Source: Minisyncoccia bacterium (GTDB lineage: Bacteria > Patescibacteriota > Minisyncoccia > Phycocordibacterales > UBA9973). Taken from it: a DNA stretch of 64,000 bases. The position numbers were made by a program, and so were the translations under genes. Shown piece after piece: positions 1 to 64,000 of this stretch. The notes under the pieces were generated by a model, which saw only the letters and a list, made by a program, of their open reading frames with translations, was not told the DNA's origin and did not search any database. How positions within the stretch are numbered: the stretch's first letter is position 1; the number at the start of each line of letters is the position of its first letter. The stretch is taken from assembly GCA_041737125.1 (NCBI GenBank), contig JBGSSJ010000010.1, forward strand, positions 22,354 to 86,353. The letters are read 5' to 3'.

Positions 1-257
1 AAGGCATCTCTCGTGAAGGCGAAATCATGGCGCTCGGTGAGAAGCTTGGTATCATAAGTAAATCAAGTGGTGCTATATTCACCTATCTAGGTACAGCAAA
101 GGCACGCGAAAAGGGCCCAGTCGAGGAAGTGAAGCTCGGCCGTGGATACGACGCTGCTCGCACCTTCCTTCGTGATAATAAAAAGCTATCAGAAGAAATA
201 CTTAAAGAAGTGAGGGGTAGATTCGACGAAATCCAAGTAACTTCAGCTGGAGAATAA
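1..257 (+). CDS. recA: RecA recombinase, C-terminal fragment (gene starts upstream of window)
   Basis: Translation GEKLGIISKSSGAIFTYLGTAKAREKGPVEEVKLGRGYDAARTFLRDNKKLSEEILKEVRGRF matches the conserved RecA C-terminal region (KIGQGKENA.. / YLKENPE..EIE..VR); the frame is open to the window edge. Confidence 0.8.
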   Translation, partial: GISREGEIMALGEKLGIISKSSGAIFTYLGTAKAREKGPVEEVKLGRGYDAARTFLRDNKKLSEEILKEVRGRFDEIQVTSAGE

Positions 258-353
258 ACCTAAACTTCGTAAAGATTATCAATAAAAAAATCCCTGACTA
301 CCGCAGGCAGGCTCGGATCTCCTCGCTTAAAAAGCTCGGCCAGACGTTTTTTC

Positions 354-382
354 TTGAAAATCTTTACTTCGTTTGTTATACT
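354..382 (+). promoter_or_regulatory. sigma70-like promoter for efp (-35 TTGAAA 354-359, 17-nt spacer, -10 TATACT 377-382)
   Basis: Hexamers and spacing read directly from the sequence; lies 29 nt upstream of the efp ATG. Confidence 0.45.
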
Positions 383-410
383 CTGTTCGTTATCATTAAC
401 TAACAATATT

Positions 411-986
411 ATGCTTGAATACAGTGAAATAAGACAAGGGAAGATTATAATACATGAAGATGAGCCATGTGAGGTCATAGAGAACCACGTCGCTCGTACA
501 CAGCAAAGAAAGCCTCAGAACCAGGTGAAGCTCAAGAGCTTGCTCTCGGGCCGTACATGGAATACTGTTTTCCATGCGTCAGATAAAGCTGATGAAGCAG
601 AGATCAATAAGAAAGATGTGAAGTTCCTCTATACGAACAAGAGCGAGTTCTGGTTCGCAGATCCTGAGAATCCAAAAGATAGATTCAAACTCGATGAGAA
701 GATTATCGGTGATGCTTCAAAATATCTAAAGTCAGATGAAATAGTGACTGCTGTCGTCTGGGAAGATGACGATGAAGAGAAAATCATAAATATTAAACTA
801 TCAGTAAAAATGGAATTCATAGTAAAAGAGGCTCCCCCATCTATCAAAGGTAATACTGCAAACGGTGGAGGTAAACTTGTGACTCTTGAGAATGGAGTAA
901 AAATAAACGTACCATTCTTCATAGAAACAGGAGAGAAAATCAGAGTGAACACAGAGACAGGTGAATACGTAGAGCGAGTTTCATAA
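411..986 (+). CDS. efp: Elongation factor P
   Basis: MLEYSEIRQGKIIIHEDEPCEVIE...KPQNQVKLKSLLSGRT... aligns with EF-P over its full length (KOW-like N domain, C-terminal GEYVERV). An internal ATG at 411 was chosen over the ORF-finder ATG at 354, which would add a hydrophobic non-homologous N-terminus. Confidence 0.9.
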   Translation: MLEYSEIRQGKIIIHEDEPCEVIENHVARTQQRKPQNQVKLKSLLSGRTWNTVFHASDKADEAEINKKDVKFLYTNKSEFWFADPENPKDRFKLDEKIIGDASKYLKSDEIVTAVVWEDDDEEKIINIKLSVKMEFIVKEAPPSIKGNTANGGGKLVTLENGVKINVPFFIETGEKIRVNTETGEYVERVS

Positions 987-1002
987 TAATTTAAAATAAA
1001 TA

Positions 1003-1046
1003 AAAAATACACGTGTAGTTGCATGCGCTGCGTGTATTTTTATTTT
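1003..1046 (+). terminator. Rho-independent terminator after efp
   Basis: Stem AAATACACG (1005-1013) / CGTGTATTT (1031-1039) followed by TTTTTATTTT. Confidence 0.7.
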
Positions 1047-1205
1047 GCGCGTCAATAAACAAACCTTTTAAAATTTGCTTACCATTATAAAATACATACA
1101 TGAAGTCGTATGCGCTACCATGTGAGAGAACTTGAGTTTTCAGGCATAGAGTGCGAACGACGCAATGTATGTATTTTATAATAGGCTTTATTTGTTTTTA
1201 CTTAC

Positions 1206-2207
1206 CTATTTTGCCATAGACTTCAGGACTTCTAGATACATGTCTTCTACTATCTTTTGTTGCGCGCGGCCGGTGGTCACATAGTGGTCGAGGCCGGGAG
1301 CAGCGTTGATCTCTATAACCCAATATTTCTTCATCTTATCTTTTATCTCCCCTTCTATCATCAAATCAACTCCGCAAAGACGCAAACCCATATCGCGAGT
1401 GAGATCTATGGCAATCTTTTTGAAATCTTTGTGTATAACACTTGTCACATCTATTGAATCCCCTCCTGTAGATAGGTTGGCATTATCAAGAAGAAAAATC
1501 TTCTCACCTTTCCCTAAGACTGACTTTAAGTTTTTATTAATTTGTTTTAATTTATTCTTGATGCGAACGTCACTAGCTTCTATAAAAATATCTCTTTTTA
1601 CTTTTTTGTAATATTTTATCTTGGCTTCTAAAAGTTTCCCGATTGGTGATTTACCATCTCCTGTCACAGAGAGCGGTACTCGCTCGTACGCGGATATTAT
1701 TTTATTATCTAGGACTACCACCCTATAATCTTTACCTTCCACCTGTCTTTGTACTAGTGCCATGCGATCAGCTTTAAAAATTTTATTCATTGCCTTGTAG
1801 AAAGATACTTTGTCATGGACAAGAGCCACCCCTGAACCCTGGCTTCCACTATTTGGCTTCACTATTACTGGGAACCCGAGTTTTTGTGCGTATTTATAAC
1901 CAGCATTTATATCGTCCTTAGAACCAATTGCCTTTGCCCAATGAGGCGCGCAGAAAGCTTTCCCTTCTATAGTCGGATAGCCCATTTTTTGCATGAAAAA
2001 GGTGGCATAATCCTTGTCCGCTGCTACCTCTGAAGCACCTAGGGGATTGAGGTCGACACTCCTGAATCTTGAATATCTACGCTTGCCGTTTTTAAATGTA
2101 ATCTGGGACACTATCCCCCATTTGGGTTCGAAGAAAACCTTTGCTCCAATTTTCGGTGCGATTTTCTCTAACATATTCATAATGAACTTATTCCTTTTTC
2201 TTTTCAT
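1206..2207 (-). CDS. ATP-grasp domain protein (RimK / cyanophycin-synthetase-like ligase)
   Basis: 333 aa. Glycine-rich loop ...KPNSGSQGSGVALV..., ...RVVVLDNKII..., and a C-terminal ...EINAAPGL... arrangement typical of ATP-grasp ligases. Confidence 0.65.
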   Translation of the reverse strand: MKRKRNKFIMNMLEKIAPKIGAKVFFEPKWGIVSQITFKNGKRRYSRFRSVDLNPLGASEVAADKDYATFFMQKMGYPTIEGKAFCAPHWAKAIGSKDDINAGYKYAQKLGFPVIVKPNSGSQGSGVALVHDKVSFYKAMNKIFKADRMALVQRQVEGKDYRVVVLDNKIISAYERVPLSVTGDGKSPIGKLLEAKIKYYKKVKRDIFIEASDVRIKNKLKQINKNLKSVLGKGEKIFLLDNANLSTGGDSIDVTSVIHKDFKKIAIDLTRDMGLRLCGVDLMIEGEIKDKMKKYWVIEINAAPGLDHYVTTGRAQQKIVEDMYLEVLKSMAK

Positions 2208-2214
2208 ACAAAAT

Positions 2215-2250
2215 AAAATCTCCCCAAAGGACCGGCTTTGGGGAGATTTT
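2215..2250 (-). terminator. Rho-independent terminator downstream of rplK
   Basis: AAAATCTCCCCAAAG-GACCGG-CTTTGGGGAGATTTT hairpin followed by a U-run on the minus-strand transcript. Confidence 0.7.
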
Positions 2251-2255
2251 AATTA

Positions 2256-2684
2256 TTAGTCTACGATTGTAATACCTGCAGAGCGAGCACTACCTTCTAT
2301 GATCTTCATTGCACCTTCTAAATCTTTCGCATTTAGGTCTGGCATCTTCTTCTCTGCGATTTCCTTTACTTGTGCACGAGTGATTTTGCCTGCCTTTGAA
2401 GTGTTCGGCTTACCTGAACCTTTCTCTATGCCTGCTGCTTTGAATATAAGTCCTGCAACTGGAGGAGTCTTCACTTGTATATCGTAAGTACGGTCTTCGT
2501 ATACTGATATCACACATCCGACTATTTCCCCTGCCATTGCTTGTGTCATAGCGTTGAACTTCTGACAGAATTCTGCGATGTTCACCCCGGCTTGACCGAG
2601 GGCTGGACCAAGTGGTGGTGCAGGTGTTGCTTTAGCTGCAGGAATTTGAAGTTTTACTTTTTTAGTTATTTTTTTAGCTGCCAT
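2256..2684 (-). CDS. rplK: 50S ribosomal protein L11
   Basis: [45 protein letters not shown]... is the canonical L11 N-terminus. Confidence 0.95.
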
Positions 2685-2762
2685 ATAATTTGTTTAATTA
2701 CGTATAAATTTGAAGCTTTAGCGTAACAGGCTTAATTTAGCACAATTCTCCTCTTTAATCAA

Positions 2763-3317
2763 TTAGAGCTTTTTAATCTGTAAGAAGTCGAGCTCGACTG
2801 GTGTCTCACGACCGAACATTGAAACAAGCACTTTCACCTTACCACGCTCACGATCTACATCATTCACTTTACCTTCAAGCTCCTTGAATGGACCGTCAGC
2901 AATGCGAACAATTTCATCTATCTCTACATCTATCTGGTGCTTGCCAGCAGCTCCATTCGCTTTGTCCATTCTGCCGAATAAATCATCTACTTCTTGCTTG
3001 TTGAGTGGGACTGGGTTTACTCCTGCGCCGACGAATCCTGTCACACGTGGAGTATTACGGACTACATACCATGAATTATCATCCACGATCATATCTACGA
3101 GTACATAACCTGGGTAGACCTTCTCTTCTACTTCAGCGCGCTTGCCTCCCTTGATTTTGATCTTCTTTTCTGTAGGAACAACGACAGAGAAAATCTTATC
3201 ATTCATACCTAGTGAATCAATGCGCTGCTTTAGATTACGCATGACAGCATTCTCGTACCCTGCGTAAGTGTGTATTGCGTACCAGTTCCTCTCGCCTCTT
3301 AATTCTTGTTTTGCCAT
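2763..3317 (-). CDS. nusG: Transcription termination/antitermination factor NusG
   Basis: NGN domain (WYAIHTYAGYENAV) plus C-terminal KOW (GPFKELEGKV..VKVLVSMFGRETPVEL); classic secE-nusG-rplK order. Confidence 0.9.
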   Translation of the reverse strand: MAKQELRGERNWYAIHTYAGYENAVMRNLKQRIDSLGMNDKIFSVVVPTEKKIKIKGGKRAEVEEKVYPGYVLVDMIVDDNSWYVVRNTPRVTGFVGAGVNPVPLNKQEVDDLFGRMDKANGAAGKHQIDVEIDEIVRIADGPFKELEGKVNDVDRERGKVKVLVSMFGRETPVELDFLQIKKL

Positions 3318-3331
3318 ATATTAAATATAAA

Positions 3332-3517
3332 TTATAGTGATAAAAGTTTATCTAAACCAAGTGAGAATAGCTTGTCGAAGAAACCTAGGAAGTAAGCAAC
3401 TAGCACTGACACGAGAATAACAGCCAGAGTGAAGAATATCGCTTGCCTTCGTGTAGGCCAATTCACATTATCCATTTCTGCCTTAACCTCTTTTAAATAT
3501 TCAATAGTTTTATTCAT
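3332..3517 (-). CDS. secE: Preprotein translocase subunit SecE
   Basis: 61 aa, single TM helix, ...VKAEMDNVNWPTRRQAIFFTLAVILVSVLVA...; sits immediately upstream of nusG. Confidence 0.75.
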   Translation of the reverse strand: MNKTIEYLKEVKAEMDNVNWPTRRQAIFFTLAVILVSVLVAYFLGFFDKLFSLGLDKLLSL

Positions 3518-3610
3518 AAATAATTATCCCCTTATTAAAAATCACCCCGTAGGGCTTATAAAAACATAGTACCATAACTAAGGACAAGTTACAAGGAAGC
3601 GCTAGAACAC

Positions 3611-3640
3611 AAAAAAGCCTAGTAATACTAGGCTTTTTTG
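3611..3640. terminator. Bidirectional palindromic terminator (AAAAAAGCCTAGTA-A-TACTAGGCTTTTTT)
   Basis: Perfect 14-bp stem flanked by A-run and T-run; follows the SIMPL-domain gene on the minus strand. Confidence 0.75.
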
Positions 3641-3668
3641 TGTTCTTATCTTCAATTTATAAACTTTA

Positions 3669-4460
3669 CTACTTTATCTCGTAAGTTATAGTAACATTTG
3701 AAGTTATCTTATTCTCACCTTTTGGAAGCTCTGGAGCAGCCACAGCACCTGCTGTCATAGATTCCATCCTCATATCTTTGGCATACATCATTGGGTAGCC
3801 TCCACCATTCTCAGAAAAGCTGACAACACCACCAAGAGTCACACCTAGCTGCTTTGCTAAGACTTGTGCCTTCTCTTTTGCATCATCTATTGCTTTCGCG
3901 CGAGCTTCTGCAGTTAGACCGTCTTCATCATCGATAGAGAAAGAGGGACCACTAATATCGATAATTCCTAAGCTAGCGAGTCCAGTGCGTACTTCATTTG
4001 CATTATCTACCTCACGTACTTTGACAGAGATAGATTGAGTAGCTGTGTAGCCTGTAATTTTTGGATCTCGTTGTGGGCAAGGATATGTAATACAATAAAC
4101 TTGCTCATATGAATACTTTGGAGAAAGTCCTCCGTACTCTGACTTGATGTCTTTATCCTCTATCTTTTGTTCTTTGAGGTAATTTACAACTTTAGTAATA
4201 TCTGCATTTAGAAGATCTTGAGCTTCCTTTGAAGTCTTTCCATCTTTGGTAAGGTTCACTGATATTGTGGCAATGTCTGATACTGCCATAACTTCCCCAC
4301 TACCTGAGACCGTAATAGACGCTGGAGCTTGTTCCCCGCGACCTATATACTTACCCATCTTCACCTCATTGATAGACTTTAATAAAACGAACACTGATAA
4401 TAAAGCAACTAAAACTACAGCTGCCATAATAAACCTTTTGTTATTTAATATATTTTCCAT
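3669..4460 (-). CDS. SIMPL-domain (DUF541, YggE / 26-kDa periplasmic immunogenic protein-like) protein with N-terminal TM anchor
   Basis: N-terminal TM, then ...ITVSGSGEVMAVSDIATISVNL... and ...GENKITSNVTITYEIK, characteristic of SIMPL family. Confidence 0.65.
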   Translation of the reverse strand: MENILNNKRFIMAAVVLVALLSVFVLLKSINEVKMGKYIGRGEQAPASITVSGSGEVMAVSDIATISVNLTKDGKTSKEAQDLLNADITKVVNYLKEQKIEDKDIKSEYGGLSPKYSYEQVYCITYPCPQRDPKITGYTATQSISVKVREVDNANEVRTGLASLGIIDISGPSFSIDDEDGLTAEARAKAIDDAKEKAQVLAKQLGVTLGGVVSFSENGGGYPMMYAKDMRMESMTAGAVAAPELPKGENKITSNVTITYEIK

Positions 4461-4663
4461 AGGGCTATTATAACATAAAATAACCCTTTAAAATAAATTG
4501 ACAAATAGGGACTAAATGTTACCATAAAAAAATGCCAGTACATTTAATCCAGATAATTATTCCTGCAGTTGGAATAATTATCTTAGTGGTAGCTGCTATT
4601 TATAGTAGTCGTCCATGCACGAAAAGTGCGGATACAAGGGGATAAACACCCCGCCACTAATCA

Positions 4664-4708
4664 CAAAAAAAAATAATGCCACCAAAGTTTAAATACTAAA
4701 GTGGCATT
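4664..4708 (-). terminator. Rho-independent terminator of the ABC efflux operon
   Basis: ATGCCAC (4677-4683) / GTGGCAT (4701-4707) stem, then a U-run on the minus transcript (plus-strand A-run 4665-4675). Confidence 0.65.
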
Positions 4709-5386
4709 TTATTTATTCATTTTATCACTTGTTATCAATCCATCTGCCATGGTGATAGTCCTATGAGCGAGCTTGGCATACTCGGGTTCGTGGGTAACCA
4801 TGACTATGGTCTGCCCTTCTTTATTTAGATCGAGGAATGTTGCTATAACTTGCTCGGATGTCTCTGAGTCGAGGTTCGCTGTCGGCTCATCGGCAAATAT
4901 AACTTTTGGATTGTGCGATATTGCACGTGCAATAGACACACGTTGCTGCTGCCCACCAGAAAGCTGACTTGGCAGATTGTTCATACGGTCGAGTAGCCCT
5001 ACCTTATCTAGTGCTTTCTTGGCTTTCGTTGTAGCTACTTTCGTAGTATAACCTTGCATCAAAAGTGGAAGCATTGTGTTCTCAAGTGCAGTAAGTGACG
5101 GTAGTATCGCGTAATCCTGAAATATATAACCCAAATCATTGAGTCTCGCATGTGTGCGCTCATTCTCATTTGCTACTACTAAGTCTCTGCCGTCGATGAC
5201 TACTTCGCCTGATGTAGGTAGGTCGAGTAAACCTAGCTGATAAAGCAAAGTGGATTTACCAGAACCGGACTTCCCTGTAATAGTAATGAACTGTCCTTGA
5301 GGCACGGTAAAAGAAACTTTATTGAGGGCAATAATTTTCTGATCACCGCTTTGGAATATTTTTGTAAGATCTTTTGCTTCTATCAT
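4709..5386 (-). CDS. ABC transporter ATP-binding protein (MacB / LolD / FtsE-like)
   Basis: Walker A GKSGSGKST, ABC signature LSGGQQQRVSIARA, Walker B VIFADEPT. Confidence 0.9.
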   Translation of the reverse strand: MIEAKDLTKIFQSGDQKIIALNKVSFTVPQGQFITITGKSGSGKSTLLYQLGLLDLPTSGEVVIDGRDLVVANENERTHARLNDLGYIFQDYAILPSLTALENTMLPLLMQGYTTKVATTKAKKALDKVGLLDRMNNLPSQLSGGQQQRVSIARAISHNPKVIFADEPTANLDSETSEQVIATFLDLNKEGQTIVMVTHEPEYAKLAHRTITMADGLITSDKMNK

Positions 5387-5427
5387 GTAAATTAGTTAAA
5401 AGTTTATAAAGTTTAAAGTTATAAAGG

Positions 5428-6705
5428 CTACCTACCTAAGATAGCACTGAGAGTATTCTGTCTAATAACGATTCGAGCTGGAATATAACCTGCGATAATT
5501 GTAGCGACCAGCAAGATTCCTGCACGTATCAGTGTACCGCTCATAGTAGCCACGAGTATACCGTCAGAGAATGGGAAGTCGAGAGGATTAGCAGCAAAGT
5601 ATGGCTTGATAAGGAAGAATATTAATATCATGCCGATAAGTATACCTAGCCCTGCATATATACAAGCTTGGTACATATAAGAGTAGAGTATCGCCCTCTT
5701 ATTAATACCTATACCTTTCAATATCCCTATGAAGCGCCTGCGTGTAATTGCATTCACGAATATAACTATGAATATGGTAATAGAGGCTACCACAAGACCA
5801 ATACCAGAGATAACGGATCCAAGTATAGCAAAAGTAGCTTTGATATCTTTTAAGAATTTAGGGAATGCTTCCTCGGCAGTTTGAATACGGGCGAATTTAT
5901 CTACACCGGATGCTATCAAGAAGTTCTTCGCTTGCGTCGGATCTGTTCCTGGTTGTAGTTGTATCGCTATGGTACCAGCGTTGAGGTCATTACGGCCGAG
6001 TAATTTACGAACTTCGGAATCAAGAGCAACTACGGAGGTATCGAAGTCATCCACTTTACTTTTTATAATACCTTTCACGAAATATTCTTTCGATGAATCA
6101 CCTGAGGTGACTTTAATACGGGAACCAATTTTCACATCTTTAAGAGTCTGGAAGCCTGGGGCTTCGATAGGAGTGAATTCATAAAGCAAATTCTTCCCTA
6201 TTAACACACTATCTTGATCTAAAGTATTTAAGAATGAACCACGAATAACGAACTTCGATATGCCGGAGAACTTCTCTTCTTCTATCGGATCGATGCCTAG
6301 TAGTGATCCTCCTGCTCCATCACGCTTGTCACCTGGAGCTACTGTCTCCCTGTAATTTGATTCCACTCGTGCAGATCCAGAGTAGCGAACTGTATGATTC
6401 CTATAACCTGGGATAGTTTTCACAATGTCGACTACCATGGGGGTCTGCTCTATAGCGCTCTTATTTAGGAATGGAGATATCACGAGGTCCCCTATAGAGT
6501 ACTTTTTCTGTGCATCTTCTGAGCCCTGGATGAGTCCGATAAGTATCCCCGAAACCACAATAAGGTTCAGAAATGTAAGAGTCATGACTAGGACTATGAG
6601 CCCTGTCGTCCATATATTTGCTCTTTTAATATCTCGCTTTGCTAAAAACCATCCGACTTTTATATTACGAGAAAATGAGTTTTCATTTGTAATTTGATCT
6701 TTCAT
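5428..6705 (-). CDS. ABC transporter permease, FtsX/MacB family
   Basis: N-terminal TM, large periplasmic domain, C-terminal 3-TM FtsX-like region; immediately downstream of the adaptor gene. Confidence 0.8.
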   Translation of the reverse strand: MKDQITNENSFSRNIKVGWFLAKRDIKRANIWTTGLIVLVMTLTFLNLIVVSGILIGLIQGSEDAQKKYSIGDLVISPFLNKSAIEQTPMVVDIVKTIPGYRNHTVRYSGSARVESNYRETVAPGDKRDGAGGSLLGIDPIEEEKFSGISKFVIRGSFLNTLDQDSVLIGKNLLYEFTPIEAPGFQTLKDVKIGSRIKVTSGDSSKEYFVKGIIKSKVDDFDTSVVALDSEVRKLLGRNDLNAGTIAIQLQPGTDPTQAKNFLIASGVDKFARIQTAEEAFPKFLKDIKATFAILGSVISGIGLVVASITIFIVIFVNAITRRRFIGILKGIGINKRAILYSYMYQACIYAGLGILIGMILIFFLIKPYFAANPLDFPFSDGILVATMSGTLIRAGILLVATIIAGYIPARIVIRQNTLSAILGR

Positions 6706-8198
6706 TATTTTGAAACAATTGCAATATCATTCCCATCAGAGAGTCCGGAAGTAATCTCTATAAGGTTACCGTCACCAAGTAGGCCTATTTTCACTTCTAC
6801 TTCTTTGTACTTCTGTCGCTTTAGATCTGTAATTACATTTACATAGTTTGCTCCATCTTTTACAAATACTGCAGCTTTCGGAACCACAAGACTGCGTCCC
6901 CCTTCTGCTGTAATAATTTCTATATCTGCATTCATACCAGTTAGAATACTCTTATCTAGATTATCTATTGATGCCTTTATTTTGTAATTCACAATTCCCT
7001 CCTCGGTTGTAGAACTAGGGTCGACATGGACAACTGCACCTGTAAATACTTTCTCGTCGCCAAAAGCATCAAATGTCATAGAAACTCTCTGTCCGAGCTT
7101 AAGATTCGCAATACTTGATTCATTTATCTTCGCTTCTATATACAAATTAGAGACATCTTGAAGCATCATAATCGGCTTCTGAACTTCAGACAGCTCGCCT
7201 AGCTTCACATCTATGTTCGTAATTGTTCCATCTGCTGGTGCACGAATTACTGTGTCTTCGAATTTCGCTTGAGCGGCTTGTAGTTGGCCTTCTGCTGATA
7301 ATATATCTGCACGAGCAAGATCTAGATCAGAGCCAGAAGCTTGGGCTTTCTTTAGATTAAGCTCTGTGGTACGCTGCTCTATGATTGAATTACGATGTGA
7401 TATTGCCTCTTGGTATGCATTGTAATTTGTTAGATAATTTGGAGCTTTCTGATTTGGTATGTTTATAGTCCACTCTATGTTTGTATCTATTTGCTCAGGG
7501 AAAGTTATGTACAAACCGGAGTTACCTATCGGCTGAGGAGTCAAACTTGTAGCCATCTTTGTACCACTGACAAGCCCAGAGGCAGTAAAACTATATCCTC
7601 CACTACTAGAGTACGGCTTGATTTTAATTGTGCCTTCTTTACCCAAGGTATAAGTACCAGATATTATGGGAGCTACTTTATCCTCATTGCTATCTAATAG
7701 AAATGCTTCATGTGTAGAATTTAGTAGATTCTGATAAGCATTTTTAACGGCCAAGTCCTCGACAATTTTCGCCTGAGAAAGTGCAACTTCTGCAAGTGCA
7801 ACTTCTGAGCCTTCTATTATCTTCTTGTATTTAGCTTGAGCGGAAGCATAAGCACCACGTGCTTGTGTGAGACTTGCAAGAACTGAACCTTGATCCACCG
7901 TAGCCAAGATATCGCCCTTCTTTACATTATCTCCAACTTTCACTCGAAGAGACTTCACTGTGCCACTAGAGTTGAAGGACAAGCTTAAGTCAACATTCGA
8001 AGTCACCGTACCTGTAGCTAGAACTGTCTGCTTCAAATCTACATAGCGTGCCTTATCGAGAACAATTTCTGTGGAAGTAGCGGCTGGGCGCATAAAATAA
8101 GAAAGTAGAATAATTACGAGAATAATTACCCCCCAGAAACGCTTCTTCTTATAGTACTTTTTAAAAAAGTTTATTATTAATTCTTTCTTTTCTTGCAT
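6705..8198 (-). CDS. Periplasmic adaptor (membrane fusion protein, HlyD / MacA family)
   Basis: N-terminal TM anchor, long coiled-coil region (ALAEVALSQAK... LDLARADILSAEGQLQAAQAKF), beta-barrel domain ...VIRAPADGTITNI..; stop overlaps the permease start. Confidence 0.8.
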   Translation of the reverse strand: MQEKKELIINFFKKYYKKKRFWGVIILVIILLSYFMRPAATSTEIVLDKARYVDLKQTVLATGTVTSNVDLSLSFNSSGTVKSLRVKVGDNVKKGDILATVDQGSVLASLTQARGAYASAQAKYKKIIEGSEVALAEVALSQAKIVEDLAVKNAYQNLLNSTHEAFLLDSNEDKVAPIISGTYTLGKEGTIKIKPYSSSGGYSFTASGLVSGTKMATSLTPQPIGNSGLYITFPEQIDTNIEWTINIPNQKAPNYLTNYNAYQEAISHRNSIIEQRTTELNLKKAQASGSDLDLARADILSAEGQLQAAQAKFEDTVIRAPADGTITNIDVKLGELSEVQKPIMMLQDVSNLYIEAKINESSIANLKLGQRVSMTFDAFGDEKVFTGAVVHVDPSSTTEEGIVNYKIKASIDNLDKSILTGMNADIEIITAEGGRSLVVPKAAVFVKDGANYVNVITDLKRQKYKEVEVKIGLLGDGNLIEITSGLSDGNDIAIVSK

Positions 8199-8199
8199 A

Positions 8200-8781
8200 T
8201 TATTTAATCGCTACGAGTTCTACGTCAAATACTAAATCAGCATTAGGTGGTATGCCTGAACGAGGATCAGGATTCGCGCCATAAGCTTGCTCGCTTGGAA
8301 TAAGTAATCTTCGTGTGCCACCTATCTTCATACCTGGAATACCATCTGTCCAGCCTTTAATCACGTTACCGAGTGGAAATGTAATCGGAGTGGTACCAAA
8401 ATCTTTTGAACTTTGAAATACCTCACCCGTACTTGCGATAGCTCCTATGTAATGCACACTCACTGTATCCCCTGCTTTCACTTCCGCACCTGTACCTACC
8501 ACTGTATCAACTTTTTGTAATGTATCAACTTTTGATACTGCTGTGAACCCTGTTAGTAATCTTGTGTTTGTATCCATATCTATATTTATTGTTTCCGACT
8601 TTTGTTCTGTCGGATTATTATTAATAATTTCCTCTTGTTTGTTATCTGATAAATTTACTGTTTGCATATTGTCTATCTCATTTATATCTTCTTTTGTAGC
8701 CATATAATACAAACCAAGTCCTACTAGACATATAACTACAACAGAAATCACAATATTTGTGTTATTTTTATTATTTTCCAT
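8200..8781 (-). CDS. FKBP-type peptidyl-prolyl cis-trans isomerase, membrane-anchored
   Basis: VHYIGAIASTGEVFQSS..PITFPLGNVIKGWTDGIPGMKIGGTRRLLIPSEQAYG...IPPNADLVFDVELVAIK matches the FKBP signature. Confidence 0.85.
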   Translation of the reverse strand: MENNKNNTNIVISVVVICLVGLGLYYMATKEDINEIDNMQTVNLSDNKQEEIINNNPTEQKSETINIDMDTNTRLLTGFTAVSKVDTLQKVDTVVGTGAEVKAGDTVSVHYIGAIASTGEVFQSSKDFGTTPITFPLGNVIKGWTDGIPGMKIGGTRRLLIPSEQAYGANPDPRSGIPPNADLVFDVELVAIK

Positions 8782-8847
8782 ATTTTTATTTTTTATTTAT
8801 AAGTTTAGCTATTATAGCATTATCAATTCATTTTTAAAAATGAATTT

Positions 8848-10713
8848 TTATATTGAATTTCTGCCTAGGCTACCAGCACGAAGTGCATAAAGTATCACAG
8901 CCACATCGATACCCTCTTGAATTATAGCTCCCCAGAATGGAGCAAGGTATCCGAATAATGCTACTACCATAAATATAGAAGAGAGTCCTATACCAATAAA
9001 TATTCCTTCGCGTGCAACAGAAAGCGACCTCTTCGCTATTTTATACGCATCATGAACAAGTCCTACTCCACCTGAAAGGATGACAATATCTGCACTATCA
9101 CTCGCTGCCGTTGCACCATGTGTACCAAGCGCTATGCCCACATCTGCTTGTGATAAAGCTGGTGCATCGTTGACTCCGTCACCTACCATGGCAATGGACT
9201 GCTTCCCTTCACTTTGCAAACTTTTTATAAATGATAGCTTCTGGTCTGGTAAATACTCTGCTTTATACTCACTGATGTTTAAAGATTCTGCTACTTTTTT
9301 CGCAACTTTATCTTTATCACCCGATAGTAATATCATACGCGCGGCTCCGCTCTTCTTCAGATTAACAAAAAGCTCTTTGGCATCTGCTCTTACTTCATCT
9401 AGGAAATACACTACTCCTATTAACTCATTATGCCGTGCCAGGTATACAGGTATTACACCTTCTTCTCTCTCTTCTTCGTGTGACTTCAATATTTCCCTTG
9501 GTATACTTACTCCTAGATTCTCAAGGAATGATAATTTACCAAAAATATAAGGTACACCCTTCACTTCACCACTTACACCATCACCGAATACTTCTTTGAA
9601 TTTCTCTGGATAAGTTACTTCTAAGGCCTTACTGTTTACATGCTTTACTAAAGAGTGCGCAAGTATGTGCACCGACAACTGATCGAGAGATGCAGATATC
9701 TCTAGTATTTCATCTTCGGTTAATGACGAATATGAATGTACTTTATGAATACTAGGAGCTCCGAGAGTGACAGTACCAGTCTTGTCGAAGACAAAAGTCT
9801 TCACTTTATCAAGAGCTTCAAGCGCTCCTCCGTTCTTCACTATGATACCTCTACGTGAAGCGAGGCTCATCCCCGACATGAATGCAATGGGTGTCGCAAG
9901 TATAAGAGGACAGGGTGTCGCTACAACAAGTACAGCAAGCATGCGAATAACATCACCTGATATAAGATAAGCGAGCCCTGCCATAACTAGGGTAAATACA
10001 GTAAAGTAGACACTATACCTATCAGCTAAACGCACAAAAGGGGCTCGATTCTCTTCTGCTTCTCTGACCATTTGGATAATGGATTCAAGTCGACTATCAG
10101 AGAGCATTTTGATTGTGCGTATCTCAAGTACACTATCAGTATTGATGGTACCCGCTAGGACAGTTGATCCTTTGCCTTTCTTCACTGGCTTTGATTCACC
10201 AGTCATTATGGATTCATCTACATATGACTCACCATCTTCGATTACTCCATCAACAGATATGACCTCCCCTGCTTTTACTAAGATATGGTCACCTACTAGA
10301 ACTTCGCGACTATCGATATCGACAAGGCTACTACCTCTCTTCACATGCGCTTTGCTTGGGATAAGTGATAGTAGTGATGATAGGGATTTCCGTGCGCGAT
10401 ACATGGCATAGCTCTCAAGGGCCTCTCCACCCGAGAGCATAAGTAATACAATTGTACCAGCAACATATTGCCCAAAAATAAGAGAGAATAGCAAAGCAAG
10501 GCCTGCAACAAGATCTACGCCGAAATTCTTCTGAAAAATCTTTACTATTATCTCAATCCAAATCGGAATAGAAAATAGGAGAAGTACTACAGAAAGTAGT
10601 TTGTCGGCAATATCTTTATGATCATAGATATTGAGCAATAAAGCGAAAAGTAGAGCAGCAGCCACGACAACTGGCGTCCATTTACGGAATAGATTTTTAG
10701 CGGAGATTAACAT
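8848..10713 (-). CDS. Heavy-metal-translocating P1B-type ATPase (no N-terminal metal-binding domain)
   Basis: CPC motif in TM6 (VVATPCPLILATP), DKTGTVT phosphorylation site, MVGDGVNDAPAL hinge. Confidence 0.9.
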   Translation of the reverse strand: MLISAKNLFRKWTPVVVAAALLFALLLNIYDHKDIADKLLSVVLLLFSIPIWIEIIVKIFQKNFGVDLVAGLALLFSLIFGQYVAGTIVLLMLSGGEALESYAMYRARKSLSSLLSLIPSKAHVKRGSSLVDIDSREVLVGDHILVKAGEVISVDGVIEDGESYVDESIMTGESKPVKKGKGSTVLAGTINTDSVLEIRTIKMLSDSRLESIIQMVREAEENRAPFVRLADRYSVYFTVFTLVMAGLAYLISGDVIRMLAVLVVATPCPLILATPIAFMSGMSLASRRGIIVKNGGALEALDKVKTFVFDKTGTVTLGAPSIHKVHSYSSLTEDEILEISASLDQLSVHILAHSLVKHVNSKALEVTYPEKFKEVFGDGVSGEVKGVPYIFGKLSFLENLGVSIPREILKSHEEEREEGVIPVYLARHNELIGVVYFLDEVRADAKELFVNLKKSGAARMILLSGDKDKVAKKVAESLNISEYKAEYLPDQKLSFIKSLQSEGKQSIAMVGDGVNDAPALSQADVGIALGTHGATAASDSADIVILSGGVGLVHDAYKIAKRSLSVAREGIFIGIGLSSIFMVVALFGYLAPFWGAIIQEGIDVAVILYALRAGSLGRNSI

Positions 10714-10744
10714 ATATGTCTATTATATAATAACTTCTAATATA

Positions 10745-10782
10745 TTAAAACACTCCTCTCTATATGGGAGGAGTGTTTTAAT
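10745..10782. terminator. Bidirectional terminator downstream of fusA
   Basis: AAAACACTCCTC...GAGGAGTGTTTT 12-bp stem with T-runs on both sides. Confidence 0.75.
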
Positions 10783-10783
10783 A

Positions 10784-12925
10784 TTATTTTCTTGATTCAA
10801 TGATAGCTGTAGCTACATTTGTAGGAACTATATCGTAGCGTAGGAATTCCATGGTGAATCCTGCACGACCTTCAGTCATAGAACGAAGCATAGTCATGTA
10901 TCCGAACATTTCAGATAGAGGGACAACGGCTTTCACAACTTGGTTCATACCACGACTCTCCATGCCTTCGATAATTCCACGTTTTGAAGAAAGTGAACCT
11001 GTCACATCTCCCATGAATTTATCTGGAGTTATAACTTCTACTTGCATCATAGGTTCTAGTATTACAGGCTTTGCTATCTTACATGCATCCTGTATTGCCA
11101 TAGAAGCTGCAATCTTGAAAGCCATTTCGTTTGAGTCCACATCGTGGAAGCTTCCGTCATATAGATCCACAGACACATTTTCAAGCTTGAATCCTGCAAG
11201 TACTCCACGGTCAAGACCTTCTTTGAATCCTTTTTCACAGGCTGGAATATATTCCTGAGGAATAGCACCACCTTTGATAGTATTTACGAATTCGAAACCT
11301 TTCTCACGTTTTACATTCTTTGGTAGATCATCTACATCGACAGTCTGGTCCATAGGCTTGATCTTGATCTTCACGTGACCATAGTTACCACGGCCTCCTG
11401 ACTGCTTGATGTACTTACCTTCTACTTGTGCTTCGCCTGTAATAGTCTCGCGGTAGGCAACTTGAGGTTTACCAACATTGGTCTCTACAGAGAATTCACG
11501 CTTCATACGGTCAACGATGATTTCAAGGTGAAGCTCTCCCATTCCTGCGATAATAGTTTCGTTAGTTTCTGGATCAGTCGATACTTTGAAAGTCGGATCT
11601 TCTTGAGCAAGTCTGTTTAATGCCATACCCATTTTCTCTTGGTCTGCTTTTGTCTTTGGTTCAACGCGTAGGTTGATAACTGGTTCTGGGAAAACGATAC
11701 GGTTTAGTTCTACTGGCTTCTCTTCATCACAAAGTGTGTCTGAAGTAATAGTGTCCTTGAGTCCAACTGCAGCTGCAATCTCCCCTGCGTACACTTTCTT
11801 CACTTCTTCGCGATCATTGGCATGCATACGTAGTATGCGACCTAGACGCTCTTTGTTGCGAGTACGAGGATTGTAAACATAACTACCTGCAGAGATACTT
11901 CCTGAGTAAACTCTGAAGAATATAAGCTGTCCGACGAATGGATCAGTCGCAACCTTGAAAGCAAGAGCTGAGAATGGTTCTGCGTCTGATGCATGGCGAA
12001 CTGTTGGCTCATCTGTAGCAGGATCTACACCTGGTATTGGAGGGATATCGATAGGAGATGGAAGGTAGTCCACAACAGCATCAAGAACTAGCTGTACACC
12101 TTTGTTCTTGAGCGCACTTCCTGCAAATACTGGAAAAATTTCATTGGCAATGACTCCCTTTCTCATTAATTTCTTTAGTGTATCGTAGTCTGGGATTTTA
12201 CCTTCGAGATATTCACTCATGATTGCGTCATCTTGCTCGACTATCTTCTCGATAAGTTCAGCATGGTACTTCTCGGCATCAGCTTTTAGATTCTCTGGGA
12301 TTTCTTTCTCTATAACTTTGTTACCCATTTCACCTTCGAAGTAGAAAGCCTTCATCTTCAGCAGGTCGATAACTCCTTCATGTGCATCTTCAAGACCGAT
12401 TGGGATCTGCATACGGATAGCTTTCTTTGTAAGTCTGTCTAAGATAGTTTTATATGAGTGCTCAAATGATGCACCTGTACGATCAAGTTTATTCACAAAA
12501 CATATACGTGGAACAGAGGCTTCATCAGCATAGCGCCAGTTTGTCTCTGATTGAGGTTCTACACCTGCAACACCGTCAAATACTACTACTGCACCGTCGA
12601 GTACGCGAAGTGAACGCTTCACTTCTACCGTGAAGTCAATGTGACCAGGAGTATCGATAATGTTGAAACGATGTTTTTTACTTTTATCAGTTAATGCATA
12701 TGTAGGAGTCCAGAAACATGTAACAGCCGCTGAAGTGATAGTGATACCACGCTCACGCTCTTGCTCCATCCAGTCTGTTGTAGTCTCCCCGTCATGAACC
12801 TCACCTATTTTGTGTGACACACCAGTGTAAAAAAGCACACGCTCTGTTGTGGTAGTCTTACCCGCATCAATGTGGGCTATAATTCCTATATTTCGAACTT
12901 TCTCTAGTGGATAATCTCTTTCCAT
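10784..12925 (-). CDS. fusA: Elongation factor G
   Basis: [24 protein letters not shown]..., DTPGHIDF, full five-domain length of 713 aa. Confidence 0.95.
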
Positions 12926-13366
12926 ATGTATTATGTAACGTTAATTAAGCTTAATAAAAAAAAGACCTTCGCGTCTTATGTCCCTAGAATATACAACAAA
13001 TGGCCTATTTTTGCAAATAAAAAAGAGCCCATTGGTGGTGGACTCTTGGGGGCTAGTATTTTGATTGTCTCTTTTTTTATTTATGCTTGTGAAGGCGTAA
13101 AATATGAAAAGAATTAACACTAATAAAAAACGCAGCGGATTTTTCATAGTCTTTGGTTTTTATATAAGCCCTGCAATATAGCTCGATAGTTTATTTAATT
13201 AAATCATACGAGGAGCTATATGTAAACAAAACTCCTTACAGGAGCAGTACACCTTTTGTATACTTTATTTCATTCTTCATAAAGATACCTCAAAAGGTCT
13301 TGCGTTTTGGGTCCCAACCCAAAACTCACCCCTTTAGGTGAGTTTTGTATTTTGTGTAAATTTTTA

Positions 13367-13837
13367 TTACCAAGCGAAGTGGGCAAATGCTTTGTTGGCT
13401 TCTGCCATCTTGTGAGTGTCGTCACGCTTCTTGATAGCACTACCTTCGTTCTTTGATGCAAGAATTAATTCTTCTGCAAGCTTAGTGTGTATTGGAGCTC
13501 CTTTCTTACCACGAGCTGCAAGTATTATCCATCGCATAGCGAGAGCTTGGCGTCGTTCAGGGCGAACTTCACGAGGCACTTGGTAGTTCGCACCACCGAT
13601 ACGGCGAGAGCGTACTTCTACTAGTGGACCCGCGTTCTTGATAGCTGTATCGAATACCTCAAGTGGGTTTGGATTACCAGTTTTCTCTTTGATAATATCA
13701 AATGCTAGATAGACGGCTTTGCGAGCAGTCTCCTTCTTGCCATGGAGCATAATGCTGTTTATAAACTTCGCGAGCTTTTGCGAATTATACATTATGTCTG
13801 GATCAACTATATTTCTGTTTTTTATTTTACGTCGCAT
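13367..13837 (-). CDS. rpsG: 30S ribosomal protein S7
   Basis: MRRKIKNRNIVDPDIMYNSQKLAKFINSIMLHGKK...VEVRSRRIGGANYQVP... is canonical S7. Confidence 0.95.
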   Translation of the reverse strand: MRRKIKNRNIVDPDIMYNSQKLAKFINSIMLHGKKETARKAVYLAFDIIKEKTGNPNPLEVFDTAIKNAGPLVEVRSRRIGGANYQVPREVRPERRQALAMRWIILAARGKKGAPIHTKLAEELILASKNEGSAIKKRDDTHKMAEANKAFAHFAW

Positions 13838-13842
13838 ATATA

Positions 13843-14268
13843 TTATTTTTTAACTTCTTTCTTAGGAGTCTTTGTACCGTATAGACTTCTTGATTGTCGG
13901 CGCTTGTCTACACCTGTAGCATCGAGTCTTCCACGAACTATGTGGTAACGCACTCCGATAAGGTCTTTCACGCGACCTCCACGAATCATAACAACTGAGT
14001 GTTCTTGTAGATTGTGTCCTTCACCTGGGATATAAGCAGTAACTTCCATTCCGTTAGTTAGACGTACACGGGCAATCTTACGGAGAGCTGAGTTCGGCTT
14101 CTTTGGTGTAGTAGTAGAAACTTTCGTACAAACACCGCGCTTGAATGGTGCAGGGTAAAATACTGGGCGATTCTTAATCGTGTTGAAACCGCGAGCAAGA
14201 GCTACGGCTTTAGATTTTCTTTTTGTAATTTTGCGGCTCTTTCGAACCAATTGATTAATTGTTGGCAT
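13843..14268 (-). CDS. rpsL: 30S ribosomal protein S12
   Basis: [13 protein letters not shown]...KKPNSALRK...[18 protein letters not shown]; start set at the internal Met (MPTINQL) rather than the ORF-finder ATG at 14295. Confidence 0.95.
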
Positions 14269-14412
14269 CCCAGTTAGAAATTTAAATAATAACACTTATA
14301 CTTTATACCACGTTAGTTAAATTTCTAACGGGACAAGTATTTCTATTTCAAACAAAAATAGTCACAAAAGGACTAGTCAGAACACTTTACTATACAAGGG
14401 ATAAAAATGCAA

Positions 14413-14485
14413 GCCCCGTTAGAAGCCACCCTCGCAAGCATGCGAGTGCTACGATCACCTTGGGGTGAACTGCTTCTAACGGGGC
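14413..14485 (-). terminator. Compound rho-independent terminator after the M50 protease gene
   Basis: Outer 14-bp stem GCCCCGTTAGAAGC / GCTTCTAACGGGGC, with nested CTCGCA-AGCA-TGCGAG hairpin, then UUGCAUUUUUAU on the minus transcript. Confidence 0.55.
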
Positions 14486-14506
14486 AAGCGGATAGAGGCC
14501 CCTATT

Positions 14507-15130
14507 CTAGGACCCCCAATTAAGCCCTGTTAAGAAGGAAAAGGCTATTAGAACAATAGGTGCAATTTTGTCCCAAACAAAGAATATGAAGAATATAAGG
14601 AAAAATATAGCGTATTGATTCAAGAAGTTCTCTATATAGCGTAATCTATGTGGCAATACAGAGAATAGTAGCTTCGAACCATCAAGTGGTGGTATCGGGA
14701 TAAGGTTGAATAATGCGAGTACTAGATTCATAATCACTATAGTTGCCGCGATTTTGTAGAACTGCTCACCTAGGTCTATAGGCATGAAGCGGATGATGAG
14801 GGAGAATATAAGAGCAATAGCCAAGTTTGCAACTATACCTGCGATAGCCACGAGGAATGTCCCCTTCTTCACGTTCTTGAAATTATCCGGACTGAAAGGC
14901 ACAGGACGTGCCCAACCGATGATAAAGCCAGTATTACTAAGTACAAGTAGTAGTGGAAGTATGACAGAACCGAATGGATCGAGGTGCTTTATTGGGTTTA
15001 GGGTAAGCCTGCCTTGTGCTCGGGCAGTGTTGTCCCCTAGTAGGTAGGCAACATAACCATGAGCAAATTCATGGACGACTACGGACATTATTAGAACCAT
15101 TACATAGAATATTCCATCGATTGCTTGCAT
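14507..15130 (-). CDS. Site-2 protease family (peptidase M50) zinc metalloprotease
   Basis: HEFAHGY (HExxH) in TM1, NLIPIPPLDGSK motif, multi-TM. Confidence 0.8.
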   Translation of the reverse strand: MQAIDGIFYVMVLIMSVVVHEFAHGYVAYLLGDNTARAQGRLTLNPIKHLDPFGSVILPLLLVLSNTGFIIGWARPVPFSPDNFKNVKKGTFLVAIAGIVANLAIALIFSLIIRFMPIDLGEQFYKIAATIVIMNLVLALFNLIPIPPLDGSKLLFSVLPHRLRYIENFLNQYAIFFLIFFIFFVWDKIAPIVLIAFSFLTGLNWGS

Positions 15131-15164
15131 ACGTATGTGTTATATGATAGCATGGGACTCACAT

Positions 15165-15410
15165 ATGGCAAAAGTCTGCGCAATAACTAAAAAGGGCTCA
15201 AAGATGGCTGGAGGTTACTCCAACGTTGTTCGTGCTACGAAATTCAACCCTACAGGTATGGTCCGCAAATATGCGAACCTTCAGAAGAAGCGTATATATG
15301 TCCCTGAACTGAAAAAGTACTTCCCTCTTACACTTTCAACTACTGCAATCAAAACTATAAACAAGCACGGTGCTTACGCAGTCCTCAAAAAAGCTGGAAT
15401 CATAAAATAA
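15165..15410 (+). CDS. rpmB: 50S ribosomal protein L28
   Basis: MAKVCAITKKGSKMAGGYSNVVRATKF... resembles L28 (MSRVCQVTGK...). The internal ATG at 15165 is preferred over the ORF-finder start at 15135. Confidence 0.75.
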   Translation: MAKVCAITKKGSKMAGGYSNVVRATKFNPTGMVRKYANLQKKRIYVPELKKYFPLTLSTTAIKTINKHGAYAVLKKAGIIK

Positions 15411-15442
15411 AACCTCACAATGTTGTGAGGTTTTATTTTTAA
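15409..15442. terminator. Bidirectional terminator (AACCTCACAA-TG-TTGTGAGGTT + T-run)
   Basis: 10-bp stem followed by TTTTATTTTT; between the convergent rpmB and ComEC-MBL genes. Confidence 0.8.
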
Positions 15443-16302
15443 TACACGAGTTCTAATCCGTCGGTTTTAAATATTAAATTCCCCTCTTCGTATGTAGCCT
15501 TATAAGGAATCTGTAACTTCGAAAGCATACTGAGTACGTCTTTGTGCGGATGGCCGTATCTATTATTCTTTCCGGCAGAGATGATAGTCACATCGGGATT
15601 TACTTTCTCCAAGAATAATTCACTCGAGGAAGTATGTGAGCCATGGTGGCCGAGCTTGAGGACATCGGCTTGTAGCGCTTCTATGCTATTACTCCTTATG
15701 AGGATATTCTCTGTGAACTTGGTTGCGTCCCCAGTGAGTAGGAATGACTGCTCACCATACACTAGTCTCCCTACTATCGAAGCGTCATTTGATTCCATTT
15801 TACTTATATCACGATCCGGGAATAGAATATCGAAATAGATATTTTTTTCTTTGTCTAAGATTATACGATTACCTTTCTTCCCTATCGTCTTAGTGATTTT
15901 ATGCTTTGCTATTTGATCTTGGAAGCTTTTATAAATTAAAGTATCTGATGTGCCACCATTCTCTATAACTTGGCCCACTTCATATGAGTCGAGTATAAGT
16001 GGAAATCCACCGATATGATCTGCGTCTGTATGTGTAGCGAGCACTAGATCGATGGACCTATCAGCGAAAGGCATGACTTCAGAAAGCGCAGAGAGCACTG
16101 CAGAGTTCGCACCTGCGTCTACTAGCATTTGCCTGCCATTGGGAGCTTCTATATAGATGGCGTCGCCTTGGCCGACGTCGAGGAAGACTACTTTTAATAT
16201 ATTGCTCTCTTTGCCAACTCGTGCCGAGTTCCAAATAAAAAAGACGAGTACGACAAGTGAGACGAGGAGTATGGGCAATAAATATCTCTGTAATCTTTTC
16301 AT
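15439..16302 (-). CDS. ComEC/Rec2-type metallo-beta-lactamase domain protein (stand-alone C-terminal half of ComEC)
   Basis: N-terminal TM; MBL motifs HTDADHIGG and GHHGSHTSSS; LVDAGANS. Confidence 0.8.
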   Translation of the reverse strand: MKRLQRYLLPILLVSLVVLVFFIWNSARVGKESNILKVVFLDVGQGDAIYIEAPNGRQMLVDAGANSAVLSALSEVMPFADRSIDLVLATHTDADHIGGFPLILDSYEVGQVIENGGTSDTLIYKSFQDQIAKHKITKTIGKKGNRIILDKEKNIYFDILFPDRDISKMESNDASIVGRLVYGEQSFLLTGDATKFTENILIRSNSIEALQADVLKLGHHGSHTSSSELFLEKVNPDVTIISAGKNNRYGHPHKDVLSMLSKLQIPYKATYEEGNLIFKTDGLELVY

Positions 16303-16341
16303 GTTATACTACAAATATTACCACTAAATCGATAATAAAAC

Positions 16342-16941
16342 ATGACAACATTTACACTTAAAACATTTACTATTGGCGAGTTGAAAGGAATAAGTACGAA
16401 GAATATAGAAGAGCATTTGAAGCTATATAAGGGCTATGTTACGAATGCGAACTCAATACTCGAGAAGATTCCCGAATATAAAGGCTACGAGAAGGAAGAT
16501 ACTTTTGCCCCCTATGTGGTAGGTGAGCTCGGCAGACGCTTCTCTTTCGAATACAACGGTATGCGTAACCATGAAGTGTACTTCGCATCACTCGAAGGTG
16601 GAGCGAAGGAAATTTCTGATGGAAAACTGAAGAAGAAAATTGAAGAGACTTTTGGTTCATTTGATGACTTCCTTGCGAATTTTAAAGCTTTAGCACTTAC
16701 TCGTGGTATAGGCTGGGCAGTACTATGGTATGACAAAGCAAGTGACAGTTTACTTACATCATGGGTAGATGAACAGCATTTAGGACAATTAAATGGCTGC
16801 ACTATGATACTTGCACTTGATATGTGGGAGCATGCATTTGTGTACGACTATCCAACAAGCGAAAAGAAAAATTATGTGGAAAGCTTCTTTGATAATGTTA
16901 ACTGGCAAGTGATTGAAGAGAATTTCAAGAAAACTCAGTAA
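16342..16941 (+). CDS. Fe/Mn superoxide dismutase
   Basis: C-terminal DMWEHAFVYDY (D-x-WEHAYY signature) and N-terminal His-containing helix (EEHLKLYKGYV). Confidence 0.8.
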   Translation: MTTFTLKTFTIGELKGISTKNIEEHLKLYKGYVTNANSILEKIPEYKGYEKEDTFAPYVVGELGRRFSFEYNGMRNHEVYFASLEGGAKEISDGKLKKKIEETFGSFDDFLANFKALALTRGIGWAVLWYDKASDSLLTSWVDEQHLGQLNGCTMILALDMWEHAFVYDYPTSEKKNYVESFFDNVNWQVIEENFKKTQ

Positions 16942-16977
16942 GAACTTTAAAAAGTTTCTAACTTCAAAAAGCATCCA

Positions 16978-17080
16978 GAATCAAAAAGAATTGAGAAAAT
17001 AAATCTTAGGTGTGGGCGCGCCGCAGCGACGAAGGAGCGGAGAGGGATAAGAGATTTATTTTTCAATTCTTTTTGATTTC
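16978..17080. repeat. ~28-bp near-perfect inverted repeat flanking a 45-nt GC-rich loop
   Basis: GAATCAAAAAGAATTGAGAAAATAAATCT (16978-17006) is the reverse complement of AGATTTATTTTTCAATTCTTTTTGATTTC (17052-17080) with two 1-nt indels. The loop TAGGTGTGGGCGCGCCGCAGCGACGAAGGAGCGGAGAGGGATAAG is GC-rich in an AT-rich genome. The right arm overlaps the last codons of the ComEC membrane gene. Confidence 0.6.
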
Positions 17081-18366
17081 TTCATACTCCACCAAACAAT
17101 AATAATGTATAAAACTATCACCAAAACTATTGGGAACTTTTTTATTATTACACTTGCAAAAGGGATAGAGGCAAAAAGGTCAACTATCGAAAGTATGTAA
17201 GATAGCAACAAATGAGAAATGTATGCAAATGGTATAGATAAAGTTGTAGACACAAGCCCTACAACTCCCACAATGAAACTCATAAACATAGTAATAGGAA
17301 TTATCGGCAAGATTAGTATATTGGCTGGTATGGATACTATCGATAATACCCCTGTCGAGTAGAGGAGTATAGGTAATACTGTAATTGTAGCAGCGAGAGT
17401 AGTCGCAACTAATTCACGAAAGCCGAATATGTTGGGCAAGAACTTTACCCATTTAATTGTCTTCGGTGTCACGAATAGCACACCGAATGTAGCAATGAAA
17501 GAAAGCTGAAATGATATGTCCGTGACTATACGTAAATCATAAGCAACCATGATTAGAGCCGCTATGAATAACGCCCTGCCAGCATCGTATGTCCGTCCGG
17601 TCATACGAGCAAATAGTACAATACCTGCCATAATACCTGCGCGAACTGCTGTAGCCGACGCTCCAGCTAGGATAACGAATAGCACTATCGTGACTATGCC
17701 TAAAATAATCGATGCAGTTTGTGCCAAAATTAACCCAAAAACTTTCATCACTCCCTCAGCCACAATCGTGACATTATATCCAGATAGTGCCACGATGTGT
17801 ATGGTCCCTGTACTTATGAACTTATCTCTCAATTCATTACTAAATCCACCTCTTACTCCTAAGATCAGCCCATTAGCCAAATCACTTTGTCCTTTCCCGA
17901 TGACTTTATTAATATTCCTGATAAACACATCACGCAGCTTGAATAACAAAGACTTTACATAATTACCATGGCCATGACTTAGCACTTCAATCTCCGCATT
18001 TTTGATAATAAAATATATATCTTGGTTTGCAAGATACCGCTCGTAATTAAATTCTTTCCCTGCATCTGTCATGAAGTTCTCTGGCGTCTCGAGCTCTCCA
18101 GTAACTCTTGCTATATCACCATAAGACACAGGAACTGTAAGTGGAATAATGGCGAGGATATTTACATCCCCTTCTTCTTTTGTGATTACAATACGCTTGT
18201 TGCTCACTCTTACATCAGGAGGCTCGGACACTATGCCTTCGAACACTACATTCTGCCCTATCACACCTTCGTATGGCGGCGGAACTGGCAAAAAAAATAA
18301 ATATCGAACTATAGCAATAATTATGAGTATGAATATTAAACTAATTTCCTTTTTGCTTGGACGCAT
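17056..18366 (-). CDS. comEC: ComEC/Rec2 DNA-uptake channel, membrane (competence) domain
   Basis: 436 aa polytopic membrane protein with ...IHIVALSGYNVTIV...AGASATAVRAG.. competence-domain motifs; lacks the MBL domain, which is encoded separately at 15439-16302. Confidence 0.8.
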   Translation of the reverse strand: MRPSKKEISLIFILIIIAIVRYLFFLPVPPPYEGVIGQNVVFEGIVSEPPDVRVSNKRIVITKEEGDVNILAIIPLTVPVSYGDIARVTGELETPENFMTDAGKEFNYERYLANQDIYFIIKNAEIEVLSHGHGNYVKSLLFKLRDVFIRNINKVIGKGQSDLANGLILGVRGGFSNELRDKFISTGTIHIVALSGYNVTIVAEGVMKVFGLILAQTASIILGIVTIVLFVILAGASATAVRAGIMAGIVLFARMTGRTYDAGRALFIAALIMVAYDLRIVTDISFQLSFIATFGVLFVTPKTIKWVKFLPNIFGFRELVATTLAATITVLPILLYSTGVLSIVSIPANILILPIIPITMFMSFIVGVVGLVSTTLSIPFAYISHLLLSYILSIVDLFASIPFASVIIKKFPIVLVIVLYIIIVWWSMKKSKRIEK

Positions 18367-18802
18367 AAGTTGTGGCTATAACATCTGCTCGTTCGTTATG
18401 AACATGTCCTGCGTGGCCTTTCACTTTCTGCCACGAAAGCTCCCCCTTAAATTCACGTACACATTTTATAAGCTCTTTCCAGAGGTCTTGATTGAGGACT
18501 TCTTTCTTATTTGCTGTCCGCCAGCCATTCTTCTCCCAGTTATGGATCCAAGTCGTCACTCCGCCTAATACATAAGCAGAATCAGCATATATTGCAACTT
18601 TGCCTTGTGCATAATTTTTAATTATGTACTTTAAACTTTCAATTACAGCCATTAGCTCCATACGATTATTGGTCGTCATCTTCTCGTAGCCACCAAACTC
18701 ATCGATCATCTTGTCACCTGACACCACAACGACGCCGTATCCGCCAGGACCTGGATTACCTAATGACGAACCATCTGTGTAAATTTCTATCGAGTTATTC
18801 AT
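18341..18802 (-). CDS. rnhA: Ribonuclease HI
   Basis: IYTDGSSLGNPGPGGYGVVV...NNRMELMAVIESL...ADSAYV...KVKGHAGHVHNERAD. Confidence 0.9.
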   Translation of the reverse strand: MNNSIEIYTDGSSLGNPGPGGYGVVVVSGDKMIDEFGGYEKMTTNNRMELMAVIESLKYIIKNYAQGKVAIYADSAYVLGGVTTWIHNWEKNGWRTANKKEVLNQDLWKELIKCVREFKGELSWQKVKGHAGHVHNERADVIATTYASKQKGN

Positions 18803-18914
18803 CCCAGTAGTAAAATTTTACTTTTAATCTTCATATTTTTATATATTATCATGAAACTATACATATTATCTAAATAATTAAGTAATCAAAAATTTACTAC
18901 GGGACAAGTAATTT

Positions 18915-20663
18915 TTATATTATATCAACAATTTTAAGTCTTAGCTCTGTTCGGCCAGCAAAGGTACTTTTGTCGAAGTTCGCAATTAGATTGATCCTCT
19001 CCCCTGCTGTCAAAGTCCTCCCTAGGAAGCTATCACTTGTCTTAAAGAATGCAATTGCTTTCACAAGTCTACCTTTACTATCTGTGAACATAAGCTCCAA
19101 GTGATTCTTCTCTTTACCGAATTCTCTTACTTCTGTGATAGCTACATCTTTGAAGATAAAAGTGGGCTTCGGATTACCCATACCATACGGAGCAAGCTTC
19201 TCTATCACAGAGTAGCTCCCAGAAGTTACATCCTCAAGTCCAATAGATGCATCTATGTGGTGATCTATAATACTTTCTTTCACACCTGCCTGTCCGGTAG
19301 GCAGGTCTTTAATACCATCAAATACAGTCAGCAACCTCTCCTCTAGAAAGTGCACTTCTTCATGTGATATAGAGAATCCACCAGCCATAGTATGCCCACC
19401 AAAGTTAAGCAAGCTATTTGTAGGCAAGCTTGTCATAAGCTCTACAAGATTCACATCGCCATATGAGCGACATGATCCACGAATAACTTCGCTCCCTTCA
19501 CTACCCCAGACGAAAGCAGGCCTCTTGTACTCTTCAGCAATTTTCGAAGCGACGAGCCCTAGTATTCCTACTCGCCAAGATGGATTACCTATCACTATCA
19601 ATGGCTTCTCTTCCCTCTTACCGAGAGTCTTCTTCACATCTTTCATGATGTGCATTACTATCTTCTTCCTTTCGTCATTTATCTTGGCTAAGTGATCCGC
19701 CAAAGTTTTTGCTTCGACTTCATTTGTCGTAGCAAGCACTTCGAATGCATCCATGGGGTTCCCCATGCGTGAGGCAGCGTTGAGCCTTGGTGCTAGAGTA
19801 AAAGTAATATCTTCTTCATTTAATTTATCTACATTCACCCCTGCTTTATAGAAGAGCTCAGCGAGCCCTGGCCTACGACCCTTCTGCAAGACTTTCAATC
19901 CATAGTATGCGAGTACTCTATTCTCCCCTACAAGTGGTACTTGGTCAGCAAGTGTAGCAAGCCCTGCCATATCGAGGAGCCACTTCTCCCACCCACTATT
20001 TATCTTCCAGTATTCTCCGTACTTTTTCACTAATGCTTGCACGAGCTTGAAAGCTATACCTGCTCCGCAAAGATTCTTATCTGGATAAGTACAACCTTCT
20101 TGCTTCGGATTTATAATTGCGAAAGACCGAGGTACTTCGGCTTGCGGTAAGTGGTGATCAGTAATAATGACATCTATACCGGCACTTTGTGCTTTCGCGA
20201 CTTCCACCACAGCGGTAATACCTAGGTCAAAAGTAATGATGAGCTTCACTCCATCATTTATAAATACATCTATCGCGTCAATATGGAGTCCATAGCCTTC
20301 GTCGTGGCGATCTGGAATATACACCCGCACACCATAAGAGGGTGATGCGCTTTGCGCGTTATTTAAAACTTCACCCTCTTTGGTGTGCGGGTAAACAGAA
20401 ACAGGGTACCCTATCTTCGTGAAGAAGTCATGCATAATAACCGCAGCTGGAATACCGTCGCAGTCATAATCGCTATAGATAACAATCTTCTCTTTCGCTT
20501 CAATTGCCTCAAATATCCGTACGCAAGCACGCTCCATGTCTTTCAGTAAGAATGGGTCGTGTATATGGTCCTCATATGAAGGGTTTAAAAACTTATCTTG
20601 GTCTTCTAGTTTTATACCTCTATTCTTAAGGAGTAATTCCAATAGTTCTACATGATTCGGCAT
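18915..20663 (-). CDS. recJ: Single-stranded-DNA-specific exonuclease RecJ (DHH / DHHA1)
   Basis: IVIYSDYDCDGIPAA, DHH motif ITDHHLP, GGHTMAGGFS (DHHA1); start set at MPNHVELL (20663). The ORF-finder start at 20738 would overlap the divergent gene. Confidence 0.85.
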   Translation of the reverse strand: MPNHVELLELLLKNRGIKLEDQDKFLNPSYEDHIHDPFLLKDMERACVRIFEAIEAKEKIVIYSDYDCDGIPAAVIMHDFFTKIGYPVSVYPHTKEGEVLNNAQSASPSYGVRVYIPDRHDEGYGLHIDAIDVFINDGVKLIITFDLGITAVVEVAKAQSAGIDVIITDHHLPQAEVPRSFAIINPKQEGCTYPDKNLCGAGIAFKLVQALVKKYGEYWKINSGWEKWLLDMAGLATLADQVPLVGENRVLAYYGLKVLQKGRRPGLAELFYKAGVNVDKLNEEDITFTLAPRLNAASRMGNPMDAFEVLATTNEVEAKTLADHLAKINDERKKIVMHIMKDVKKTLGKREEKPLIVIGNPSWRVGILGLVASKIAEEYKRPAFVWGSEGSEVIRGSCRSYGDVNLVELMTSLPTNSLLNFGGHTMAGGFSISHEEVHFLEERLLTVFDGIKDLPTGQAGVKESIIDHHIDASIGLEDVTSGSYSVIEKLAPYGMGNPKPTFIFKDVAITEVREFGKEKNHLELMFTDSKGRLVKAIAFFKTSDSFLGRTLTAGERINLIANFDKSTFAGRTELRLKIVDII

Positions 20664-20736
20664 TTTATGATTGTAACATAAAAGTCGTTTGACTTTGTAG
20701 CTCAAAGTAGTAATGTTAAAAATAAAACTAATTCCC

Positions 20737-21480
20737 ATGAAAAAACTAATTATTTTAGTAATGGTGATAGTTATCGCCCTTACTACCCAAGGCCAAGACA
20801 GCCTAAAATGTCCTCGGTATGTTTGCGTTGAACCTGCGGCTAGACCCGGCTCTATAGAAGAGCTGTGGGAGAAAGAAATGGTTCGTTACATGAAAATCAT
20901 TGTGGATAAATTCGGACTCCCCTTTGATAGCACATGGCAACCCAGGGTTTCTTTCGTAGAGACTCAGTATTATGCAGCTCAATACAATCAGGTTTCTAAA
21001 TCTTTTACAATCACAAAATGGTACAGGCCAGTTCTTCCCAGGGATTCCGGTAGCAACTTTGTCGCCAATCTTGTGAGCCATGAACTTGGCAACGCATTAG
21101 CTGAGCAAAGAGCTTACAGTAAATTCTGCAAAATGTGGCCAGATACTATGGTGTGGAAGTATGGCTCAGAGAGGCAAAGGTTTGCACAGAAAATTTTGTC
21201 AGAAGGTGTGGCAGAATACTTCGGATATCTTGTTACGGGTGGTCTTAAAACTGATTCCTTATATAGACACCTACCAAACAAGGAAAGAAATTGTGTTTGG
21301 AATCCAAGTTTGTGGATGTACAACGGTGGATATTGGACAGTCAAACCCATCCTTGATACGTTTGGTATCCGGGGATTGGATTACATAATTCGAAATACGA
21401 AATTCCCTGGCATAGATTACAATTTAAGAAAGTGGGCTAAAAAATATCAAGAAAAAGCCTTCAAAGAGCTTTCCCAATAG
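20737..21480 (+). CDS. Hypothetical secreted protein (signal peptide; HELGN motif)
   Basis: MKKLIILVMVIVIALTTQGQ signal peptide; no family recognised. Confidence 0.5.
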   Translation: MKKLIILVMVIVIALTTQGQDSLKCPRYVCVEPAARPGSIEELWEKEMVRYMKIIVDKFGLPFDSTWQPRVSFVETQYYAAQYNQVSKSFTITKWYRPVLPRDSGSNFVANLVSHELGNALAEQRAYSKFCKMWPDTMVWKYGSERQRFAQKILSEGVAEYFGYLVTGGLKTDSLYRHLPNKERNCVWNPSLWMYNGGYWTVKPILDTFGIRGLDYIIRNTKFPGIDYNLRKWAKKYQEKAFKELSQ

Positions 21481-21510
21481 GCATTAATTCGAAAGAGTTA
21501 GTGTCTATTT

Positions 21511-22137
21511 TTAATTAATCTTAAAAAATGAAAACTCATAGTCAGCAGTTGAATTACTGAATGCTTCTGTTGGCCAACCTTCAACACTAACAATTATCTG
21601 AGTATCTCCAATAAAAGTACTGTAAATCCTATACTCGCAAGAATCTCCTATGCATGATTCATTTGAAACAAACCAGTTTCGGCCATTAAACTGTTTTGTG
21701 TTATCTGAGTTAAAATCATTTCTATTAAATAAATCTTTTTGTTTGTAGTATAAATCCAATTCTGTTTCAGGAGAGGGTCCACCATCAGGATACTCCAAAC
21801 ATTCTCCAGTACAATTCTTTACCCAATCCTTTAAGGTCTCCTCGTTTAGAAAAACAATACGATTAAGGTAAGGTGGTTTAATATAATCTTTTTTAGATAT
21901 TTGTTTAAATCCATAAGCTGGTATTGTATTACCATCCCAGTAACCCGATTTTTCTAAAACATATTGCTTTTTTACTTCAATAGAAAAACCTGTTTCAGGT
22001 ATTTGAATTATATGGGTATTGGTGTCCGTTTTTTCTGGTTCAAATTTAACAACTTCTATTTCTTTTTGATTACCATAAATTAGAAGAATTCCTGAAAGAA
22101 TAATTGCAATAAAAATTATAATAAGATTTTTATTCAT
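21511..22137 (-). CDS. Hypothetical membrane-anchored / secreted protein
   Basis: N-terminal hydrophobic segment MNKNLIIIFIAIILSGILLIY; 6 Cys in the extracytoplasmic part. Confidence 0.45.
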   Translation of the reverse strand: MNKNLIIIFIAIILSGILLIYGNQKEIEVVKFEPEKTDTNTHIIQIPETGFSIEVKKQYVLEKSGYWDGNTIPAYGFKQISKKDYIKPPYLNRIVFLNEETLKDWVKNCTGECLEYPDGGPSPETELDLYYKQKDLFNRNDFNSDNTKQFNGRNWFVSNESCIGDSCEYRIYSTFIGDTQIIVSVEGWPTEAFSNSTADYEFSFFKIN

Positions 22138-22151
22138 AAATAAATGATATT

Positions 22152-23273
22152 TTATTTCAAAGCTTTAATTCCTGGCAAGGTGCCTTTGGCGAGGAAGTCG
22201 AGGGTTGCTCCGCCGCCGGTGGAGACAAATCCTAGCTTGCTCTCGAGTTTGAGTTTAGAGACTATCGCTACTGTATCCCCTCCTCCTATCACACTCTTTG
22301 CTTTTGCTTTTGATATTATTCGTAGTAATGCTTCTGTTGTGCCACCGAACCCTGTCTCGTATTTACCGAGTGGTCCATTCCATAATATAAACTTTGCTTT
22401 CGATATTAGGTCACTTAGCATCTCTATAGACTTCGGGCCTACATCAAGTATGGCTTCATCTACTGCTACATCATCAGGCTTCGTAATACGGCGTTTACTA
22501 CCTTTCGCAACTTCTACATCTGTCGGTAGGACTAAGTTCTTGTGCTTGAGGAGTGAAGTAATCTGAAAGTCAGTATTATCGACAAGTGATGTACCCACCT
22601 GGTAGCCACGAGCTCGGAAGAAGTCGTTGGCAAGTGCACCGCCCACGAACACATGGTCGGCGTCGCGGAGGAACTTCTTGATCAGAGGAATCTTAGTATC
22701 AAATTTCGCCCCACCTAGGATGAATAGGAATGGATGTTCAGGTTCGAATGCAGAGGACAGGTGATCCACTTCTTCTATGAGCTGGAATCCTGTATAGCCT
22801 TCCAAGTGCTTCGTAATACCTACAACAGACGCATGCTGTCTGTGGGACACAGAGAAAGCATCATTCACATATATATCACCATAACGAGATAGTGCTCGGG
22901 CAAATGATGGAGAGTTGTTCTTCTCTCCTGTTTCTGTGCGCAAATTCTCGAGCATTATCACATCACCCTTTTTGGCATTTTTAATTAAATTCTCTGTCTC
23001 ATCCGAGAAGATTGAGTTATGAGAAAATATTGCTCTCGGTTCTAGCTTCTTGAGCTTGTCGAAAACTGGCTTCAAGCTTTGCTTCCCGTCCTCACCAATA
23101 TGTGCGAGTAGTACTACTATCGCTCCCTTTTTCTGTAAATAAGATATGGTCGGTATCGCTTTCTTTATACGGAAATCATCTACGACTTTGCCGTCTACCA
23201 TTGGTACATTAAAATCAACTCGGACGAGTACTCGCTTGCCGGACACACCCTCAATCTCTTTTATGGATTTCAT
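22152..23273 (-). CDS. pgk: Phosphoglycerate kinase
   Basis: KRVLVRVDFNVP..., GGGAKFDTKIPLI, GGGDTVA. Confidence 0.95.
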   Translation of the reverse strand: MKSIKEIEGVSGKRVLVRVDFNVPMVDGKVVDDFRIKKAIPTISYLQKKGAIVVLLAHIGEDGKQSLKPVFDKLKKLEPRAIFSHNSIFSDETENLIKNAKKGDVIMLENLRTETGEKNNSPSFARALSRYGDIYVNDAFSVSHRQHASVVGITKHLEGYTGFQLIEEVDHLSSAFEPEHPFLFILGGAKFDTKIPLIKKFLRDADHVFVGGALANDFFRARGYQVGTSLVDNTDFQITSLLKHKNLVLPTDVEVAKGSKRRITKPDDVAVDEAILDVGPKSIEMLSDLISKAKFILWNGPLGKYETGFGGTTEALLRIISKAKAKSVIGGGDTVAIVSKLKLESKLGFVSTGGGATLDFLAKGTLPGIKALK

Positions 23274-23277
23274 ATAA

Positions 23278-24027
23278 TTATGCGGACTTTATTATTAATT
23301 CGAACTTTTTAGGAACCAAGCTGTCGCGACCAATAAGGAAGCCATCTGCCCCACCATGGTGAAGGAAAGCACTTGCATTCTTTGGATTGACTGACCCACC
23401 GTAGAGTATAGCCATATTGTGAGCAATATTTGCACTATAAATGTCGGAAATAATTTTCCTGATGAAGATTTTTACTTCTATGAATTCCTCTGCTGTGGCT
23501 TCACGCACACTTTCCTTACCTATAGCCCAGATAGGCTCATAAGCGATGACGATATTCTTTACTTGAGATTTCGATATATTTGCGAAAGCTTGATGTAATT
23601 GATTCTTGATAAATGATAGATAATCTCCGCCACTATCACGCACATGTTCCCCTACACATACAATGGGAAACATTTTATTTTTTAAAATATTTAAAATTTT
23701 CTTATTTACTATCGCATCTGTATTACCTATTTTCCTCCTCTCTGAGTGACCTACTATCACATATGATGCACCCAGGCTTTTAAGCATGCTTGCCCCCACT
23801 TCGCCTGTGTGTGAACCTGAGTCTTCTATAGATACATCTTGCGCACCAAGAATAACTCTCTTTGTTTTGTATTTAGAATGAATGGAGAGATATGGATGAG
23901 GTGGACAAACTACAATAGATGCATTTTTTGATGAATCAATCTTGATTAATGATTTAAAAAGAATTTCCGCTTCTTTTACAGATTGCGGATTCATTTTCCA
24001 GTTGCCAACGATGAGCTTTTTTGCCAT
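23278..24027 (-). CDS. tpiA: Triosephosphate isomerase
   Basis: KLIVGNWKMN, VGHSERR, AYEPIWAIGKE, YGGSV; start at MAKKLIVGNWKMN (24027). Confidence 0.9.
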   Translation of the reverse strand: MAKKLIVGNWKMNPQSVKEAEILFKSLIKIDSSKNASIVVCPPHPYLSIHSKYKTKRVILGAQDVSIEDSGSHTGEVGASMLKSLGASYVIVGHSERRKIGNTDAIVNKKILNILKNKMFPIVCVGEHVRDSGGDYLSFIKNQLHQAFANISKSQVKNIVIAYEPIWAIGKESVREATAEEFIEVKIFIRKIISDIYSANIAHNMAILYGGSVNPKNASAFLHHGGADGFLIGRDSLVPKKFELIIKSA

Positions 24028-24047
24028 GGGTATATTATACCATAAAA

Positions 24048-25535
24048 TTACTCTATTTCTTCCCATGAAATAGTTGTGTATTTATCAGAGGTTAGAGGGA
24101 AAGATGGAGGCGGGCCATAGAGAAGATTGGCATCGTAAGTAATAATACGATCATCATATCCAGTACCATTCACATAAGCAAAACCATATCTTTGATTTGT
24201 CCCTATCATACCGTATAGAGTTATTGAATTCCTTGTATGATATGGACTGCATGAACTAGTATAATAATGTCTACCTACCCTACCATTGTTTGCCATCAAC
24301 GCTGCATCAATTTTCAAATCGGTATCACTTACCATGCCGACAGTTATATTATTCTGAGCTATTAACCCCACAACATCTCGTCCATCATAGTTCGTATAAG
24401 TTAGATCATTATTTACAATTATATTTTTCCTCTGGTTAGGGTTGTCTGGGAATTTACCTGCGGCAATAGTTAACCTAGCAGTATTTATCGCGCCATCTAC
24501 CCACACATTGTCTTCTACGAATATAAGCCCATTTGCAGGGTTGGCATAATTCCCTATAAATGTTTGCCCGTTCGAAGCTCTTATACTCCATGTACCCCAG
24601 TCTGCCTCTCCAGAACTCGTGTTACTGCAATTGTTACTTGCAGATGCTAAATTCGTAACCTTATATACATCATATGTGTCATTGTTTTTCAAAACAATAT
24701 GATAACCGGGAGAACTACCTCCGGCAGGAGCTAAATACTTGCCGCCTGATTGAGCGTTTGATTTTATTAATGACAGATCATTAGTTATACCTATGAAATC
24801 TGACTGAGGAACTGGGAACTGTCTTCCTACTTTAAAAACATCAATGCGATTAGGTACAGGATTGGTAGGAGGAGCTTCGAGCGCCCTGAAAGAATCATTC
24901 ACACCACCACCCGGATTATTCACATGAGTATGAACTCCGAATTCATTGTTCCCTGTATGGTCAGGGTCATTGAAAGTAGCAACTGTGCTCGTGACTAAAT
25001 TATGGGCAATACCATCAAATCTTATACCATTATTCGAATGAATTGGACCGAAAACTTCTGTTCCATCACCAAATCTCATAAAGTCGTTGGCAACAACTGC
25101 GAATTTCGCAAATGATGGTATGGCAAGCTTTGTTTGAACAGCTCTTTTTATGGATGGAGAGCTAGTAACACGTCCTTCTGACTTGATAGTTACTAAAGTA
25201 GAGCCAACTATCGGAGGAGTAATAGTGAGAGTGAATGTCCCTATAACATTCCCATCCTTATCATGAAAGTCATGAACATAGGGGCCGGGCTGTCCTGTCC
25301 CATCTTGGAAGTCACTCTGATTGTGAGCTAGATGCCAGCGATAATAATCAATTCCCGCTTCTGCTATTTGGAAGGCTTGTTCTTTATATAAAGCATTCTG
25401 AGTAATTCTAATACTCCCTGAAACCCAAGTAATAAAAAATGTTACAAGGGATATAGCCAAGAAAGCGAAGACGAGTACATTCATAAGAATAACTCCTCTG
25501 TTTTTTTTATTAAAATTGTACTTTTTATTTATCAT
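24048..25535 (-). CDS. Type IV pilus-associated large protein, PilX-like N-terminus (putative minor pilin / tip protein)
   Basis: N-terminal RGVILMNVLVFAFLAISLV hydrophobic helix resembling PilX_N; 495 aa, Gly/Asn-rich; sits in the pilin operon. Start overlaps the stop of the upstream pilin. Confidence 0.5.
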   Translation of the reverse strand: MINKKYNFNKKNRGVILMNVLVFAFLAISLVTFFITWVSGSIRITQNALYKEQAFQIAEAGIDYYRWHLAHNQSDFQDGTGQPGPYVHDFHDKDGNVIGTFTLTITPPIVGSTLVTIKSEGRVTSSPSIKRAVQTKLAIPSFAKFAVVANDFMRFGDGTEVFGPIHSNNGIRFDGIAHNLVTSTVATFNDPDHTGNNEFGVHTHVNNPGGGVNDSFRALEAPPTNPVPNRIDVFKVGRQFPVPQSDFIGITNDLSLIKSNAQSGGKYLAPAGGSSPGYHIVLKNNDTYDVYKVTNLASASNNCSNTSSGEADWGTWSIRASNGQTFIGNYANPANGLIFVEDNVWVDGAINTARLTIAAGKFPDNPNQRKNIIVNNDLTYTNYDGRDVVGLIAQNNITVGMVSDTDLKIDAALMANNGRVGRHYYTSSCSPYHTRNSITLYGMIGTNQRYGFAYVNGTGYDDRIITYDANLLYGPPPSFPLTSDKYTTISWEEIE

Positions 25536-26146
25536 AAATTATCTTTCAAGTTACGAATACTAACTTGGGTTGTTACAACTATAGGTGCGGGTGGTCTATT
25601 AGGATCAATATCAATCATAATATTTATTTTCACCAGTCGGACTTCAAGTATGGAAACAGGCTGAACTAATGGGTTACCACTACCTGAATAATTAGAATTA
25701 TAATATGTAAATATAGGAGTTGCTCCATTACTAACACCAGTTATAATGTTTGTAATGACTTCACTTCCAGAAACATATTGGAGAGGACTACCTGTCGGCT
25801 TGATTACACCTTTTTTAAGAATATTCCCATCCAAGAAATACCTAATTCTCTCCTTATTGCCATTATTATCAATATCAGAATAAAATATAAATTCATTCAC
25901 ATCTGCTTTCTCTATTGCATATGAACCGAGAGATGATGGTGATGCTGACCTAATCTCGGAAGTCATAGGCGAGAGAACTTTTCTTGCTTCATCATAAGAA
26001 GTAAGACCTTTCGAGAATACACTATCATAATAATATACGTCGCGAGCAAAGCTCATTACTATAAGGGCCACTATAGAGAAGACTGCTACAGTAACGAGCA
26101 TTTCTATAAGTGTAAAGCCTTTATTTTTTATTCTTATATGATTCAT
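25532..26146 (-). CDS. Prepilin-type N-terminal cleavage/methylation domain protein (minor pilin)
   Basis: KGFTLIEMLVTVAVFSIVALIV class III signal (G|FTLIE with Glu+5). Confidence 0.8.
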   Translation of the reverse strand: MNHIRIKNKGFTLIEMLVTVAVFSIVALIVMSFARDVYYYDSVFSKGLTSYDEARKVLSPMTSEIRSASPSSLGSYAIEKADVNEFIFYSDIDNNGNKERIRYFLDGNILKKGVIKPTGSPLQYVSGSEVITNIITGVSNGATPIFTYYNSNYSGSGNPLVQPVSILEVRLVKINIMIDIDPNRPPAPIVVTTQVSIRNLKDNL

Positions 26147-26149
26147 AAA

Positions 26150-27940
26150 TTATGGTGTTATTGTAATTTCTTCTTTCGTCCAATTATTAGATATATCTAC
26201 CTGTCTTGAAGTACTCTGATAGGAATCCTTGTCTACGTCGATAGTATAGGAACCTGTACTAAGGTTTGAGAAAGAAACTTGTCCAGGAGGAATACAAGCA
26301 GAAGAGAAAGTGAAAGTAACATCAGACACGCTAGGGGTAAATCCTGTATCTTCAGTTGATAAATATAAACGATACCTAAAATACCTATCTCCATTATGAG
26401 ATGAGTTTATGTTCTGATCCACAGAAGTGTAGTAGCTCGCATTTGTACCGTCTGGCCCTACAAAATTCCATGTTAGGTTGTCATTATTAGTAGCAATCTG
26501 AGCCCTAACACTGTTTCCTCCAGTTTCTATTGGTTGGGTAATTTGATTCCAAATAATTTGTTTAAAATTACTTGGTGCTCCTATATCAAAAGTAGATGAA
26601 GTAATGTTCCCACCAGTATTATATGTACCGAAAACTTCACTCAAACGGAGCTCCCCCGCCACATCATCATCTATGCCACCACTTATAGATAGATACATAT
26701 TCGGATTCTCAAATAGTTCTTGCCCTCCGCCTTCAGACCAATCAGTCTGAGTAATGAATCCTTCGTTTGTGACGAGAACCTTAGAATAACTACTTGGACC
26801 AGTCACGGTGACAGTTGCATCGGTAATAGGTAAGCCTGTTGATTGGTCTCGAACCACCACGAGCAATCTTCTGCCATTTTTAGGCGCAGTTATTATCTCT
26901 AGATCTTGGTTCACATTTGGATTAACACCAAGAGAAAGCAGTGGATTAGTCCCAATTATATCGTTTACACTATCGATACCTGAAATCATATATGTATCCC
27001 ACTCTAAATCAGATATCGATAGCAAGCCTCCTCCTGAAGTACTTTTAGTCTTTGAATATTTAAATTTATCAGGACTTGTACCAATTAATTTATTCCCCGA
27101 AATACTAAAATCAAAATTAGGAGTCGCTACACACTGGCTATTTATACTAGATACATTTACTGTACTAAGCTCATCAATAGTAAAAGAAATTTGTGTTATC
27201 TGCTGTACCACAACTGTGACATTGGGTTTTATAGGGTTTGGATTCTCTGCTTCTCCTATCGGATAAGTCTCTTCTGTTGAGTATCCATCTTTACTTACTA
27301 TTATTTTATATCCATCAACCGAAGGAGGAGCATCGACTATCGTCAATACACCATTTATATCAGTAACATCATTTAAATTTATATTGGGGTTAATACTTGT
27401 GTTTATTATATTCACATCGGCTCCGGCCACAGGCAAGCCTGAAGCATTAAAAACTCTTACAATTAGAGCTCCATTGGTCGAAGCAGTTTCCAAATTCTTG
27501 GGGCCAACTTTGGTCGTAAATGAAATTGGAGTGGTCCCCTCTCCACAATATTCGCAAGAAATATTTAATTCTATTAATTTCATATCCGCGGGGGATAAAT
27601 CTTTGGGAGATCCATTAAATGTACCATCAAAAGGATCGTCGTAATTCCTTATGGTCGTATTTAAGACGAAAGTTTTCCCATCACGCTCTAAGGGCTGAGT
27701 AGCAAGAATAGTACCTACTGGTATACCACTAACTAAACCGACATTTTGGTAAGGCATGTTGCGGATAATCTCAAATTGCTCGTTCGCAATATTCGTCATG
27801 ATAGTTTTCACTCTAACAACATTCATGGTTCTTAGAATCGTAGTAAAGCCCAAATATATACCCGATGCCATTGCCGTGAATACCGCAATGGCAATGAGGA
27901 CTTCAACTAATGTAAAACCTTTTTTGGGGTGATATCTCAT
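26150..27940 (-). CDS. Large prepilin-type protein (596 aa) with class III signal peptide
   Basis: KKGFTLVEVLIAIAVFTAMASGIYLGF N-terminus; large Thr/Ser/Asn-rich beta-rich body. Confidence 0.75.
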   Translation of the reverse strand: MRYHPKKGFTLVEVLIAIAVFTAMASGIYLGFTTILRTMNVVRVKTIMTNIANEQFEIIRNMPYQNVGLVSGIPVGTILATQPLERDGKTFVLNTTIRNYDDPFDGTFNGSPKDLSPADMKLIELNISCEYCGEGTTPISFTTKVGPKNLETASTNGALIVRVFNASGLPVAGADVNIINTSINPNINLNDVTDINGVLTIVDAPPSVDGYKIIVSKDGYSTEETYPIGEAENPNPIKPNVTVVVQQITQISFTIDELSTVNVSSINSQCVATPNFDFSISGNKLIGTSPDKFKYSKTKSTSGGGLLSISDLEWDTYMISGIDSVNDIIGTNPLLSLGVNPNVNQDLEIITAPKNGRRLLVVVRDQSTGLPITDATVTVTGPSSYSKVLVTNEGFITQTDWSEGGGQELFENPNMYLSISGGIDDDVAGELRLSEVFGTYNTGGNITSSTFDIGAPSNFKQIIWNQITQPIETGGNSVRAQIATNNDNLTWNFVGPDGTNASYYTSVDQNINSSHNGDRYFRYRLYLSTEDTGFTPSVSDVTFTFSSACIPPGQVSFSNLSTGSYTIDVDKDSYQSTSRQVDISNNWTKEEITITP

Positions 27941-27941
27941 A

Positions 27942-29159
27942 CTATTTAATATTACTCATAACTGAGTACATCGGTGTCATCATAGACACAGCGAAGAATC
28001 CCACCGCTCCCCCTATAAAAATCATAAGAACGGGTTCAATGATGGTGGATAAATCTTTAGTTTTACTATCGACCTCTCCCTCGTAGAAGTTCGCAATATC
28101 AAGTAGCATTTTCGACAGATTACCCGTCTCTTCCCCGACTTCTATCATCTCCCCCATCATTACTGGATACAACCTTTGATTCTCTTTGAAAGAAACAGAA
28201 AGAGGATCACCTTTCTCTATCCCTAGTCTTGCATTACCAATAACTTTTTTGTAGTAAAGATTCTGTAGCACGTCCTCGGTGATACCGAGAGCTTTCGATA
28301 AATCTGTACCGGAAGAAAGTAGAGATGAAAGTGTACGCGCAGTGCGAGCAGTATTCACTTCTTGGACAATATTCCCTATTACAGGTATACGTATAATAAG
28401 ATAATCAAAATATTTCTGAGTTACTTTTGATCTTGCAAAGAACATAAAACCACCGATAATAAAAGCAAATGATCCTAAAAATAGTACAGTGTAATCAGTT
28501 ATTACATTTGAAAGCCAAATTACAAACTGTGTAGATGCTGGCAACTTTTGACCCAAGTTTTCAAAAGTTTTCACCAACGTAGGAACCACGAACATCATCA
28601 TAAGAACCCCAATTAGAAATATGGCAATCAAGATAATAGTTGGGTACATCATCGCCCCTTTGATTTTCTTGTTTAGATCGTAGGACTTCTTCAGGGTCAT
28701 ACCTATTTCCGAAAGCACTTTAGGTAAGCCACCGGAACCTTCGCCAGACTTAACCATAGAAATAAAAAGTGGTGAGAATACTTTCGGGAACTTCTTCATG
28801 CCATCTGAAAGAGTATTACCTTTATTCACATCTTCTATCAAGCTAGCTAGAACTTTATTAAAGGCTGGATTTTTAGTTTGCTTTTCTAGGACTTCAAGTG
28901 ACCGTGTAAGAGAGAGTCCTGCGGAGAGCATCCCACTTAAGTTGTTCGTAAAGACCATCTTCTCAGATAATGACACACTACTGAAAATCTCTAACTTCCC
29001 TCCTAAGGAAAAACCAACTTTATCCTTTACTTCTACTACATTAAGAGGCAGGAACCCTTGAGCACGTAATTCAGAAGCAAGAACAAATTTATCTGGTGAT
29101 TCTTTAATACCTTCTTCTATAGAACCATCCTTTTTTTGTATTTTATATTTAAATTTCAT
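27942..29159 (-). CDS. pilC: Type IV pilus assembly platform protein PilC (GspF family)
   Basis: Two T2SSF repeats, 3 TM; typical length of 405 aa. Confidence 0.9.
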   Translation of the reverse strand: MKFKYKIQKKDGSIEEGIKESPDKFVLASELRAQGFLPLNVVEVKDKVGFSLGGKLEIFSSVSLSEKMVFTNNLSGMLSAGLSLTRSLEVLEKQTKNPAFNKVLASLIEDVNKGNTLSDGMKKFPKVFSPLFISMVKSGEGSGGLPKVLSEIGMTLKKSYDLNKKIKGAMMYPTIILIAIFLIGVLMMMFVVPTLVKTFENLGQKLPASTQFVIWLSNVITDYTVLFLGSFAFIIGGFMFFARSKVTQKYFDYLIIRIPVIGNIVQEVNTARTARTLSSLLSSGTDLSKALGITEDVLQNLYYKKVIGNARLGIEKGDPLSVSFKENQRLYPVMMGEMIEVGEETGNLSKMLLDIANFYEGEVDSKTKDLSTIIEPVLMIFIGGAVGFFAVSMMTPMYSVMSNIK

Positions 29160-29186
29160 CCTGTTTGAAGTTATAAATGTTACATT

Positions 29187-30935
29187 TTACTCAGAAACCA
29201 CACGTAATACTTCTTCAGTCGAGGTACGACCAGAAACGGCTAGGAATATACCATCTTCGAGCATTGTCATCATGCCTTCTTTTTTGGCTACTTCTTCTAT
29301 TTCGTCAGCGGATGCCCCTTTCAAAATTAACTCTTTGATAGTCGGGGTCATTTTCATCACTTCATGTATACCAAGTCTACCTTTATAGCCAGTTTCTGAT
29401 TCTGCGCTTGTTTTTGGTCTATAGAAAGGAACTTGATCCCATGTAGAATCTAGAGCGACAACTTTCTCTTTCTTTAGAACTTCCAGCATGCGATCCATGT
29501 CTACTACTTTCTCGAGTGCTTTCATTTCTATATCATTTAGGAAATATTGCTCTTTATTCTCATCTAGAACTCTAACCAAACGCTGAGAGATGACTGTCTT
29601 CATTGTCGATACTATTAGGAATGGTTCGACACCCATATCTACCATACGAGGTATGGCACCGGCAGCTGAGTTCGTGTGGATTGTAGAGAGCACTAAGTGC
29701 CCAGTAAGTGAAGCATTCACTGCAAGGGATGCCGTCTCCCCATCACGAATCTCCCCCACCATTATTATATCTGGATCCTGACGAAGAAGAGTACGGAGGC
29801 CATTGGCAAAAGTAAGTCCTATCTCTGACTTTGTCTGTGTTTGATTTACGCGATTCATCTGATACTCGATAGGGTCTTCTACTGTAGAAATATTCACATC
29901 AGGAGTGTTTAGAATATCGAGCATAGTATATAAAGTAGTAGTCTTACCGGAACCTGTCGGACCTGCACAAAGTAGCATTCCGCTTCGCTGCTTCATACCA
30001 TCATGTATGCGCTCGAGTGCTTCCCCATGGAAGCCAAGGGTCTCAAGTGAGAAGCCTTTGGAATTCTCGCGTAAGATACGAATAACAGTCTTCTCTCCAA
30101 AATATGTAGGTAGTGTAGATACACGGAAAGAAACATTACCTTCATCATTCACAATTTTGAAACGTCCATCTTGTGGTAATCGCTTCTCGTCAAGCTTCAA
30201 ATTGGAAAGCACTTTAATACGAGCTACTATTCCAGGAGCAGTATCTTTCGGTAGAACCATGGCATCATGCAATATGCCGTCTATTCGATAACGAACGATT
30301 AGTGAAGCCTCGCCCGGCTCTATATGCACATCGGATGCACCTTGGAGGATGGCATGAGAAATAAGAGTATCTACAATTTTAACTATTGGCAAATCTTCTG
30401 CGAGCTCCTTAAGCTCCTCTTCGGACTTCTCTTCGCCATTATCTACTATTGTTTTAAGCGTAGAGCTTTCTTTCTTTATTATGTCTTGAAAATCTGCCTC
30501 CAAGCTCTTCTTATACTGCATCAATGCTTCCTTTATAGAGTCAGAACTCGTCATACGAGGAAGGATTTTGAGCCCGACCTTCTTCTTTATGAAGTCTATA
30601 ACTGAAAGGTTGTCTACATCAAGCATGGCAACCTCAAGTCCATCTTTACTCTTCTTATAGGCAATAATATTATTATTACGAGCAACTGGCTCGGGAATCA
30701 TAGAGAGTACGCTTGGATCTATCTTCTCACCCTTTAAACTTACAAATGGAATACCTAGTGACACTGCTTGCATACTATTCCAATCTTTCTCTGTAAGCTT
30801 CCCTTCAGTCATGAGAATATCCCCGATAGAAGTACCGGTCTCTCTTGATTTCTTGAGGGCCATAGCAACATCAGTCTTATTTACAAGACCTGATTTATTT
30901 AGTAGATCAACAATTGTTTTCTCATCAACATGCAT
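29187..30935 (-). CDS. pilB: Type IV pilus assembly ATPase PilB (GspE family)
   Basis: N-terminal GSPII_E_N domain, Walker A GPTGSGKTTTLYTML, Asp box, His box TIHTN; no tetracysteine motif. Confidence 0.9.
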   Translation of the reverse strand: MHVDEKTIVDLLNKSGLVNKTDVAMALKKSRETGTSIGDILMTEGKLTEKDWNSMQAVSLGIPFVSLKGEKIDPSVLSMIPEPVARNNNIIAYKKSKDGLEVAMLDVDNLSVIDFIKKKVGLKILPRMTSSDSIKEALMQYKKSLEADFQDIIKKESSTLKTIVDNGEEKSEEELKELAEDLPIVKIVDTLISHAILQGASDVHIEPGEASLIVRYRIDGILHDAMVLPKDTAPGIVARIKVLSNLKLDEKRLPQDGRFKIVNDEGNVSFRVSTLPTYFGEKTVIRILRENSKGFSLETLGFHGEALERIHDGMKQRSGMLLCAGPTGSGKTTTLYTMLDILNTPDVNISTVEDPIEYQMNRVNQTQTKSEIGLTFANGLRTLLRQDPDIIMVGEIRDGETASLAVNASLTGHLVLSTIHTNSAAGAIPRMVDMGVEPFLIVSTMKTVISQRLVRVLDENKEQYFLNDIEMKALEKVVDMDRMLEVLKKEKVVALDSTWDQVPFYRPKTSAESETGYKGRLGIHEVMKMTPTIKELILKGASADEIEEVAKKEGMMTMLEDGIFLAVSGRTSTEEVLRVVSE

Positions 30936-31049
30936 GATGATATTATAACATAATTACGAATTACTAATTAAGAATTACGAATCAAATACCACTTAGACTT
31001 AATTTAATGGGCTTAATTACTAATTATTCACTCGTAATTCGTAATTGTC

Positions 31050-32792
31050 TTAAACTACTTCTTGTTGATAACACTTTTCACAGTAGATTATCTCAGGTCG
31101 TTCGGGTGCATAACTTGTCTCAAACTCTACTTTGCACTTCCCTTCGTGATTATGCCCTTCTTTTTCACATATACACACTCTGTGCCAGAGCTTGAGAGGA
31201 TTTCTCTTATTAAAACGAGCTTTGTGTCTGCACTGATAACAACGTCTAGGTATGGGGATATTAAATCTTCTATAGAAAGTTAGTTCATCTTTCGTTATTC
31301 TGTATGCTTTTGTGCATCGCTCTGACCCAAACACAGAATCACAAGCTATTACTTCATTTATAAAATCATCATTTATATCAATAATAGAATCTGGAATATC
31401 TTTATTATTGATAGTTATATTATAATTTTTACCTTCTATCCCTCTATATAAATAACCTTGGTTAATTGTTTCTTCTTCAGATAATGGATAGAAATCATTG
31501 GCAATTGTCTCATTATAAGCAAATGGAGAAAGTTCTATTGGGAAAAACTCACCATATCTATACACCCTACCCTTTTTATCTACATAAGGCATATCTATCA
31601 TGTGTTGCTTGATCTTAGGCAATAGTTCAAAATATTCTTCCTTTGTATATTGCCTATTTAAAATACAATACGATTTATTACGCAAGCCAATACAACCAAA
31701 AACATTTTTGCAGCTATAGCAGTTAAAAGAATAGTCTACCTCTGTAGAGGAATAAACAACACTAGAAAATCTACAGAAAGAACCACCCACCCCAGAGTCG
31801 TTCATTTCAAAACCATTTTCAAGCATCCCACTAGCATTGCAGTAATAACAATCAAATATATTTTTAGCTCCCCAAAAAAGATGTTTGCAGTTCTTTACAT
31901 TATCAAGTGCATCAAAAACATTATAACTATCTACTACATTACTTAAATTATCTCCTGTCACATTATTACATTTTATAATAGTAGCGTATCTATGGATTGT
32001 ATTTAATTTAAGTATTTCAAACTGTTTCTTTAACTCCTCTACTGTGGTATAGCTTCCTAGATTATATTGTGTTAATTTTTCAAAATACTCTTCTTTTGAA
32101 TACTGTACGTTTTCAAATACATAACTTTTATTTCTTAAATTTGATGACATGAAGCAGTTAACACATCCATGGCAATCATATAAGAAATATGAATCTGTTG
32201 AATTATTTGTCTTTTCACAGTAAAAAAGGTTAGAAGAATTATTACAATATACATCTTCATAACAAAATTCACCCTTTTGGACTATATATAAATCGAGAGA
32301 ATCTTTTATTTCTAAAATAGAATCAGAGTACATTGTTCTTTCATTTTTCCAACATGCGGAAATAAGATAGCAATCATAGCTTTCCTCAGCCACATTACAG
32401 TATTCACTGTTTACTGCTTTTGAATTAGAAAGTGCTTGAAATGGTATAGCATCTCTAAGTTCTTTCCATTGAATAAAAAAGTCTCTAGAGAAGTCAAAAT
32501 CTTTCCCATAATCAAATGGATCCCATGCATCACTCCACCAATACTTCTGATCCACAATATTCATCTTTACGTCTGGGTGATAAATTGAGATTATTTCATC
32601 CCCAGTTACAGAATCTTTCCTTTTATATAAGGAGTGTGTATTCCTCCATGCAAAACGACGCTGGTGTGAACACCCAGGACAAAATGTCGGTGGTGGAACT
32701 TGCATCTTTTCATAGAAAGAAAAATCCTCAGGTTCAATAGTGAAGTTCTCTTTGCAGTTCTGACATGTTCTTTTTTCTTCTTGGTATTCCAT
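31050..32792 (-). CDS. Cysteine-rich zinc-ribbon-capped repeat protein, paralog A1 (uncharacterised family)
   Basis: 580 aa, ~45 Cys. N-terminus MEYQEEKRTCQNCKENFTIEPEDFSFYEKMQVPPPTFCPGCSHQRR (CxxC-x22-CxxC), two internal C-x-[NG]-C-x-N-C...LRNK.Y...N.QY.KEEY modules, C-terminus ...YAPERPEIIYCEKCYQQEVV. Confidence 0.85.
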   Translation of the reverse strand: MEYQEEKRTCQNCKENFTIEPEDFSFYEKMQVPPPTFCPGCSHQRRFAWRNTHSLYKRKDSVTGDEIISIYHPDVKMNIVDQKYWWSDAWDPFDYGKDFDFSRDFFIQWKELRDAIPFQALSNSKAVNSEYCNVAEESYDCYLISACWKNERTMYSDSILEIKDSLDLYIVQKGEFCYEDVYCNNSSNLFYCEKTNNSTDSYFLYDCHGCVNCFMSSNLRNKSYVFENVQYSKEEYFEKLTQYNLGSYTTVEELKKQFEILKLNTIHRYATIIKCNNVTGDNLSNVVDSYNVFDALDNVKNCKHLFWGAKNIFDCYYCNASGMLENGFEMNDSGVGGSFCRFSSVVYSSTEVDYSFNCYSCKNVFGCIGLRNKSYCILNRQYTKEEYFELLPKIKQHMIDMPYVDKKGRVYRYGEFFPIELSPFAYNETIANDFYPLSEEETINQGYLYRGIEGKNYNITINNKDIPDSIIDINDDFINEVIACDSVFGSERCTKAYRITKDELTFYRRFNIPIPRRCYQCRHKARFNKRNPLKLWHRVCICEKEGHNHEGKCKVEFETSYAPERPEIIYCEKCYQQEVV

Positions 32793-32816
32793 TCGTAATT
32801 ATTAATTCGTAATTTT

Positions 32817-34535
32817 TTAAATCACTTCTTGTTGATAACACTTCTCACAATATACTATCTCGGGTCTTTCGGGTGCAAAGCTCGTTTCGAATTCATTATT
32901 ACACCCTTCTTTCATACACGAACGGTGCCAAAGCTTCATAGGATTTTTAAGATTTATCCTTTCTATATATCTACAATTATGACACATATCAGGGGCTGGT
33001 ATGCCTAGCGACTTATAAATATTAAATTCATCGGGTAGCACTCGGAACGCAGTCGTACAATTATGGTTACACTCACCCCTATGCTTGCATTCGATAATAC
33101 CATGGATAATCTCTTCATCAGCAAAAGAATTATTATGTAAATCCTCTGCTGTAATAGTTATGCTGTATGACTTTTCTTCTTTATCTTTCCATGAATAACC
33201 AGAAGCAAGTGCAGACTCTTTATCGAGTGGATAATAATCTTGTAGAGGCGTCTCGTTGTAAGAAAATATAGAAAGCTCTGAGGGAAAGAAATCGCCATAC
33301 TTATAAACCCTACCTATCTTATCGACATACGGTAACTCATTCATATGACTTTTGATCTTTTCTATCATTTTAGAATATTCTTCCTTTTCGTATTGTTTAT
33401 TTAGAATGCAATACTTTTTATTACGTAATGAAATGGAACCGAAAGAATCACTCGTGGTATAGCAATTATCACAATACCATAGGTCGAAACAACTAGAATA
33501 ACAGAAGCATGAGAGATATATTTTGCTTGATTCTATCGGTGACATCGTATGGTAGCAAAGCTCACTAGATGGGTAACTATGAGAAAGGTCCATAGAATCT
33601 TTCGCTCCATTGCAGACGAAACCATACTTTGTATTCTCAGAATCAACAGCAGCATAGACTTCTTTGCAATTCCTAGAGTTTATAATACTATCCCCTGTGC
33701 AATTATCTGTGTTCTCTAGAATTGCGTATTTATTTATAGTTTTCTTTTTTAGATTTTCAAAAATTTCTTTACATGCATACAAACCACTAAAAGTAGATAA
33801 TTGTAAATCTTCTTTTATTTTAAAATAATCTTCCCTTGTGTATTGCTCATTGAAGATACAGTAATTCTTATTCCGGAGATTGGTACACCCGATGCAGTTC
33901 GAGCAGTTACGACAATTATATAAAAAGCTTGAGTCCAAACAACTATCACAATTCTGAGAGAAGCTAACCTTATAACAAGATTCACAATCAACAAGCATAT
34001 ATGACCACTCGGAGAACCTGGTCATCGAGCAAGATGAGCAATTCTTGTCCCTTGTACATTGTGGCCCCATGAAATAGCAATCTTCTGACTCTCCAATACT
34101 AAATGATAGATAAATATTTTTCACATTGGCTGCATGATTAGTGTACTCACTATTCACCTTATTGGAACCTATGAGATTAATGCGTGGAGCCTTGCTCGAT
34201 AACTCTTTCCACTGTTCGAAGAATGGACGAGTGAAATCATAATCCTGTCCATAATCCGCAGGATCCCAGCCATCGCCATAGAAGCAGTCTTTGCAGAAAA
34301 CTTTAAAAGTATTCCCTGTATGATACATGGAAATTATATTTGTATTACAAAGGTCGCAATTCCTTTTATACAAAGACATGTTGTTCCGGAAAGCGTACCT
34401 TAGCTTAAACCTACACTCCGGACAAAATGTCGGAGCAGGAACCTTTATCTTTTCATAGAAAGAAAAGTCCTCAGGTTCTATAGTGAAGTATATTTTACAG
34501 TTCTGACATATTTTGTTTTCCGTTTGATTAGTCAT
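32817..34535 (-). CDS. Cysteine-rich zinc-ribbon-capped repeat protein, paralog A2
   Basis: 572 aa; MTNQTENKICQNCKIYFTIEPEDFSFYEKIKVPAPTFCPECR ... CRNCSNCIGCTNLRNKNYCIFNEQYTREDY ... YAPERPEIVYCEKCYQQEVI. Confidence 0.85.
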   Translation of the reverse strand: MTNQTENKICQNCKIYFTIEPEDFSFYEKIKVPAPTFCPECRFKLRYAFRNNMSLYKRNCDLCNTNIISMYHTGNTFKVFCKDCFYGDGWDPADYGQDYDFTRPFFEQWKELSSKAPRINLIGSNKVNSEYTNHAANVKNIYLSFSIGESEDCYFMGPQCTRDKNCSSCSMTRFSEWSYMLVDCESCYKVSFSQNCDSCLDSSFLYNCRNCSNCIGCTNLRNKNYCIFNEQYTREDYFKIKEDLQLSTFSGLYACKEIFENLKKKTINKYAILENTDNCTGDSIINSRNCKEVYAAVDSENTKYGFVCNGAKDSMDLSHSYPSSELCYHTMSPIESSKIYLSCFCYSSCFDLWYCDNCYTTSDSFGSISLRNKKYCILNKQYEKEEYSKMIEKIKSHMNELPYVDKIGRVYKYGDFFPSELSIFSYNETPLQDYYPLDKESALASGYSWKDKEEKSYSITITAEDLHNNSFADEEIIHGIIECKHRGECNHNCTTAFRVLPDEFNIYKSLGIPAPDMCHNCRYIERINLKNPMKLWHRSCMKEGCNNEFETSFAPERPEIVYCEKCYQQEVI

Positions 34536-34572
34536 TTTTTATCTACTTTACTTAACTAAAGTCAACAATAAT

Positions 34573-36321
34573 CTATATAACTTCTTGTTGATAACACTTC
34601 TCACAATATACTATCTCAGACCTTTCTGGTGCATAAGTAGTCTCGAATTCTACTTGGCACTTTCCTTCATGATTATGACCTTCTTTATCACACATACAAA
34701 TACGATGCCAGAGCTTCATAGGATTCCTTTGCCTCAAACGAAGTTCGTGGCGACAATTAGGACAGTACTTGGGTAATGACAAATTCATCTGTTTGTAAAA
34801 AGCGAGCTCTTCTGGAAGAATTCTAAACGCAGTAGTACAAGTACTAGAAATATGTGCACACTCAATTATTTCACCTAGAATTGAATTGTCTACTTTTTTA
34901 ATATCTCTCTCTATATCTTTATTAAATATTGTAATTTTATATTCTTTATTTTCTTTTTCACGCCAGAGAAATCCTTCAGCCAATGCTTCTTCTTTATCTA
35001 TTGGAAAGATTTCTTGAACAATTGATTCGTTATAATTAAAAGGAGAAAATTCTATAGGAAAAAATTCTCCGTACTTATACTCAAGACCACGAGGAGTTAT
35101 GTACGGCATGGCGTTCATATGCTCAATAATCTTATTTCTTAATTTTATATATTCATCTTTTGAATATTGTTTATTAAATATACAATATTCTTTATTCCGA
35201 AGACCAATACAACCAAAAAGATTATTCGAACCGACACAATAATGGCAATACTCAAGAAAACGACCTTCTGGGAAACAACCATTTGAAAAAAGTACACGAT
35301 TAAGATTTGTACCGCTTTTAATTGTTTCATATACTTCGATCGCATTCTCACCATAGAATGAGTAATCATAACAATCTTTTACTGGACCAATGTAGCAAAG
35401 AAAACAATTCTTGGAATCCTCAACTCCATCTGATTGATAGATTGTCTTTGAATTTTTTGAATGGAGGACATAATCTCCAGTCACTTCAATATTTTGCTTA
35501 CCATGCATATATTTTTGAGGAAATTGAAGTGAGCTTTCTTTAATTTTTTGTTTTACGGCTTCTATGTCATTTAAGGCTTCAAGTAGAAGCTCATTTATCT
35601 TTTGCTCATAATCTTCTTTTAAATATTGTTCATTGTAAATACAATATTGTTTCTTTCGTAAATTAGTACAACCAAAACAATTCGAACAACCAACTAAATT
35701 TTTAGAAAAATAGATATCATATGAATCTTCGCTATCTATAGAGTAGAAAGCTCGGTAGCACTTCCTTATATTCACACATTCAAAGCAATGCTCACTTTTA
35801 TGTGTCATATAACAATCGAAACAATTTTTAATAAAAGAAACAGTATCGCAATAGTATGAATCTTCAACGACGTCTGCGTAGAAAACTAAATACGCATTCT
35901 TTAGTCGCCCTGCTCCATTACAATAAGGACTATTTATCATAGTGGGCTCTTCTACTCCGAGCGCCATCCAGGGTACTGTCTGAAGCATTTCTTTCATTTG
36001 TTCAAAAATTGGCCTGGAGAAATCAACATCTCGAGCATACATAAATGCATCCCACTCGTCACTCCACCAACATTTATTACAATAAACAGTAATTTGCTCG
36101 TCTGGATGGTACATAGTAAAAGCCTCTTTATTGCACAATCCACAAACTCGCTTATAGAGAGCACGTTTATTGTAGTGATAGAGCCGTCTCTTTAATCTAC
36201 ACTCCGGGCAAAATGTCGGTGGAGGAACTTTTATCTTTTCATAGAAAGAAAAGTCCTCAGGCTCAATAGTGAAGTTCTCTTTACAGTTCTGACACGCTCT
36301 ATTTTCTGTTTGATATTCCAT
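34573..36321 (-). CDS. Cysteine-rich zinc-ribbon-capped repeat protein, paralog A3
   Basis: 582 aa; MEYQTENRACQNCKENFTIEPEDFSFYEKIKVPPPTFCPECR ... GCSNCFGCTNLRKKQYCIYNEQYLKEDY ... YAPERSEIVYCEKCYQQEVI. Confidence 0.85.
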   Translation of the reverse strand: MEYQTENRACQNCKENFTIEPEDFSFYEKIKVPPPTFCPECRLKRRLYHYNKRALYKRVCGLCNKEAFTMYHPDEQITVYCNKCWWSDEWDAFMYARDVDFSRPIFEQMKEMLQTVPWMALGVEEPTMINSPYCNGAGRLKNAYLVFYADVVEDSYYCDTVSFIKNCFDCYMTHKSEHCFECVNIRKCYRAFYSIDSEDSYDIYFSKNLVGCSNCFGCTNLRKKQYCIYNEQYLKEDYEQKINELLLEALNDIEAVKQKIKESSLQFPQKYMHGKQNIEVTGDYVLHSKNSKTIYQSDGVEDSKNCFLCYIGPVKDCYDYSFYGENAIEVYETIKSGTNLNRVLFSNGCFPEGRFLEYCHYCVGSNNLFGCIGLRNKEYCIFNKQYSKDEYIKLRNKIIEHMNAMPYITPRGLEYKYGEFFPIEFSPFNYNESIVQEIFPIDKEEALAEGFLWREKENKEYKITIFNKDIERDIKKVDNSILGEIIECAHISSTCTTAFRILPEELAFYKQMNLSLPKYCPNCRHELRLRQRNPMKLWHRICMCDKEGHNHEGKCQVEFETTYAPERSEIVYCEKCYQQEVI

Positions 36322-36327
36322 TCTTTA

Positions 36328-36756
36328 TTACTTCAACTTACCATAATGATAACCGTCGTCTTCCTCTATCTCATCATTATGTTTCTTCTCTTCTGCTGAA
36401 ATATAGCCTTTTTTATTACTTAAAGTGTTCTCTACCCAAAATGTATAAGTTGGGTTCATCATGGCTGTATCGAGTCTTGTAATCATAGGAGCAGAATATG
36501 AGTGAATATGGCTTATAAATTTAATAAGCTCATCACTACGTACCTTTTGGGTGGTTAGCATAAGCATATATTGCTCTGTATCTTGGATAACACCATGCCA
36601 TGGATAAACTGAGCCTATAACCCAATAATCTGCAGATATTGCAAGCTTTTTCTCTATAACTGCAAGACCAATAGCCCGTGCCTCATCAGCACTTTCACAA
36701 GTAGTATAGACGAAAACAATTTCTTTTGAGCCTGTTGTTACTTCTTCTACTATCAT
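36328..36756 (-). CDS. cutA: CutA1 divalent-cation tolerance protein
   Basis: IVFVYTTCESADEARAIGLAVIEKKLAISADYWVIGSVYPWHGVIQDTEQYMLMLTTQ matches the CutA fold signature (VYTT..EA..IA..L.EKLAAC). Confidence 0.7.
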   Translation of the reverse strand: MIVEEVTTGSKEIVFVYTTCESADEARAIGLAVIEKKLAISADYWVIGSVYPWHGVIQDTEQYMLMLTTQKVRSDELIKFISHIHSYSAPMITRLDTAMMNPTYTFWVENTLSNKKGYISAEEKKHNDEIEEDDGYHYGKLK

Positions 36757-36798
36757 ACTAATATGATAGTAATTATTATTTATATTAGCAAGAGGGAT

Positions 36799-37344
36799 CT
36801 AGTTGCGTGACATGTACTTGTAATTCACCAATAGTAGGATAGTGAATAGAGCAGTTGTCAGAGCCATAAGTGGCATAGTTATATAACCGAATTCATGCAC
36901 AAATACAGCAGCACAAGATACAACTCCTGGTCCGCCAGTCGCACAAGCAAGTGATGATGCTCCACCATTCTCTACGTAAATGTGGAATATAGACACGAGA
37001 GAATTTAGAACCGCAAGTACTATGGATTGATCAACGATTGCCCTGTCCCTCTTATATAACTCCATACCGAAAAGGATGACTTGAGGATATATGAATATGC
37101 GACTTATCCAACAAAGTTCACAAGGTGGGAACCCTACGACATTGGAATAGAATAGGCTTAGCAATGTAGCAGAGAGTGCAGTAATAAATCCAAAAATGAA
37201 AGTATACTTCTTAAAGAAGAGTAATAATGGATTCGTATGTGAACGGAAGAATAGTAGATTTAGAAGTAATCCAACTACAACAATCTGAAGGAATATCGTT
37301 CCCAGTGCAAGTATTTGATTAAGCGTTGTTACGTATGCAGGCAT
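36799..37344 (-). CDS. Disulfide bond formation protein B family (DsbB / BdbC-like)
   Basis: 4-TM protein with PCELCWISRIFIYPQ (compare BdbC C-x-L-C-W-Y-Q-R..YP and DsbB CVLCIYER) and a second Cys pair (C...SCAAV) in the second loop. VKOR was considered but the Cys order fits DsbB. Confidence 0.6.
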   Translation of the reverse strand: MPAYVTTLNQILALGTIFLQIVVVGLLLNLLFFRSHTNPLLLFFKKYTFIFGFITALSATLLSLFYSNVVGFPPCELCWISRIFIYPQVILFGMELYKRDRAIVDQSIVLAVLNSLVSIFHIYVENGGASSLACATGGPGVVSCAAVFVHEFGYITMPLMALTTALFTILLLVNYKYMSRN

Positions 37345-37345
37345 A

Positions 37346-37930
37346 TTATTGTGGAAGTGTGTAGCCTATTTGCTGTGCTAGGAATTCTAGTGATGTCTCA
37401 CCTGTGACACTAGAGCCTGATTCGAATTTCCATACTCCATCTTTCACCACAGGGTCGGTTAGACTTTTCACAGAGAAGGGATATCCTGGGAACCTCCAAG
37501 TCTTATAGAATTCTGATCCTATTTGAGCACATATTGGGTCTTCACCCTCTTTACCTGGCTTGATAGAACAAGTAACAGGTTCTGTACTTGAAGCTATGGT
37601 TATGCCGTTTGCGAATTTCCACGTAGGGAAGCTCTCAATCTTCTCATCTACGCATATTTGGACTGGCGATCTATTTGGATTTGAACATTCTACATATGGT
37701 AAATACTTCTTTGAACTACCGAATAATGCCTTCTCAGCTATGCAATGCGGACACCAGAATGCTCCATAGAATACTGCACCATTACTCTTAAGTGCCTTTG
37801 CAAAATCATCGTATTTACCAGGCTTCTGATTCTTATTCATAAAGACCCCAAGTCCAATAACGAATAATATAATAATAACTATAAATAAGATAAATTTAGT
37901 TTTCATAATGTGATTATACCAAAAAGCCAA
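37346..37930 (-). CDS. Membrane-anchored thioredoxin-fold thiol:disulfide oxidoreductase (DsbA / BdbD-like, CPHC active site)
   Basis: N-terminal TM then AVFYGAFWCPHCIAEK; CPHC is identical to the E. coli DsbA active site. Alternative start at MKTKFILF (37906). Confidence 0.75.
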   Translation of the reverse strand: MAFWYNHIMKTKFILFIVIIILFVIGLGVFMNKNQKPGKYDDFAKALKSNGAVFYGAFWCPHCIAEKALFGSSKKYLPYVECSNPNRSPVQICVDEKIESFPTWKFANGITIASSTEPVTCSIKPGKEGEDPICAQIGSEFYKTWRFPGYPFSVKSLTDPVVKDGVWKFESGSSVTGETSLEFLAQQIGYTLPQ

Positions 37931-39956
37931 GCTTTAACCAAAGTGACACAAATGGTGAAAGTATCAGGTTCCATATGACCTTTAGTATTTCTAATAATTT
38001 ATTAGTATCAGGTACGACATCACCTGCATTTGCTGTTAATATATTAATATCTTGTTCTTCCATTTCTTCTGGTTGTGTTTCTACTATAGCGACTTTATTT
38101 TCTATAATTTTCTTTATTGACTTTGGTGCTACTATTTCTTCTACTTCTGGTTTTTCAACTTCTGTAGCTAGAACAATAATGTCTTTCATTTCTTCCTTTA
38201 TGGGTTCTACTTTATCACTGCCTCCTTCCTCTTCTTTTTCTTCTCCTTCTTTGTCGAAGGATGACATTATGTCATTCCAAGATAGATGTAGTGCTCCCGG
38301 GATAGCATAAGATGTTGCCCAAATACGGTTATTTATATTATCTGTAACTTGTTCCATGCCTCCATCTGTCTGCTGGGCGAGAGCCATATAACTATCCCCT
38401 TTTGCGACTTCAGCATTCAATGAATAATTGGCAGATAGTGCTTGAAGTGCCCAGCTTGTACCATATGAGTTACCGAAGGATCCATCACTACCCTGCTTCC
38501 CCACTAGATAATTCTCTGCTTTTGTTATAGCATCTTCTAATCCGGACATATTTTTAAAATTCCGTAATGCCATAATCCCTGCTGAAGTAGTATCCATATT
38601 CTCCCAAGACCCATCATTTGATTGCTTAGAAATTAAATAAGAAATACTTTTCTCTATAATTTCATCATTTTTACTGTAGCCTGCATTTTTAAGAACTATT
38701 AATGCAAAAATGTCATCGTTGATAATAGATGTATCTCCAAACTGATTCCCATCAAAAGATGAAATTATTTTCTCTATGTAATTTATACTTGTTCCGTTGT
38801 AAGGATTAATATCAAGAGCCATCATCGCCATAGCATGACGTTCATTATCAGTAAGCATAGTAGAATTCATCGGGTTATTCTTCATATACTCTGCCACTCT
38901 CTCTTTTGCACTATTTGCCCTGTTACCGGCACTAGATAATGCTATCGCCACCCAATCTGTATAAAGCGCGTCGCCGAACGATCCATCAGTATTCTGTTTA
39001 CTAATTAAATACGAAAGTGCGTTATCTACGGAGAAAGTTTTCGTAGTTGATCCACCACCTCCACCAGAAGAAGGTGCACTTACAGTGACTTCATACGAAG
39101 GAAAATAATAATCTTCTGATATGCCGACGTTATAAGTACCCGCTTCTACAAATGTGAGAGTTGCCTCCCCGTTATCATTCACGGGGTGAGTAGACACTAT
39201 TATAGGATTCCATGCATTATCCGGATTTGTTTTTGTAATACCTACACTTACACCAGTACGAGTAATCCAAGTATTATCCGTATAATTATATGATTGTGCT
39301 TTTGCTATTATGCTCTCGCTTATATTAATAGTATTACTGCTAAGCTCAATACGATATGGGTTACCGAAATAAAGATTAATAAATTCCCCACCAGTAAGCA
39401 TTGTCGTATCGATACTAGTCCATGGACTAAAGCCCCCAACTACATACTGCCAGCTATCACAAAGTGGTTCCATTTCCCCAACAGTAATACACTTTAAATA
39501 AAAAGAGGAGAAAGAATCGTAATATTGTAAATTCGATATTGTAAATGCATCACTTGCTTGATCTAAATTATATAGAACTCCGAGCACACTCCTTGCATTT
39601 ACTTGATGTAGATTACCATTACTATCCACTATCTCTATCATTCCCTCCTCTGGTAAATCTATATCACCACTATATATTACAGTATCACCACTGCGCATAA
39701 AAAAACTTTCCTTTAAGGTTATCTCTTCTTCCTCTATAATTTCCTCCTCGTCTTCTTCTATAATTTCTTCTATTTCATCTTCAACAACTTCTTCTTCTGG
39801 AGTAACTATTTCATCTTGGGCATCTTCTTCTGTTATAGGTTCACTGACAATTACCATTTGCTCCTCTACAGCAAATTCTTCAGCAGAAATATTAAAGGTG
39901 GGTACGAATATTATAAACGTTAGAACTATTGATAATAAGACTTTGTACTTTTTCAT
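37914..39956 (-). CDS. Secreted protein with acidic linker, DUF4430-like segment and prenyltransferase / squalene-oxidase (alpha/alpha-toroid) repeats; putative transcobalamin-like alpha-domain protein
   Basis: Signal peptide MKKYKVLLSIVLTFIIFVPTFNISA; EEEIIEEEE acidic tract; repeats LISKQNTDGSFGD / LISKQSNDGSWEN / LVGKQGSDGSFGN (QxxDGSW/F-G toroid repeats); C-terminal hydrophobic tail. Confidence 0.6.
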   Translation of the reverse strand: MKKYKVLLSIVLTFIIFVPTFNISAEEFAVEEQMVIVSEPITEEDAQDEIVTPEEEVVEDEIEEIIEEDEEEIIEEEEITLKESFFMRSGDTVIYSGDIDLPEEGMIEIVDSNGNLHQVNARSVLGVLYNLDQASDAFTISNLQYYDSFSSFYLKCITVGEMEPLCDSWQYVVGGFSPWTSIDTTMLTGGEFINLYFGNPYRIELSSNTINISESIIAKAQSYNYTDNTWITRTGVSVGITKTNPDNAWNPIIVSTHPVNDNGEATLTFVEAGTYNVGISEDYYFPSYEVTVSAPSSGGGGGSTTKTFSVDNALSYLISKQNTDGSFGDALYTDWVAIALSSAGNRANSAKERVAEYMKNNPMNSTMLTDNERHAMAMMALDINPYNGTSINYIEKIISSFDGNQFGDTSIINDDIFALIVLKNAGYSKNDEIIEKSISYLISKQSNDGSWENMDTTSAGIMALRNFKNMSGLEDAITKAENYLVGKQGSDGSFGNSYGTSWALQALSANYSLNAEVAKGDSYMALAQQTDGGMEQVTDNINNRIWATSYAIPGALHLSWNDIMSSFDKEGEEKEEEGGSDKVEPIKEEMKDIIVLATEVEKPEVEEIVAPKSIKKIIENKVAIVETQPEEMEEQDINILTANAGDVVPDTNKLLEILKVIWNLILSPFVSLWLKLGFLV

Positions 39957-39966
39957 AGATTTATTA

Positions 39967-40503
39967 TTAATTCATAAGACCTTCCCTCTTCCATTCGACT
40001 ACATCTTTATCTTTTAATACATACTGCGATACACCAATTTCAGCCTTTTTATCATTCACATAATAAATCCAATAAGCGCCCGACTCTCCTTTTACTCCAT
40101 TGATACTATCGACAAAGTAACCCATTCCTCCAAATTCTCTCCCTTCAAATGTAAAATTTTTACTCACATCACTCTTAACATTGTTCATTAAATCATAAAC
40201 GCTTTTATCTTTCTCAATATTTGTTTCGTAAATTTTGCCATCAACAATCAAACTTGCTTTTATTTCTTCGTTCACATCTTTATTTATTTCTTGCTTTTTC
40301 TCTACTTGTGGGCTCGGAGATATATTTTCATTCTTTATTGCAATATTTTCTTTTTCTAATTCAGGAGATGATATTACGTTCTCTTTATTATTAACTTCCG
40401 GAGCAAGAACCACTTTATCTTTCTTTACATACGGATAAACATAAAAAGCAATCAAGATAAGCAAGGAAACTATTATTATAATCTTATTTTTGATGTTTTT
40501 CAT
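39967..40503 (-). CDS. Membrane-anchored DUF4430-like (transcobalamin beta-domain-like) protein
   Basis: TM anchor, then C-terminus ...GAYWIYYVNDKKAEIGVSQYVLKDKDVVEWK typical of DUF4430. Start set at MKNIKNK (40503), because the upstream part of the ORF-finder ORF is occupied by a cobalamin riboswitch with terminator. Confidence 0.55.
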   Translation of the reverse strand: MKNIKNKIIIIVSLLILIAFYVYPYVKKDKVVLAPEVNNKENVISSPELEKENIAIKNENISPSPQVEKKQEINKDVNEEIKASLIVDGKIYETNIEKDKSVYDLMNNVKSDVSKNFTFEGREFGGMGYFVDSINGVKGESGAYWIYYVNDKKAEIGVSQYVLKDKDVVEWKREGLMN

Positions 40504-40506
40504 AAT

Positions 40507-40680
40507 AAAAAAACTGCCTTGGTGGGCAGAAGTATGTAGATGTAAATACATCTCTCCTGCTCGGGATACATCTATTGTATTAAGATCGGACTCGTCCTTA
40601 AACATTTTCATGTCAGGCTTTACCGTTGCGGCACAGTGGAGGGATTTACCTCACTTCCAAATACTATAGGTTAAATTTTA
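40507..40680 (-). promoter_or_regulatory. Cobalamin (B12) riboswitch with intrinsic-terminator expression platform
   Basis: Minus-strand sequence UUUGGAAGUGAGGUAAAUCCCUCCACUGUGCCGCAACGGUAAAG matches the cobalamin riboswitch core (GGGAA..GGUGAAAAUCC...GCCACUG..CCGCAACGGUAA). A B12-box-like GAGCAGGAGAGA lies downstream, and the terminator CUGCC-CACCAA-GGCAG + UUUUUUU ends 4 nt before the ATG of the DUF4430 gene. Confidence 0.6.
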
Positions 40681-40687
40681 AAATACA

Positions 40688-41221
40688 CTAAACTCTTCTA
40701 AGCTTCGAGACCAGGACTGGAATACTTAACTTGCTCTCTTTCCTTTCTTTTGCTAACCACATTTCTATCACTGGTGAGAGAACTATAGCAAATGCCACAT
40801 TACCTAGCAAGTGAAGAGCAGTGAATGGTATCTGACCTATGAGTGCACCCATGAATGATTGTCCGAAGAATAATGGCCCTAGGGTGAGTCCTGTAAATGC
40901 ATCATATAGAATAGTCGCTATGATTGCATACTTCACGTAGTTGGCGCGTCCTTTCCTATTCTTAAAGAAAAAGCTTGCACCTATTCCCACCATTCCATAA
41001 GCAAGTGCTGTGACAAGAGTCCAGACGCCGATACCTGCGGTTACAGAATCATATATGACAATACTCCCTGCTCCAAAGATGAAAGCCAAAAGAGGGCCAT
41101 AAGCTTTCCCGAAAGGCATAGACACAGCCATAATAGGCTCTATATTTGGAGCCCGGAATGGCAAAAGGCGCATAAGAAGCACGGCTACAAAGGCAATTGT
41201 GTATTTAACAGATTTTCTCAT
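40688..41221 (-). CDS. Small polytopic membrane protein, ECF-transporter S-component-like (putative cobalamin / corrinoid uptake)
   Basis: 177 aa, ~6 TM, Arg/Lys-rich N-terminus and no Cys; size and topology resemble ECF S components. Assignment is from context (B12 riboswitch, NrdJ), not from motifs. Confidence 0.35.
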   Translation of the reverse strand: MRKSVKYTIAFVAVLLMRLLPFRAPNIEPIMAVSMPFGKAYGPLLAFIFGAGSIVIYDSVTAGIGVWTLVTALAYGMVGIGASFFFKNRKGRANYVKYAIIATILYDAFTGLTLGPLFFGQSFMGALIGQIPFTALHLLGNVAFAIVLSPVIEMWLAKERKESKLSIPVLVSKLRRV

Positions 41222-41267
41222 TCGTATTTTTTAATTTGTAATTATTAATTCGTAATTCTTAATTGTC

Positions 41268-43580
41268 TTACACTATATCACAGACTCCAGCGACACAAGC
41301 AAGCTCCTTCTTCACTTCAGTTTCATCTTTTATCTCGTAAGTAACTATCTTTGAGAAATCAAACTCTGGCATTTTAGAAACTAATTCTTTGTACTTCCTC
41401 TCATCAATTGCTTCGTAAGGAGCAAGTTGGTAGACGTGGTTCGTGCGAGGTAAGAATGAAAGTCCTCCAACAATATCCCAGTTCTGATACAACCAGTGTG
41501 CAACTTTAATCCATTCATTCTCTCCGACTGAAATAGTAACAGATGGATTATGCTCTGTGTAATTTACTTTTACTATTTTCCAGTGTTCAAGCTGATCGAT
41601 AGCTGATATGTCATCTTTACAAATTGCTTTCTCTGGAGCTTTGAGTGGGAATTCGAGGACATAAGTATTCGCACCATCTTGTGTTTGCCCTACTTCTGGG
41701 TGATATGGCACTCCTTGGTCTTTCATCATTTTGAAAAGTGCATCTGTAGCAGAGATACGAACACGACGGATATAGAATGGTGAATGCCTTGGATGCATAC
41801 CTGATGCACAGTCAACTGTCTGTGAAACTGTCCCTGAGGGCTTCACACAAGTGATGCAAGTAGATTCATTAATACCGAAACGCTTTGCATAAATTTTATT
41901 CACACGGATCGCTTCGTTCTTCAACTTCTGTAGCATCTTAGCATCACGAGCAAGAGTCGAATCCCACTGGCCTGTGATAGACACACCGAGCAATCTTTCT
42001 GCTTCACAATTTTCTTTCCATTCTTTAGATAAGTATCCGAACTTCACAAGAGTTGATTGATAAGTACCTAGTATTGTTGCTACGCGAACTTTCCTCATCA
42101 AAGTCTCTTCTGTGTCCTCTGCGCGAGCGATAACTTCTGATAGATTACAGAATTGCTTTGAACGAAGGATTATTTCTCCGCAAGGATTCGTACCCATCTC
42201 GCCAATGAAATCTTTCGATACTTCTATTCGGCGCTTTGGAAGTGAAGTAGTAAGTGAGCCACGATTGAATATCCCTCTCTCTCCAGAGCCAGACTCCATA
42301 AGAGCAATCCATTCCTTTAGAAACTCTGTCTCTGTAGGTTTTGTATTATAGACTGCTGAGTTATTCGCAAGCATGCGTTGACCCTCATTCACCCAGAATT
42401 GGCCATTCTTTGCATCACGCATCTCCTTATCATCCAAATCAGACAGTGATATAAGGGCGCTACGGCGAACTCCACCAGAGACTACGCATTCACCAATCTT
42501 ACATATTATGTCATGAGCATCTATATTGCGTAGATGGCGACCTTGGCGACGAAGTATTCTCTCGCGAGTAAAACCAAGCAAGTCTATAAGTGGCTGAGGT
42601 CCAGAACTTTTACCCCCCATTGTTTTAAGTCTTGCCCCCGCAGGACGAAGAAGTGAGAAATCAAATTCTACATCGTTACCATCAAACCATGTCTTCATAC
42701 CATGCACGAATGCATCTGCCCAATCTTCTTTCGTATCAGGAACTACATATGTAGGTAACTTTTTACCACTTTGCATTTTGATTTGTGGAAGAGCTTGAAT
42801 ATTTTTACTTTCGATAGAGAATCCTACTCCTGTACCACACATTGAAATATAAATTATTTCTCCGAAATCTTGGAATGATGATGGTGCAATGAATGAACAA
42901 TTGTAAGCACATACATTTGTCTTCTCTGCGGCAGCACCTGCGAATTGCATAAGGCGCATTGATGGCATGGACTCTTGTCGGAGTATTGTCATACGTACTT
43001 CTTCGTACTCAGAATCTTTGAGAAGTTTTCCTAATTTACCTTTCATGAAATTTATATAACGATCGACTGTCTCTATCCAAGTCTCGCGTCTACTCTCTTC
43101 TTCAATCCACTTTGAATAAGATCTGTAGTAAACGAATTCAGAAAATGGATTGCGAAAATATTTCTTACTCTCGTCTGTCAATTTCTTCACATGCGGAGAC
43201 ACAGTCACACTATGAGAACGCAATCTTGCACGCTCTTCACGATAGAGAATGTAATCTTTGGATGCTTTTACATAGTCTGCAAGCATCAACTGTCTCTCTA
43301 CAGCGTCTTGTATAGACTCTACAGTAGGAATGAAACCTTTATTTGCCTTCACAATTGCACCTATTTCATCTACTACCTTTTTTGCTACTACTTCTGCCTC
43401 TTTTACAGAGCCTTCACTCGAAGCAAGCATTGCTTTATTAATAGCATTCACTATTTTTTCAAAATCAAAAGGTGTAACTTGACCATCTCTCTTTTGAACG
43501 CTTTTAATAAAACCATTCTTGTTTGAAACTTTTTTTGCGACCACTTTTTTCGCACTTGCAGATACTTTTTTTGAAGGCAT
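41268..43580 (-). CDS. nrdJ: Class II (adenosylcobalamin-dependent) ribonucleotide reductase with N-terminal ATP-cone
   Basis: ATP cone (VQKRDGQVTPFDFEKIVNAINKA); active-site TNPCGEI (class II signature, versus NLCxEI in class I); C-terminal redox pair CVAGVC; no nrdB or nrdG nearby. Confidence 0.8.
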   Translation of the reverse strand: MPSKKVSASAKKVVAKKVSNKNGFIKSVQKRDGQVTPFDFEKIVNAINKAMLASSEGSVKEAEVVAKKVVDEIGAIVKANKGFIPTVESIQDAVERQLMLADYVKASKDYILYREERARLRSHSVTVSPHVKKLTDESKKYFRNPFSEFVYYRSYSKWIEEESRRETWIETVDRYINFMKGKLGKLLKDSEYEEVRMTILRQESMPSMRLMQFAGAAAEKTNVCAYNCSFIAPSSFQDFGEIIYISMCGTGVGFSIESKNIQALPQIKMQSGKKLPTYVVPDTKEDWADAFVHGMKTWFDGNDVEFDFSLLRPAGARLKTMGGKSSGPQPLIDLLGFTRERILRRQGRHLRNIDAHDIICKIGECVVSGGVRRSALISLSDLDDKEMRDAKNGQFWVNEGQRMLANNSAVYNTKPTETEFLKEWIALMESGSGERGIFNRGSLTTSLPKRRIEVSKDFIGEMGTNPCGEIILRSKQFCNLSEVIARAEDTEETLMRKVRVATILGTYQSTLVKFGYLSKEWKENCEAERLLGVSITGQWDSTLARDAKMLQKLKNEAIRVNKIYAKRFGINESTCITCVKPSGTVSQTVDCASGMHPRHSPFYIRRVRISATDALFKMMKDQGVPYHPEVGQTQDGANTYVLEFPLKAPEKAICKDDISAIDQLEHWKIVKVNYTEHNPSVTISVGENEWIKVAHWLYQNWDIVGGLSFLPRTNHVYQLAPYEAIDERKYKELVSKMPEFDFSKIVTYEIKDETEVKKELACVAGVCDIV

Positions 43581-43726
43581 ATTTTATATAATTTTAGTTA
43601 ATAATAGATTCCCATTTCCTTGGGCATATATTATACCCTCACTATCACTCTACTCAAAGTGAATATCATGAAAATCCACAAGTATGTAGCAACATGTGCT
43701 ATCCGTCAATCCTACCCCACTTCTGT

Positions 43727-43760
43727 AAGCAAAATAGCTTTCAATTGAAAGCTATTTTGA
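43727..43760. terminator. Perfect 28-nt palindromic hairpin (AAAATAGCTTTCAATTGAAAGCTATTTT) between cysteine-rich cluster B and nrdJ
   Basis: 12-bp stem with 4-nt loop; weak U-run, so termination efficiency is uncertain. Confidence 0.45.
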
Positions 43761-43825
43761 TGTACAAATTCATAAATTTTTCTATAAATTGAAAAGAAAA
43801 GAAAATCAAAAATTTTTACTAGATT

Positions 43826-45541
43826 TTAGAGAACTTCCTGCTGGTAACAACTCTCACAGTATACCCTTTCCGGCCTATCTGGGGCATATGTAGTCTCGAA
43901 TTCTCTCCCACAACCATTACTACATAGTCTTTTATATAGTTTCATTGGATTTCGGTAGACTAAACGCTGGTAATGACGACAGTTCGGACAGTAGTGAGGT
44001 AATGGTAGTGAATTTTGCCTATAGAACAGAAGCTCTTCCTTTGTAAGCTTGAAAGCATTGGTACATTGATATTTATAATCACCTTTATTCGGGCATTCTA
44101 GGATATCATTTAGTATGTCATCTGTTACATTTTCTATACTATTAGGTAAAGTTTCAAAATTTTTTGTCGGAACGTAATTTCTTACTTCTGGCTCTTTCCA
44201 ATTAAGACCCAAGTCTATTATCTGTTCTTTTGTTTTAGGAAAGTAATCATGAGCCATAGTTTCATTATATCCAAATGGGCACATAAAATACGGGAAAAAG
44301 TCTCCATATGAAAATACTCTTCCCATGGAATCTTTCAATGGTAAATCCACCATATGCTTTCTCAGTAATGGTGATATTTTTAAATATTCTTCTTTAGAAT
44401 ATTGTTTATTTAAAATACAGTATTTAGCATTTTTCAAACCAACACAACCGAAACAGTCGGAGCAATTACGACAGTTCAAAGAGTGTTCCATGTTTGTAGA
44501 ATTAAAACAAACTACACATCCTATTTGATTACTTGAATCCTGACTACCAGAAATATTTTCATATTGCAATTCTCCATTTAAAACCCAACAACAATCTTTC
44601 AAATCTTTCGTATTAACAACTCTAAATGTATTAGAAATATTTTCAGATTTAAAAACATCAAAAGAATTATTTATGTCTTTTGAATTATTAATATGATCGC
44701 CTTTTACATTTACTGAATTCAAATTTTTTGCAAACTTAAATATTGCTTTTTCTTTAATTAAAGAAAATTCATTCCGTGCATTATTAAAACCAGAAAAAGT
44801 ATTCAACTTTAACTCTTTTACTTTTTCTAAATATTCGTCCTTACTTAATTGTTTATTTTTAAAGAAATAAGATTTATTTCTGAGGTTTGTTGATAAACAA
44901 CAGTTTGAACAGTTTGAACAATCGTACAGGAAATAAGAATCTATATTTTTATTTGAATCAATCACGAAATGACAATTATAATTTTCTAAACAATCTATAT
45001 TCCAAGAACATCTATCAATATTTCCACAATAAAGACAATCAAGTGAATTCTTCGAGTTATCAACATTTTCAGAGAATGAAATATCTTCTGAATTTACCAA
45101 AGAAAATGCTAAATATATATTCTTAGAATTAGCTACCGAATTAGAATAATCACAATTTATAACTGTACCACCAAGCTTATACTGAAAAATACGAGGTTGA
45201 ATATAGAATAATTCATTTATCTGATTAAATATCGGAATACTCAAATCAATTTCTTTTTGATACATAAATGGATCCCAATTATCCCCCATCCAACACTCTC
45301 CACACATTACAGGAGCTCCATCCTCTTTATAAACTGATAATAATGACTTAGAGCAAAGACTACAAGTACGTTTATAAAACGACCTATGATTTCTCCAGCA
45401 CATTCTCCTTATCATCCTGCACTCTGGGCAAAACGTAGGCGGTGGAACTTTAATTTTTTCATAGAAAGAAAAGTCTTCTAATTCAATAATGAAGTTCTCT
45501 TTGCAATTTTGACACGTTCGGTTTTCTACTTGATTTTCCAT
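43826..45541 (-). CDS. Cysteine-rich zinc-ribbon-capped repeat protein, paralog B1
   Basis: 571 aa; MENQVENRTCQNCKENFIIELEDFSFYEKIKVPPPTFCPECR ... CSNCSNCCLSTNLRNKSYFFKNKQLSKDEY ... YAPDRPERVYCESCYQQEVL. Confidence 0.85.
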   Translation of the reverse strand: MENQVENRTCQNCKENFIIELEDFSFYEKIKVPPPTFCPECRMIRRMCWRNHRSFYKRTCSLCSKSLLSVYKEDGAPVMCGECWMGDNWDPFMYQKEIDLSIPIFNQINELFYIQPRIFQYKLGGTVINCDYSNSVANSKNIYLAFSLVNSEDISFSENVDNSKNSLDCLYCGNIDRCSWNIDCLENYNCHFVIDSNKNIDSYFLYDCSNCSNCCLSTNLRNKSYFFKNKQLSKDEYLEKVKELKLNTFSGFNNARNEFSLIKEKAIFKFAKNLNSVNVKGDHINNSKDINNSFDVFKSENISNTFRVVNTKDLKDCCWVLNGELQYENISGSQDSSNQIGCVVCFNSTNMEHSLNCRNCSDCFGCVGLKNAKYCILNKQYSKEEYLKISPLLRKHMVDLPLKDSMGRVFSYGDFFPYFMCPFGYNETMAHDYFPKTKEQIIDLGLNWKEPEVRNYVPTKNFETLPNSIENVTDDILNDILECPNKGDYKYQCTNAFKLTKEELLFYRQNSLPLPHYCPNCRHYQRLVYRNPMKLYKRLCSNGCGREFETTYAPDRPERVYCESCYQQEVL

Positions 45542-45572
45542 TTGTAATTATTAATTCGTAATTTATAATTTT

Positions 45573-47288
45573 CTACAGTACTTCTTTCTGATAACATTTC
45601 TCGCAATAAACTCTCTCTTCTCTATCTGGGGCATATGTAGTCTGAAATTCTCTCCCACAACCATTACTACATAGTCTTTTATACAATTTCATCGGGTTTC
45701 TGTACGCTAGACGCTGGTAATGGCGACAATTTGGGCAGTAATGAGGTAGAGGCAAGCTCTTTTGTTTATAGAATTGCAACTCAGTAGGCATGATACGGAA
45801 AGCAGTGGTGCATTGTGTCAGCTGGTTACCATTATTTGGACAGGATATTGTTTGATTTAGTATATCTTCATTAACATCCGTAATATTATCTGACAAATTA
45901 TCACTATCAATTGTAATTTTATAATCTTTATTTTCTTTTTCTTTCCATGGATAACCAAGTTCTGTAGCTTTCTCTAAACTTATTGGGAAGTAATCTAAAT
46001 TTACAGTTTCATTATATCCAAAAGGAGAGAACTCAAATGGGTAGAATTCTCCATAGACATAAACTCTACCCTTACTATCTATATAAGGATTATCAATCAT
46101 GAATTTTCTTAATTTAGAAACAAGGGCCTCATATTCTTCTTTTTCATATTGTTTATTCAAGATACAATATTTAGCATTTTTTAAACCAATACAACCAAAG
46201 CAGTCGGAGCAATTCTTACAGTACAAGGAGTACTCCATATTTTTAGAAGACAAACAAAGTATTGAACCAATTTGATTATATGAGTTACTGCTTGCTGACA
46301 ATGATTCGTAAGCAATTTCACCAGTAAGTATATATGAGCAATCGAATATATCATTTGATTTTATTATTCTAGTTGAATAACGAATATTCTCTGCAGTATT
46401 TGATATGTCATATGAATGAAAAACATCTTTAGAATTAAAAATAAAATCTCCCGTAACATTCTGGCTTGATACTATGTTTGCATATTTATGAATTGCATCT
46501 TTATAAATAAAATCAAATTCTTCTTTAGTTTTATTGAAACCGGAGTATGTTTCGAGTTTTAGTTCACCAAGAGCCTTTTGATATTCTTCTTTAGTTAGTT
46601 TGATATTCTTGAATACATACTGCTGGTTCCTTAAACTAGAAGACAGGCAACAGTTCTGACAATTCACACAATCATAAAGGAAAGATGAATCAATACAAGA
46701 ACTGGAAGATAATATAAAGTGTGAGTTGTAATTCTTATCAGATAGCATGTTCCATGTGCATTGATCGAGATCATAGCTTGCAAAGGAGTCTATCGTATTA
46801 CGAGATCTATCTATGCTTTCAGAATACATTATGTCTTCACAATCTATGACTGAAAAACATAAATATACATTTTTACAATTAACTACTGAGTTACCATAAT
46901 CGCTATTAATAACATTCCCAATCCTATACTGGTATATGCGAGGCTGCTTCCTGAATAATGAATACAATTGTGAGAAGAAACTTGTAGTCCAATCTATTTC
47001 CATTCCATGCTCGAATTGATCCCAGCCATCTCCGTTATAACACTCTATACAATAGACAGGTACCCCGTCGTCTTTATACATTGATATTAAATTTTTACTA
47101 CAAAGACCACAACTTCTTTTGTATAAAGATCTATTATTCCTCCAAATCATTCTCCTTATCATCCTACACTCCGGGCAAAAGGTAGGTGGTGGAACCTTTA
47201 TCTTTTCATAGAAAGAAAAATCTTCTGGTTGTATAGTAAAACTCCCTTTGCAATTCTGACATATTCGGTTTTCCGTTTGATTTTCCAT
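45573..47288 (-). CDS. Cysteine-rich zinc-ribbon-capped repeat protein, paralog B2
   Basis: Start set at MENQTENRICQNCKGSFTIQPEDFSFYEKIKVPPPTFCPECR (47288); the ORF-finder start at 47372 would overlap B3 by 74 nt. Ends YAPDREERVYCEKCYQKEVL. Confidence 0.85.
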   Translation of the reverse strand: MENQTENRICQNCKGSFTIQPEDFSFYEKIKVPPPTFCPECRMIRRMIWRNNRSLYKRSCGLCSKNLISMYKDDGVPVYCIECYNGDGWDQFEHGMEIDWTTSFFSQLYSLFRKQPRIYQYRIGNVINSDYGNSVVNCKNVYLCFSVIDCEDIMYSESIDRSRNTIDSFASYDLDQCTWNMLSDKNYNSHFILSSSSCIDSSFLYDCVNCQNCCLSSSLRNQQYVFKNIKLTKEEYQKALGELKLETYSGFNKTKEEFDFIYKDAIHKYANIVSSQNVTGDFIFNSKDVFHSYDISNTAENIRYSTRIIKSNDIFDCSYILTGEIAYESLSASSNSYNQIGSILCLSSKNMEYSLYCKNCSDCFGCIGLKNAKYCILNKQYEKEEYEALVSKLRKFMIDNPYIDSKGRVYVYGEFYPFEFSPFGYNETVNLDYFPISLEKATELGYPWKEKENKDYKITIDSDNLSDNITDVNEDILNQTISCPNNGNQLTQCTTAFRIMPTELQFYKQKSLPLPHYCPNCRHYQRLAYRNPMKLYKRLCSNGCGREFQTTYAPDREERVYCEKCYQKEVL

Positions 47289-47298
47289 TCGTAATTTT

Positions 47299-49020
47299 CT
47301 ATAGGACTTCTTGCTGATAACAGTGTTCACAGTATACCCTCTCCGGCCTGTCTGGAACATAACTTGTTTCAAATTTATTATTACACCCTTCTTTCATACA
47401 ATTCCTCTGCCAAAGTTTAGCAGGTAAAATTTTAGCAAATCGTTCGTAGTGTCTGCAGTTTGAACATTTGGTAGGGAGTGGAATATTGTTTTTCTTATAA
47501 AAATCAAATTCATCTTTTGTAATTTTAAAGGCGATCGTGCACCTATGGTCGCACTTTCCTTCATGTTCACAACCTAGGACCTCTTTTAATATAGATTCAT
47601 CCACATCATTTATATGATCAGGTATACTATTTGAATTTATTGTTATGTGGAAATCTTTACTTTCGTGGTCTTTCCATTTGTAACCCTTTCTAATTGCTTC
47701 CTCTTTAGTTATCGGCATTAAATCATAAGCTGGTGTTTCGTTATAAGCTAAAGCAGAAATTTCAATAGGGAAAAATTCACCATACTTATATTCGCATCCC
47801 GCTTTATCATAATAAGGATCTGTGTTCATTTGATTTACTATATCAGCCCGAATTTTATTAAAATCTTCTTTTGAGTAAACTTTGTTTAAAATAGAATATT
47901 CTTTATTACGTAAACCAATGCATCCAAAAATATTGGAACAAGAAATACAAGAATCAGTATATTCTGCATTCTGAACATTACCCATGGCAGCATAAGAAAA
48001 TTTCACATTATAATCATCTTTTGCTCCAGTACTATATTCATACATGAGTTCTGATTTGCCAGCATAATCTGTGTCCATATTATCTTTAAATAAGAAAGCT
48101 CTGTAACAATTTTTCCCATTTTCTGCGTCATGAATATCAAAACAATTTTTACAATTATTCACGTTGGACAAATTATTGCCCGTTGAGTCCACTGATCTGA
48201 AAATATTTGCAAATCTATGTATGGCATTTTGTTTCATTCCTTCAAATTCCTCTATAATTCCTTTTCGAAAGTTCCTACTACCAAAATCAAACTTCTTCAG
48301 TTCTTTCAAATAATCTTCTTTTGTGTATTGAACATTAAAAATACAATATTCTTTGTTGCGTAAATTTGTGCATAAAATACAATTTGAACAATTTGCGCAA
48401 TCAAATAAAAAATATGAGTCAATGCAATTTCGTGACAAAACTAAATGCTGAGAATTATAGTTCTTCTCCCCTTCTACAACTTCATAACATCTATCACAAT
48501 CCACTAAATTATATGAATCAAATATATTAAAACAAGAATCTATGCCTTTTGAATAGAAAACATTTTCTGAACCTAATACTACTGATACTGATAGATAAAC
48601 ATTTTTACACTCTCCAACCATATTCGAATAATCTGAATCCGTCACGTTTCTTTGAAATAAGGCTAGGTGTGGAACTTTACTCTGTAACTCTTTAAATTGA
48701 TGAAAGAATGATTTACTAAAATCATAATCTACACCATGAGTAGAACCGTCCCACTTATCAGAATACCAACATTCTCTACAATATACAGGAAAAGGTGAAT
48801 CTGCCCCATACATTGCAATAATATTACTATTACATAGATCACAGACTCTTTTATATAAACCTCTTTCATTTCGCCACACCATTCGTCTAATACGCCTGCA
48901 ATCCGGGCAGAATGTAGGTGGTGGAACTTTTATCTTCTCATAGAAAGAAAAGTCTTCTGGTTCTATAGTGAAGTCCCTTTTACAATTCTGGCATGTTCGG
49001 TTTTCTGTTTGATGTTCCAT
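47299..49020 (-). CDS. Cysteine-rich zinc-ribbon-capped repeat protein, paralog B3
   Basis: Start set at MEHQTENRTCQNCKRDFTIEPEDFSFYEKIKVPPPTFCPDCR (49020); ends YVPDRPERVYCEHCYQQEVL. Confidence 0.85.
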   Translation of the reverse strand: MEHQTENRTCQNCKRDFTIEPEDFSFYEKIKVPPPTFCPDCRRIRRMVWRNERGLYKRVCDLCNSNIIAMYGADSPFPVYCRECWYSDKWDGSTHGVDYDFSKSFFHQFKELQSKVPHLALFQRNVTDSDYSNMVGECKNVYLSVSVVLGSENVFYSKGIDSCFNIFDSYNLVDCDRCYEVVEGEKNYNSQHLVLSRNCIDSYFLFDCANCSNCILCTNLRNKEYCIFNVQYTKEDYLKELKKFDFGSRNFRKGIIEEFEGMKQNAIHRFANIFRSVDSTGNNLSNVNNCKNCFDIHDAENGKNCYRAFLFKDNMDTDYAGKSELMYEYSTGAKDDYNVKFSYAAMGNVQNAEYTDSCISCSNIFGCIGLRNKEYSILNKVYSKEDFNKIRADIVNQMNTDPYYDKAGCEYKYGEFFPIEISALAYNETPAYDLMPITKEEAIRKGYKWKDHESKDFHITINSNSIPDHINDVDESILKEVLGCEHEGKCDHRCTIAFKITKDEFDFYKKNNIPLPTKCSNCRHYERFAKILPAKLWQRNCMKEGCNNKFETSYVPDRPERVYCEHCYQQEVL

Positions 49021-49031
49021 TCGTAATTGTT

Positions 49032-50702
49032 TTATATAACCTGTTGCTGATAACACTTCTCGCAATAAACTATTTCTTTCCTTTCTGGTGAATAATTAGT
49101 CTTTATATCTTTACTACAGAAATCACATTTCCTGTCCCAGAATTTGTATGGTCCACGACGACGAACTCGATCTCTATGACGACAGTAGAAGCAGGCTCTT
49201 GGTATTGGTAAATGCATCTTCTTGTAGAAGAGTAATTCCTGCTCTGTGATTTTATAATTCCTCTCGCAATTTATGCAAGCGAGTATTTCCTTTGTAATAC
49301 TATCTGGCACATCAGCAATATGATCTGGGATATCTTCTGTTTTTAATGTCTCCTTCCCTTTTGTAACCTGTACATCATCCTCCCATCTGTAACCTTGGGC
49401 TACGGCTTCCTCTTTTGTCAAAGGAAAGTTATCTTGAGCTATTGTTTCATTATATGCAAACGGTGCAATAGACGGAGGCATCATAAGGCCATATAAATTT
49501 TGGGATTTTAATTCCTCTACAATATGCTCTTTTAGTCTTTCATATTCTTCTTTTAAGTATTCTTTGTTCAGAATTGCATATTTGGCATTCTTGATAGCAT
49601 CACAACCTATAGTGCTAGTATTATACTTAACATCAAATCCATAAACTACGTCCTGGGAATTCTCAGCCCAAAATGAACCGATTATATTACTAGAGTATCC
49701 GGTGGCGACGACTTCAAGTAAATTTTCTCCATTAGTACCATAACCTATTGTACCTAAAGAATCTTTTATAACTTTAGATGAAAATAGATATCTACAATTC
49801 TCTGCTTTTGAAACTTCAAATGAATCTTTAACTGATTTACATTCATAAAGATAGTCACCCTCTGAGTCCACCGCCTTTATATTATTATTTTCTCTATGAG
49901 GGTGTTGTAAGCAGAAATATTCAAAAATTTTAATCATTTCTTCTTTTTTAGAATAACTACCAGTATAATCTTCTAACCTATTGGAATATTCCTCGGGAGT
50001 AAGTTGCTCGTTGAACCAACAATTACTTTTATTCCTCAAATTCACACAACCGAAACAATTAGTGAGTCCACTACCATTTAGAATGAAGTGTGAATCAACA
50101 CAACTTATAATATTTTTACTATAAGTGACACCTGATGACTTCTGAATATTTACACTATCGTAACAATTTTCTATGTCGACACCGAAATAAATATCAGAAG
50201 AAAATTTACCATTTTTTATCCCTCGAGAATACAGCAGTTCCTCTGCTGGACTTGTATTGAAAACTAGGTAACAATTTTTACAACCTCCTGCCATATTTAC
50301 ATATTCGCTATTTATATTCTGACCTTCAGCTGAAGATATGCCCAAACAATTCTTTGGTACTTTTCTTAATAGCTCCCCCATTTGCTCGACAAAAGGTTTA
50401 TTAGGGTCGTAGTCAATAGCATAATCTTTAGCATCCCATTTATCAGAATAGAAACATTCATAACAAAAAACTACATAGGGAGATTTTGGGTTATAAATAG
50501 ATATTATATTTTTCTGGCACATATCACACTTGCGCCCCGAATAAAGAGTCATTTCATTCCTCCACATTGCCCTAATTTTAAACCTGCAGTCGGGGCACAC
50601 ATGTGGCGCTGGAACTTTCATCTTCTCATAGAAAGAGAAGTCATCGGCTTCGATAATGAAATTAATCTTGCAGTTCTGGCAGCTCCTTGTCTCCAAATTC
50701 AT
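49032..50702 (-). CDS. Cysteine-rich zinc-ribbon-capped repeat protein, paralog B4 (most divergent)
   Basis: 556 aa; MNLETRSCQNCKINFIIEADDFSFYEKMKVPAPHVCPDCR ... YSPERKEIVYCEKCYQQQVI. Confidence 0.85.
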   Translation of the reverse strand: MNLETRSCQNCKINFIIEADDFSFYEKMKVPAPHVCPDCRFKIRAMWRNEMTLYSGRKCDMCQKNIISIYNPKSPYVVFCYECFYSDKWDAKDYAIDYDPNKPFVEQMGELLRKVPKNCLGISSAEGQNINSEYVNMAGGCKNCYLVFNTSPAEELLYSRGIKNGKFSSDIYFGVDIENCYDSVNIQKSSGVTYSKNIISCVDSHFILNGSGLTNCFGCVNLRNKSNCWFNEQLTPEEYSNRLEDYTGSYSKKEEMIKIFEYFCLQHPHRENNNIKAVDSEGDYLYECKSVKDSFEVSKAENCRYLFSSKVIKDSLGTIGYGTNGENLLEVVATGYSSNIIGSFWAENSQDVVYGFDVKYNTSTIGCDAIKNAKYAILNKEYLKEEYERLKEHIVEELKSQNLYGLMMPPSIAPFAYNETIAQDNFPLTKEEAVAQGYRWEDDVQVTKGKETLKTEDIPDHIADVPDSITKEILACINCERNYKITEQELLFYKKMHLPIPRACFYCRHRDRVRRRGPYKFWDRKCDFCSKDIKTNYSPERKEIVYCEKCYQQQVI

Positions 50703-50756
50703 ATATAAATAGTATATCTTATGTACCTATAAGCAACAAATACTCTGTTTAATGGG

Positions 50757-51395
50757 TTAAACCTCATTCTTCCAAGCCTTATATGATACATATATAAATA
50801 TAAAAGATAGACTCATGAAGACAAAGGCATCTGTATTCTCTATTGGTTTTACGAATACACTCACAGCCTTGTTCAATAAGAATAGTGGGTTATGGAATAA
50901 ATCCCAGCTATTAAACCGTAAGAATCTGCCAAGATACAAACCGAAGGAAACCAAAAGCATGATTATAGCTAGAATATATTCTTTCCTCCTCCATCCGTAT
51001 TTGGCTTTGAAAATTTTCTCCATATGTGAAACTGAGTAGAAGAAGAGCAACATCGAAACGTAAGCAGAAGTGAATAACAAGAAAGTATCATAGAGAACTG
51101 GCACAGTACGATTATGACCTAGATGTATGAGGTCAGTAACTATATAAGGAGCATTCGGCAAGAATAGCAGCCATACTATACCTCCTATAATAAACATACT
51201 CTTCGTAAGTTTATTCTTATTAAAAGAAAAAAGCAGGAAGTAACTAATAAAGAAAGGTATTAGTGCTAAGAATATATTCCAGAATAAAAATAGGAAATAT
51301 TTAGAATCAAATAAAAAGTACCGTACAATATTGAAGAATACAGCGAGTATGAGCAATATTAATATTTGTTTTGGAAGGATAAATCTATTTAACAT
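50757..51395 (-). CDS. Integral membrane protein, unknown function (DUF1361-like)
   Basis: 212 aa, 6-7 TM; ...PNAPYIVTDLIHL... motif. Confidence 0.5.
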   Translation of the reverse strand: MLNRFILPKQILILLILAVFFNIVRYFLFDSKYFLFLFWNIFLALIPFFISYFLLFSFNKNKLTKSMFIIGGIVWLLFLPNAPYIVTDLIHLGHNRTVPVLYDTFLLFTSAYVSMLLFFYSVSHMEKIFKAKYGWRRKEYILAIIMLLVSFGLYLGRFLRFNSWDLFHNPLFLLNKAVSVFVKPIENTDAFVFMSLSFIFIYVSYKAWKNEV

Positions 51396-51398
51396 AAT

Positions 51399-51803
51399 TT
51401 ATGAAGAAGCGAGTACGGATGTACAGAAAGGGCAGCGCTTCGCTTCTATCTGTACCTCACTTAGGCACTCGGTGCACTTCTTCGTAGTTGGATCAAGTGG
51501 AGCTTCAGTCTTCGAATGAGATATTAGTAAATTCATCGGTTTGACGACGAAGAAGTATATAACCACAGCGACGATAAGGAACGATATTAGTGAGTTTAAG
51601 AAATTACCATACATGAAATGGCTGCCATTGATAGTGAACATCAAGTTAGAGAAATCTGGCGACTTTATAATTGCACTAATAAGTGGAGTGATAACGTTCT
51701 GCACTAGGGATGTGACTACCCCACTAAAAGATGCCCCTACTACGACACCGACAGCTAGATCTACTACATTGCCACGAAGTATAAATTGTTTGAAGCCTTT
51801 CAT
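51399..51803 (-). CDS. mscL: Large-conductance mechanosensitive channel MscL with C-terminal zinc-ribbon extension
   Basis: MKGFKQFILRGNVVDLAVGVVVGASF is the canonical MscL N-terminus; C-terminal KKCTECLSEVQIEAKRCPFCTS (CxxC-x10-CxxC). Confidence 0.85.
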   Translation of the reverse strand: MKGFKQFILRGNVVDLAVGVVVGASFSGVVTSLVQNVITPLISAIIKSPDFSNLMFTINGSHFMYGNFLNSLISFLIVAVVIYFFVVKPMNLLISHSKTEAPLDPTTKKCTECLSEVQIEAKRCPFCTSVLASS

Positions 51804-51911
51804 AAAGTAAAATTATAGGTGAATAATATAGAATTATACCAAGCATAGCGTATACTGACACCTTTGACATAAAGATATTTATAATGTATAGTATGTACAA
51901 ACTTACTCGCA

Positions 51912-52115
51912 ATGAAAAATGATAAAAGGTCCCCTATTGTAGGGACAAAAAGAAATATTAAATGGATACTTCGAAAATTAGGGATCTCTTTGGATGAAGT
52001 GCAACCTGAGACTTTTAAAAAAATTTTCTATGTGGAGAAAATTACTCCTCGTGGAAGTAAAATATATGGCACAAATGTACCATATGAAGAATTAGAAAAA
52101 AATTTAAAACCATAA
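51912..52115 (+). CDS. Hypothetical small basic protein (67 aa)
   Basis: Only plus-strand ORF in this intergenic gap; followed by a terminator; no recognisable motif. Confidence 0.3.
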   Translation: MKNDKRSPIVGTKRNIKWILRKLGISLDEVQPETFKKIFYVEKITPRGSKIYGTNVPYEELEKNLKP

Positions 52116-52142
52116 ACCCGCAGGAAAACCTTCGGGTTTTCT
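52112..52142. terminator. Hairpin terminator (AAACCCG...CGGGTTT with CCTTCGGG tetraloop-type core)
   Basis: Between the convergent small ORF and the P-type ATPase gene. Confidence 0.55.
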
Positions 52143-54778
52143 TATACCCTTTTAGCAAGTCGCAAGTGTGTGAGTAAAGCGTGTATATGATGCTTGTTGC
52201 GAAGTATGTACTTCGCCCCTTCGACAAGTAATACATTAAAAACTAACCATAGTCCCACTAGTGGAAGCGCCTTCATAGGAAGTGGTGCAAGCTCAAATAC
52301 TTTCCTCATAAATGGTGATGCCATAGTAAGGACAAGTATTACAACTGCCACAACTATACTCCAGTTTAATTTCCTATTTGAGAAAATAGAATAAGAGAAA
52401 AGAGAGTTATATAGACTTCTGAATGAGAATGCTATGACTAGTATGTATGAAGCAAAACATACGAAGAATATTGATCTGACTTGGCTCTCATCTGCTATAT
52501 ACTTCGAGAGGAAGTAATATAAGAAGAATAAGAAAACTGAACTAAGCACTCCTATACCGAACGTCAGCACCTTCACTTCGTTCGTAAATATCTGCTTTGA
52601 CTCATTTTTTAAATATTTCTTCCTTTCCATATTCTCATCGAAAGCAAAAGCAAGTGCAGGCAAGCTACCCGTAAATAAATTCACCCATATTATCTGAAGC
52701 GCGGTCAGAGGCAAAGCAAGGCCGATAATTAAACTACCTCCTATAACAAATACTACATCTAGTGAGTTCGACATTAGGTACACTACTGTCTTCCTGATGT
52801 TAGCAAGTATTCTATGACCTTCATCAATAGCCATACTTATAGTCTCGAAGTTATCATCAAGTAGCACCAGGTCTGCAGCGGACTTCGCTACATCACTACC
52901 TGAACCAAGGGAAATACCTATATCCATAGCTTTCAGTGCTGGGGCGTCATTCACTCCATCGCCAGTCATAGCCACAACTTCGCCCAAACTCTGGTAAAGT
53001 TTCCCTATTCGAAGCTTATCTTCTGGTGTAACTCGGGCGAAAATTTTCATCTTCGGAAGTATCGTAAGTAGTTCATCGTCAGATAGATCCTTCATCTCAC
53101 TACCAGATATAACTTCGTCAGGAGCTACTTCCCAGTTGATACTTTTTGCTACTGATATAGCTGTTCCTTTCAGGTCCCCTGTGACTAGTACCATACGAAT
53201 ACCGTGTGACTCTATACGTGCAATTGCATCGGGAACTTCTGGTCTTATCGGATCGAAGAATAGAAGCATGCCGAGGAATTCTAAATTATCCACATCAGAT
53301 ACTTCTATATTCTTTTCATTTTTCTTTGGAAATGTCGCAATAGCTATTAACCTCTTGCCACTTATACTAGTTTTCTCTATCCACTCTTCTATCTTTATAT
53401 ATTCTTCTTTCGACAAGTTCGCTTTCCTCAAAAGGATATCTGGGGCACCCATGACAATATATTCATCTCCACTTTTAGATACAGAGAATTTATTCGTGGA
53501 ATTGAAAGGTATAACCAAAGAAGATGAAGCGATAATCGGATCAAGAGATAGGTCGTGTTGGCGTGCAGCTTTCACTATGTTGACTTCGAATGGTTTACCG
53601 CGGAAGTTCCAATCAGCCATATCATCCTTCTGATTCTCTATAAGTACATCTACATTAGATAATGCAAGCTCAAGTATTTTCTTCTGTGCGTGCGAGAAAG
53701 TCTTCATGTCATCGTCTTTACCCAGGACTAGTCGCTCCTTCGTCTCTATCCCAACAAGTTGCATGTCAGCCATGGTAAGCGTACCCGTCTTATCAGTCAT
53801 GATAAGAGTAGTAGAACCTAGAGTCTCGGCTGCAGAGAGCTTCCTTATGACACCCTTTTTCTTCGCTATTCTTTCTGCTCCTATGGCAAGGATAACTGTG
53901 AGAGTAATAGGTAGTGCTTCAGGCACAGCTCCGACAGCCACAGCCGCAGAAAGTATAAGCATAGGGAAAAGTGGTTCACCTCTTGAAATACCTAATACGA
54001 ATATTCCTATAACGATAACAATAACAATAATGAAAACCATCCAAGCTAGATTATTCGTTCCTTTCTGAAGAGGCGTATGTACCCTGTCTGTAGCAGACAC
54101 AATCGATGCAATCTTCCCTATCTCAGTATCATCCCCAGTCGCAAAGACAACTGCTTGTGCATAGCCACCTACAACAAGAGTCCCTGCATGAGCTGTGTTT
54201 GTACGCTCAGCTACCATAGCATTCACTGGTAGTATATTCTTCTCATCTTTGGTGACAGGGATGGACTCACCTGTGAGTATAGCTTCATCGACTTGGAAAT
54301 TATTCGTAGATATTATGCGTGCATCGGCTGGTATGCGCATACCATAGACAAGCTTTATAATATCCCCTGGTACAAGCAAGACTGAGTCTATCTCCTCTTC
54401 TTTGCCATCTCGTATGACGCGTGCTCGGTCCTTGATATATGTCGTCAGCTTCTCGAGAGTATTCTCAGCATGGAATTCATGATAGAAACCAAGACCAACA
54501 TTGAGTAAGACGGCAAAGCCGATAACGATGGTGTTAATCCATTCGGAAAGGAAGCTAGTCAAAATAGCAGCGCCTATAAGTAGGAATATGAGCGGACTTA
54601 AAAATTGCTTAAGGAATAGGAGCAGAAACTTAGGCTTCTCCCTATTGTGAAAACTATTGTTACCGTATTCTATTAACCTCTTCTTCGACTCCTCCTCCGT
54701 TAGACCATTAATATTAGTGCTGAAACCTTCGAATAATTCTGTGTCTGTAACAGACCATGGTGATAATATCTTAGACAT
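52142..54778 (-). CDS. Cation-transporting P-type ATPase, P2-type (Ca2+/Mg2+-ATPase-like)
   Basis: DKTGTLT, TGDGVNDAPALKAMDIGIS, 10-TM architecture, N-terminal cation_ATPase_N (LTEEESKKRLIEYGNN); 878 aa. Confidence 0.9.
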   Translation of the reverse strand: MSKILSPWSVTDTELFEGFSTNINGLTEEESKKRLIEYGNNSFHNREKPKFLLLFLKQFLSPLIFLLIGAAILTSFLSEWINTIVIGFAVLLNVGLGFYHEFHAENTLEKLTTYIKDRARVIRDGKEEEIDSVLLVPGDIIKLVYGMRIPADARIISTNNFQVDEAILTGESIPVTKDEKNILPVNAMVAERTNTAHAGTLVVGGYAQAVVFATGDDTEIGKIASIVSATDRVHTPLQKGTNNLAWMVFIIVIVIVIGIFVLGISRGEPLFPMLILSAAVAVGAVPEALPITLTVILAIGAERIAKKKGVIRKLSAAETLGSTTLIMTDKTGTLTMADMQLVGIETKERLVLGKDDDMKTFSHAQKKILELALSNVDVLIENQKDDMADWNFRGKPFEVNIVKAARQHDLSLDPIIASSSLVIPFNSTNKFSVSKSGDEYIVMGAPDILLRKANLSKEEYIKIEEWIEKTSISGKRLIAIATFPKKNEKNIEVSDVDNLEFLGMLLFFDPIRPEVPDAIARIESHGIRMVLVTGDLKGTAISVAKSINWEVAPDEVISGSEMKDLSDDELLTILPKMKIFARVTPEDKLRIGKLYQSLGEVVAMTGDGVNDAPALKAMDIGISLGSGSDVAKSAADLVLLDDNFETISMAIDEGHRILANIRKTVVYLMSNSLDVVFVIGGSLIIGLALPLTALQIIWVNLFTGSLPALAFAFDENMERKKYLKNESKQIFTNEVKVLTFGIGVLSSVFLFFLYYFLSKYIADESQVRSIFFVCFASYILVIAFSFRSLYNSLFSYSIFSNRKLNWSIVVAVVILVLTMASPFMRKVFELAPLPMKALPLVGLWLVFNVLLVEGAKYILRNKHHIHALLTHLRLAKRV

Positions 54779-54864
54779 GGAAACATTTTAGCATAAAATA
54801 TTCATTTTATTGGATAAACCGCAGTTTTAAGTTATACTTTCATTATAAACACTTTCCTTTATTT

Positions 54865-57800
54865 ATGACTACTTTTGCAAAGAAATTTTATATCAGCGAG
54901 ATCATCTCAATACTTATTGTACTTATTTCGGTAGTGCAATTTGTGCAAGCGGATGAATTTACTGCACCGTATATTTATGAGACTCTCCCTGTAGGTTTTT
55001 ATACAAGTTCTTATGAAAGGAGCGATAATCTATACTATGAATTTGAGTCCGATGAGAATGGAACAATCAATTATTATGGGTCCTGTACAGGGTCTTTGTA
55101 TCCCAGCGCTTCTATTGGTATAAATGGTATTTATTTTGACCCCCTTCCCGAAGGTGAGTACACTGATTGTGCAATCAGTGTCACTGATGAATTTTTGAAT
55201 GAATCATATATACTTAATGTCCTTCCTTTTACGGTTGATGATACGGCTCCTAATCTTTCTGAAGTTGCTCCAATCAGCTCTCCGACCAGCGACAAAACTC
55301 CCGAGTATTCTTTTATATCCGATGAGGATGGATATGTTGTTTATCATGGAGCTTGTTCTTCTTCTACGGCTGATGTATTAGTTGGGAATAATACCATAGA
55401 ACTTAATTTACTTGCTGACGGACTATATAATGATTGTGGATTGTCAGTTTATGACGAGGTGGGTAATGAGTCCTCAGTTTTATCAATCACACCTTTTACT
55501 GTTTTTGCTCCTCCTATTATTTACGAATTTTCCTCAGTTTTATCTCCTAGCTCGGACACTACCCCGACATACCGTTTTATGAGTGATGAGGCTGGAGAAA
55601 TAACATACGGAGGAGTATGTTCATCGACAACTACAAATGCTGTAAGTGGATTAAATACAATTGCTTTTGATTATCTCAGTGACAGTACTTACAATAACTG
55701 TACAATTACTGTCACAGATAGTGATCTACAGATATCTAATATAATTAATGTGGCACCTTTTACAATCGATAAGTTGGTACCCATTCCCGATGACGCAATA
55801 TATCATTGGGCAAAACAGTTTGGAGGAGGACCAGGTAATGGTGGATATGACGCCTCTATCACTACAGATTCTGATGGAAATGTTTATACAACTGGAAGTT
55901 TTATAGGGACTCTTGATTTCGACCCCGGAGCAGGGGTAGCGAACCTTACTTCAGCAGGGAGTAATGATATTTACATTTCTAAACTAGATTCTGATGGAAA
56001 CTACTTGTGGGCGAAACGAATAGGGGGAAATGGTTATGACGTTCCCCAATCTATCGCCATAGACTCTTTGGGAAATGTGTACACCACAGGATCCTTCAGT
56101 CCTATTAATGGATACTTTAGTGAAACTGTTGATTTCGATCCTGGGATAGGTGTAGCAAACTTAACCTCACTATATATTGATATTTACATTTCTAAACTAG
56201 ATTCTGATGGAAACTACGTGTGGGCGAAACGAATAGGGGGAAATTCTGGCGATGTAGGTTCTTCTCTTGCAATAGATTCTTTAGATAATGTGTATACTAC
56301 AGGACTCTTCAACGGAACCGTTGATTTCGACCCCGGAGCATTGGTAGCGAATCTTACTTCAGTAGGAAGTAATAGCATCTATATTTCTAAAATAGATTCT
56401 GACGGAAACTACGTGTGGGCGAAAAGTATAGGTCATTCTTCCTACTCACTCCCATTTGTTGCAATAGATTCTTATACCAACATATATACAATAGGTGGCT
56501 TTTCTGGAACCGTTGATTTCGACCCCGGAGCAGGGGTAGCGAATATTACTTCAGTAGGGGGCGATGATGTTTTCATTTCTAAACTAGATTCTGATGGAAA
56601 CTACGTGTGGGCGAAAACTCTAGGTGGAGAGGTTGATGATGTTGCAAGTTCCCTTGTGGTAGATTCTTTAGATAATGTGTATACTACAGGACTCTTCAAT
56701 GGAACCGTTGATTTCGACCCCGGAGCATTGGTAGCGAACCTTACTTCGACAGGAAGTAATAACATCTATATTTCTAAACTAGACTCCGATGGAAACTACG
56801 TGTGGGCGAAAAGTATAATTGGTAACTCGAATTATTATTACGGAGGCCCATCACTTGCTGTAGATACTTCCCATAATGTATATATGGCAGGCGATTTTTA
56901 TAACATTAAGGATTTTGATCCAGGGTTTGGTGTTGATATATTTATTCCAACAGGAGGATCTGGAGATGTTTTTATTTCTAAATTAAACTCCGGTGGAAAA
57001 TACTTATGGACAAAGACAATAGGAGGGTTAAGTTATGATTCCGTAAGTTCTATAACCATAGATCCTTCCGGTAAAATATATACAGCGGGCTTCTTTCAAA
57101 GTGCTGTAGATTTCGACCCTGGTGTAGGAGTTGCAACTTTAACCCCTTTAGGGGGGTCTGCTCAAACTGTCTTCGTAAGTAGCCTTTCCCTGTATGCATA
57201 CCCTTTCCTTACTGAAACAACACCTGTTACCGCAAGTGACACCGATACCACTCCTTCCTACACATTCACTACTACCAAAGCAGGGACAATCACCTATGGA
57301 GGAGCCTGTGCATCTGTAACGACAGCCGCCACACTCGGAGCAAACACCATTATCTTCAATGAGCTTGCTTTGGGTACATACACAGATTGTACTATCGCGG
57401 TAGATGATTCAAATGTGCTTTCTGTTAATTCGTTTACTATCGGAGAGTTTGCTCCTATTTCCCTACCTGCTCCAAGTGGATCTTCTTTGTTGTCCTTTGT
57501 TTCTCCTGCAATACAAACTTTAATTCCAAATGAGCCAACCCCTCCAAACCCAGAAACGCAAGAACCAGCAAACGAACAATCTGCTACCGAAAAAATAATA
57601 GAAAAAATGAAAGAAAATGAATCCGATTCAATAATAGAAAAACTTACAGAAGAAAATAAAACACCATCACAAGTAGAAGAACAAGAGAATATAAAAAACC
57701 AAAATGGAGAGGCATTACTTAATTCAACATTAGATAAATTATCAATACTAGGAGACAGAGTGGCTGCTTCATTTAATAATGGAATATCTTTTGTTTCATC

Positions 57801-58767
57801 ACTAGACACAATGGCTCCTACAATATTTCAAGCAGTGAAAGCAACCTCAATTACAATAGGTTCTGCTCTTGCAATTGCCCCTGTTGCAACAAATGCGGCA
57901 GGACTCGCTCCCCTACTTGATATTCCTCGTCTTCTAGCACATATGTGGAACGTACTTCTGACAACTCTTGGATTCCGCAAGAAAAGAAAGCCATGGGGTA
58001 CAGTATATGACAGCGTAACGAAAGCTCCTCTTGATCCTGCATATGTCACACTACTTAATAATAAAGGTGAGGAAGTAGCTTCCTCCCTCACTGATATAGA
58101 TGGACGCTATGGATTCGTAGTTCCTCCCGGCACATACACGCTATCAGCAAATAAAACAAACTATGAATTCCCTTCTAAGAAACTTGCGGGCACATTCGAA
58201 GATGAACTATATACGGCGCTTTACTTTGGAGAGCCAGTAACAGTTACTGAGGAAGGTGAAATTATCAATAAGAATATTCCACTTGATCAAAATGCATTTG
58301 ACTGGAATGAATTTGCAAAGAATGAACAACATCGTCTGACCTATTTCAAGAAAAGAGATGTAATTTTCGGAAAGATTTCAGAAATGTTGTTTGTAGGAGG
58401 GTTCCTCTTCTCACTCATTGCCCTATTTGCCCAAACCTCTGTTTTACAAATAATTATTACTCTTGTCTACGTCATCATATACTTTGTCCGTCGCTATGAT
58501 CCAAAACTAAAGGCAAAAGGATTCATCTCCAAGAAAGATGGCTCCCCTCTTCCTTTCGCAATTATTCGCCTTCTTTCTCTTTCAACAGATCAAGAGAGGG
58601 CTCATAAAGTCTCTGACAAAGTAGGACGATACTATGCTATCGCTCCCAATGGAACCTATCACATCGTAATAGACGAGAAGGCAGCTGATGGAACATATAT
58701 AAAACATGTGATACAAGAGAATATAACAATCACAAAGGGATACTTGAGTGAGGAATTTAAGGTTTAA
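54865..58767 (+). CDS. Giant (1300 aa) surface protein with SBBP beta-propeller repeats and C-terminal TM anchor
   Basis: Signal peptide. About 9 repeats of ...SKLDSDGNYVWAKRIGG....D...A.D..GNVYTTG.F.GTVDFDPG.GVANLTS... (SBBP / beta-propeller repeat). N-terminal Ig-like repeats with conserved Cys pairs; C-terminal carboxypeptidase-regulatory-like segment and TM. Confidence 0.7.
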   Translation: MTTFAKKFYISEIISILIVLISVVQFVQADEFTAPYIYETLPVGFYTSSYERSDNLYYEFESDENGTINYYGSCTGSLYPSASIGINGIYFDPLPEGEYTDCAISVTDEFLNESYILNVLPFTVDDTAPNLSEVAPISSPTSDKTPEYSFISDEDGYVVYHGACSSSTADVLVGNNTIELNLLADGLYNDCGLSVYDEVGNESSVLSITPFTVFAPPIIYEFSSVLSPSSDTTPTYRFMSDEAGEITYGGVCSSTTTNAVSGLNTIAFDYLSDSTYNNCTITVTDSDLQISNIINVAPFTIDKLVPIPDDAIYHWAKQFGGGPGNGGYDASITTDSDGNVYTTGSFIGTLDFDPGAGVANLTSAGSNDIYISKLDSDGNYLWAKRIGGNGYDVPQSIAIDSLGNVYTTGSFSPINGYFSETVDFDPGIGVANLTSLYIDIYISKLDSDGNYVWAKRIGGNSGDVGSSLAIDSLDNVYTTGLFNGTVDFDPGALVANLTSVGSNSIYISKIDSDGNYVWAKSIGHSSYSLPFVAIDSYTNIYTIGGFSGTVDFDPGAGVANITSVGGDDVFISKLDSDGNYVWAKTLGGEVDDVASSLVVDSLDNVYTTGLFNGTVDFDPGALVANLTSTGSNNIYISKLDSDGNYVWAKSIIGNSNYYYGGPSLAVDTSHNVYMAGDFYNIKDFDPGFGVDIFIPTGGSGDVFISKLNSGGKYLWTKTIGGLSYDSVSSITIDPSGKIYTAGFFQSAVDFDPGVGVATLTPLGGSAQTVFVSSLSLYAYPFLTETTPVTASDTDTTPSYTFTTTKAGTITYGGACASVTTAATLGANTIIFNELALGTYTDCTIAVDDSNVLSVNSFTIGEFAPISLPAPSGSSLLSFVSPAIQTLIPNEPTPPNPETQEPANEQSATEKIIEKMKENESDSIIEKLTEENKTPSQVEEQENIKNQNGEALLNSTLDKLSILGDRVAASFNNGISFVSSLDTMAPTIFQAVKATSITIGSALAIAPVATNAAGLAPLLDIPRLLAHMWNVLLTTLGFRKKRKPWGTVYDSVTKAPLDPAYVTLLNNKGEEVASSLTDIDGRYGFVVPPGTYTLSANKTNYEFPSKKLAGTFEDELYTALYFGEPVTVTEEGEIINKNIPLDQNAFDWNEFAKNEQHRLTYFKKRDVIFGKISEMLFVGGFLFSLIALFAQTSVLQIIITLVYVIIYFVRRYDPKLKAKGFISKKDGSPLPFAIIRLLSLSTDQERAHKVSDKVGRYYAIAPNGTYHIVIDEKAADGTYIKHVIQENITITKGYLSEEFKV

Positions 58768-58792
58768 AATAATTAAACTTTATTTTAAGAAA

Positions 58793-59578
58793 TTATAACT
58801 TCCCCATCTGGACGATATCTACTAATTCTTGATGGAGTATTCCATTTGAAACTATACAGCCGATACCATCGCCATCATACCTCCTCTCGTTTCCATTTAA
58901 GTCGGTTACCTTGCCACCCGCTTCTTCTGTAATAATTTTTAAGGCTGCCACATCATGGCCGTGTGGATTATAAAATACACCGCTAACAAATTTACCATTG
59001 GCCACCTGGATAGCTCCATATATAAAAGACGGAAATTTCATTAGTTTACCTTTCTTTTCTTCTAAAATTTTAAAAAGTGCTAAATTTGAAAAACCTAATG
59101 ATGCTCCAGATGAAGCAGTATTTACATATGAACTTTTTAATGTAGTGTTGTTTGATACAGATATCTTTTTGCCGTTTCTATATGCCCCACTACCCCTGTA
59201 TGCCCAGTACATATTCTTCATCACTGGATCATTTATGAGACCAAGAACGGGTAACCCTGTCTCTTGATCAACCAAAGCGATAGAGAAGACAAATGTAGGC
59301 AGCCCACAAGCGAATGCCATTGTCCCATCGATAGGATCACAGACCCAAATATATTTTGAATCTTCTTTCCGTTCACTCTTCTCCTCTCCGTATATACTAT
59401 GCGTAGGGTATGCTTCATTTATCCTCTTTATATCTAAGTCATTTATCTCCGTATCTGCTACTGTTAGTGGAGTGTTATCCTCCTTCCAAGTATTCTCTAC
59501 TTCAAAACTAAAGTATTTTAAGGCTATGTCTTCTGCTTCCTTGGCTAAATTCTTCGCAAATTCTAAGTATTGTTCCAT
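58793..59578 (-). CDS. Inositol monophosphatase family protein (SuhB / IMPase / FBPase-like)
   Basis: WVCDPIDGT (W-x-DP-[IL]-DGT) and HIYGEE-like metal-binding motifs. Confidence 0.85.
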   Translation of the reverse strand: MEQYLEFAKNLAKEAEDIALKYFSFEVENTWKEDNTPLTVADTEINDLDIKRINEAYPTHSIYGEEKSERKEDSKYIWVCDPIDGTMAFACGLPTFVFSIALVDQETGLPVLGLINDPVMKNMYWAYRGSGAYRNGKKISVSNNTTLKSSYVNTASSGASLGFSNLALFKILEEKKGKLMKFPSFIYGAIQVANGKFVSGVFYNPHGHDVAALKIITEEAGGKVTDLNGNERRYDGDGIGCIVSNGILHQELVDIVQMGKL

Positions 59579-59740
59579 GGGAACATTTTAGCATAAAAAG
59601 TGATTTTTATTGGGGACTACTGGGACCGCGAGTACGCTTATCGGCTATTACATAGCCAGGTACTTTTCTGATTGCAAAGTAATACAGAAAAGTCTTTCGC
59701 TTCCCAGACGAAAGTGAAGCAGTTCACTTTGCGAGCCTCC

Positions 59741-59768
59741 TATATAAAAAAGACCCTTTCGGGCTTTT
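59741..59768. terminator. Weak hairpin terminator downstream of tRNA-His (GCCCGAAAGGGU + U-run)
   Basis: AAAAAAGACCCTTTCGGGCTTTTTT; contains a G-U wobble pair. Confidence 0.45.
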
Positions 59769-59773
59769 TTATT

Positions 59774-59847
59774 GGGGGGCTACTGGGAATCGAACCCAGA
59801 TCGAAGGTTCCACAAACCTCAGTGTTAACCGTTACACCATAGCCCCC
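59774..59847 (-). tRNA. tRNA-His (GUG) with encoded G(-1)
   Basis: Minus-strand GGGGGCUAUGGUGUAACGGUUAACACUGAGGUUUGUGGAACCUUCGAUCUGGGUUCGAUUCCCAGUAGCCCCCC folds as a cloverleaf; anticodon loop UUGUGGA; extra 5' G pairs with C73. Confidence 0.9.
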
Positions 59848-59925
59848 ATATATTACCCCGACGTCGGTCGGGGATTAACCTGTTATACCAGAAAATCGCT
59901 TATAAATCTAGCTCTTCTCTATGAC

Positions 59926-60354
59926 TTAGAATAAAGTTAGATGAAAATAAGAAAGCACCGCAATCAAGATAGATATACAAGCTGAGAATAAACACCAAGA
60001 ACACCAGTGTTTCACTATAAAGGCTTGAATAGAAATAAGGTAGAAAGAGAATAAACATGCAGATAAACTAATACCCAGAATAATAATTCCCCTCTCTTCT
60101 GTATACATATGTATAACAAACAGGAACGGATATATACAACCAATAAAAGCATAGTAAATCATACCCAGTATTTCTACTGGAATTCCTACTATTCGAGAAT
60201 AGTCAGAGTGTATGACCGTATCACAATCAGAACGCATGGGACAGATGAGCTTCGTCTTGGCTTTTTTCTTGCTATACAGATAATAAGCAATACAGAAACC
60301 AACCAAACTAAAAATCCCAATTAAGTTTAAAATAATTATCTGCATATTATTCAC
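59926..60354 (-). CDS. Vitamin K epoxide reductase (VKOR) family protein
   Basis: 142 aa, 4-5 TM; loop Cys pair (LICPMRSDC) followed by in-membrane CxxC (HWCSWCLF), in the order typical of bacterial VKOR. Confidence 0.6.
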   Translation of the reverse strand: MNNMQIIILNLIGIFSLVGFCIAYYLYSKKKAKTKLICPMRSDCDTVIHSDYSRIVGIPVEILGMIYYAFIGCIYPFLFVIHMYTEERGIIILGISLSACLFSFYLISIQAFIVKHWCSWCLFSACISILIAVLSYFHLTLF

Positions 60355-62416
60355 AAGAAGATTTAATTATAGGACTATTTGTAACTTTTTCTTTACCAAC
60401 ACTATCGATACAGAAGTATAGAGTAGGATCGCTTGGTAGAGTAGCAGAAAGTGACCACTCTGTAGGCGTAGAATAACATGAAAGTGATGGGTAAGAAGAG
60501 AGCAAACTATTCATCTTGCTTGCTATGCCACCAAGGGGTGTGCTTAATTTCGCAGAGTGGCCAACTGGGGAAAATAGGGACCCAGCTATAGGACTTGTAC
60601 AGCTTCCAGCAGGGTTAGTTTTTGTTCCGAAATTCCCAGCATAATTCTTGAACTCAGAAGCTATCGCTTGGAATTTCATAAGCTCGTCTTTAGTTTCCAT
60701 ATCTTTTATTCTATTCAAGAATATATTTATGTCTATGGCACCAGGGGAATCTTCTACTTCATTTGGGATATCGAAATCATAGTATGTGGTTTTCCAATCA
60801 AGCTTTACTATGCTACCAGCGATACCTTTATCCTCCAAGTTTATAAGTCGAGAGAGCGGGGTCCGCACAGAGAAAGAGTATTGATGTATCTTACTATCAT
60901 CCTTGCCTATCCAAACTTCTAAACTATCAAGTGAAAGGGCGCTTAGTCTGTCGCGAATAAGGTCTTTGTTTTCTTCATCTATACCATCCGCGAAAAACAC
61001 ATCTACGAAATCAGTCATGAATTTCCTTGAAGTTTCTTGATCAAAATTAAACTGATAGTGATATGTCATAACCCCACGCACTTCTTCTTCTGGCTTTTCT
61101 ATAACAGAACTGCTATTTATAAATTCACGGAATATGGATGCTGTCTCTTTATTTATATAAGAAGGTACTCCTATGGCGAAAATTTTATCCATATCTAGCT
61201 GACCTAGAGCTTCCTCTAAATCCACCGGAAGAAGGGCAAGGAGAGAATCGAACTCCCCTTTTGGAACAACGACGGTACTTGCAGCTGGTGCATTACTACC
61301 CGCTACCTCACTTAAGTCTGGAGTTGTTAGTATGGATTTTGAATCTTTATGTTTTAAATTTATTTCTAATTTCTTTTTCAAAAGGGAGCTATTAATTACT
61401 GCATCGTAATCAAAGTCGGGGGAGTCACTGTTTTGATTACTAACTATACCAGTGGCTCGAAGAGTTACAGATTCTTGCTCTTCTCCTACTACTGCTTCCC
61501 CTGCTAAAAGACCTGAGGCTACACCCCAAAGAGGAGGAAAGGATAGAGATATATTAGTCTCTGTTTTATAAGAGGAAAGCTCTCCTAGCTCTATCGGTGC
61601 GAGCAAGAGAAGAGTCTTCGGGTCCTTCTTTATAAAAGAAAGATTAATATCTGGCAATTTTATATATTCTTGTTTTATAGCGAAAACTAATCCTCCGATT
61701 ATGAGTAATATGAATATAGGTATGAGCCACTTGTAGTTAAAATGGAAGACTTTCTTGCTTGTTTTACTACCTTCATTTTCGCTTGTCACCGAGAGTATCG
61801 CATTCCTATAGGAGTCTATCATTGCCCCATTCGGCACATGGCCTTCGTATGACAACTTAGGAGTGGGCTTCTCTGTGTTTTTATTTATAACTGGTGCTTC
61901 TACTTTTGTAGGCAAAGCTGAGAATACAGGACGCTCCTCGACTGCTATCTGTACTACTCGTGGTGTATTAACAACTTGCGGCATGTCAATAACTGGTGGT
62001 TGAGGGACGGCGTACTTCGGGGTAAGCACTGGTATAAGTTCTTCTTTTTTAACTTCTACTTTCTCAATAATAGGCGTATTTATAATTGGAGCAGATATCT
62101 CTTTTGGTTGTGTTTCGATAGATGAACTTTTCGCGTTATGTGCCTCACTGAAACTTTCCGAGAATACAGGTTTAAAGGGCTCGACTTTCTTATAGCTAAT
62201 TGTAGGAACAGAAGAGAGCGGCTCGGCTTTTACTACTTGCTCTGCGGGTTTAATTACTTCAATCTTTTTAATAATCGGGGGCATGACCTTATCTAGAGCT
62301 TCTTGTATATCAGAAAAACGCCAACCGACACTTGCAAGACGCGTGGCAATAACATCCTTAGAAACATTTTTTCTAAGTTGTGATTGGATATAAACAATTA
62401 AATCCTCTGTAATCAT
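60347..62416 (-). CDS. Hypothetical single-pass membrane protein with Pro-rich linker and large C-terminal domain
   Basis: ATG at 62416 (MITEDL) lies 7 nt downstream of an extended -10 TGATATAAT (the ORF-finder TTG start is at 62422); one TM (YKWLIPIFILLIIGGLVFAI); no family recognised. Confidence 0.45.
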   Translation of the reverse strand: MITEDLIVYIQSQLRKNVSKDVIATRLASVGWRFSDIQEALDKVMPPIIKKIEVIKPAEQVVKAEPLSSVPTISYKKVEPFKPVFSESFSEAHNAKSSSIETQPKEISAPIINTPIIEKVEVKKEELIPVLTPKYAVPQPPVIDMPQVVNTPRVVQIAVEERPVFSALPTKVEAPVINKNTEKPTPKLSYEGHVPNGAMIDSYRNAILSVTSENEGSKTSKKVFHFNYKWLIPIFILLIIGGLVFAIKQEYIKLPDINLSFIKKDPKTLLLLAPIELGELSSYKTETNISLSFPPLWGVASGLLAGEAVVGEEQESVTLRATGIVSNQNSDSPDFDYDAVINSSLLKKKLEINLKHKDSKSILTTPDLSEVAGSNAPAASTVVVPKGEFDSLLALLPVDLEEALGQLDMDKIFAIGVPSYINKETASIFREFINSSSVIEKPEEEVRGVMTYHYQFNFDQETSRKFMTDFVDVFFADGIDEENKDLIRDRLSALSLDSLEVWIGKDDSKIHQYSFSVRTPLSRLINLEDKGIAGSIVKLDWKTTYYDFDIPNEVEDSPGAIDINIFLNRIKDMETKDELMKFQAIASEFKNYAGNFGTKTNPAGSCTSPIAGSLFSPVGHSAKLSTPLGGIASKMNSLLSSYPSLSCYSTPTEWSLSATLPSDPTLYFCIDSVGKEKVTNSPIIKSSCE

Positions 62417-62442
62417 GTACAATCATATTATATCATTTCTAT

Positions 62443-63015
62443 TTAGAATTCATACACATATATCTTGCGTGCAAGCTTATATGTTGCTCTTTTTAGGTCA
62501 ATTTCCTTCGTCGGTTGCTTTTGTGTAAATTTAAAAGTTACAGAAATTAATTTTGTCCCTGGTTTTAATTCATTGTCTAGCTTCGGCAGTAAATCATCCA
62601 TCACATTCGGTAGCAAATATGCGACTATGTGTGTGGCACCAGAGAGGTCCCTCTTGAAGAAATCTTGATTTATGATTTCTATCTTGGTTTCAGCACGTGT
62701 GCGATAGAACCATGACCTTACATGTGCCAGTATCAATGGGAAAAGTACATTCTCAATACCTATGTACTTGGCTTTTGGTACACGCTTTGCAGAATAGAAC
62801 AGTATTCGCCCGTCTCCACAACCCAAGTCATAAACCACGCTATCATCCTTTATATCTAGAGCTTGGTGAATGTCTTTCAGTATAGAATCTGGTACAGGAA
62901 TAAAAGGGACTTTCGCTCTAAACCCCGTCACCATCCATATAACAAAAAGAACAAGGACAATACATAAGATTATAACCATAATCCAAACCAAAATATAAAG
63001 TAAAAATGATAGCAT
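62443..63015 (-). CDS. Membrane-anchored class I SAM-dependent methyltransferase
   Basis: N-terminal TM; motif I VYDLGCGDGRILF; acidic motif II IVAYLLPN. Confidence 0.7.
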   Translation of the reverse strand: MLSFLLYILVWIMVIILCIVLVLFVIWMVTGFRAKVPFIPVPDSILKDIHQALDIKDDSVVYDLGCGDGRILFYSAKRVPKAKYIGIENVLFPLILAHVRSWFYRTRAETKIEIINQDFFKRDLSGATHIVAYLLPNVMDDLLPKLDNELKPGTKLISVTFKFTQKQPTKEIDLKRATYKLARKIYVYEF

Positions 63016-63057
63016 TTGAATTTTGAAAAATTAATAAATGTTATTAACCCTAATTTG

Positions 63058-63140
63058 TGCGCAGAAGAGGATTTGAACCTCCACGCCCTTGCGAGCACTA
63101 CCACCTCAAGGTAGCGAGTCTACCGTTTCTCCACCTGCGC
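63058..63140 (-). tRNA. tRNA-Leu (GAG)
   Basis: Minus-strand GCGCAGGUGGAGAAACGGUAGACUCGCUACCUUGAGGUGGUAGUGCUCGCAAGGGCGUGGAGGUUCAAAUCCUCUUCUGCGCA; anticodon loop UUGAGGU; long variable arm. Confidence 0.85.
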
Positions 63141-63141
63141 A

Positions 63142-63816
63142 TTATTTATATTTCTTCTGTTGTTTTACTTCTATCTTCAAAGCTTTCTGTATTTTAAGCC
63201 TTTTTCGAGATAAGCAAATAACACTTCGATTGTAATACATTTTCTTGATAATTACCAATGCTTCTTTTTTGGCATATTTTAGCTGGAAAGTTCTCCTCCT
63301 TCCATCTTGAACTATATGCCCTTTTACTTTTGTTTGATTTTCTAATTCGTTTTGCAACCAATCAATATGACTTTCACTGGCAGACACGAATTCCAAATAA
63401 AACATGTGGCTAGACTTCCAACGTGGATCCCAATATGAATAGAAAGATCCATCCCCATCGAAGCACCCACGCAAGAAATCAAAAAAGTATTTATCCGGAA
63501 TATCCAGCTTACCTATTGTTAAAGACTTATTAGGAGTTAATCCAATAGATAAAAGAAAGTCATAGAAAAATCTATTTTTTAATTGAATCCTTAAAGACTC
63601 ATTTCCATTACCACCCTTTTTTCTACCTATACTTAGATTTAACTCTAAACACTTAGAGAAGTTCTCTAACTGTTCTCTATCTTTGGATGTTAGGTCAATA
63701 AGTATATTATCTTTTGATAAACAGCCATCTGTAGCAAGTAACCCTATAGCGTATGCTAAATTAGGCCTCCACTTTTCATCTACAATCTTTTTTGGTTTTG
63801 GTCCTCTCTTCCCCAT
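63142..63816 (-). CDS. LAGLIDADG-family homing endonuclease (two-motif, free-standing)
   Basis: LAYAIGLLATDGCL (motif 1) and LRGCFDGDGSF (motif 2); basic N- and C-termini; stop codon 1 nt from the 5' end of tRNA-Leu. Confidence 0.8.
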   Translation of the reverse strand: MGKRGPKPKKIVDEKWRPNLAYAIGLLATDGCLSKDNILIDLTSKDREQLENFSKCLELNLSIGRKKGGNGNESLRIQLKNRFFYDFLLSIGLTPNKSLTIGKLDIPDKYFFDFLRGCFDGDGSFYSYWDPRWKSSHMFYLEFVSASESHIDWLQNELENQTKVKGHIVQDGRRRTFQLKYAKKEALVIIKKMYYNRSVICLSRKRLKIQKALKIEVKQQKKYK

Positions 63817-63881
63817 TTGTCTATTATATAATTCTTATATATAAACCTCAAGTATATAGCGTCTACTAATTAATTTTAATA

Positions 63882-63908
63882 CAAAACCCGCGTCTTGCGG
63901 GTTTTGTA
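63882..63908. terminator. Palindromic hairpin terminator (AAAACCCGC-GTCTT-GCGGGTTTT)
   Basis: 9-bp stem plus T-run on the plus strand; upstream of the HEG promoter (TATAAT 7 nt before its ATG). Confidence 0.55.
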
Positions 63909-64000
63909 TTTTATTCTTTTGTTCCCTCTTGTGTTGAAGCTTCTTCTCTTTCTTCATTTGTTAGAGTTATACTCTTTAATCTCTTCTTCACTTCTTTAAC

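Follow-up and report, generated by a model that had tools for sequence, protein, structure and literature searches.

Concerted evolution of the first zinc finger in a tandem gene array of a Minisyncoccia bacterium, probably by partial gene conversion

Results

Organization of the locus

The window, which here means the whole 64,000-nt stretch of Minisyncoccia DNA that was analysed, contains seven co-oriented paralogs, all on the minus strand, arranged in two tandem clusters (C-B-A and G-F-E-D; Table 1). Each of the seven (7/7) is an open frame of full length that has its own start codon, the spacers measure 10-37 nt, and the start-to-start spacing is 1.68-1.79 kb, in agreement with the repeat of about 1.75 kb given in the initial annotation, whose 5' coordinates also all end on start codons. 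The open frames of paralogs E and F continue upstream to a TTG at 47372 and a TTG at 49065, respectively; for E, the ATG was picked as the start by alignment to the N-terminus of the family. The spacers resemble each other in two pairs, B/A with E/D and F/E with G/F, and the motif AATTACGA abuts the ATG in A, D, E, and F, while this upstream motif is absent from B and C. A scan for promoters and terminators gave results at the level of shuffled sequence and was uninformative. The ten flanking genes that were scanned encode CutA1, DsbB, a protein without a Pfam hit, a squalene-hopene-cyclase-repeat/cobalamin-binding-like protein, a DUF4430 protein, an ECF S component, a class II ribonucleotide reductase, a DUF1361 protein, a P-type ATPase, and a pilin-like protein. 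Neither a recombinase nor a reverse transcriptase, as would be expected next to a site-specific shufflon or a diversity-generating retroelement, was found among these ten.

Table 1. Genes, spacers, and conserved gene ends of the array (positions are those of the window)
Feature	Coordinates	Strand	Description
Paralog A	31050..32792	-	580 aa; last gene of cluster 1; ORF/translation, in family alignment
Paralog B	32817..34535	-	572 aa; ORF/translation, family alignment
Paralog C	34573..36321	-	582 aa; AlphaFold2 model pLDDT 84.4, pTM 0.86
Paralog D	43826..45541	-	571 aa; last gene of cluster 2
Paralog E	45573..47288	-	571 aa counted from ATG at 47288
Paralog F	47299..49020	-	573 aa counted from ATG at 49020
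Paralog G	49032..50702	-	556 aa; first gene of cluster 2; outside the putatively homogenized 5' block
B/A spacer	32793..32816	-	24 nt; two AATTACGAAT copies
E/D spacer	45542..45572	-	31 nt; carries AATTACGAAT
F/E spacer	47289..47298	-	10 nt, AAAATTACGA
G/F spacer	49021..49031	-	11 nt, AACAATTACGA
5' block of A	32670..32792	-	codons 1-41; N-terminal treble-clef-like zinc finger CxxC...CPxC
5' block of B	34413..34535	-	exact run of 32 nt with C, 29 nt with E
5' block of C	36199..36321	-	81-88% to A, B, D, E, F; 68% to L001, 79% to L003
5' block of D	45419..45541	-	motif match and family comparison
5' block of E	47166..47288	-	motif match and family comparison
5' block of F	48898..49020	-	motif match and family comparison
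3' tail of A	31050..31094	-	0.83-0.86 nt identity to B and C
3' tail of B	32817..32861	-	last 14 codons and stop; 37-38-nt exact run with C
3' tail of C	34573..34617	-	exact run in common with B

A double zinc-finger module of ~85 aa is present both at the start and at the end of each protein, the two being homologous to each other (33% identity over 87 aa, E = 3e-16). In the family alignment, C10, C13, C38, C41, C573, and C576 are invariant, and C520 and C523 do not vary among the seven paralogs of the window and reach at least 90% conservation in a set of 59 homologs. The AlphaFold2 model of paralog C places strands at residues 6-9 and 16-19 and helices at 21-29 and 39-48, a knuckle and helix arrangement modeled with a pLDDT of 88-95. 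Both termini carry the CxxC ... CxxC ligand pattern of the treble-clef or zinc-ribbon models zf_Tbcl (PF13451), zf_Tbcl_2 (PF23477), and TIGR04272 (CxxC-x17-CxxC), but their matches lie below threshold, with best scores of 14.5-20.6 bits against gathering cutoffs of 24-27 for the two zf_Tbcl families and 14.5-19.7 against a cutoff of 36 for TIGR04272; precomputed hits to PF23477 or PF13451 exist for some homologs. Scans of the paralogs against Pfam, NCBIfam, PADLOC, and PHROGs returned nothing above threshold, and the ~400-aa middle had no family or fold match in Pfam, NCBIfam, the PDB profile search, or Foldseek. The best that a sequence-profile search of the PDB yielded was a marginal LIM-like match (E = 0.72), and Foldseek with the AlphaFold2 model found nothing below E = 4 in the PDB and only short zinc-ribbon stretches in BFVD. 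No signal peptide or membrane segment was predicted (the N-termini are hydrophilic, and the maximal 19-residue Kyte-Doolittle mean is at most 1.03), and because of this and of the cysteine-rich, zinc-finger-like termini the proteins are probably cytoplasmic.

Conserved ends and divergent interiors

The contrast in identity between the ends and the middles of these genes is far beyond chance. Over the first 102-123 aligned nucleotides, the 15 pairs among A-F have a mean identity of 0.81 (range 0.72-0.88), which falls to 0.52 in the next 123 nt, placing the boundary in the window at about codon 41; the sliding-window comparison proposed in the initial annotation thus found a divergence that is not uniform. 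Interiors diverge, as had been described (mean 0.51 and maximum 0.62 in 102-nt windows). The first ~100 nt of every paralog had been given as ~80-90% identical, but G has only 0.65-0.68 identity to A-F, and "every" and "near-identical" were overstatements. Similarly, the last 72 nt are conserved (mean 0.73, range 0.64-0.85), but a long exact 3' run was found only between B and C. The 41-nt 5' motif quoted in the initial annotation, with up to 3 mismatches allowed, matched A-F but not G (6 hits versus 0 in 100 shuffles), and the 37-nt 3' motif quoted there was exact in B and C only. At the 5' end, the in-register exact runs of all pairs are at most 32 nt long. Of all such runs, the majority measure 17-23 nt and lie within a null of amino-acid conservation and codon usage, and the only ones clearly above it are those of B-C (32 and 38 nt) and B-E (29 nt), the 23-nt run of A-E being marginal (p = 0.03).

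Amino-acid identity tracks this profile, at 0.71-0.84 at the ends versus about 0.2-0.5 in most interior windows, and comparison between genomes showed how much of it protein conservation accounts for. Pairs from different loci with 35-45% interior identity have identities of 0.676 (nucleotide) and 0.66 (amino acid) in the 5' block and of 0.69 and 0.72 in the 3' tail, while their synonymous identity is at chance level (0.50 and 0.47, respectively). The ~68% nucleotide identity at both ends between unrelated genomes is therefore due to purifying selection on the zinc fingers, which acts strongly on these modules across the whole family, and the ends are alike mostly because of protein conservation, not mainly because of recombination as had been proposed. 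It could then be asked whether purifying selection at the protein level, with no DNA exchange among the paralogs, explains the entire pattern. The parallel course of the amino-acid and nucleotide profiles, the 0.68-0.69 identity reached by unrelated genomes, and the many exact runs that fit the null all agree with such an explanation, which is the whole story for the 3' ends of D, E, F, and G. For the 5' block, however, it is already contradicted by the synonymous sites, the clustering by genome, the lack of a same-locus excess in equally conserved interior blocks, and the tracts and the copied insertion in other genomes described below, and as a complete account we consider it quite improbable.

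Probable exchange among paralogs at the 5' end

In codons 1-41, synonymous identity among A-F is 325/491 = 0.66 versus 0.50 expected (z = 5.7, 0/3000 resamplings), with values of 0.81 within A/B/C (z = 5.8) and 0.67 within D/E/F (z = 3.3), and all synonymous tests of pairs with G were at the null. Interior synonymous sites are saturated (0.51 between paralogs versus 0.49 expected, range 0.47-0.53). The history of the 5' block also differs from that of the interior, and this is most evident for paralog C. Its interior is 79% and 73% identical in amino acids to relatives at loci L001 and L003 versus 36-41% to the window paralogs (0.72-0.77 versus 0.49-0.54 in nucleotides), and this order is reversed in the 5' block, with bootstrap support of 0.993-0.9995. 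In a comparison of 214 family members, A, C, D, E, and F had their nearest 5'-block neighbor among the window paralogs in 86-96% of bootstraps, B in 61%, and G in 1%, while for the interior this share was 0%, the D-E pair excepted. D and E, the closest pair in the window, are reciprocal nearest interior neighbors. Only C has close outside relatives; the nearest external interior relatives of A, D/E, F, and G are 50-66% identical, and B has none clearly closer than the window paralogs. A-F have in common a genome-specific leader, ME.Q.EN..CQNCK, and A/B/C and D/E/F are separated by fixed synonymous differences (AAC/AAT, CCT/CCA, GAG/GAA, CCG/CCT, and AGA/CGA).

Such a pattern might be expected if the genes had arisen by recent tandem duplication and their interiors had then diverged very rapidly, perhaps under diversifying selection, with the 5' block keeping the true recent ancestry. 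The arrays are indeed tandem and co-oriented, and D and E look like a younger duplicate pair (56% interior amino-acid identity). This explanation is nevertheless contradicted because the interior synonymous sites are at a random level, which fast protein evolution would not yield; moreover, C, F, G, A, and D/E, apart from the D-E pair itself, have interior relatives outside the window that are closer than their neighbors in it. We give it next to no chance.

The 5' block thus evolves in concert, and the synonymous excess, the genome-wise clustering, and the recurrence across the family point to partial gene conversion as the likely mechanism, as had been suggested for the gene ends. Because no pair exceeds 88% identity, the exchanges in this window are probably not recent, and the 72-88% identity together with the many exact runs that fit the null suggests that exchange here is old or rare. 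The 3' end, which had been regarded as an equal partner, behaves differently. A synonymous excess was found there for A/B/C only (0.79, z = 3.0) and was lacking in D/E/F, and in this part of the gene the window paralogs mostly have their nearest neighbor in another genome; the evidence for homogenization of the 3' end is weak.

Recurrence in related genomes

The family is large, with ~2,300 clusters at 50% identity, and all members found here are from Patescibacteria; across related genomes, the copy number per locus ranges from 1 to 10. A second assembly of this organism was not found, the closest homolog of C being 78% identical, and exact-protein look-ups with paralog D and P0001 returned no contigs. 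Family-wide statistics were based on 215 full-length members. The excess of same-locus over different-locus synonymous identity was +0.09 to +0.11 in codons 1-40 and 0 to +0.03 in most of the interior, including equally conserved blocks, although isolated 10-codon interior bins reached +0.05 to +0.09; in the last ~25 codons it was +0.04 to +0.09. Windows of 75 nt with at least 85% identity were found in 6-11% of same-locus pairs for the 5' end, in 2.7% for the 3' end, and in less than 2% for other parts of the gene, and a 5'-block identity of at least 0.85 was found in 15/334 same-locus versus 15/22561 different-locus pairs. A 5'-block pair with at least 0.80 identity was present in 21 of the 52 other multi-copy loci.

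Some of these loci contain near-perfect tracts of ~140-150 nt with 1-3 mismatches. For instance, one tract at L077 extends over ~145 nt with 3 mismatches between genes with 52% interior amino-acid identity, one at L060 over ~140 nt with 1 mismatch (36% interior identity), and L010 also holds a clean tract. At L007, three of the five paralogs carry, at the identical site, a GC-rich insertion of 166-202 nt together with a new 5' block, and each keeps its own older 5' remnant upstream. The insertion thus appears to have been copied between the three paralogs; Rfam searches of this array gave chance-level matches only. Tract starts differ among genomes, from -12 to codon ~12, and because they lie mostly at or after the start codon, the idea of tracts that run from the 3' end of one gene through the spacer into the 5' end of the next was rejected as a general rule. 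The idea that adjacent copies are more homogenized than distant ones was also rejected, as there was no distance dependence within ~20 kb.

Alternatively, selection specific to each genome could act on the 5' block itself at the nucleotide level, for example through a shared translation-initiation region, mRNA structure, or a site targeted by an antisense RNA that acts in trans to regulate the paralogs together, with conversion at most supplying variants. The homogenized stretch does begin at the start codon or slightly before it, where AATTACGA is found in four of the genes, and the excess is limited to the 5' end instead of extending to all conserved blocks. However, the chance-level synonymous identity of different-locus pairs in the 5' block rules out a universal RNA element, and the variable tract starts, the apparently wholesale copying of DNA at L007, insertion included, and the presence of the block in B and C without the upstream motif make this explanation very unlikely.

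Discussion

The reading that we prefer, with a probability of roughly 0.8, has two layers, in which finger modules conserved by selection are overlaid by repeated exchange of the 5' block among paralogs of the same genome. The genes of the two tandem clusters belong to an old family, specific to Paceibacteria, of soluble proteins of ~575 aa with multiple zinc fingers, in which the first ~120-150 nt, encoding exactly the first zinc finger, have probably been swapped repeatedly by short-tract, non-reciprocal recombination, that is, by gene conversion or template switching. Such exchange could have raised A-F to 72-88% identity and given them their leader and the cluster-specific synonymous codons of A/B/C versus D/E/F, G presumably having stayed outside it. 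With exact runs of 17-32 nt, the conserved finger would stay similar enough locally for conversion to start now and then, and conversion in turn would restore identity, so that the 5' block would remain in concerted evolution long after the interiors had diverged to saturation.

The initial annotation had compared the geometry of the locus with antigenic variation. In a programmed cassette system of this kind, the ends would serve as recombination handles, and the middles would be shuffled among copies or into an expression site. Conserved ends around a variable middle, tandem direct repeats, and a copy number that varies between related genomes fit it. The locus does not behave in this way, however: the copies are complete, the zinc-finger-like proteins lack a predicted signal peptide or membrane segment, interiors are saturated at synonymous sites and have stable relatives (50-79% amino-acid identity) in other genomes, no excess of interior mosaicism or of interior high-identity windows was seen, the 3' handle is barely homogenized, and the scanned flanking genes contain no recombinase or reverse transcriptase, with no PADLOC or PHROG matches. 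Nothing indicates a programmed diversification system, and we regard cassette shuffling as extremely unlikely.

This work documents recurrent concerted evolution limited to one ~41-codon domain in a large, uncharacterized family, and it corrects the antigenic-variation-like interpretation of the geometry. Phylogenies and orthology calls for this family should leave out the first ~45 codons. Patescibacteria have very small genomes, and we know of no genetic tools for them. Our literature search turned up no work on this family and none on gene conversion in CPR bacteria. The N-terminal finger and the VirD4-like ATPases that are often adjacent are places to seek function: at 29 of 81 loci, a TrwB/VirD4-like ATPase with this type of finger is encoded no more than 6 kb away from the array, and such neighboring ATPases in other genomes have a clear zf_Tbcl_2 domain (E = 3.6e-14). 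One speculation, which we consider rather unlikely, is that the finger is a genome-specific docking or addressing module with the ATPase as its candidate partner. Conversion might then be retained because it keeps the paralogs matched to one co-evolving partner, and the arrays could represent a combinatorial repertoire of cargo or adaptor proteins that have one handle in common and differ in their diversified middles.

Recombination among repeated copies with conserved flanks around variable segments is well known from Neisseria pilE/pilS, Anaplasma msp2, and Borrelia vlsE. In silent-cassette systems, a single expression site is accompanied by truncated silent donors, the products are exposed on the surface, and the hypervariable segments change within one lineage, and none of the hallmarks of these three systems (silent donors, a surface product, and hypervariability) was found in this array. 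The babA, babB, and babC genes of Helicobacter pylori are closer in geometry, as a paper on these genes, which cites Pride & Blaser 2002 for the concerted evolution of these elements, describes an N-terminal homology region, a middle variable region conserved in each paralog, and a C-terminal homology region. The likeness lies in the homologous end regions around a paralog-specific middle. The bab proteins, however, are outer-membrane adhesins whose ends are more than 90% identical and whose conversion alters host-facing phenotype and phase variation, whereas the array proteins appear to be cytoplasmic, their ends are 72-88% identical, the 3' end is hardly involved, and phenotypic switching is not indicated. 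In the ancient paralogs mtrA-1/mtrA-2 of methanogens, one domain has been homogenized by gene conversion for a very long time, in separate lineages, while the rest diverges (PMC4632066). Those are two genes of known function in a conserved operon, in contrast to arrays of 2-10 uncharacterized genes, and the homogenized part here is a zinc finger of ~41 codons located at the very start of the gene. The array adds an uncharacterized family of Paceibacteria to the examples of domain-limited concerted evolution, a process that is already known.

Array organization

The window carries seven paralogs of an uncharacterised zinc-finger family (A to G), which were called as co-oriented minus-strand open reading frames of 556-582 codons each and which fall into two clusters, C-B-A and G-F-E-D, with intergenic spacers of just 10-37 nt inside the clusters. 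The clusters are parted by ~7.5 kb of ordinary genes encoding CutA1, DsbB, a squalene-hopene-cyclase-repeat/cobalamin-binding-like protein, DUF4430, an ECF S component and a class II ribonucleotide reductase, and the array region lies between type IV pilus genes at one edge and DUF1361, MscL and P-type ATPase genes at the other. None of the ten flanking genes scanned around A-G encodes a recombinase or belongs to a mobile element. Between the clusters, a surface protein with squalene-hopene-cyclase-type repeats and a cobalamin-binding-like match, DUF4430, the ECF S component and the B12-dependent class II ribonucleotide reductase seemingly make up a cobalamin-related set. A DsbB-family gene and an adjoining gene for a membrane-anchored, cysteine-containing protein without a Pfam match lie directly downstream of cluster 1 and CutA1, and any connection of this pair with the cysteine-rich paralogs may be coincidence.

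A 10-mer, AATTACGAAT, occurs nine times against 0.24 expected. Copies sit immediately against the A, E and F start codons, inside the 31-nt spacer upstream of D, and ~27 nt ahead of the gene for the ECF S component; the 114-nt spacer that separates A from pilB contains inverted copies, which could act as a hairpin or operator. No obvious Shine-Dalgarno sequence was seen for any of the seven paralogs. Past the stop codon of A, the junction motif is repeated (GACAATTACGAATTACGA) and is followed by GTGAATAATTAG..., which is weakly similar to the start of a paralog (ATGGAAAATCAA...); judging from its sequence, this stretch may be a decayed remnant of one more copy.

Coordinates of the paralogs and associated features in the window and in loci of other genomes
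Feature	Sequence	Coordinates	Strand	Remark
Paralog C	window	34573-36321	-	cluster 1, transcribed first
Paralog B	window	32817-34535	-	cluster 1, second
Paralog A	window	31050-32792	-	cluster 1, third
Paralog G	window	49032-50702	-	cluster 2, transcribed first
Paralog F	window	47299-49020	-	cluster 2, second
Paralog E	window	45573-47288	-	cluster 2, third
Paralog D	window	43826-45541	-	cluster 2, fourth
AATTACGAAT sites	window	30952-30982, 31037-31046, 32791-32814, 41248-41257, 45554-45563, 47287-47296, 49019-49028		
Possible remnant copy	window	30996-31049		
DsbB-family gene and adjoining gene	window	36799-37930		
Seemingly cobalamin-related set	window	37914-43580		
GC-rich insertion	L007 (GCA_023255625.1)	3866-3983, 5744-5861, 9883-10000		
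Gene call lacking the N-terminal finger	L007	5988-7589		finger frame opens at 5856
Array-adjacent ATPase genes	L001	6441-7916, 17849-20149		
Array-adjacent ATPase gene	L014	6069-8171		
Array-adjacent ATPase gene	L083	5530-7092		

Conservation of the gene ends

On a codon alignment of the seven paralogs, the first 102-123 nt had a mean identity of 0.81 (range 0.72-0.88) over the 15 pairs among A-F, falling as low as 0.65 in pairs containing G, and the last 72 nt had a mean identity of 0.73 (range 0.64-0.85). The mean was 0.52 in the 123 nt following the 5' block and 0.51 (maximum 0.62) in interior 102-nt windows. The contrast between conserved ends and diverged interiors described in the initial annotation is thus real and far past chance, and to call the ends near-identical was an overstatement. 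The 5' motif that it had assigned to every paralog was found in A-F with at most three mismatches (no matches in shuffled sequences) and had no match in G, and its conserved 3' motif was exact in B and C only. The longest in-register exact runs between paralogs were mostly 17-23 nt, as predicted from amino acid conservation and the codon usage of the source genome; only B-C, with 5' and 3' runs of 32 and 38 nt, and B-E, with one of 29 nt, were clearly above the null, and the 23-nt run in A-E was marginal (p = 0.03).

The amino acid identity profile parallels the nucleotide profile, with 0.71-0.84 at both ends and ~0.2-0.5 in most interior windows. The same ~85-residue module is found at the start and at the end of the protein (in C, 33% identity over 87 residues, E = 3e-16), and both modules contain CxxC...CxxC ligand sets, which are invariant or nearly so in 59 homologues, and match the treble-clef models zf_Tbcl, zf_Tbcl_2 and TIGR04272 at sub-threshold scores. 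AlphaFold2 gave a confident model of C (pLDDT 84.4, pTM 0.86), with residues 1-48 forming a compact finger (pLDDT 88-95). In the middle of C (residues ~120-480), it predicts two similar sub-domains with short strands every 12 residues, e.g. at 191-228 and 285-310, each closing with a conserved motif, FGC.GLRNK.YCI.N.QY.KEEY, after which come long helices; the cysteines of this middle are only partially conserved, and Foldseek found no fold match for it in the PDB.

When members from separate loci with 35-45% interior identity were compared, identity was 0.676 (nucleotide) and 0.66 (amino acid) over the first 41 codons, and 0.69 and 0.72 over the last 15 codons, while their synonymous codon identity was at chance level (0.50 at the 5' end and 0.47 at the 3' end). 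Therefore, most of the end conservation that had been read as a possible sign of recombination reflects protein-level purifying selection, which acts on both terminal fingers; the recombination reading is supported for DNA-level homogenization of the 5' block.

Homogenization of the 5' block

Synonymous sites in the interiors of the window paralogs are saturated, with a same-codon rate of 0.51 versus 0.49 expected from codon usage. In the 5' block (the first 41 codons), the rate among A-F was 325/491 = 0.66 (z = 5.7; 0/3000 resamplings), and it was 0.81 within A/B/C (z = 5.8) and 0.67 within D/E/F (z = 3.3), each against 0.50 expected; every pair with G was at the null (expected 0.50-0.52, z = -1.2 to +1.0). 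Fixed alternative synonymous codons split the two clusters (AAC/AAT, CCT/CCA, GAG/GAA, CCG/CCT and AGA/CGA).

Close relatives in other genomes were available for C only, and no second assembly of the source organism was present in the collections searched. The interior of C has 79% and 73% amino acid identity to genes from two other genomes (L001, GCA_965656375.1, and L003) versus 36-41% to the window paralogs, whereas its 5' block has 81-88% nucleotide identity to A, B, D, E and F versus 68% and 79% to those same relatives, a reversal with bootstrap support of 0.993-0.9995. We consider this cross-genome comparison decisive for DNA-level homogenization beyond protein-level selection. Leaving the D-E pair aside, A, D/E, F and G had external interior relatives (50-66%) that were closer than any of the window paralogs, and B had no external interior relative clearly closer than the window paralogs. 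In a bootstrapped nearest-neighbor test with 214 family members, a window paralog came out as the nearest 5'-block neighbor of A, C, D, E and F in 86-96% of replicates, of B in 61% and of G in 1%; for the interior, the corresponding figure was 0% throughout, apart from the younger D-E pair. Furthermore, A-F have in common a derived leader, ME.Q.EN..C, which is two residues longer and is missing from G and from the relatives of C. The synonymous excess and the reversal in C bear out the earlier suggestion of concerted evolution of the zinc-ribbon termini at the 5' end.

The 3' end behaved differently. Over the last 14 codons, a synonymous excess was detected within the window in A/B/C only (0.79, z = 3.0) and not in D/E/F, the nearest 3' neighbor of a window paralog was usually a gene from another genome, and family-wide a 3' signal was present (over the final ~25 codons, a synonymous excess of +0.04 to +0.09) at a strength several-fold below that of the 5' signal. 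The two ends are not supported as equivalent recombination handles.

Recurrence across the family

More than 4,900 homologues were found among the matches listed, where all were annotated 'hypothetical' and all with a source name were Patescibacteria; there were 2,298 representatives of 50%-identity clusters at E <= 1e-30. GTDB species genomes contained at least 573 confirmed family stretches, labeled mostly as Nomura-, Staskawicz- and Lipton-bacteria, Minisyncoccia and other Paceibacteria, with some MAG titles naming Saccharibacteria. Our search found no literature on this gene family. Copy number varies between genomes, from 1 to 10 per locus, as is expected for tandem direct repeats.

In a comparison set of 215 full-length members from 80 loci, the synonymous identity of same-locus pairs exceeded that of different-locus pairs by 0.09 to 0.11 over codons 1-40. 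Across most of the interior the difference was 0 to 0.03, isolated bins of 10 codons reached +0.05 to +0.09, and interior blocks of equal conservation showed no excess family-wide. The proportion of same-locus pairs having 75-nt windows with at least 85% identity was 6-11% at the 5' end, against 2.7% at the 3' end and <2% elsewhere, and 5'-block identity reached 0.85 in 15/334 same-locus versus 15/22561 different-locus pairs. At least one pair had a 5'-block identity of 0.80 or more in 21 of the 52 other multi-copy loci. For instance, a tract of ~145 nt with three mismatches stops just past the second CxxC in L077 (interior 52% amino acid identity), a tract of ~140 nt has one mismatch in L060 (interior 36%), and a ~150-nt tract in L010 is accompanied by a 3' tail at 0.93 identity. 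All 334 same-locus pairs were co-oriented, and homogenization did not depend on distance within ~20 kb.

In L007, three of the five paralogs contain the same GC-rich insertion of 166-202 nt at an identical position, followed by an identical new 5' block, and each carrier retains its own, differing remnant of the older 5' block upstream. Since neither codon preference nor protein convergence can produce a shared insertion beside distinct remnants, DNA must have been copied between paralog 5' ends. This insertion, GC-rich within an AT-rich array, has two strong hairpins (-60.4 kcal/mol, z = -4.7), no Rfam match and no counterpart in any other of 84 loci. It brings a replacement gene start, and the ~47 nt left over from the old start form a short open frame upstream of it; either a miniature mobile element with the conserved 5' block as its target, or a single insertion event that conversion then spread, could account for it. 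One L007 gene call in the source assembly begins with MRRYAWRNE and lacks the N-terminal finger, and an upstream open frame encodes the homogenized finger; thus, 5' ends in this family can be mis-annotated.

Arrays often adjoin one or two TrwB/VirD4/HerA-like (DUF87) ATPase genes (29/81 loci), and the longer ATPase form (~690-770 aa) contains a finger that clearly matches zf_Tbcl_2 (E = 3.6e-14) and is of the same type as the terminal fingers of the array proteins; tblastn found no such ATPase within the 64-kb window.

Discussion

The first ~120-150 nt of these genes are homogenized at the DNA level in a genome-specific manner that recurs in many lineages, and the interiors are old and stably inherited. 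We infer that short-tract, non-reciprocal recombination, either gene conversion or template switching, exchanges 5' blocks. Exchange would be seeded in the conserved DFSFYEK-VPPPTFCP core, where protein constraint would preserve exact runs of ~17-32 nt, and each exchange would renew identity, so that the 5' block could keep evolving in concert well after the remainder of the gene had diverged. The exchanges in the window are not recent, because no pair exceeds 88% identity, and G escaped them. The 5' finger may be favored over equally conserved interior blocks because of the length of the block, because it lies at the gene start, or because a shared N-terminal module is selected for.

The proposal of cassette shuffling as in antigenic variation was not supported. 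All seven copies are complete genes, the encoded proteins are hydrophilic at the N-terminus and no membrane segment is predicted in them, the interiors are neither hypervariable nor mosaic, silent donors are absent, and the neighbors scanned include no recombinase. The paralogs had no matches to defence-system or phage families.

In geometry, the closest analogue of the array is the Helicobacter pylori bab family, in which N-terminal and C-terminal homology regions enclose a paralog-specific middle and conversion lies 60-240 bp from the start codon (PMC4552749). In process, the closest analogue of 5'-block homogenization is the long-lasting, domain-limited conversion of methanogen mtrA paralogs (PMC4632066). 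The homogenization of the 5' ends of A-F is a new example of known domain-limited conversion, in an uncharacterised family.

Follow-up and report, generated by a model that had tools for sequence, protein, structure and literature searches.

A patescibacterial family of cysteine-rich proteins with predicted zinc-binding ends and a beta-helical middle

Gene arrays at the locus

Seven genes of a single protein family lie on the minus strand of the window, that is, the whole 64-kb stretch of DNA that was analysed, and together they span 12 kb, or 19% of it. The A array comprises A1 (31050-32792; 580 aa, 31 Cys), in which the second of the N-terminal Cys4 sites is gone, A2 (32817-34535; 572 aa, 41 Cys), which scores 763 against the family HMM, and A3 (34573-36321; 582 aa, 36 Cys), which resembles the family consensus more closely than any other copy and serves as the reference for all residue numbering. 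The B array comprises B1 (43826-45541; 571 aa, 37 Cys), B2 (45573-47288; 571 aa, 32 Cys), B3 (47299-49020; 573 aa, 34 Cys), and the most divergent copy, B4 (49032-50702; 556 aa, 28 Cys). B2 and B3 were measured from the conserved ATG. The open frame of B2 extends upstream to a TTG at 47372, and its start was picked by homology of the N-terminus, MENQTENR. The open reading frames agree exactly with the coordinates, the shared strand, the three-plus-four arrangement, and the length range of 556-582 aa in the first-pass annotation. Its estimate of 40-50 cysteines per protein was too high, as 28-41 were counted; this corresponds to a cysteine content of 5.0-7.2%, versus 1.8% in the other long open reading frames of the window.

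Gaps between the genes measure 24 and 37 nt (A array) and 31, 10, and 11 nt (B array), which bears out the reported spacing of 10-37 nt and makes operon organisation plausible. Promoter and terminator scans gave no excess over shuffled controls, and an Rfam scan of the window returned two tRNAs and nothing else. A motif preceding the start codons, AATTACGA, was considered as a family-wide signal and rejected, being confined to this genome.

Directly downstream of A1, after a gap of 114 nt, lies a PilB-type (T2SSE) ATPase gene (29187-30935, minus strand; Pfam T2SSE, E 7e-122), and 6 nt upstream of A3 lies a CutA1-family gene (36328-36756, minus strand; Pfam CutA1, E 2e-20). DsbB and a thioredoxin-like gene are located between the two arrays, and the window further contains type IV pilus genes, ComEC, RecJ, and P-type ATPases.

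Domain architecture

An AlphaFold2 (AF2) model of full-length A3, a step that the first-pass annotation had suggested, has a pLDDT of 83 and a pTM of 0.86. The predicted N-terminal double zinc domain (aa 1-95; 36037-36321, minus strand) has C10, C13, C38, and C41 as putative ligands of site 1 and C60, C63, C81, and C84 as those of site 2. The C-terminal double zinc domain (aa 484-582; 34576-34872, minus strand), predicted from homology and cysteine covariation, would hold site 3 (C488, C495, C520, C523) and site 4 (C542, C544 or C555, C573, C576). The two domains are homologous (hhalign 99.5%, E 5e-23) and represent a unit of about 90 aa at both protein ends, in which two fingers are fused and which has a motif of its own, F-x-I-x4-FY-x-K-x2-P-x-P. 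The conserved patterns first written for the termini needed revision. The N-terminal motif fits three of the seven proteins literally and the other four deviate from it; the first site reads C-x2-C-x24-C-x2-C, not x22; the second CxxC...CxxC pair exists as described, except that A1 lacks it; and the C-terminal cluster pattern approximates the consensus.

The middle is shown here, at the level of the predicted structure, to consist of two homologous right-handed beta-helices with 12-residue coils. Module M1 (aa 128-232; 35626-35940, minus strand) has about eight such coils and ends in the cap GCSNCFGCxNLRxKxYCIxNxQYxKE[ED]Y; modelled alone, it reaches a pLDDT of 92-97 with the 12-residue pattern EE--EEEE--EE. 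Module M2 (aa 279-385; 35167-35487, minus strand) is its homologue (hhalign probability 99.9%, E 3e-31). The two internal modules noticed at first pass are thus true homologues, and the literal pattern given for them approximates a consensus. Every third residue of the helices, a Cys, a Ser, or a small hydrophobic one, is predicted to face the core, and the cysteines of the modules fall on this three-residue lattice.

Directly after M2 follows region X (aa 386-483; 34873-35166, minus strand), which is conserved and free of cysteine. It carries the motifs Y-x-YGEFFP and YNE[TS]. Among 63 sequences, Y417, G418, P422, Y430, and N431 never vary, and E432 is nearly invariant (at least 90%). Region X is modelled at a pLDDT of 87-97 and has no match in Pfam or the PDB.

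Two classes of cysteine

Covariation of alignment columns across the family separates the cysteines of the ends from those of the middle. The terminal tetrads are lost all-or-none (phi 0.82-0.98, with 0.97-0.98 for the ligands of site 2), whereas cysteine columns of the helices covary weakly (phi at most 0.40). Most of these ladder cysteines are found in 30-70% of members and are replaced elsewhere by Ser, Val, Leu, or Ala, so that most of them behave as interchangeable core residues and not as metal ligands, judged from the alignment. The cysteine richness of the family would accordingly be explained by four predicted Cys4 zinc sites together with a Cys/Ser core ladder. For the ends, zinc binding as first proposed is further supported by sub-threshold treble-clef matches and by the modelled helices at aa 39-48 and 521-529, which begin at the second CxxC.

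A metal-cluster or buffering protein, with Fe-S clusters or a row of Zn or Cu ions bound along the ladder for redox chemistry, electron transfer, or storage, is an unlikely alternative reading of the same cysteines. CxxCxxCxxC runs at aa 179-188 and 209-218 would suit it, as would the 85-96% conservation of C212, C215, C218, C371, and C380 in the helices, the P-type ATPases of the window, and the recurrence of CutA1, a divalent-ion tolerance family, as a neighbour. It is opposed by the near independence and free replacement of most ladder cysteines in the very proteins whose zinc tetrads vary together. No Fer4-type or other cluster-binding profile in Pfam or NCBIfam matched even at E ≤1, and the runs are not spaced as the CxxCxxCxxxCP of 4Fe-4S ferredoxins. 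The Fe-S or redox role listed among the candidates of the first-pass annotation thus gained no support, since most middle cysteines swap freely. In view of the five conserved helix cysteines and of position 227, which is Cys, His, or Tyr depending on the member, the helix caps may nevertheless contain a genuine metal site.

Comparison with known proteins and cellular location

The family is uncharacterised, as first stated: no profile of Pfam, NCBIfam, or PADLOC scored above threshold, and no PDB entry matches the whole protein by sequence or fold. Among known zinc fingers, zf_Tbcl (PF13451) and zf_Tbcl_2 (PF23477/TIGR04272) share with it two CxxC knuckles, the second at a helix start, and the CxxC-x17-CxxC spacing of zf_Tbcl_2 recurs in the second and fourth fingers of the family. 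The profile cut-offs were not reached (PF13451, 16.1 versus 24 bits; PF23477, 20.6 versus 27; TIGR04272, 19.7 versus 36), and a few members elsewhere have precomputed matches of zf_Tbcl type. The zinc domain also gave borderline profile matches to the LIM domains of CRP1 and MLP (E 0.0015-0.009). A LIM domain consists of two contiguous fingers, C-x2-C-x16-23-H-x2-C followed by C-x2-C-x16-21-C-x2-C/H/D; in the family, C520/C523 covary with C488/C495 and not with a His-x2-Cys.

The best fold match is the Tenebrio molitor antifreeze protein (PDB 1EZG), likewise a right-handed beta-helix of 12-residue coils, and it is followed in the search of solved structures by adhesins and tailspikes. Sequence identity is 11%, and the family module occurs twice within a bacterial protein of 580 aa. 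The T-C-T ice-binding ladder of 1EZG has no counterpart, as the middles of all seven proteins contain no TCT and zero or one TxT. Proteins of the 1EZG type are secreted and contain i/i+6 disulfide pairs, whereas none of the top covarying pairs of helix cysteines in the family lies at i+6. The antifreeze protein is a fold analogue of the family, not a relative. Hexapeptide (left-handed beta-helix) and pentapeptide repeats are also distinct, in that no repeat of six or five residues with a matching Pfam profile was found. MfpA/Qnr, bactofilins, and CAP/tubulin cofactor C are cytoplasmic beta-helix proteins that act via their surfaces; their coils have 20 or about 18 residues versus 12 in the family, and no sequence or profile similarity to pentapeptide-repeat, bactofilin, or CAP-type proteins was detected.

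The seven proteins look cytoplasmic on the basis of their sequences, being acidic and, in agreement with the first-pass annotation, without a TM segment or a signal-like hydrophobic stretch (the highest 19-residue Kyte-Doolittle average is about 1.0). Export as disulfide-laddered helices with an extracellular role, such as one directed at a host, after recruitment by VirD4-like ATPases or the pilus machinery and oxidation by DsbB and the thioredoxin-like protein, has only a small probability in our estimation. The secreted, disulfide-filled nature of the best fold match, the adhesins and tailspikes behind it, the strongly conserved C-terminus, the oxidase genes between the arrays, and the VirD4/TraD-like ATPases beside many arrays agree with such a scheme. 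It is at odds with the missing signal peptide and with predicted zinc fingers at both ends, as such fingers are typical of reducing compartments. Moreover, i/i+6 cysteines lack the joint conservation expected of disulfide partners, the loci examined contained no T4SS channel genes, and DsbB adjoins the family in only 2-3 related loci, where the adjacent pilin genes explain it better.

The charge of the proteins is unevenly distributed. Whole proteins have a pI of 5.3-6.3, the zinc-domain termini are mildly basic (about 7.5-9), and the middle is acidic (about 5-5.5). This distribution would fit a nucleic-acid-directed role, in which basic zinc domains would contact DNA or RNA and acidic helices would resemble DNA, in the way that pentapeptide-repeat proteins act as DNA mimics, so as to regulate DNA-handling enzymes during uptake. 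The proximity of type IV pilus genes, ComEC, RecJ, and DNA-translocase-like ATPases is consistent with it, and one source calls a homologue a "Zn ribbon nucleic-acid-binding protein". That name is an automatic label, however, no nucleic-acid-binding profile matched, and the proteins as a whole are acidic; we consider this role quite improbable.

Distribution and evolution

Searches yielded at least 5,357 clusters (50% identity) at E ≤1e-3 and 2,297 at E ≤1e-30, nearly all of full length. The more than 4,900 matches are all hypothetical or from Patescibacteria, and every named source belongs to Patescibacteria (Paceibacteria/Parcubacteria group). In Patescibacteria MAGs, 586 stretches were confirmed, with 1-9 same-strand copies per locus and tandem arrays as the norm. 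No relatives were found among IMG/VR viral contigs or GenBank phages, and the four paralogues tested had no match in the PADLOC defence models. A protein identical to A3 exists in NCBI (P0001). Literature searches turned up no paper that describes the family or the fingers PF13451, PF23477, and TIGR04272; a survey of CPR protein families reports unnamed hypothetical families enriched in Parcubacteria, none of them identifiable as the present one. A few copies in other genomes contain in-frame stops. Selenocysteine was rejected as an explanation of these split copies, as the stops are TAA or TAG.

The paralogues are 39-59% identical in pairs, and their termini are more conserved than their middles, as had been noticed (amino-acid identity 0.70 at the N-terminus and 0.58 at the C-terminus versus 0.34 in the middle). 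Among orthologues of A3 the middle modules are instead best conserved (0.80-0.91). Of all regions, the helices thus vary least between orthologues and most between paralogues. This pattern points to old, subfunctionalised paralogues and not to a hypervariable family. For each of A1, A3, B3, and B4, the nearest relative is encoded in another genome (55-78% identity), since copies within this one reach at most 46%: the best relative of A1 is 55% identical, and orthologues of A3 (78%, in a Minisyncoccia MAG), B3 (64%, locus L064), and B4 (66%, L019) were found. The 3 + 4 set is therefore not a recent, lineage-specific expansion, and B1/B2, at 59% identity, looks like the sole recent duplicate pair. 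Gene conversion was rejected as the force that keeps the termini alike, as third-position identity is 0.60 in the N-terminal part, 0.58 in the middle, and 0.51 in the C-terminal part.

A variable family, a candidate of the first-pass annotation, here taken as fast-evolving and of contingency or antigenic type, might be read from the divergent middles of the paralogues, the varying copy number among related genomes, and the in-frame stops elsewhere. The conservation of orthologue middles, paralogues older than the divergence of the genomes, and synonymous-site identity that is alike in termini and middle all contradict it. An assembly artefact, the other caution raised, conflicts with the low identity between copies and with the recurrence of the same arrays in dozens of independent assemblies. 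Both explanations are highly improbable.

Neighbouring genes and proposed function

The commonest neighbour of the family is a VirD4/TraD-like ATPase (29 of 79 loci), which flanks about 30% of the arrays in other genomes; the VirD4/TraD/CedD-like matches are themselves below curated cut-offs, and no such ATPase is encoded in the 64-kb window. Its long form carries a finger of the family type, a strong zf_Tbcl_2 match (E 1e-14). A larger domain common to the family and the ATPase was considered and rejected, as a single weak finger match (E 4e-4) was obtained. In PADLOC, the neighbouring ATPases alone match, weakly, mad8 and HerA. CutA adjoins family genes in nine loci and lies between ATPase and array in five of these, and locus L054 has the identical gene order CutA-family-PilB-PilC. 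The disulfide-forming and B12 genes, to which the family had been linked, adjoin it by local synteny in only 2-3 related genomes, and the neighbours that do recur are VirD4/TraD-like ATPases and CutA1. Part of the ATPase adjacency could likewise be synteny inherited among related genomes.

The best explanation of these data, which we hold tentatively and at somewhat less than an even chance, is that this Patescibacteria family provides a rigid, zinc-stabilised recognition scaffold or adaptor in the cytoplasm. The terminal zinc domains, being conserved among paralogues, mildly basic, and LIM-like, would supply a docking function shared by all copies. The surfaces of the beta-helices, conserved within each orthologue line and differing between paralogues, would each recognise a separate partner or ligand. 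Since VirD4/TraD-like ATPases recur as neighbours and PilB is encoded here, the common partner may be a translocation ATPase of this sort, associated with the membrane and engaged in moving DNA or protein. We know of no VirD4/TraD adaptor or substrate with this architecture.

A bolder version of the scaffold reading, which is unlikely as it stands, is a cytoplasmic, Patescibacteria-specific adaptor set whose zinc ends dock onto hexameric translocation ATPases (VirD4/TraD-like, PilB) and whose helix faces each pick a different cargo or target, the array forming a specificity layer for DNA or protein traffic between episymbiont and host; alternatively, the ladder would hold a chain of metal ions, for which we know of no example inside a 12-residue beta-helix.

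The present analysis adds a concrete map of the domains and explains in structural terms why the proteins are so rich in cysteine. It also adds a cytoplasmic 12-residue beta-helix, predicted by modelling, for which an insect antifreeze protein, itself secreted, was the nearest match among the solved structures searched. Since the family comprises at least 5,357 clusters and neither Pfam nor NCBIfam has a model of it, it seems to be a large protein family that has yet to be named. Genomes below about 1 Mb are usual for these organisms, and 7-10 copies would, at such a size, take up about 1-2% of coding capacity. The link to VirD4/TraD-like ATPases and PilB would bear on how CPR bacteria (Patescibacteria) may exchange material with their hosts.

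Seven paralogous genes in two arrays

Seven long open reading frames, all on the minus strand, were found exactly where the first-pass annotation had placed them. The first array consists of A1 (31050–32792, 580 aa), A2 (32817–34535, 572 aa), and A3 (34573–36321, 582 aa), with gaps of 24 and 37 nt, and the second of B1 (43826–45541, 571 aa), B2 (45573–47288, 571 aa), B3 (47299–49020, 573 aa), and B4 (49032–50702, 556 aa), with gaps of 31, 10, and 11 nt. Pairwise identity among the seven proteins is 38–46%, except for B1 and B2 (59%). Each protein contains 28–41 Cys (5.0–7.2%) compared to 1.8% for the remaining long ORFs in the window; the strong enrichment described previously is thus real, and the 40–50 Cys then reported per protein are too many. 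The first zinc site is C-x2-C-x24-C-x2-C and not the x22 form proposed. The N-terminal pattern, taken literally, is present in three of the seven proteins and fails in the rest, and A1 lacks the second CxxC...CxxC pair.

The GC content of the family genes (31050–36321, 43826–50702) is 0.33 versus 0.39 in their neighbours. Most of this difference comes from first codon positions (0.38 versus 0.48) and reflects amino-acid composition, and a lower GC3 (0.28 versus 0.34) is a partial contributor.

Family identity and distribution

No whole-protein match to a known family was obtained, as had been anticipated. Pfam and NCBIfam gave nothing above threshold, a PADLOC search of four paralogues found no match, and PDB sequence profiles returned only borderline LIM-finger matches at the C-terminus. 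Weak, sub-threshold matches to treble-clef fingers (PF13451, PF23477, TIGR04272) occur at the protein ends, the best of them reaching 20.6 bits where the cut-off is 27. A homology search recovered over 4,900 proteins 550–600 aa long with significant scores, nearly all of them without a Pfam domain, and the named homologues are all "hypothetical" proteins from Paceibacterota, Nomurabacteria, Jorgensenbacteria, or the Patescibacteria group. When 1.84 billion cluster representatives were searched exhaustively with a profile, 5,357 clusters matched at E ≤1e-3 and 2,297 at E ≤1e-30, almost always from end to end. The search of species-representative genomes yielded 586 confirmed stretches; 78 loci were retained, from Parcubacteria-group MAGs and a few MAGs with other or generic labels. 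The closest relative genome is a Minisyncoccia MAG that carries a 78% orthologue of A3, and the viral collections searched held no family relatives. The family is very large and restricted to Patescibacteria.

Domain architecture and fold

Profile-profile comparison supports the two internal modules that had been proposed: M1 (A3 aa ~128–245) and M2 (~279–397) are homologous (probability 99.9%, E 3e-31). The N-terminal zinc domain (aa 12–85) likewise matches the C-terminal one (494–577; probability 99.5%, E 5e-23). The order is zinc domain, linker, M1, helices, M2, a Cys-free conserved stretch (region X), and zinc domain. An AF2 model of A3 based on a 63-sequence alignment reached pLDDT 83 and pTM 0.86, and M1 modelled alone from 118 sequences reached pLDDT 92–97 over the repeat region. 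In the M1 model, short strands recur every 6 residues, with the pattern EE--EEEE--EE in a 12-residue register, and the repeat is visible in the family consensus when this is set out 12 residues per line: C-[YF]-x-[CS]-x-x-[C]-x-x-[CS]-[KE]-[ND]. We regard the domain map and the modules' fold class as established and hold the structural description as a whole with high confidence.

The building blocks, treble-clef fingers and a right-handed beta-helix, are already known as fold types. No description of the family or its architecture was found in the Pfam/NCBIfam libraries or the literature searched; judged from these sources, the family, its architecture, and its cytoplasmic 12-residue helix with a Cys/Ser ladder all appear to be new.

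Two roles of the cysteines

The cysteines have two separate roles, as analysed in 359 non-redundant family members. At the termini, C63, C81, and C84 are present or lost together (phi 0.97–0.98), as are C495, C520, and C523 (phi 0.82–0.89), and these sites behave in the alignment as true metal tetrads. The beta-helix Cys columns are nearly independent (phi ≤0.40). Where a zinc ligand has been lost, its place is taken by various polar residues; in the helices, the main substitute for Cys is Ser, and Val, Leu, Ile, or Ala come next. In M1, the Cys frequency correlates positively at all multiple-of-3 lags and negatively at the others (permutation p = 0.0002), and M2 shows the same periodicity more weakly. 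By our reading, approximately 16 Cys would make up four Cys4 sites with a structural role, and one of these sites is found in only ~55–60% of members; the other 11–24 Cys would line a narrow 12-residue beta-helix core with room for small residues only. A metal-ladder or redox protein, which would make functional use of the regularly spaced helix cysteines, is an unlikely alternative beside their independence and their replacement by Ser. The helix caps may nevertheless contain a genuine metal site, since C212, C215, C218, C371, and C380 are 85–96% conserved and position 227 is Cys (45%), Tyr (22%), or His (22%).

An exported protein with a disulfide ladder was also considered, as a DsbB gene lies close to array A, and is judged improbable. 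DsbB adjacency is limited to two or three loci, syntenic with the window. The Kyte-Doolittle maximum is ~1.0 over any 19-residue window of the seven proteins, so they have no TM helix or signal-like segment, in agreement with the original description. With no export signal and with zinc fingers present, the proteins are probably cytoplasmic.

Age, turnover, and possible specificity of the paralogues

The genes are real, conserved, and old paralogues. A1, A3, B3, and B4 have closer relatives elsewhere (55–78%) than among the paralogues of their own genome (≤46%), which indicates their age, and B1/B2 is the sole pair that looks recent. Tandem arrays are a family trait: the family HMM detected 1–9 same-strand copies per ±10 kb in all fetched loci, and two loci have at least nine in a row. 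The genome that carries the 78% A3 orthologue has neither A1 nor A2 orthologues among the adjoining copies, so array composition turns over. Split copies with one in-frame TAA or TAG (L012 19578–21314, L017 1742–3532, L019 8206–9993, and L081 498–2336, all in other genomes) are pseudogenes or sequencing errors and suggest that copies are occasionally lost. Selenocysteine was rejected for these copies, as the stops are TAA or TAG.

Among the paralogues, the termini are indeed more conserved than the middle (amino-acid identity 0.70 at the N-terminus and 0.58 at the C-terminus versus 0.34). Synonymous-site identity (identical codons) was reported as the same across regions (N-terminal 0.60, middle 0.58, C-terminal 0.51), and terminus conservation is therefore attributed to protein-level selection; gene conversion was rejected as the cause of the alike termini on the same grounds.

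In A3 orthologues (67–78% identity overall), M1 and M2 are best conserved (0.79–0.91), followed by the zinc domains (0.62–0.78). Between paralogues this order is reversed, with 0.22–0.43 for M1/M2 versus 0.49–0.65 for the zinc domains. B3 and its 64% orthologue follow the orthologue trend, and the remaining paralogues are intermediate. Such a pattern would be expected of paralogues that have subfunctionalised, with a terminal function common to all and helix surfaces specific to each. A "variable family", as once suggested, would diversify its helices, and the opposite is seen, the helices being conserved within orthologue lines and divergent between paralogues; this explanation, or an artefact, is highly improbable.

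Intergenic elements

An AT-rich element of AATTACGA units lies between genes at 31013–31057, 41231–41275, and 45537–45581, and also at 32791–32814, 47289–47296, and 49021–49028. The unit octamer occurs 16 times versus 3.1 expected. The element is directly 5' of the ATG in A1, B2, and B3, a variant precedes B1, and a near-match precedes the ECF-S gene; a 45-nt version is located past the A1 stop, past the ribonucleotide reductase (RNR) stop, and at the B2/B1 junction. The element is genome-specific, and family genes of other genomes lack it in their upstream regions. An imperfect 45-nt inverted repeat of these units (76% complementary, 27-nt spacer) fills the A1-pilB intergenic region (30941–31057), followed by a TATAAT-like box that lies a few bases ahead of pilB; the repeat could act as a regulatory hairpin or operator. 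At 43730–43759, ~67 nt past the B1 stop, CAAAATAGCTTTC-AATT-GAAAGCTATTTTG makes a perfect 13-bp hairpin that has no U-tract and may end the B-array transcript, and a promoter-like site (43657–43630) is present ahead of the RNR gene. Across all loci, the regions upstream of 181 family genes are simply A/T-rich, and only 21 have a Shine-Dalgarno-like core ≤16 nt from the start.

Genomic neighbourhood and possible function

On the minus strand of the window, B4-B3-B2-B1 are followed by a class II ribonucleotide reductase, ECF-S-like, DUF4430, and 680-aa (cobalamin-binding/prenyltransferase-like) proteins, then by thioredoxin-like, DsbB, CutA1, A3-A2-A1, PilB (114 nt beyond A1), PilC, and pilin-like genes, with ComEC and RecJ further along. 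The block between the arrays (37914–43580) is likely B12-related: the reductase is B12-dependent and has an ATP-cone, the ECF-S-like protein is a membrane protein, and the secreted 680-aa protein combines an acidic repeat region with weak squalene-cyclase/cobalamin-binding-like repeats. Two further large ORFs, at 24048–25535 (minus, 495 aa) and 60347–62422 (minus, 691 aa), are without a match in Pfam or NCBIfam.

Clustering of all neighbours revealed a P-loop ATPase (TrwB_AAD_bind, DUF87, TraG-D_C) as the commonest, in 29 of 79 loci. In NCBIfam it is nearest to the DNA-translocating ATPases VirD4-like, TraD, and CedD, below their cut-offs. Among 109 arrays uncut by a contig end, it is directly upstream of 20, upstream of 5 more via CutA1, and directly downstream of 10. 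One form has ~500 aa; the other, of ~700–830 aa, carries a strong zf_Tbcl_2 finger (E 1e-14). None is encoded within the 64-kb window. A recurrent order in other Paceibacteria (L011, L012, L023, L025, L034, L066, L069, L074, L076) is SecD/F, a sigma-70 region 4 and HARE-HTH protein, a 463-aa membrane protein, a ~175-aa protein, the short ATPase, sometimes CutA1, and then family copies; neither the 463-aa nor the ~175-aa protein matches anything in Pfam or NCBIfam. In nine loci, the window among them, CutA1 is next to family genes. In a Pacebacteria genome (L001 15678–17480), a family copy lies between ftsW and murG in a cell-division/cell-wall cluster, and two arrays in all have FtsW as their upstream neighbour.

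The terminal zinc domains are LIM-like, mildly basic, and of the finger type found in the neighbouring ATPase, and together with their conservation across paralogues this suggests a common docking function. The basic termini could also fit nucleic-acid-directed regulators, a rather remote prospect for whole proteins that are acidic (pI 5.3–6.3 in the seven paralogues). As scaffolds or adaptors, the proteins would dock through their termini, the helices would provide recognition specific to each paralogue, and the neighbourhood suggests that a translocation ATPase may be the common partner. We put this full statement forward tentatively, at somewhat under even odds. For this large and lineage-defining family, the analysis provides a clear description of the structure and a lead that can be tested.

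Follow-up and report, generated by a model that had tools for sequence, protein, structure and literature searches.

The mechanism of the metE corrinoid riboswitch of Priestia megaterium was proven by compensatory mutagenesis (Kennedy et al., PMC10327014). In that riboswitch a kissing loop between L5 and L13 stabilizes the P13 hairpin, and the terminator forms when the ligand is present; the consensus for L5 was reported to be UCCCG, and a bulged base in L13 was described for env8 (PMC10327014). The btuB riboswitch of E. coli and the env8 HyCbl riboswitch also use an L5-L13 kissing loop to couple the aptamer to the expression platform, and in both cases the output is translational, with a hairpin that hides the ribosome-binding site. 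In Rfam, the family RF01482 is grouped with RF00174 and RF01689 in clan CL00101. A B12 transporter, ECF-CbrT, is encoded in the nrdJ-cbrS-cbrT-pduO cluster of L. delbrueckii, where cbrT is found beside nrdJ (PDB 6FNP; PMC5997447). The DUF4430 domain is the C-terminal domain of the transcobalamins (PMC4350170). In the body of literature that was searched, nothing relevant was returned on cobalamin riboswitches of CPR/Patescibacteria or on a link between DUF4430 and riboswitches.

In this report, we describe a cobalamin riboswitch from the window, by which we mean the entire 64,000-nucleotide stretch of DNA that was analyzed. Judged from its sequence, the minus strand from 40687 to 40507 is a genuine and ordinary cobalamin (B12) riboswitch. 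The complete explanation that we favor, in which an element of the RF01482/AdoCbl type represses (OFF) mainly by transcription termination and controls candidate genes for the capture of B12, is considered to be highly probable. As a cobalamin riboswitch it is a routine addition, with a terminator/antiterminator logic that matches the mechanism proven in P. megaterium. The element is unusual in only two respects: it is missed at the standard database threshold, and it is placed directly behind another gene. The coordinates of the individual features are collected in Table 1.

Table 1. Features of the riboswitch and of the neighboring genes, with positions given for the 64,000-nucleotide window.
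Feature	Positions	Strand	Remarks
nrdJ, AdoCbl-dependent ribonucleotide reductase	41268-43580	-	upstream of the riboswitch
ECF S-component-like membrane protein, 177 aa	40688-41221	-	weakly similar to CbrT; upstream of the riboswitch
Conserved A/U-rich leader UGUAUUUUAAAAUUUAA	40671-40687	-	RF01482 positions 1-13
P1-P3 stack, 5' strand CCUAUAGUAU..	40660-40669	-	pairs with 40581-40572, 10 pairs, one A-A mismatch; Rfam alignment
P4/L4 hairpin G-U-GAGG UAAAUC CCUCC, conserved GGU..AUCC loop	40638-40654	-	alignment, covariation
P5/L5 hairpin UGU-GCC-GCA; L5 UGCCG is the proposed kissing partner of L13	40627-40635	-	alignment, covariation
P6 hairpin with short extension GCCU..ACAU-GAAA-AUGU..AGGAC	40594-40618	-	closed by CGG/CCG
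B12 box / J6-3 region AGUCCGAUCUU	40582-40592	-	counterpart of the Rfam consensus AAGUCAGGUCUUU
P1-P3 stack, 3' strand AAUACAAUAG	40572-40581	-	Rfam alignment, R1 model, covariation
P13 hairpin UCC / L13 loop CGAGCA / GGA	40555-40566	-	loop conserved, stem covaries
Antiterminator 5' strand GCAGGAG (L13 3' half plus P13 3' strand)	40554-40560	-	pairs with 40532-40526
Spacer hairpin AGAUGU-AUUU-ACAUCU	40538-40553	-	in both alternative folds; stacks under the antiterminator helix
Antiterminator 3' strand CUUCUGC	40526-40532	-	overlaps the terminator 5' arm
Intrinsic terminator CUGCC/GGCAG, loop CACCAA, U7	40507-40529	-	stem 40529-40514, 5 bp, 4 G-C; U7 40513-40507
DUF4430 protein gene, 178 aa, N-terminal hydrophobic anchor	39967-40503	-	first gene under the proposed control; Pfam 50.2 bits vs 23.8
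Toroid gene, 680 aa, secreted/anchored	37914-39956	-	second gene under the proposed control; Pfam Cobalamin_bind and SQHop_cyclase_C
Thioredoxin-like CPHC protein gene	37346-37930	-	co-directional, tightly packed with the DsbB gene
DsbB gene	36799-37344	-	conserved, with the CPHC gene, after the toroid gene only in the window's lineage

At the Rfam gathering thresholds, two tRNAs only were found in the whole window, with no cobalamin family reaching its gathering score. The same thresholds returned nothing for the local region, the window copy having 38.2 bits where RF01482 requires 50; a gathering threshold is an operational setting and not a biological property. When positions 40400-40800 (401 nt) were scanned permissively, RF01482 was matched over its full length (model positions 1-149 of 149) at 40684-40531 with E = 1.3e-5, a value that becomes approximately 2e-3 when scaled to both strands of the 64-kb window. 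The Rfam scan suggested in the first-pass annotation thus gives a cobalamin match in its permissive form and none at the gathering scores. The 3' hairpin portion of the RF01482 alignment is poor because the P13 stem of the window copy has only 3 bp. Folding of the window element as a single sequence gave no better result than its shuffles (z = -0.97) and is uninformative. With a score below the Rfam cutoff and this z value, the case for the riboswitch rests on the comparison with related sequences.

The core motifs are present in the correct order at 40658-40582. These are the GGAA junction, the L4 loop GGU..AUCC, L5 (YSCCG), ACGGUAA, and the B12 box AGUC.G.UCUU. The core GGAAGUGAGGUAAAUCCCUCCACUGUGCCGCAACGGUAAAG, which had already been recognized on the minus strand, is found at 40658-40618 and is covered by the full-length RF01482 match. 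All 36 invariant columns of 63 homologues are kept in the window copy, some of these columns having been fixed by the search pattern. The segment GAGCAGGAGAGA (40562-40551) was previously described as "B12-box-like". We reject this label: the segment overlaps the L13 loop and the 3' strand of P13, and the B12 box aligned by Rfam is AGUCCGAUCUU at 40592-40582, within which AGTCCGAT is invariant across the homologues but is also part of the search pattern. The helices follow the same order in the window element as in RF01482. Both have the GGAA junction, the GGU..AUCC loop of L4, a small hairpin at L5, the ACGGUAA segment, a B12 box of the form AGUC.G.UCUU, and, at the 3' end, a P13 hairpin whose loop is of the CGAG type. 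It differs from RF01482 in the L5 loop (GCC; consensus CcC) and in L13 (CGAGCA; consensus UCGAGGC), a change that is matched between the two loops, as well as in the 3-bp length of P13 and in a 16-nt extension of P6. The position also fits a cobalamin riboswitch, since the element precedes, in cis, the genes for DUF4430 and a Cobalamin_bind-like protein, and nrdJ belongs to the same cluster.

Relatives of the element were found by way of the upstream 177-aa protein and the DUF4430 protein in CPR genomes of the Paceibacterota/Nomurabacteria type. Elements at the same position, directly before a DUF4430 gene, gave scores of 48.2 (L002), 33.8 (L007), and 33.9 bits (L008). The element at the equivalent position in L009 was determined to score 132.8 bits with R1, a covariance model built from 21 close relatives. 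A metagenome scan with a 23-base core pattern returned at least 120 loci, and each of the 20 loci that were re-scanned matches a family of the cobalamin clan. Among these, seven from the group closest to the window clear the RF01482 cutoff (54.8-61.8 bits), and the thresholds of RF00174 or RF01689 are passed by others; the window copy is therefore a low-scoring member of a family that is recognized by Rfam. The R1 model finds one copy in 99 of 100 sources and exactly one copy in the 64-kb window, at 40687-40553. The R1 score of the window copy, 124.8 bits, is partly a product of construction, since the window sequence is in the seed. As a control for specificity, 80 loci from viral contigs that match a looser 15-base pattern were taken, and none was found to be a real element by the covariance model.

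The aptamer fold is established by homology and covariation, and the comparison also shows a conserved P13 hairpin, a conserved terminator, the antiterminator/terminator complementarity, and the gene association. The structure was worked out by hand from the Rfam alignment. In a MAFFT alignment of 63 elements, which is unbiased, 80.5% of the cells are paired compared with 65.9% for shuffled controls, and none of 500 shuffles was as high. The P4 helix in this alignment is composed of CG (31), GC (26), UA (5), and AU (1) pairs with none unpaired, and P5 is closed by either U-A or A-U, again with none unpaired. A model-based alignment of 99 elements leans toward the structure, yet it agrees with the MAFFT result: 94.4% of the cells are paired, compared with 65.5% for shuffled controls and 33-47% for slid partners, and 22 of the 28 pairs show compensatory changes on both sides. 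The P4 pair types in the model-based alignment are CG (38), GC (35), AU (11), and UA (9), with none unpaired. The P5 closing pair is U-A or A-U (81 vs 14) and is never unpaired. For the P1-P3 stack, helices 1-2 of this alignment are 79-89% paired, with compensatory changes in all 10 pairs. For helix 6 the corresponding values are 91% and 4 of 4 pairs, and P6 is closed in the window by the pairing of CGG (40625-40623) with CCG (40589-40587).

Downstream of the aptamer, the motif GAGCAGG is found 17-35 nt after the B12 box in 77 of 121 distinct elements, outside the imposed search pattern. The P13 loop CG(N)GCA is kept and the stem covaries (UCC/GGA, CUCU/AGAG, UUGA/UCAA, CCU/AGG, UUC/GAA, and GUCU/AGAC), with the three inner pairs intact in 68 of 74 elements. 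Of 73 elements, 54 have a terminator by a strict rule. AGCAGGA and the 5' arm of the terminator could form a helix of at least 6 bp in 65% of the elements, compared with 8% of shuffled controls. When the P13 strands were permuted among the terminators, the observed complementarity was reached in 0 of 300 permutations. The effect is small because one motif dominates, and outside the dominant GCAGGA class the support for antiterminator co-variation comes from few sequences (8 in the GCAAG class).

The terminator of the window, CUGCC-CACCAA-GGCAG followed by U7, is found on the minus strand at 40529-40507 as originally proposed, and three nucleotides (AUU) separate U7 from the ATG at 40503-40501. 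Its stem of 5 bp is shorter than the 6-8 bp found in most of the relatives. In a scan of the minus strand from 28000 to 47500 with a crude consensus, it was the only convincing terminator-like site. The segment GCAGGAG (40560-40554) is complementary to CUUCUGC (40532-40526) and would provide a 7-bp antiterminator helix. The two folds are calculated to be isoenergetic, at -14.1 kcal/mol for the antiterminator and -14.0 kcal/mol for P13 plus the terminator. An RNA that ends before the 3' arm of the terminator is predicted to fold as the antiterminator, and the same nascent fold is predicted for 63 of 74 members of the class. The spacer hairpin is variable in both sequence and length among the relatives.

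In the window, L5 (UGCCG) and L13 are complementary through GCCG and CG(A)GC, and this pairing differs from the Rfam consensus (CcCg with CGAGG) on both sides. The middle base of L13 varies (A, C, or U) in a loop that is otherwise conserved, as expected for a bulge, and the A of CG(A)GC is proposed to be the counterpart of the bulged base of env8. L5 was fixed by the search pattern, and the looser scan of viral contigs supplied no true elements in which L5 could vary, so that the kissing loop is inferred from complementarity.

The window element contains the same parts in the same order as the metE riboswitch from P. megaterium, and for this reason the same repressing mechanism is assigned to it. 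With a corrinoid bound, which is probably AdoCbl, L5 would dock on L13 (CGAGCA) and would keep the weak 3-bp stem of P13 (UCC/GGA) closed. The strand CUUCUGCC would then be free to pair with GGCAG, the terminator would form before U7, and transcription would halt 3 nt before the start codon of the DUF4430 gene. When the ligand is absent, P13 would open and GCAGGAG would pair with CUUCUGC, thereby occupying the 5' arm of the terminator, and the polymerase would continue into the downstream genes. The riboswitch very likely stops the transcription of the candidate B12-capture genes when B12 is plentiful. An activating (ON) switch was considered and rejected. Here P13 and the terminator have no strand in common; the 3' side of P13 instead competes for the terminator's 5' arm, an arrangement described as repressing in PMC10327014.

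The regulatory logic proposed for the window element is the same as that of the metE riboswitch. The two riboswitches differ in aptamer subclass, in host phylum, and in the genes that are controlled, which are candidates for B12 capture in the window rather than a B12-independent isozyme. The P13 hairpin of the window element is much shorter and is without the internal loop, a separate spacer hairpin is found inside the antiterminator, and the element is located directly behind a co-directional gene. The proposed L5-L13 kissing loop is shared with btuB and env8, but the window element ends in a G+C stem and U7 rather than in a hairpin that hides the ribosome-binding site.

The element was correctly placed in the first-pass annotation downstream of nrdJ and the ECF-S-like gene and upstream of the DUF4430/transcobalamin-like genes. 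The nrdJ and S-component-like genes, being upstream of the switch, would escape its control. The 177-aa protein encoded next to the riboswitch scores 21.4 vs 26.7 with Pfam ECF-ribofla_trS and has no match in NCBIfam. Its sole PDB match is a weak one to ECF-CbrT of L. delbrueckii (6FNP_A, E = 0.032 over 132 residues), and an identical protein is carried by one contig only. As in the L. delbrueckii cluster, a B12-dependent reductase adjoins a small membrane protein of the ECF S-component type. However, no pduO or cbrS homologue was identified beside the S-component-like gene of the window, and the L. delbrueckii cluster is without DUF4430 or toroid genes; a riboswitch is not mentioned in PMC5997447.

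The genes that would be controlled are candidates for the surface or secreted capture of B12, namely a DUF4430 protein, corresponding to the beta-domain of transcobalamin, and an alpha/alpha-toroid protein. In 65 of 103 elements, the ORF that comes first downstream encodes DUF4430. The toroid protein passes the Pfam threshold for Cobalamin_bind (27.9 vs 25). It has at least 446 relatives under the NCBI name "terpene cyclase/mutase", and some of the homologues are fused to DUF4430. The predicted structure (pLDDT 81) begins with a beta-rich N-terminal part, continues as an alpha/alpha toroid, and closes with a helix at the C terminus. With Foldseek, the predicted toroid was matched about equally well to transcobalamin (2V3N, 8e-7; 2BB5; 4ZRP), to terpene cyclases, and to complement TED domains. 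An identification of the toroid as a transcobalamin by its fold was rejected, given that the three fold groups rank alike, and the proposed B12-binding role is thus supported by context and not by fold. Unlike transcobalamin and intrinsic factor, the window carries the toroid and the DUF4430 beta-domain on separate proteins.

Several other explanations for the element were considered. A decayed or chance resemblance without regulatory function would be compatible with an Rfam score under the cutoff and with a z value of -0.97. It is scarcely credible for an element in which every invariant column of the 63 homologues is retained, in which P13, the antiterminator, and the terminator are all intact, and for which the orthologous site is found with covariation in many genomes. 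It is rather unlikely that the hairpin acts mainly, or additionally, on translation in the manner of E. coli btuB and env8, with the closed 3' arm masking the Shine-Dalgarno sequence of the DUF4430 gene. Many relatives have GCAGGAG or GCAGGA as the 3' arm, with its end 8-12 nt from the AUG (L111, L034, L036, L115, and L032 are examples), and the U-tract of the window ends only 3 nt from the start codon. However, the arm in the window reads GGCAG, and the sole purine run, AAGG (40520-40517), is poorly spaced at 13 nt from the AUG. Intrinsic terminators are marked by just such a perfect U7 immediately behind a G+C stem, a feature conserved across the class, and effects on termination and translation can coexist. 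With termination retained as the main output, the origin of the transcript has to be considered. The conserved leader begins 1 nt after the TAG stop codon (40690-40688) of the upstream gene, and the same abutting arrangement recurs in 14 of the related loci that were inspected. Read-through from nrdJ is hard to avoid, because there is no terminator between the upstream gene and the riboswitch and the stop codon is 1 nt from the leader. The riboswitch could instead head its own transcript from a promoter in the last codons of the S-component-like gene and would then be an ordinary 5'-UTR riboswitch. In the lineage where the riboswitch stands alone, a conserved -10-like box (TAAAAT, TAGAAT, or TATACT) is found 7-8 nt upstream of the leader, and L008 shows that a promoter of its own can suffice for the element. 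The corresponding hexamer is TAAGAT, TAAAGT, or TAAGGT in the relatives of the window and TAGAAG (40700-40695) in the window itself, a poor match that lacks the final T. The conservation of the abutting arrangement in the 14 loci also argues against a separate promoter. Scans for sigma-70 promoters found sites at the chance rate (8 vs 8.0 expected from shuffles, and 76 vs 78) and do not discriminate between the two origins. A separate transcript is plausible, but we lean against it; the element could be reached by read-through from nrdJ or be served by a weak internal promoter.

The reach of the control was addressed by a comparison of synteny across 29 loci. The order in the window's lineage is nrdJ, the S-component-like gene, the riboswitch, DUF4430, the toroid, the thioredoxin-like CPHC protein, and DsbB. 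This order is found in full or for the most part in L007, L022, L023, L038, L057, L066, L067, L078, L098, and L102, and partly in shorter contigs. The genes after DsbB vary: CutA and a cysteine-rich paralog come next in three loci only (the window, L007, and L067). In a second lineage (L008, L011, L032, L034, L044, L053, L077, L110, and L115) the riboswitch alone precedes DUF4430 and the toroid, and the genes after the toroid are on the opposite strand. The cysteine-rich paralogs in the window flank the B12 module on both sides, including upstream of nrdJ. From the variable content past DsbB and the paralogs on both sides, the conserved regulon is concluded to consist of two genes, or four in the window's lineage. 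It was previously proposed that B12 gates the distal half of an array of ~30 kb, including CutA, the cysteine-rich paralogs, and the genes beyond. This proposal goes beyond the comparative evidence, in that the co-directional block is conserved only to DsbB, and we regard it as improbable. The genes down to ~21.5 kb are co-directional with short gaps, and no further convincing minus-strand terminator was found in 28000-40500. However, the terminator scan used a crude consensus, CPR promoters are unknown, and promoters could lie in the 114-nt gap at 30936-31049 or in several gaps of 24-42 nt. The relatives differ in the genes that follow DsbB, the same cysteine-rich paralogs are also encoded upstream of nrdJ, and the unit of the second lineage stops after two genes. 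Control over the remaining 15 kb is possible but is unsupported by conservation.

CPR bacteria are thought to depend on their neighbors for cofactors, and a B12-repressed capture module beside nrdJ would therefore offer a concrete and testable handle on how they acquire B12. The riboswitch marks the downstream genes as related to B12. With this link, several hundred CPR proteins named "terpene cyclase/mutase" are more likely to be cobalamin binders that function with DUF4430. As a lead to the function of these "terpene cyclase" genes and of the DUF4430 genes in CPR bacteria, this is the most useful by-product of the analysis. We also put forward, tentatively and at somewhat less than even chances, that a B12-dependent attenuator within a polycistronic mRNA splits the cluster of these B12-auxotrophic CPR bacteria. 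The reductase and the S-component would always be on, and a counterpart of eukaryotic transcobalamin that is split into two proteins, DUF4430 and the toroid, and matured by a dedicated thioredoxin/DsbB pair would be made only under B12 shortage. If this is true, the large "terpene cyclase/mutase" family of the CPR would be an extracellular capture system for vitamin B12.

The element is also of value for annotation. The Rfam cutoff misses this copy in an A+T-rich CPR genome, and gene callers absorb part of the riboswitch into an over-long ORF for the DUF4430 protein. The first-pass annotation had noted that the ORF at 39967-40611 merges with the element, and this ORF does run through the riboswitch; the true start of the DUF4430 gene is most likely the ATG at 40503 and not position 40611. 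A public gene call on the identical contig repeats this error, with a length of 212 aa.

The second gene behind the cobalamin riboswitch encodes the toroid protein, and the family to which this protein belongs carries the NCBI name "terpene cyclase/mutase family protein". Among the homologues P0006 to P0125 of the toroid protein, fusions to DUF4430 were found in P0022, P0030, P0044, P0052, and P0115. The predicted riboswitch control, the Cobalamin_bind match, and these DUF4430 fusions suggest that the terpene cyclase/mutase name is wrong for this family. In the lineage of the window, where the riboswitch lies behind nrdJ and the S-component-like gene, the toroid gene is followed by the gene for the CPHC-motif protein, which matches neither Pfam nor NCBIfam and always adjoins DsbB. 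In the other lineage, where the riboswitch stands alone before the genes for DUF4430 and the toroid protein, the CPHC/DsbB pair is located elsewhere on the opposite strand.

Features of the window and of the related locus L007
Feature	Position	Strand	Remarks
Cys-rich paralogous proteins (n = 8)	29187-36321 and 43826-50702	minus	556-599 aa; paralogy
DsbB	36799-37344	minus	
CPHC-motif protein	37346-37930	minus	194 aa
Toroid protein	37914-39956	minus	680 aa; CPR family of at least 446 proteins
A/U-rich leader UUUAAAAUUUAA	40671-40687	minus	just 5' of P1
Promoter-like site	43657-43630	minus	TTGAGT, 16 nt, TATAAT; ~50 nt upstream of nrdJ start
tRNA gene	59775-59846	minus	Rfam scan, 63.6 bits
tRNA gene, long variable arm	63058-63140	minus	Rfam scan, 47.3 bits
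L4 hairpin insertion of L007	L007 4839-4862		

The B12 module is bordered on either side by the Cys-rich paralogs, for which only weak zf_Tbcl_2 matches were obtained; this family adjoins nrdJ in relatives as well. Among the promoter-like sites in this region, the best lies upstream of nrdJ and is a putative promoter of an nrdJ transcript that may extend into the riboswitch.

The leader is kept throughout the riboswitch class and corresponds to RF01482 positions 1-13, a stretch that the model leaves unpaired. An inserted hairpin of 19-30 nt is found in the L4 loop of several relatives (L007, L008, L023, L058, L066, L079, and L130), and it reduces their Rfam scores. The riboswitch of the window has no such insertion, although the nearly syntenic L007 does. 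A subgroup of the same class is marked by ACAGC at the start of the 3' strand of P1 (loci L016, L021, L040, L105, L117, L118, L125, and ~20 others). The 400-600-aa proteins encoded downstream of these riboswitches have no Pfam match and are an uncharacterised, predicted B12-regulated protein family.
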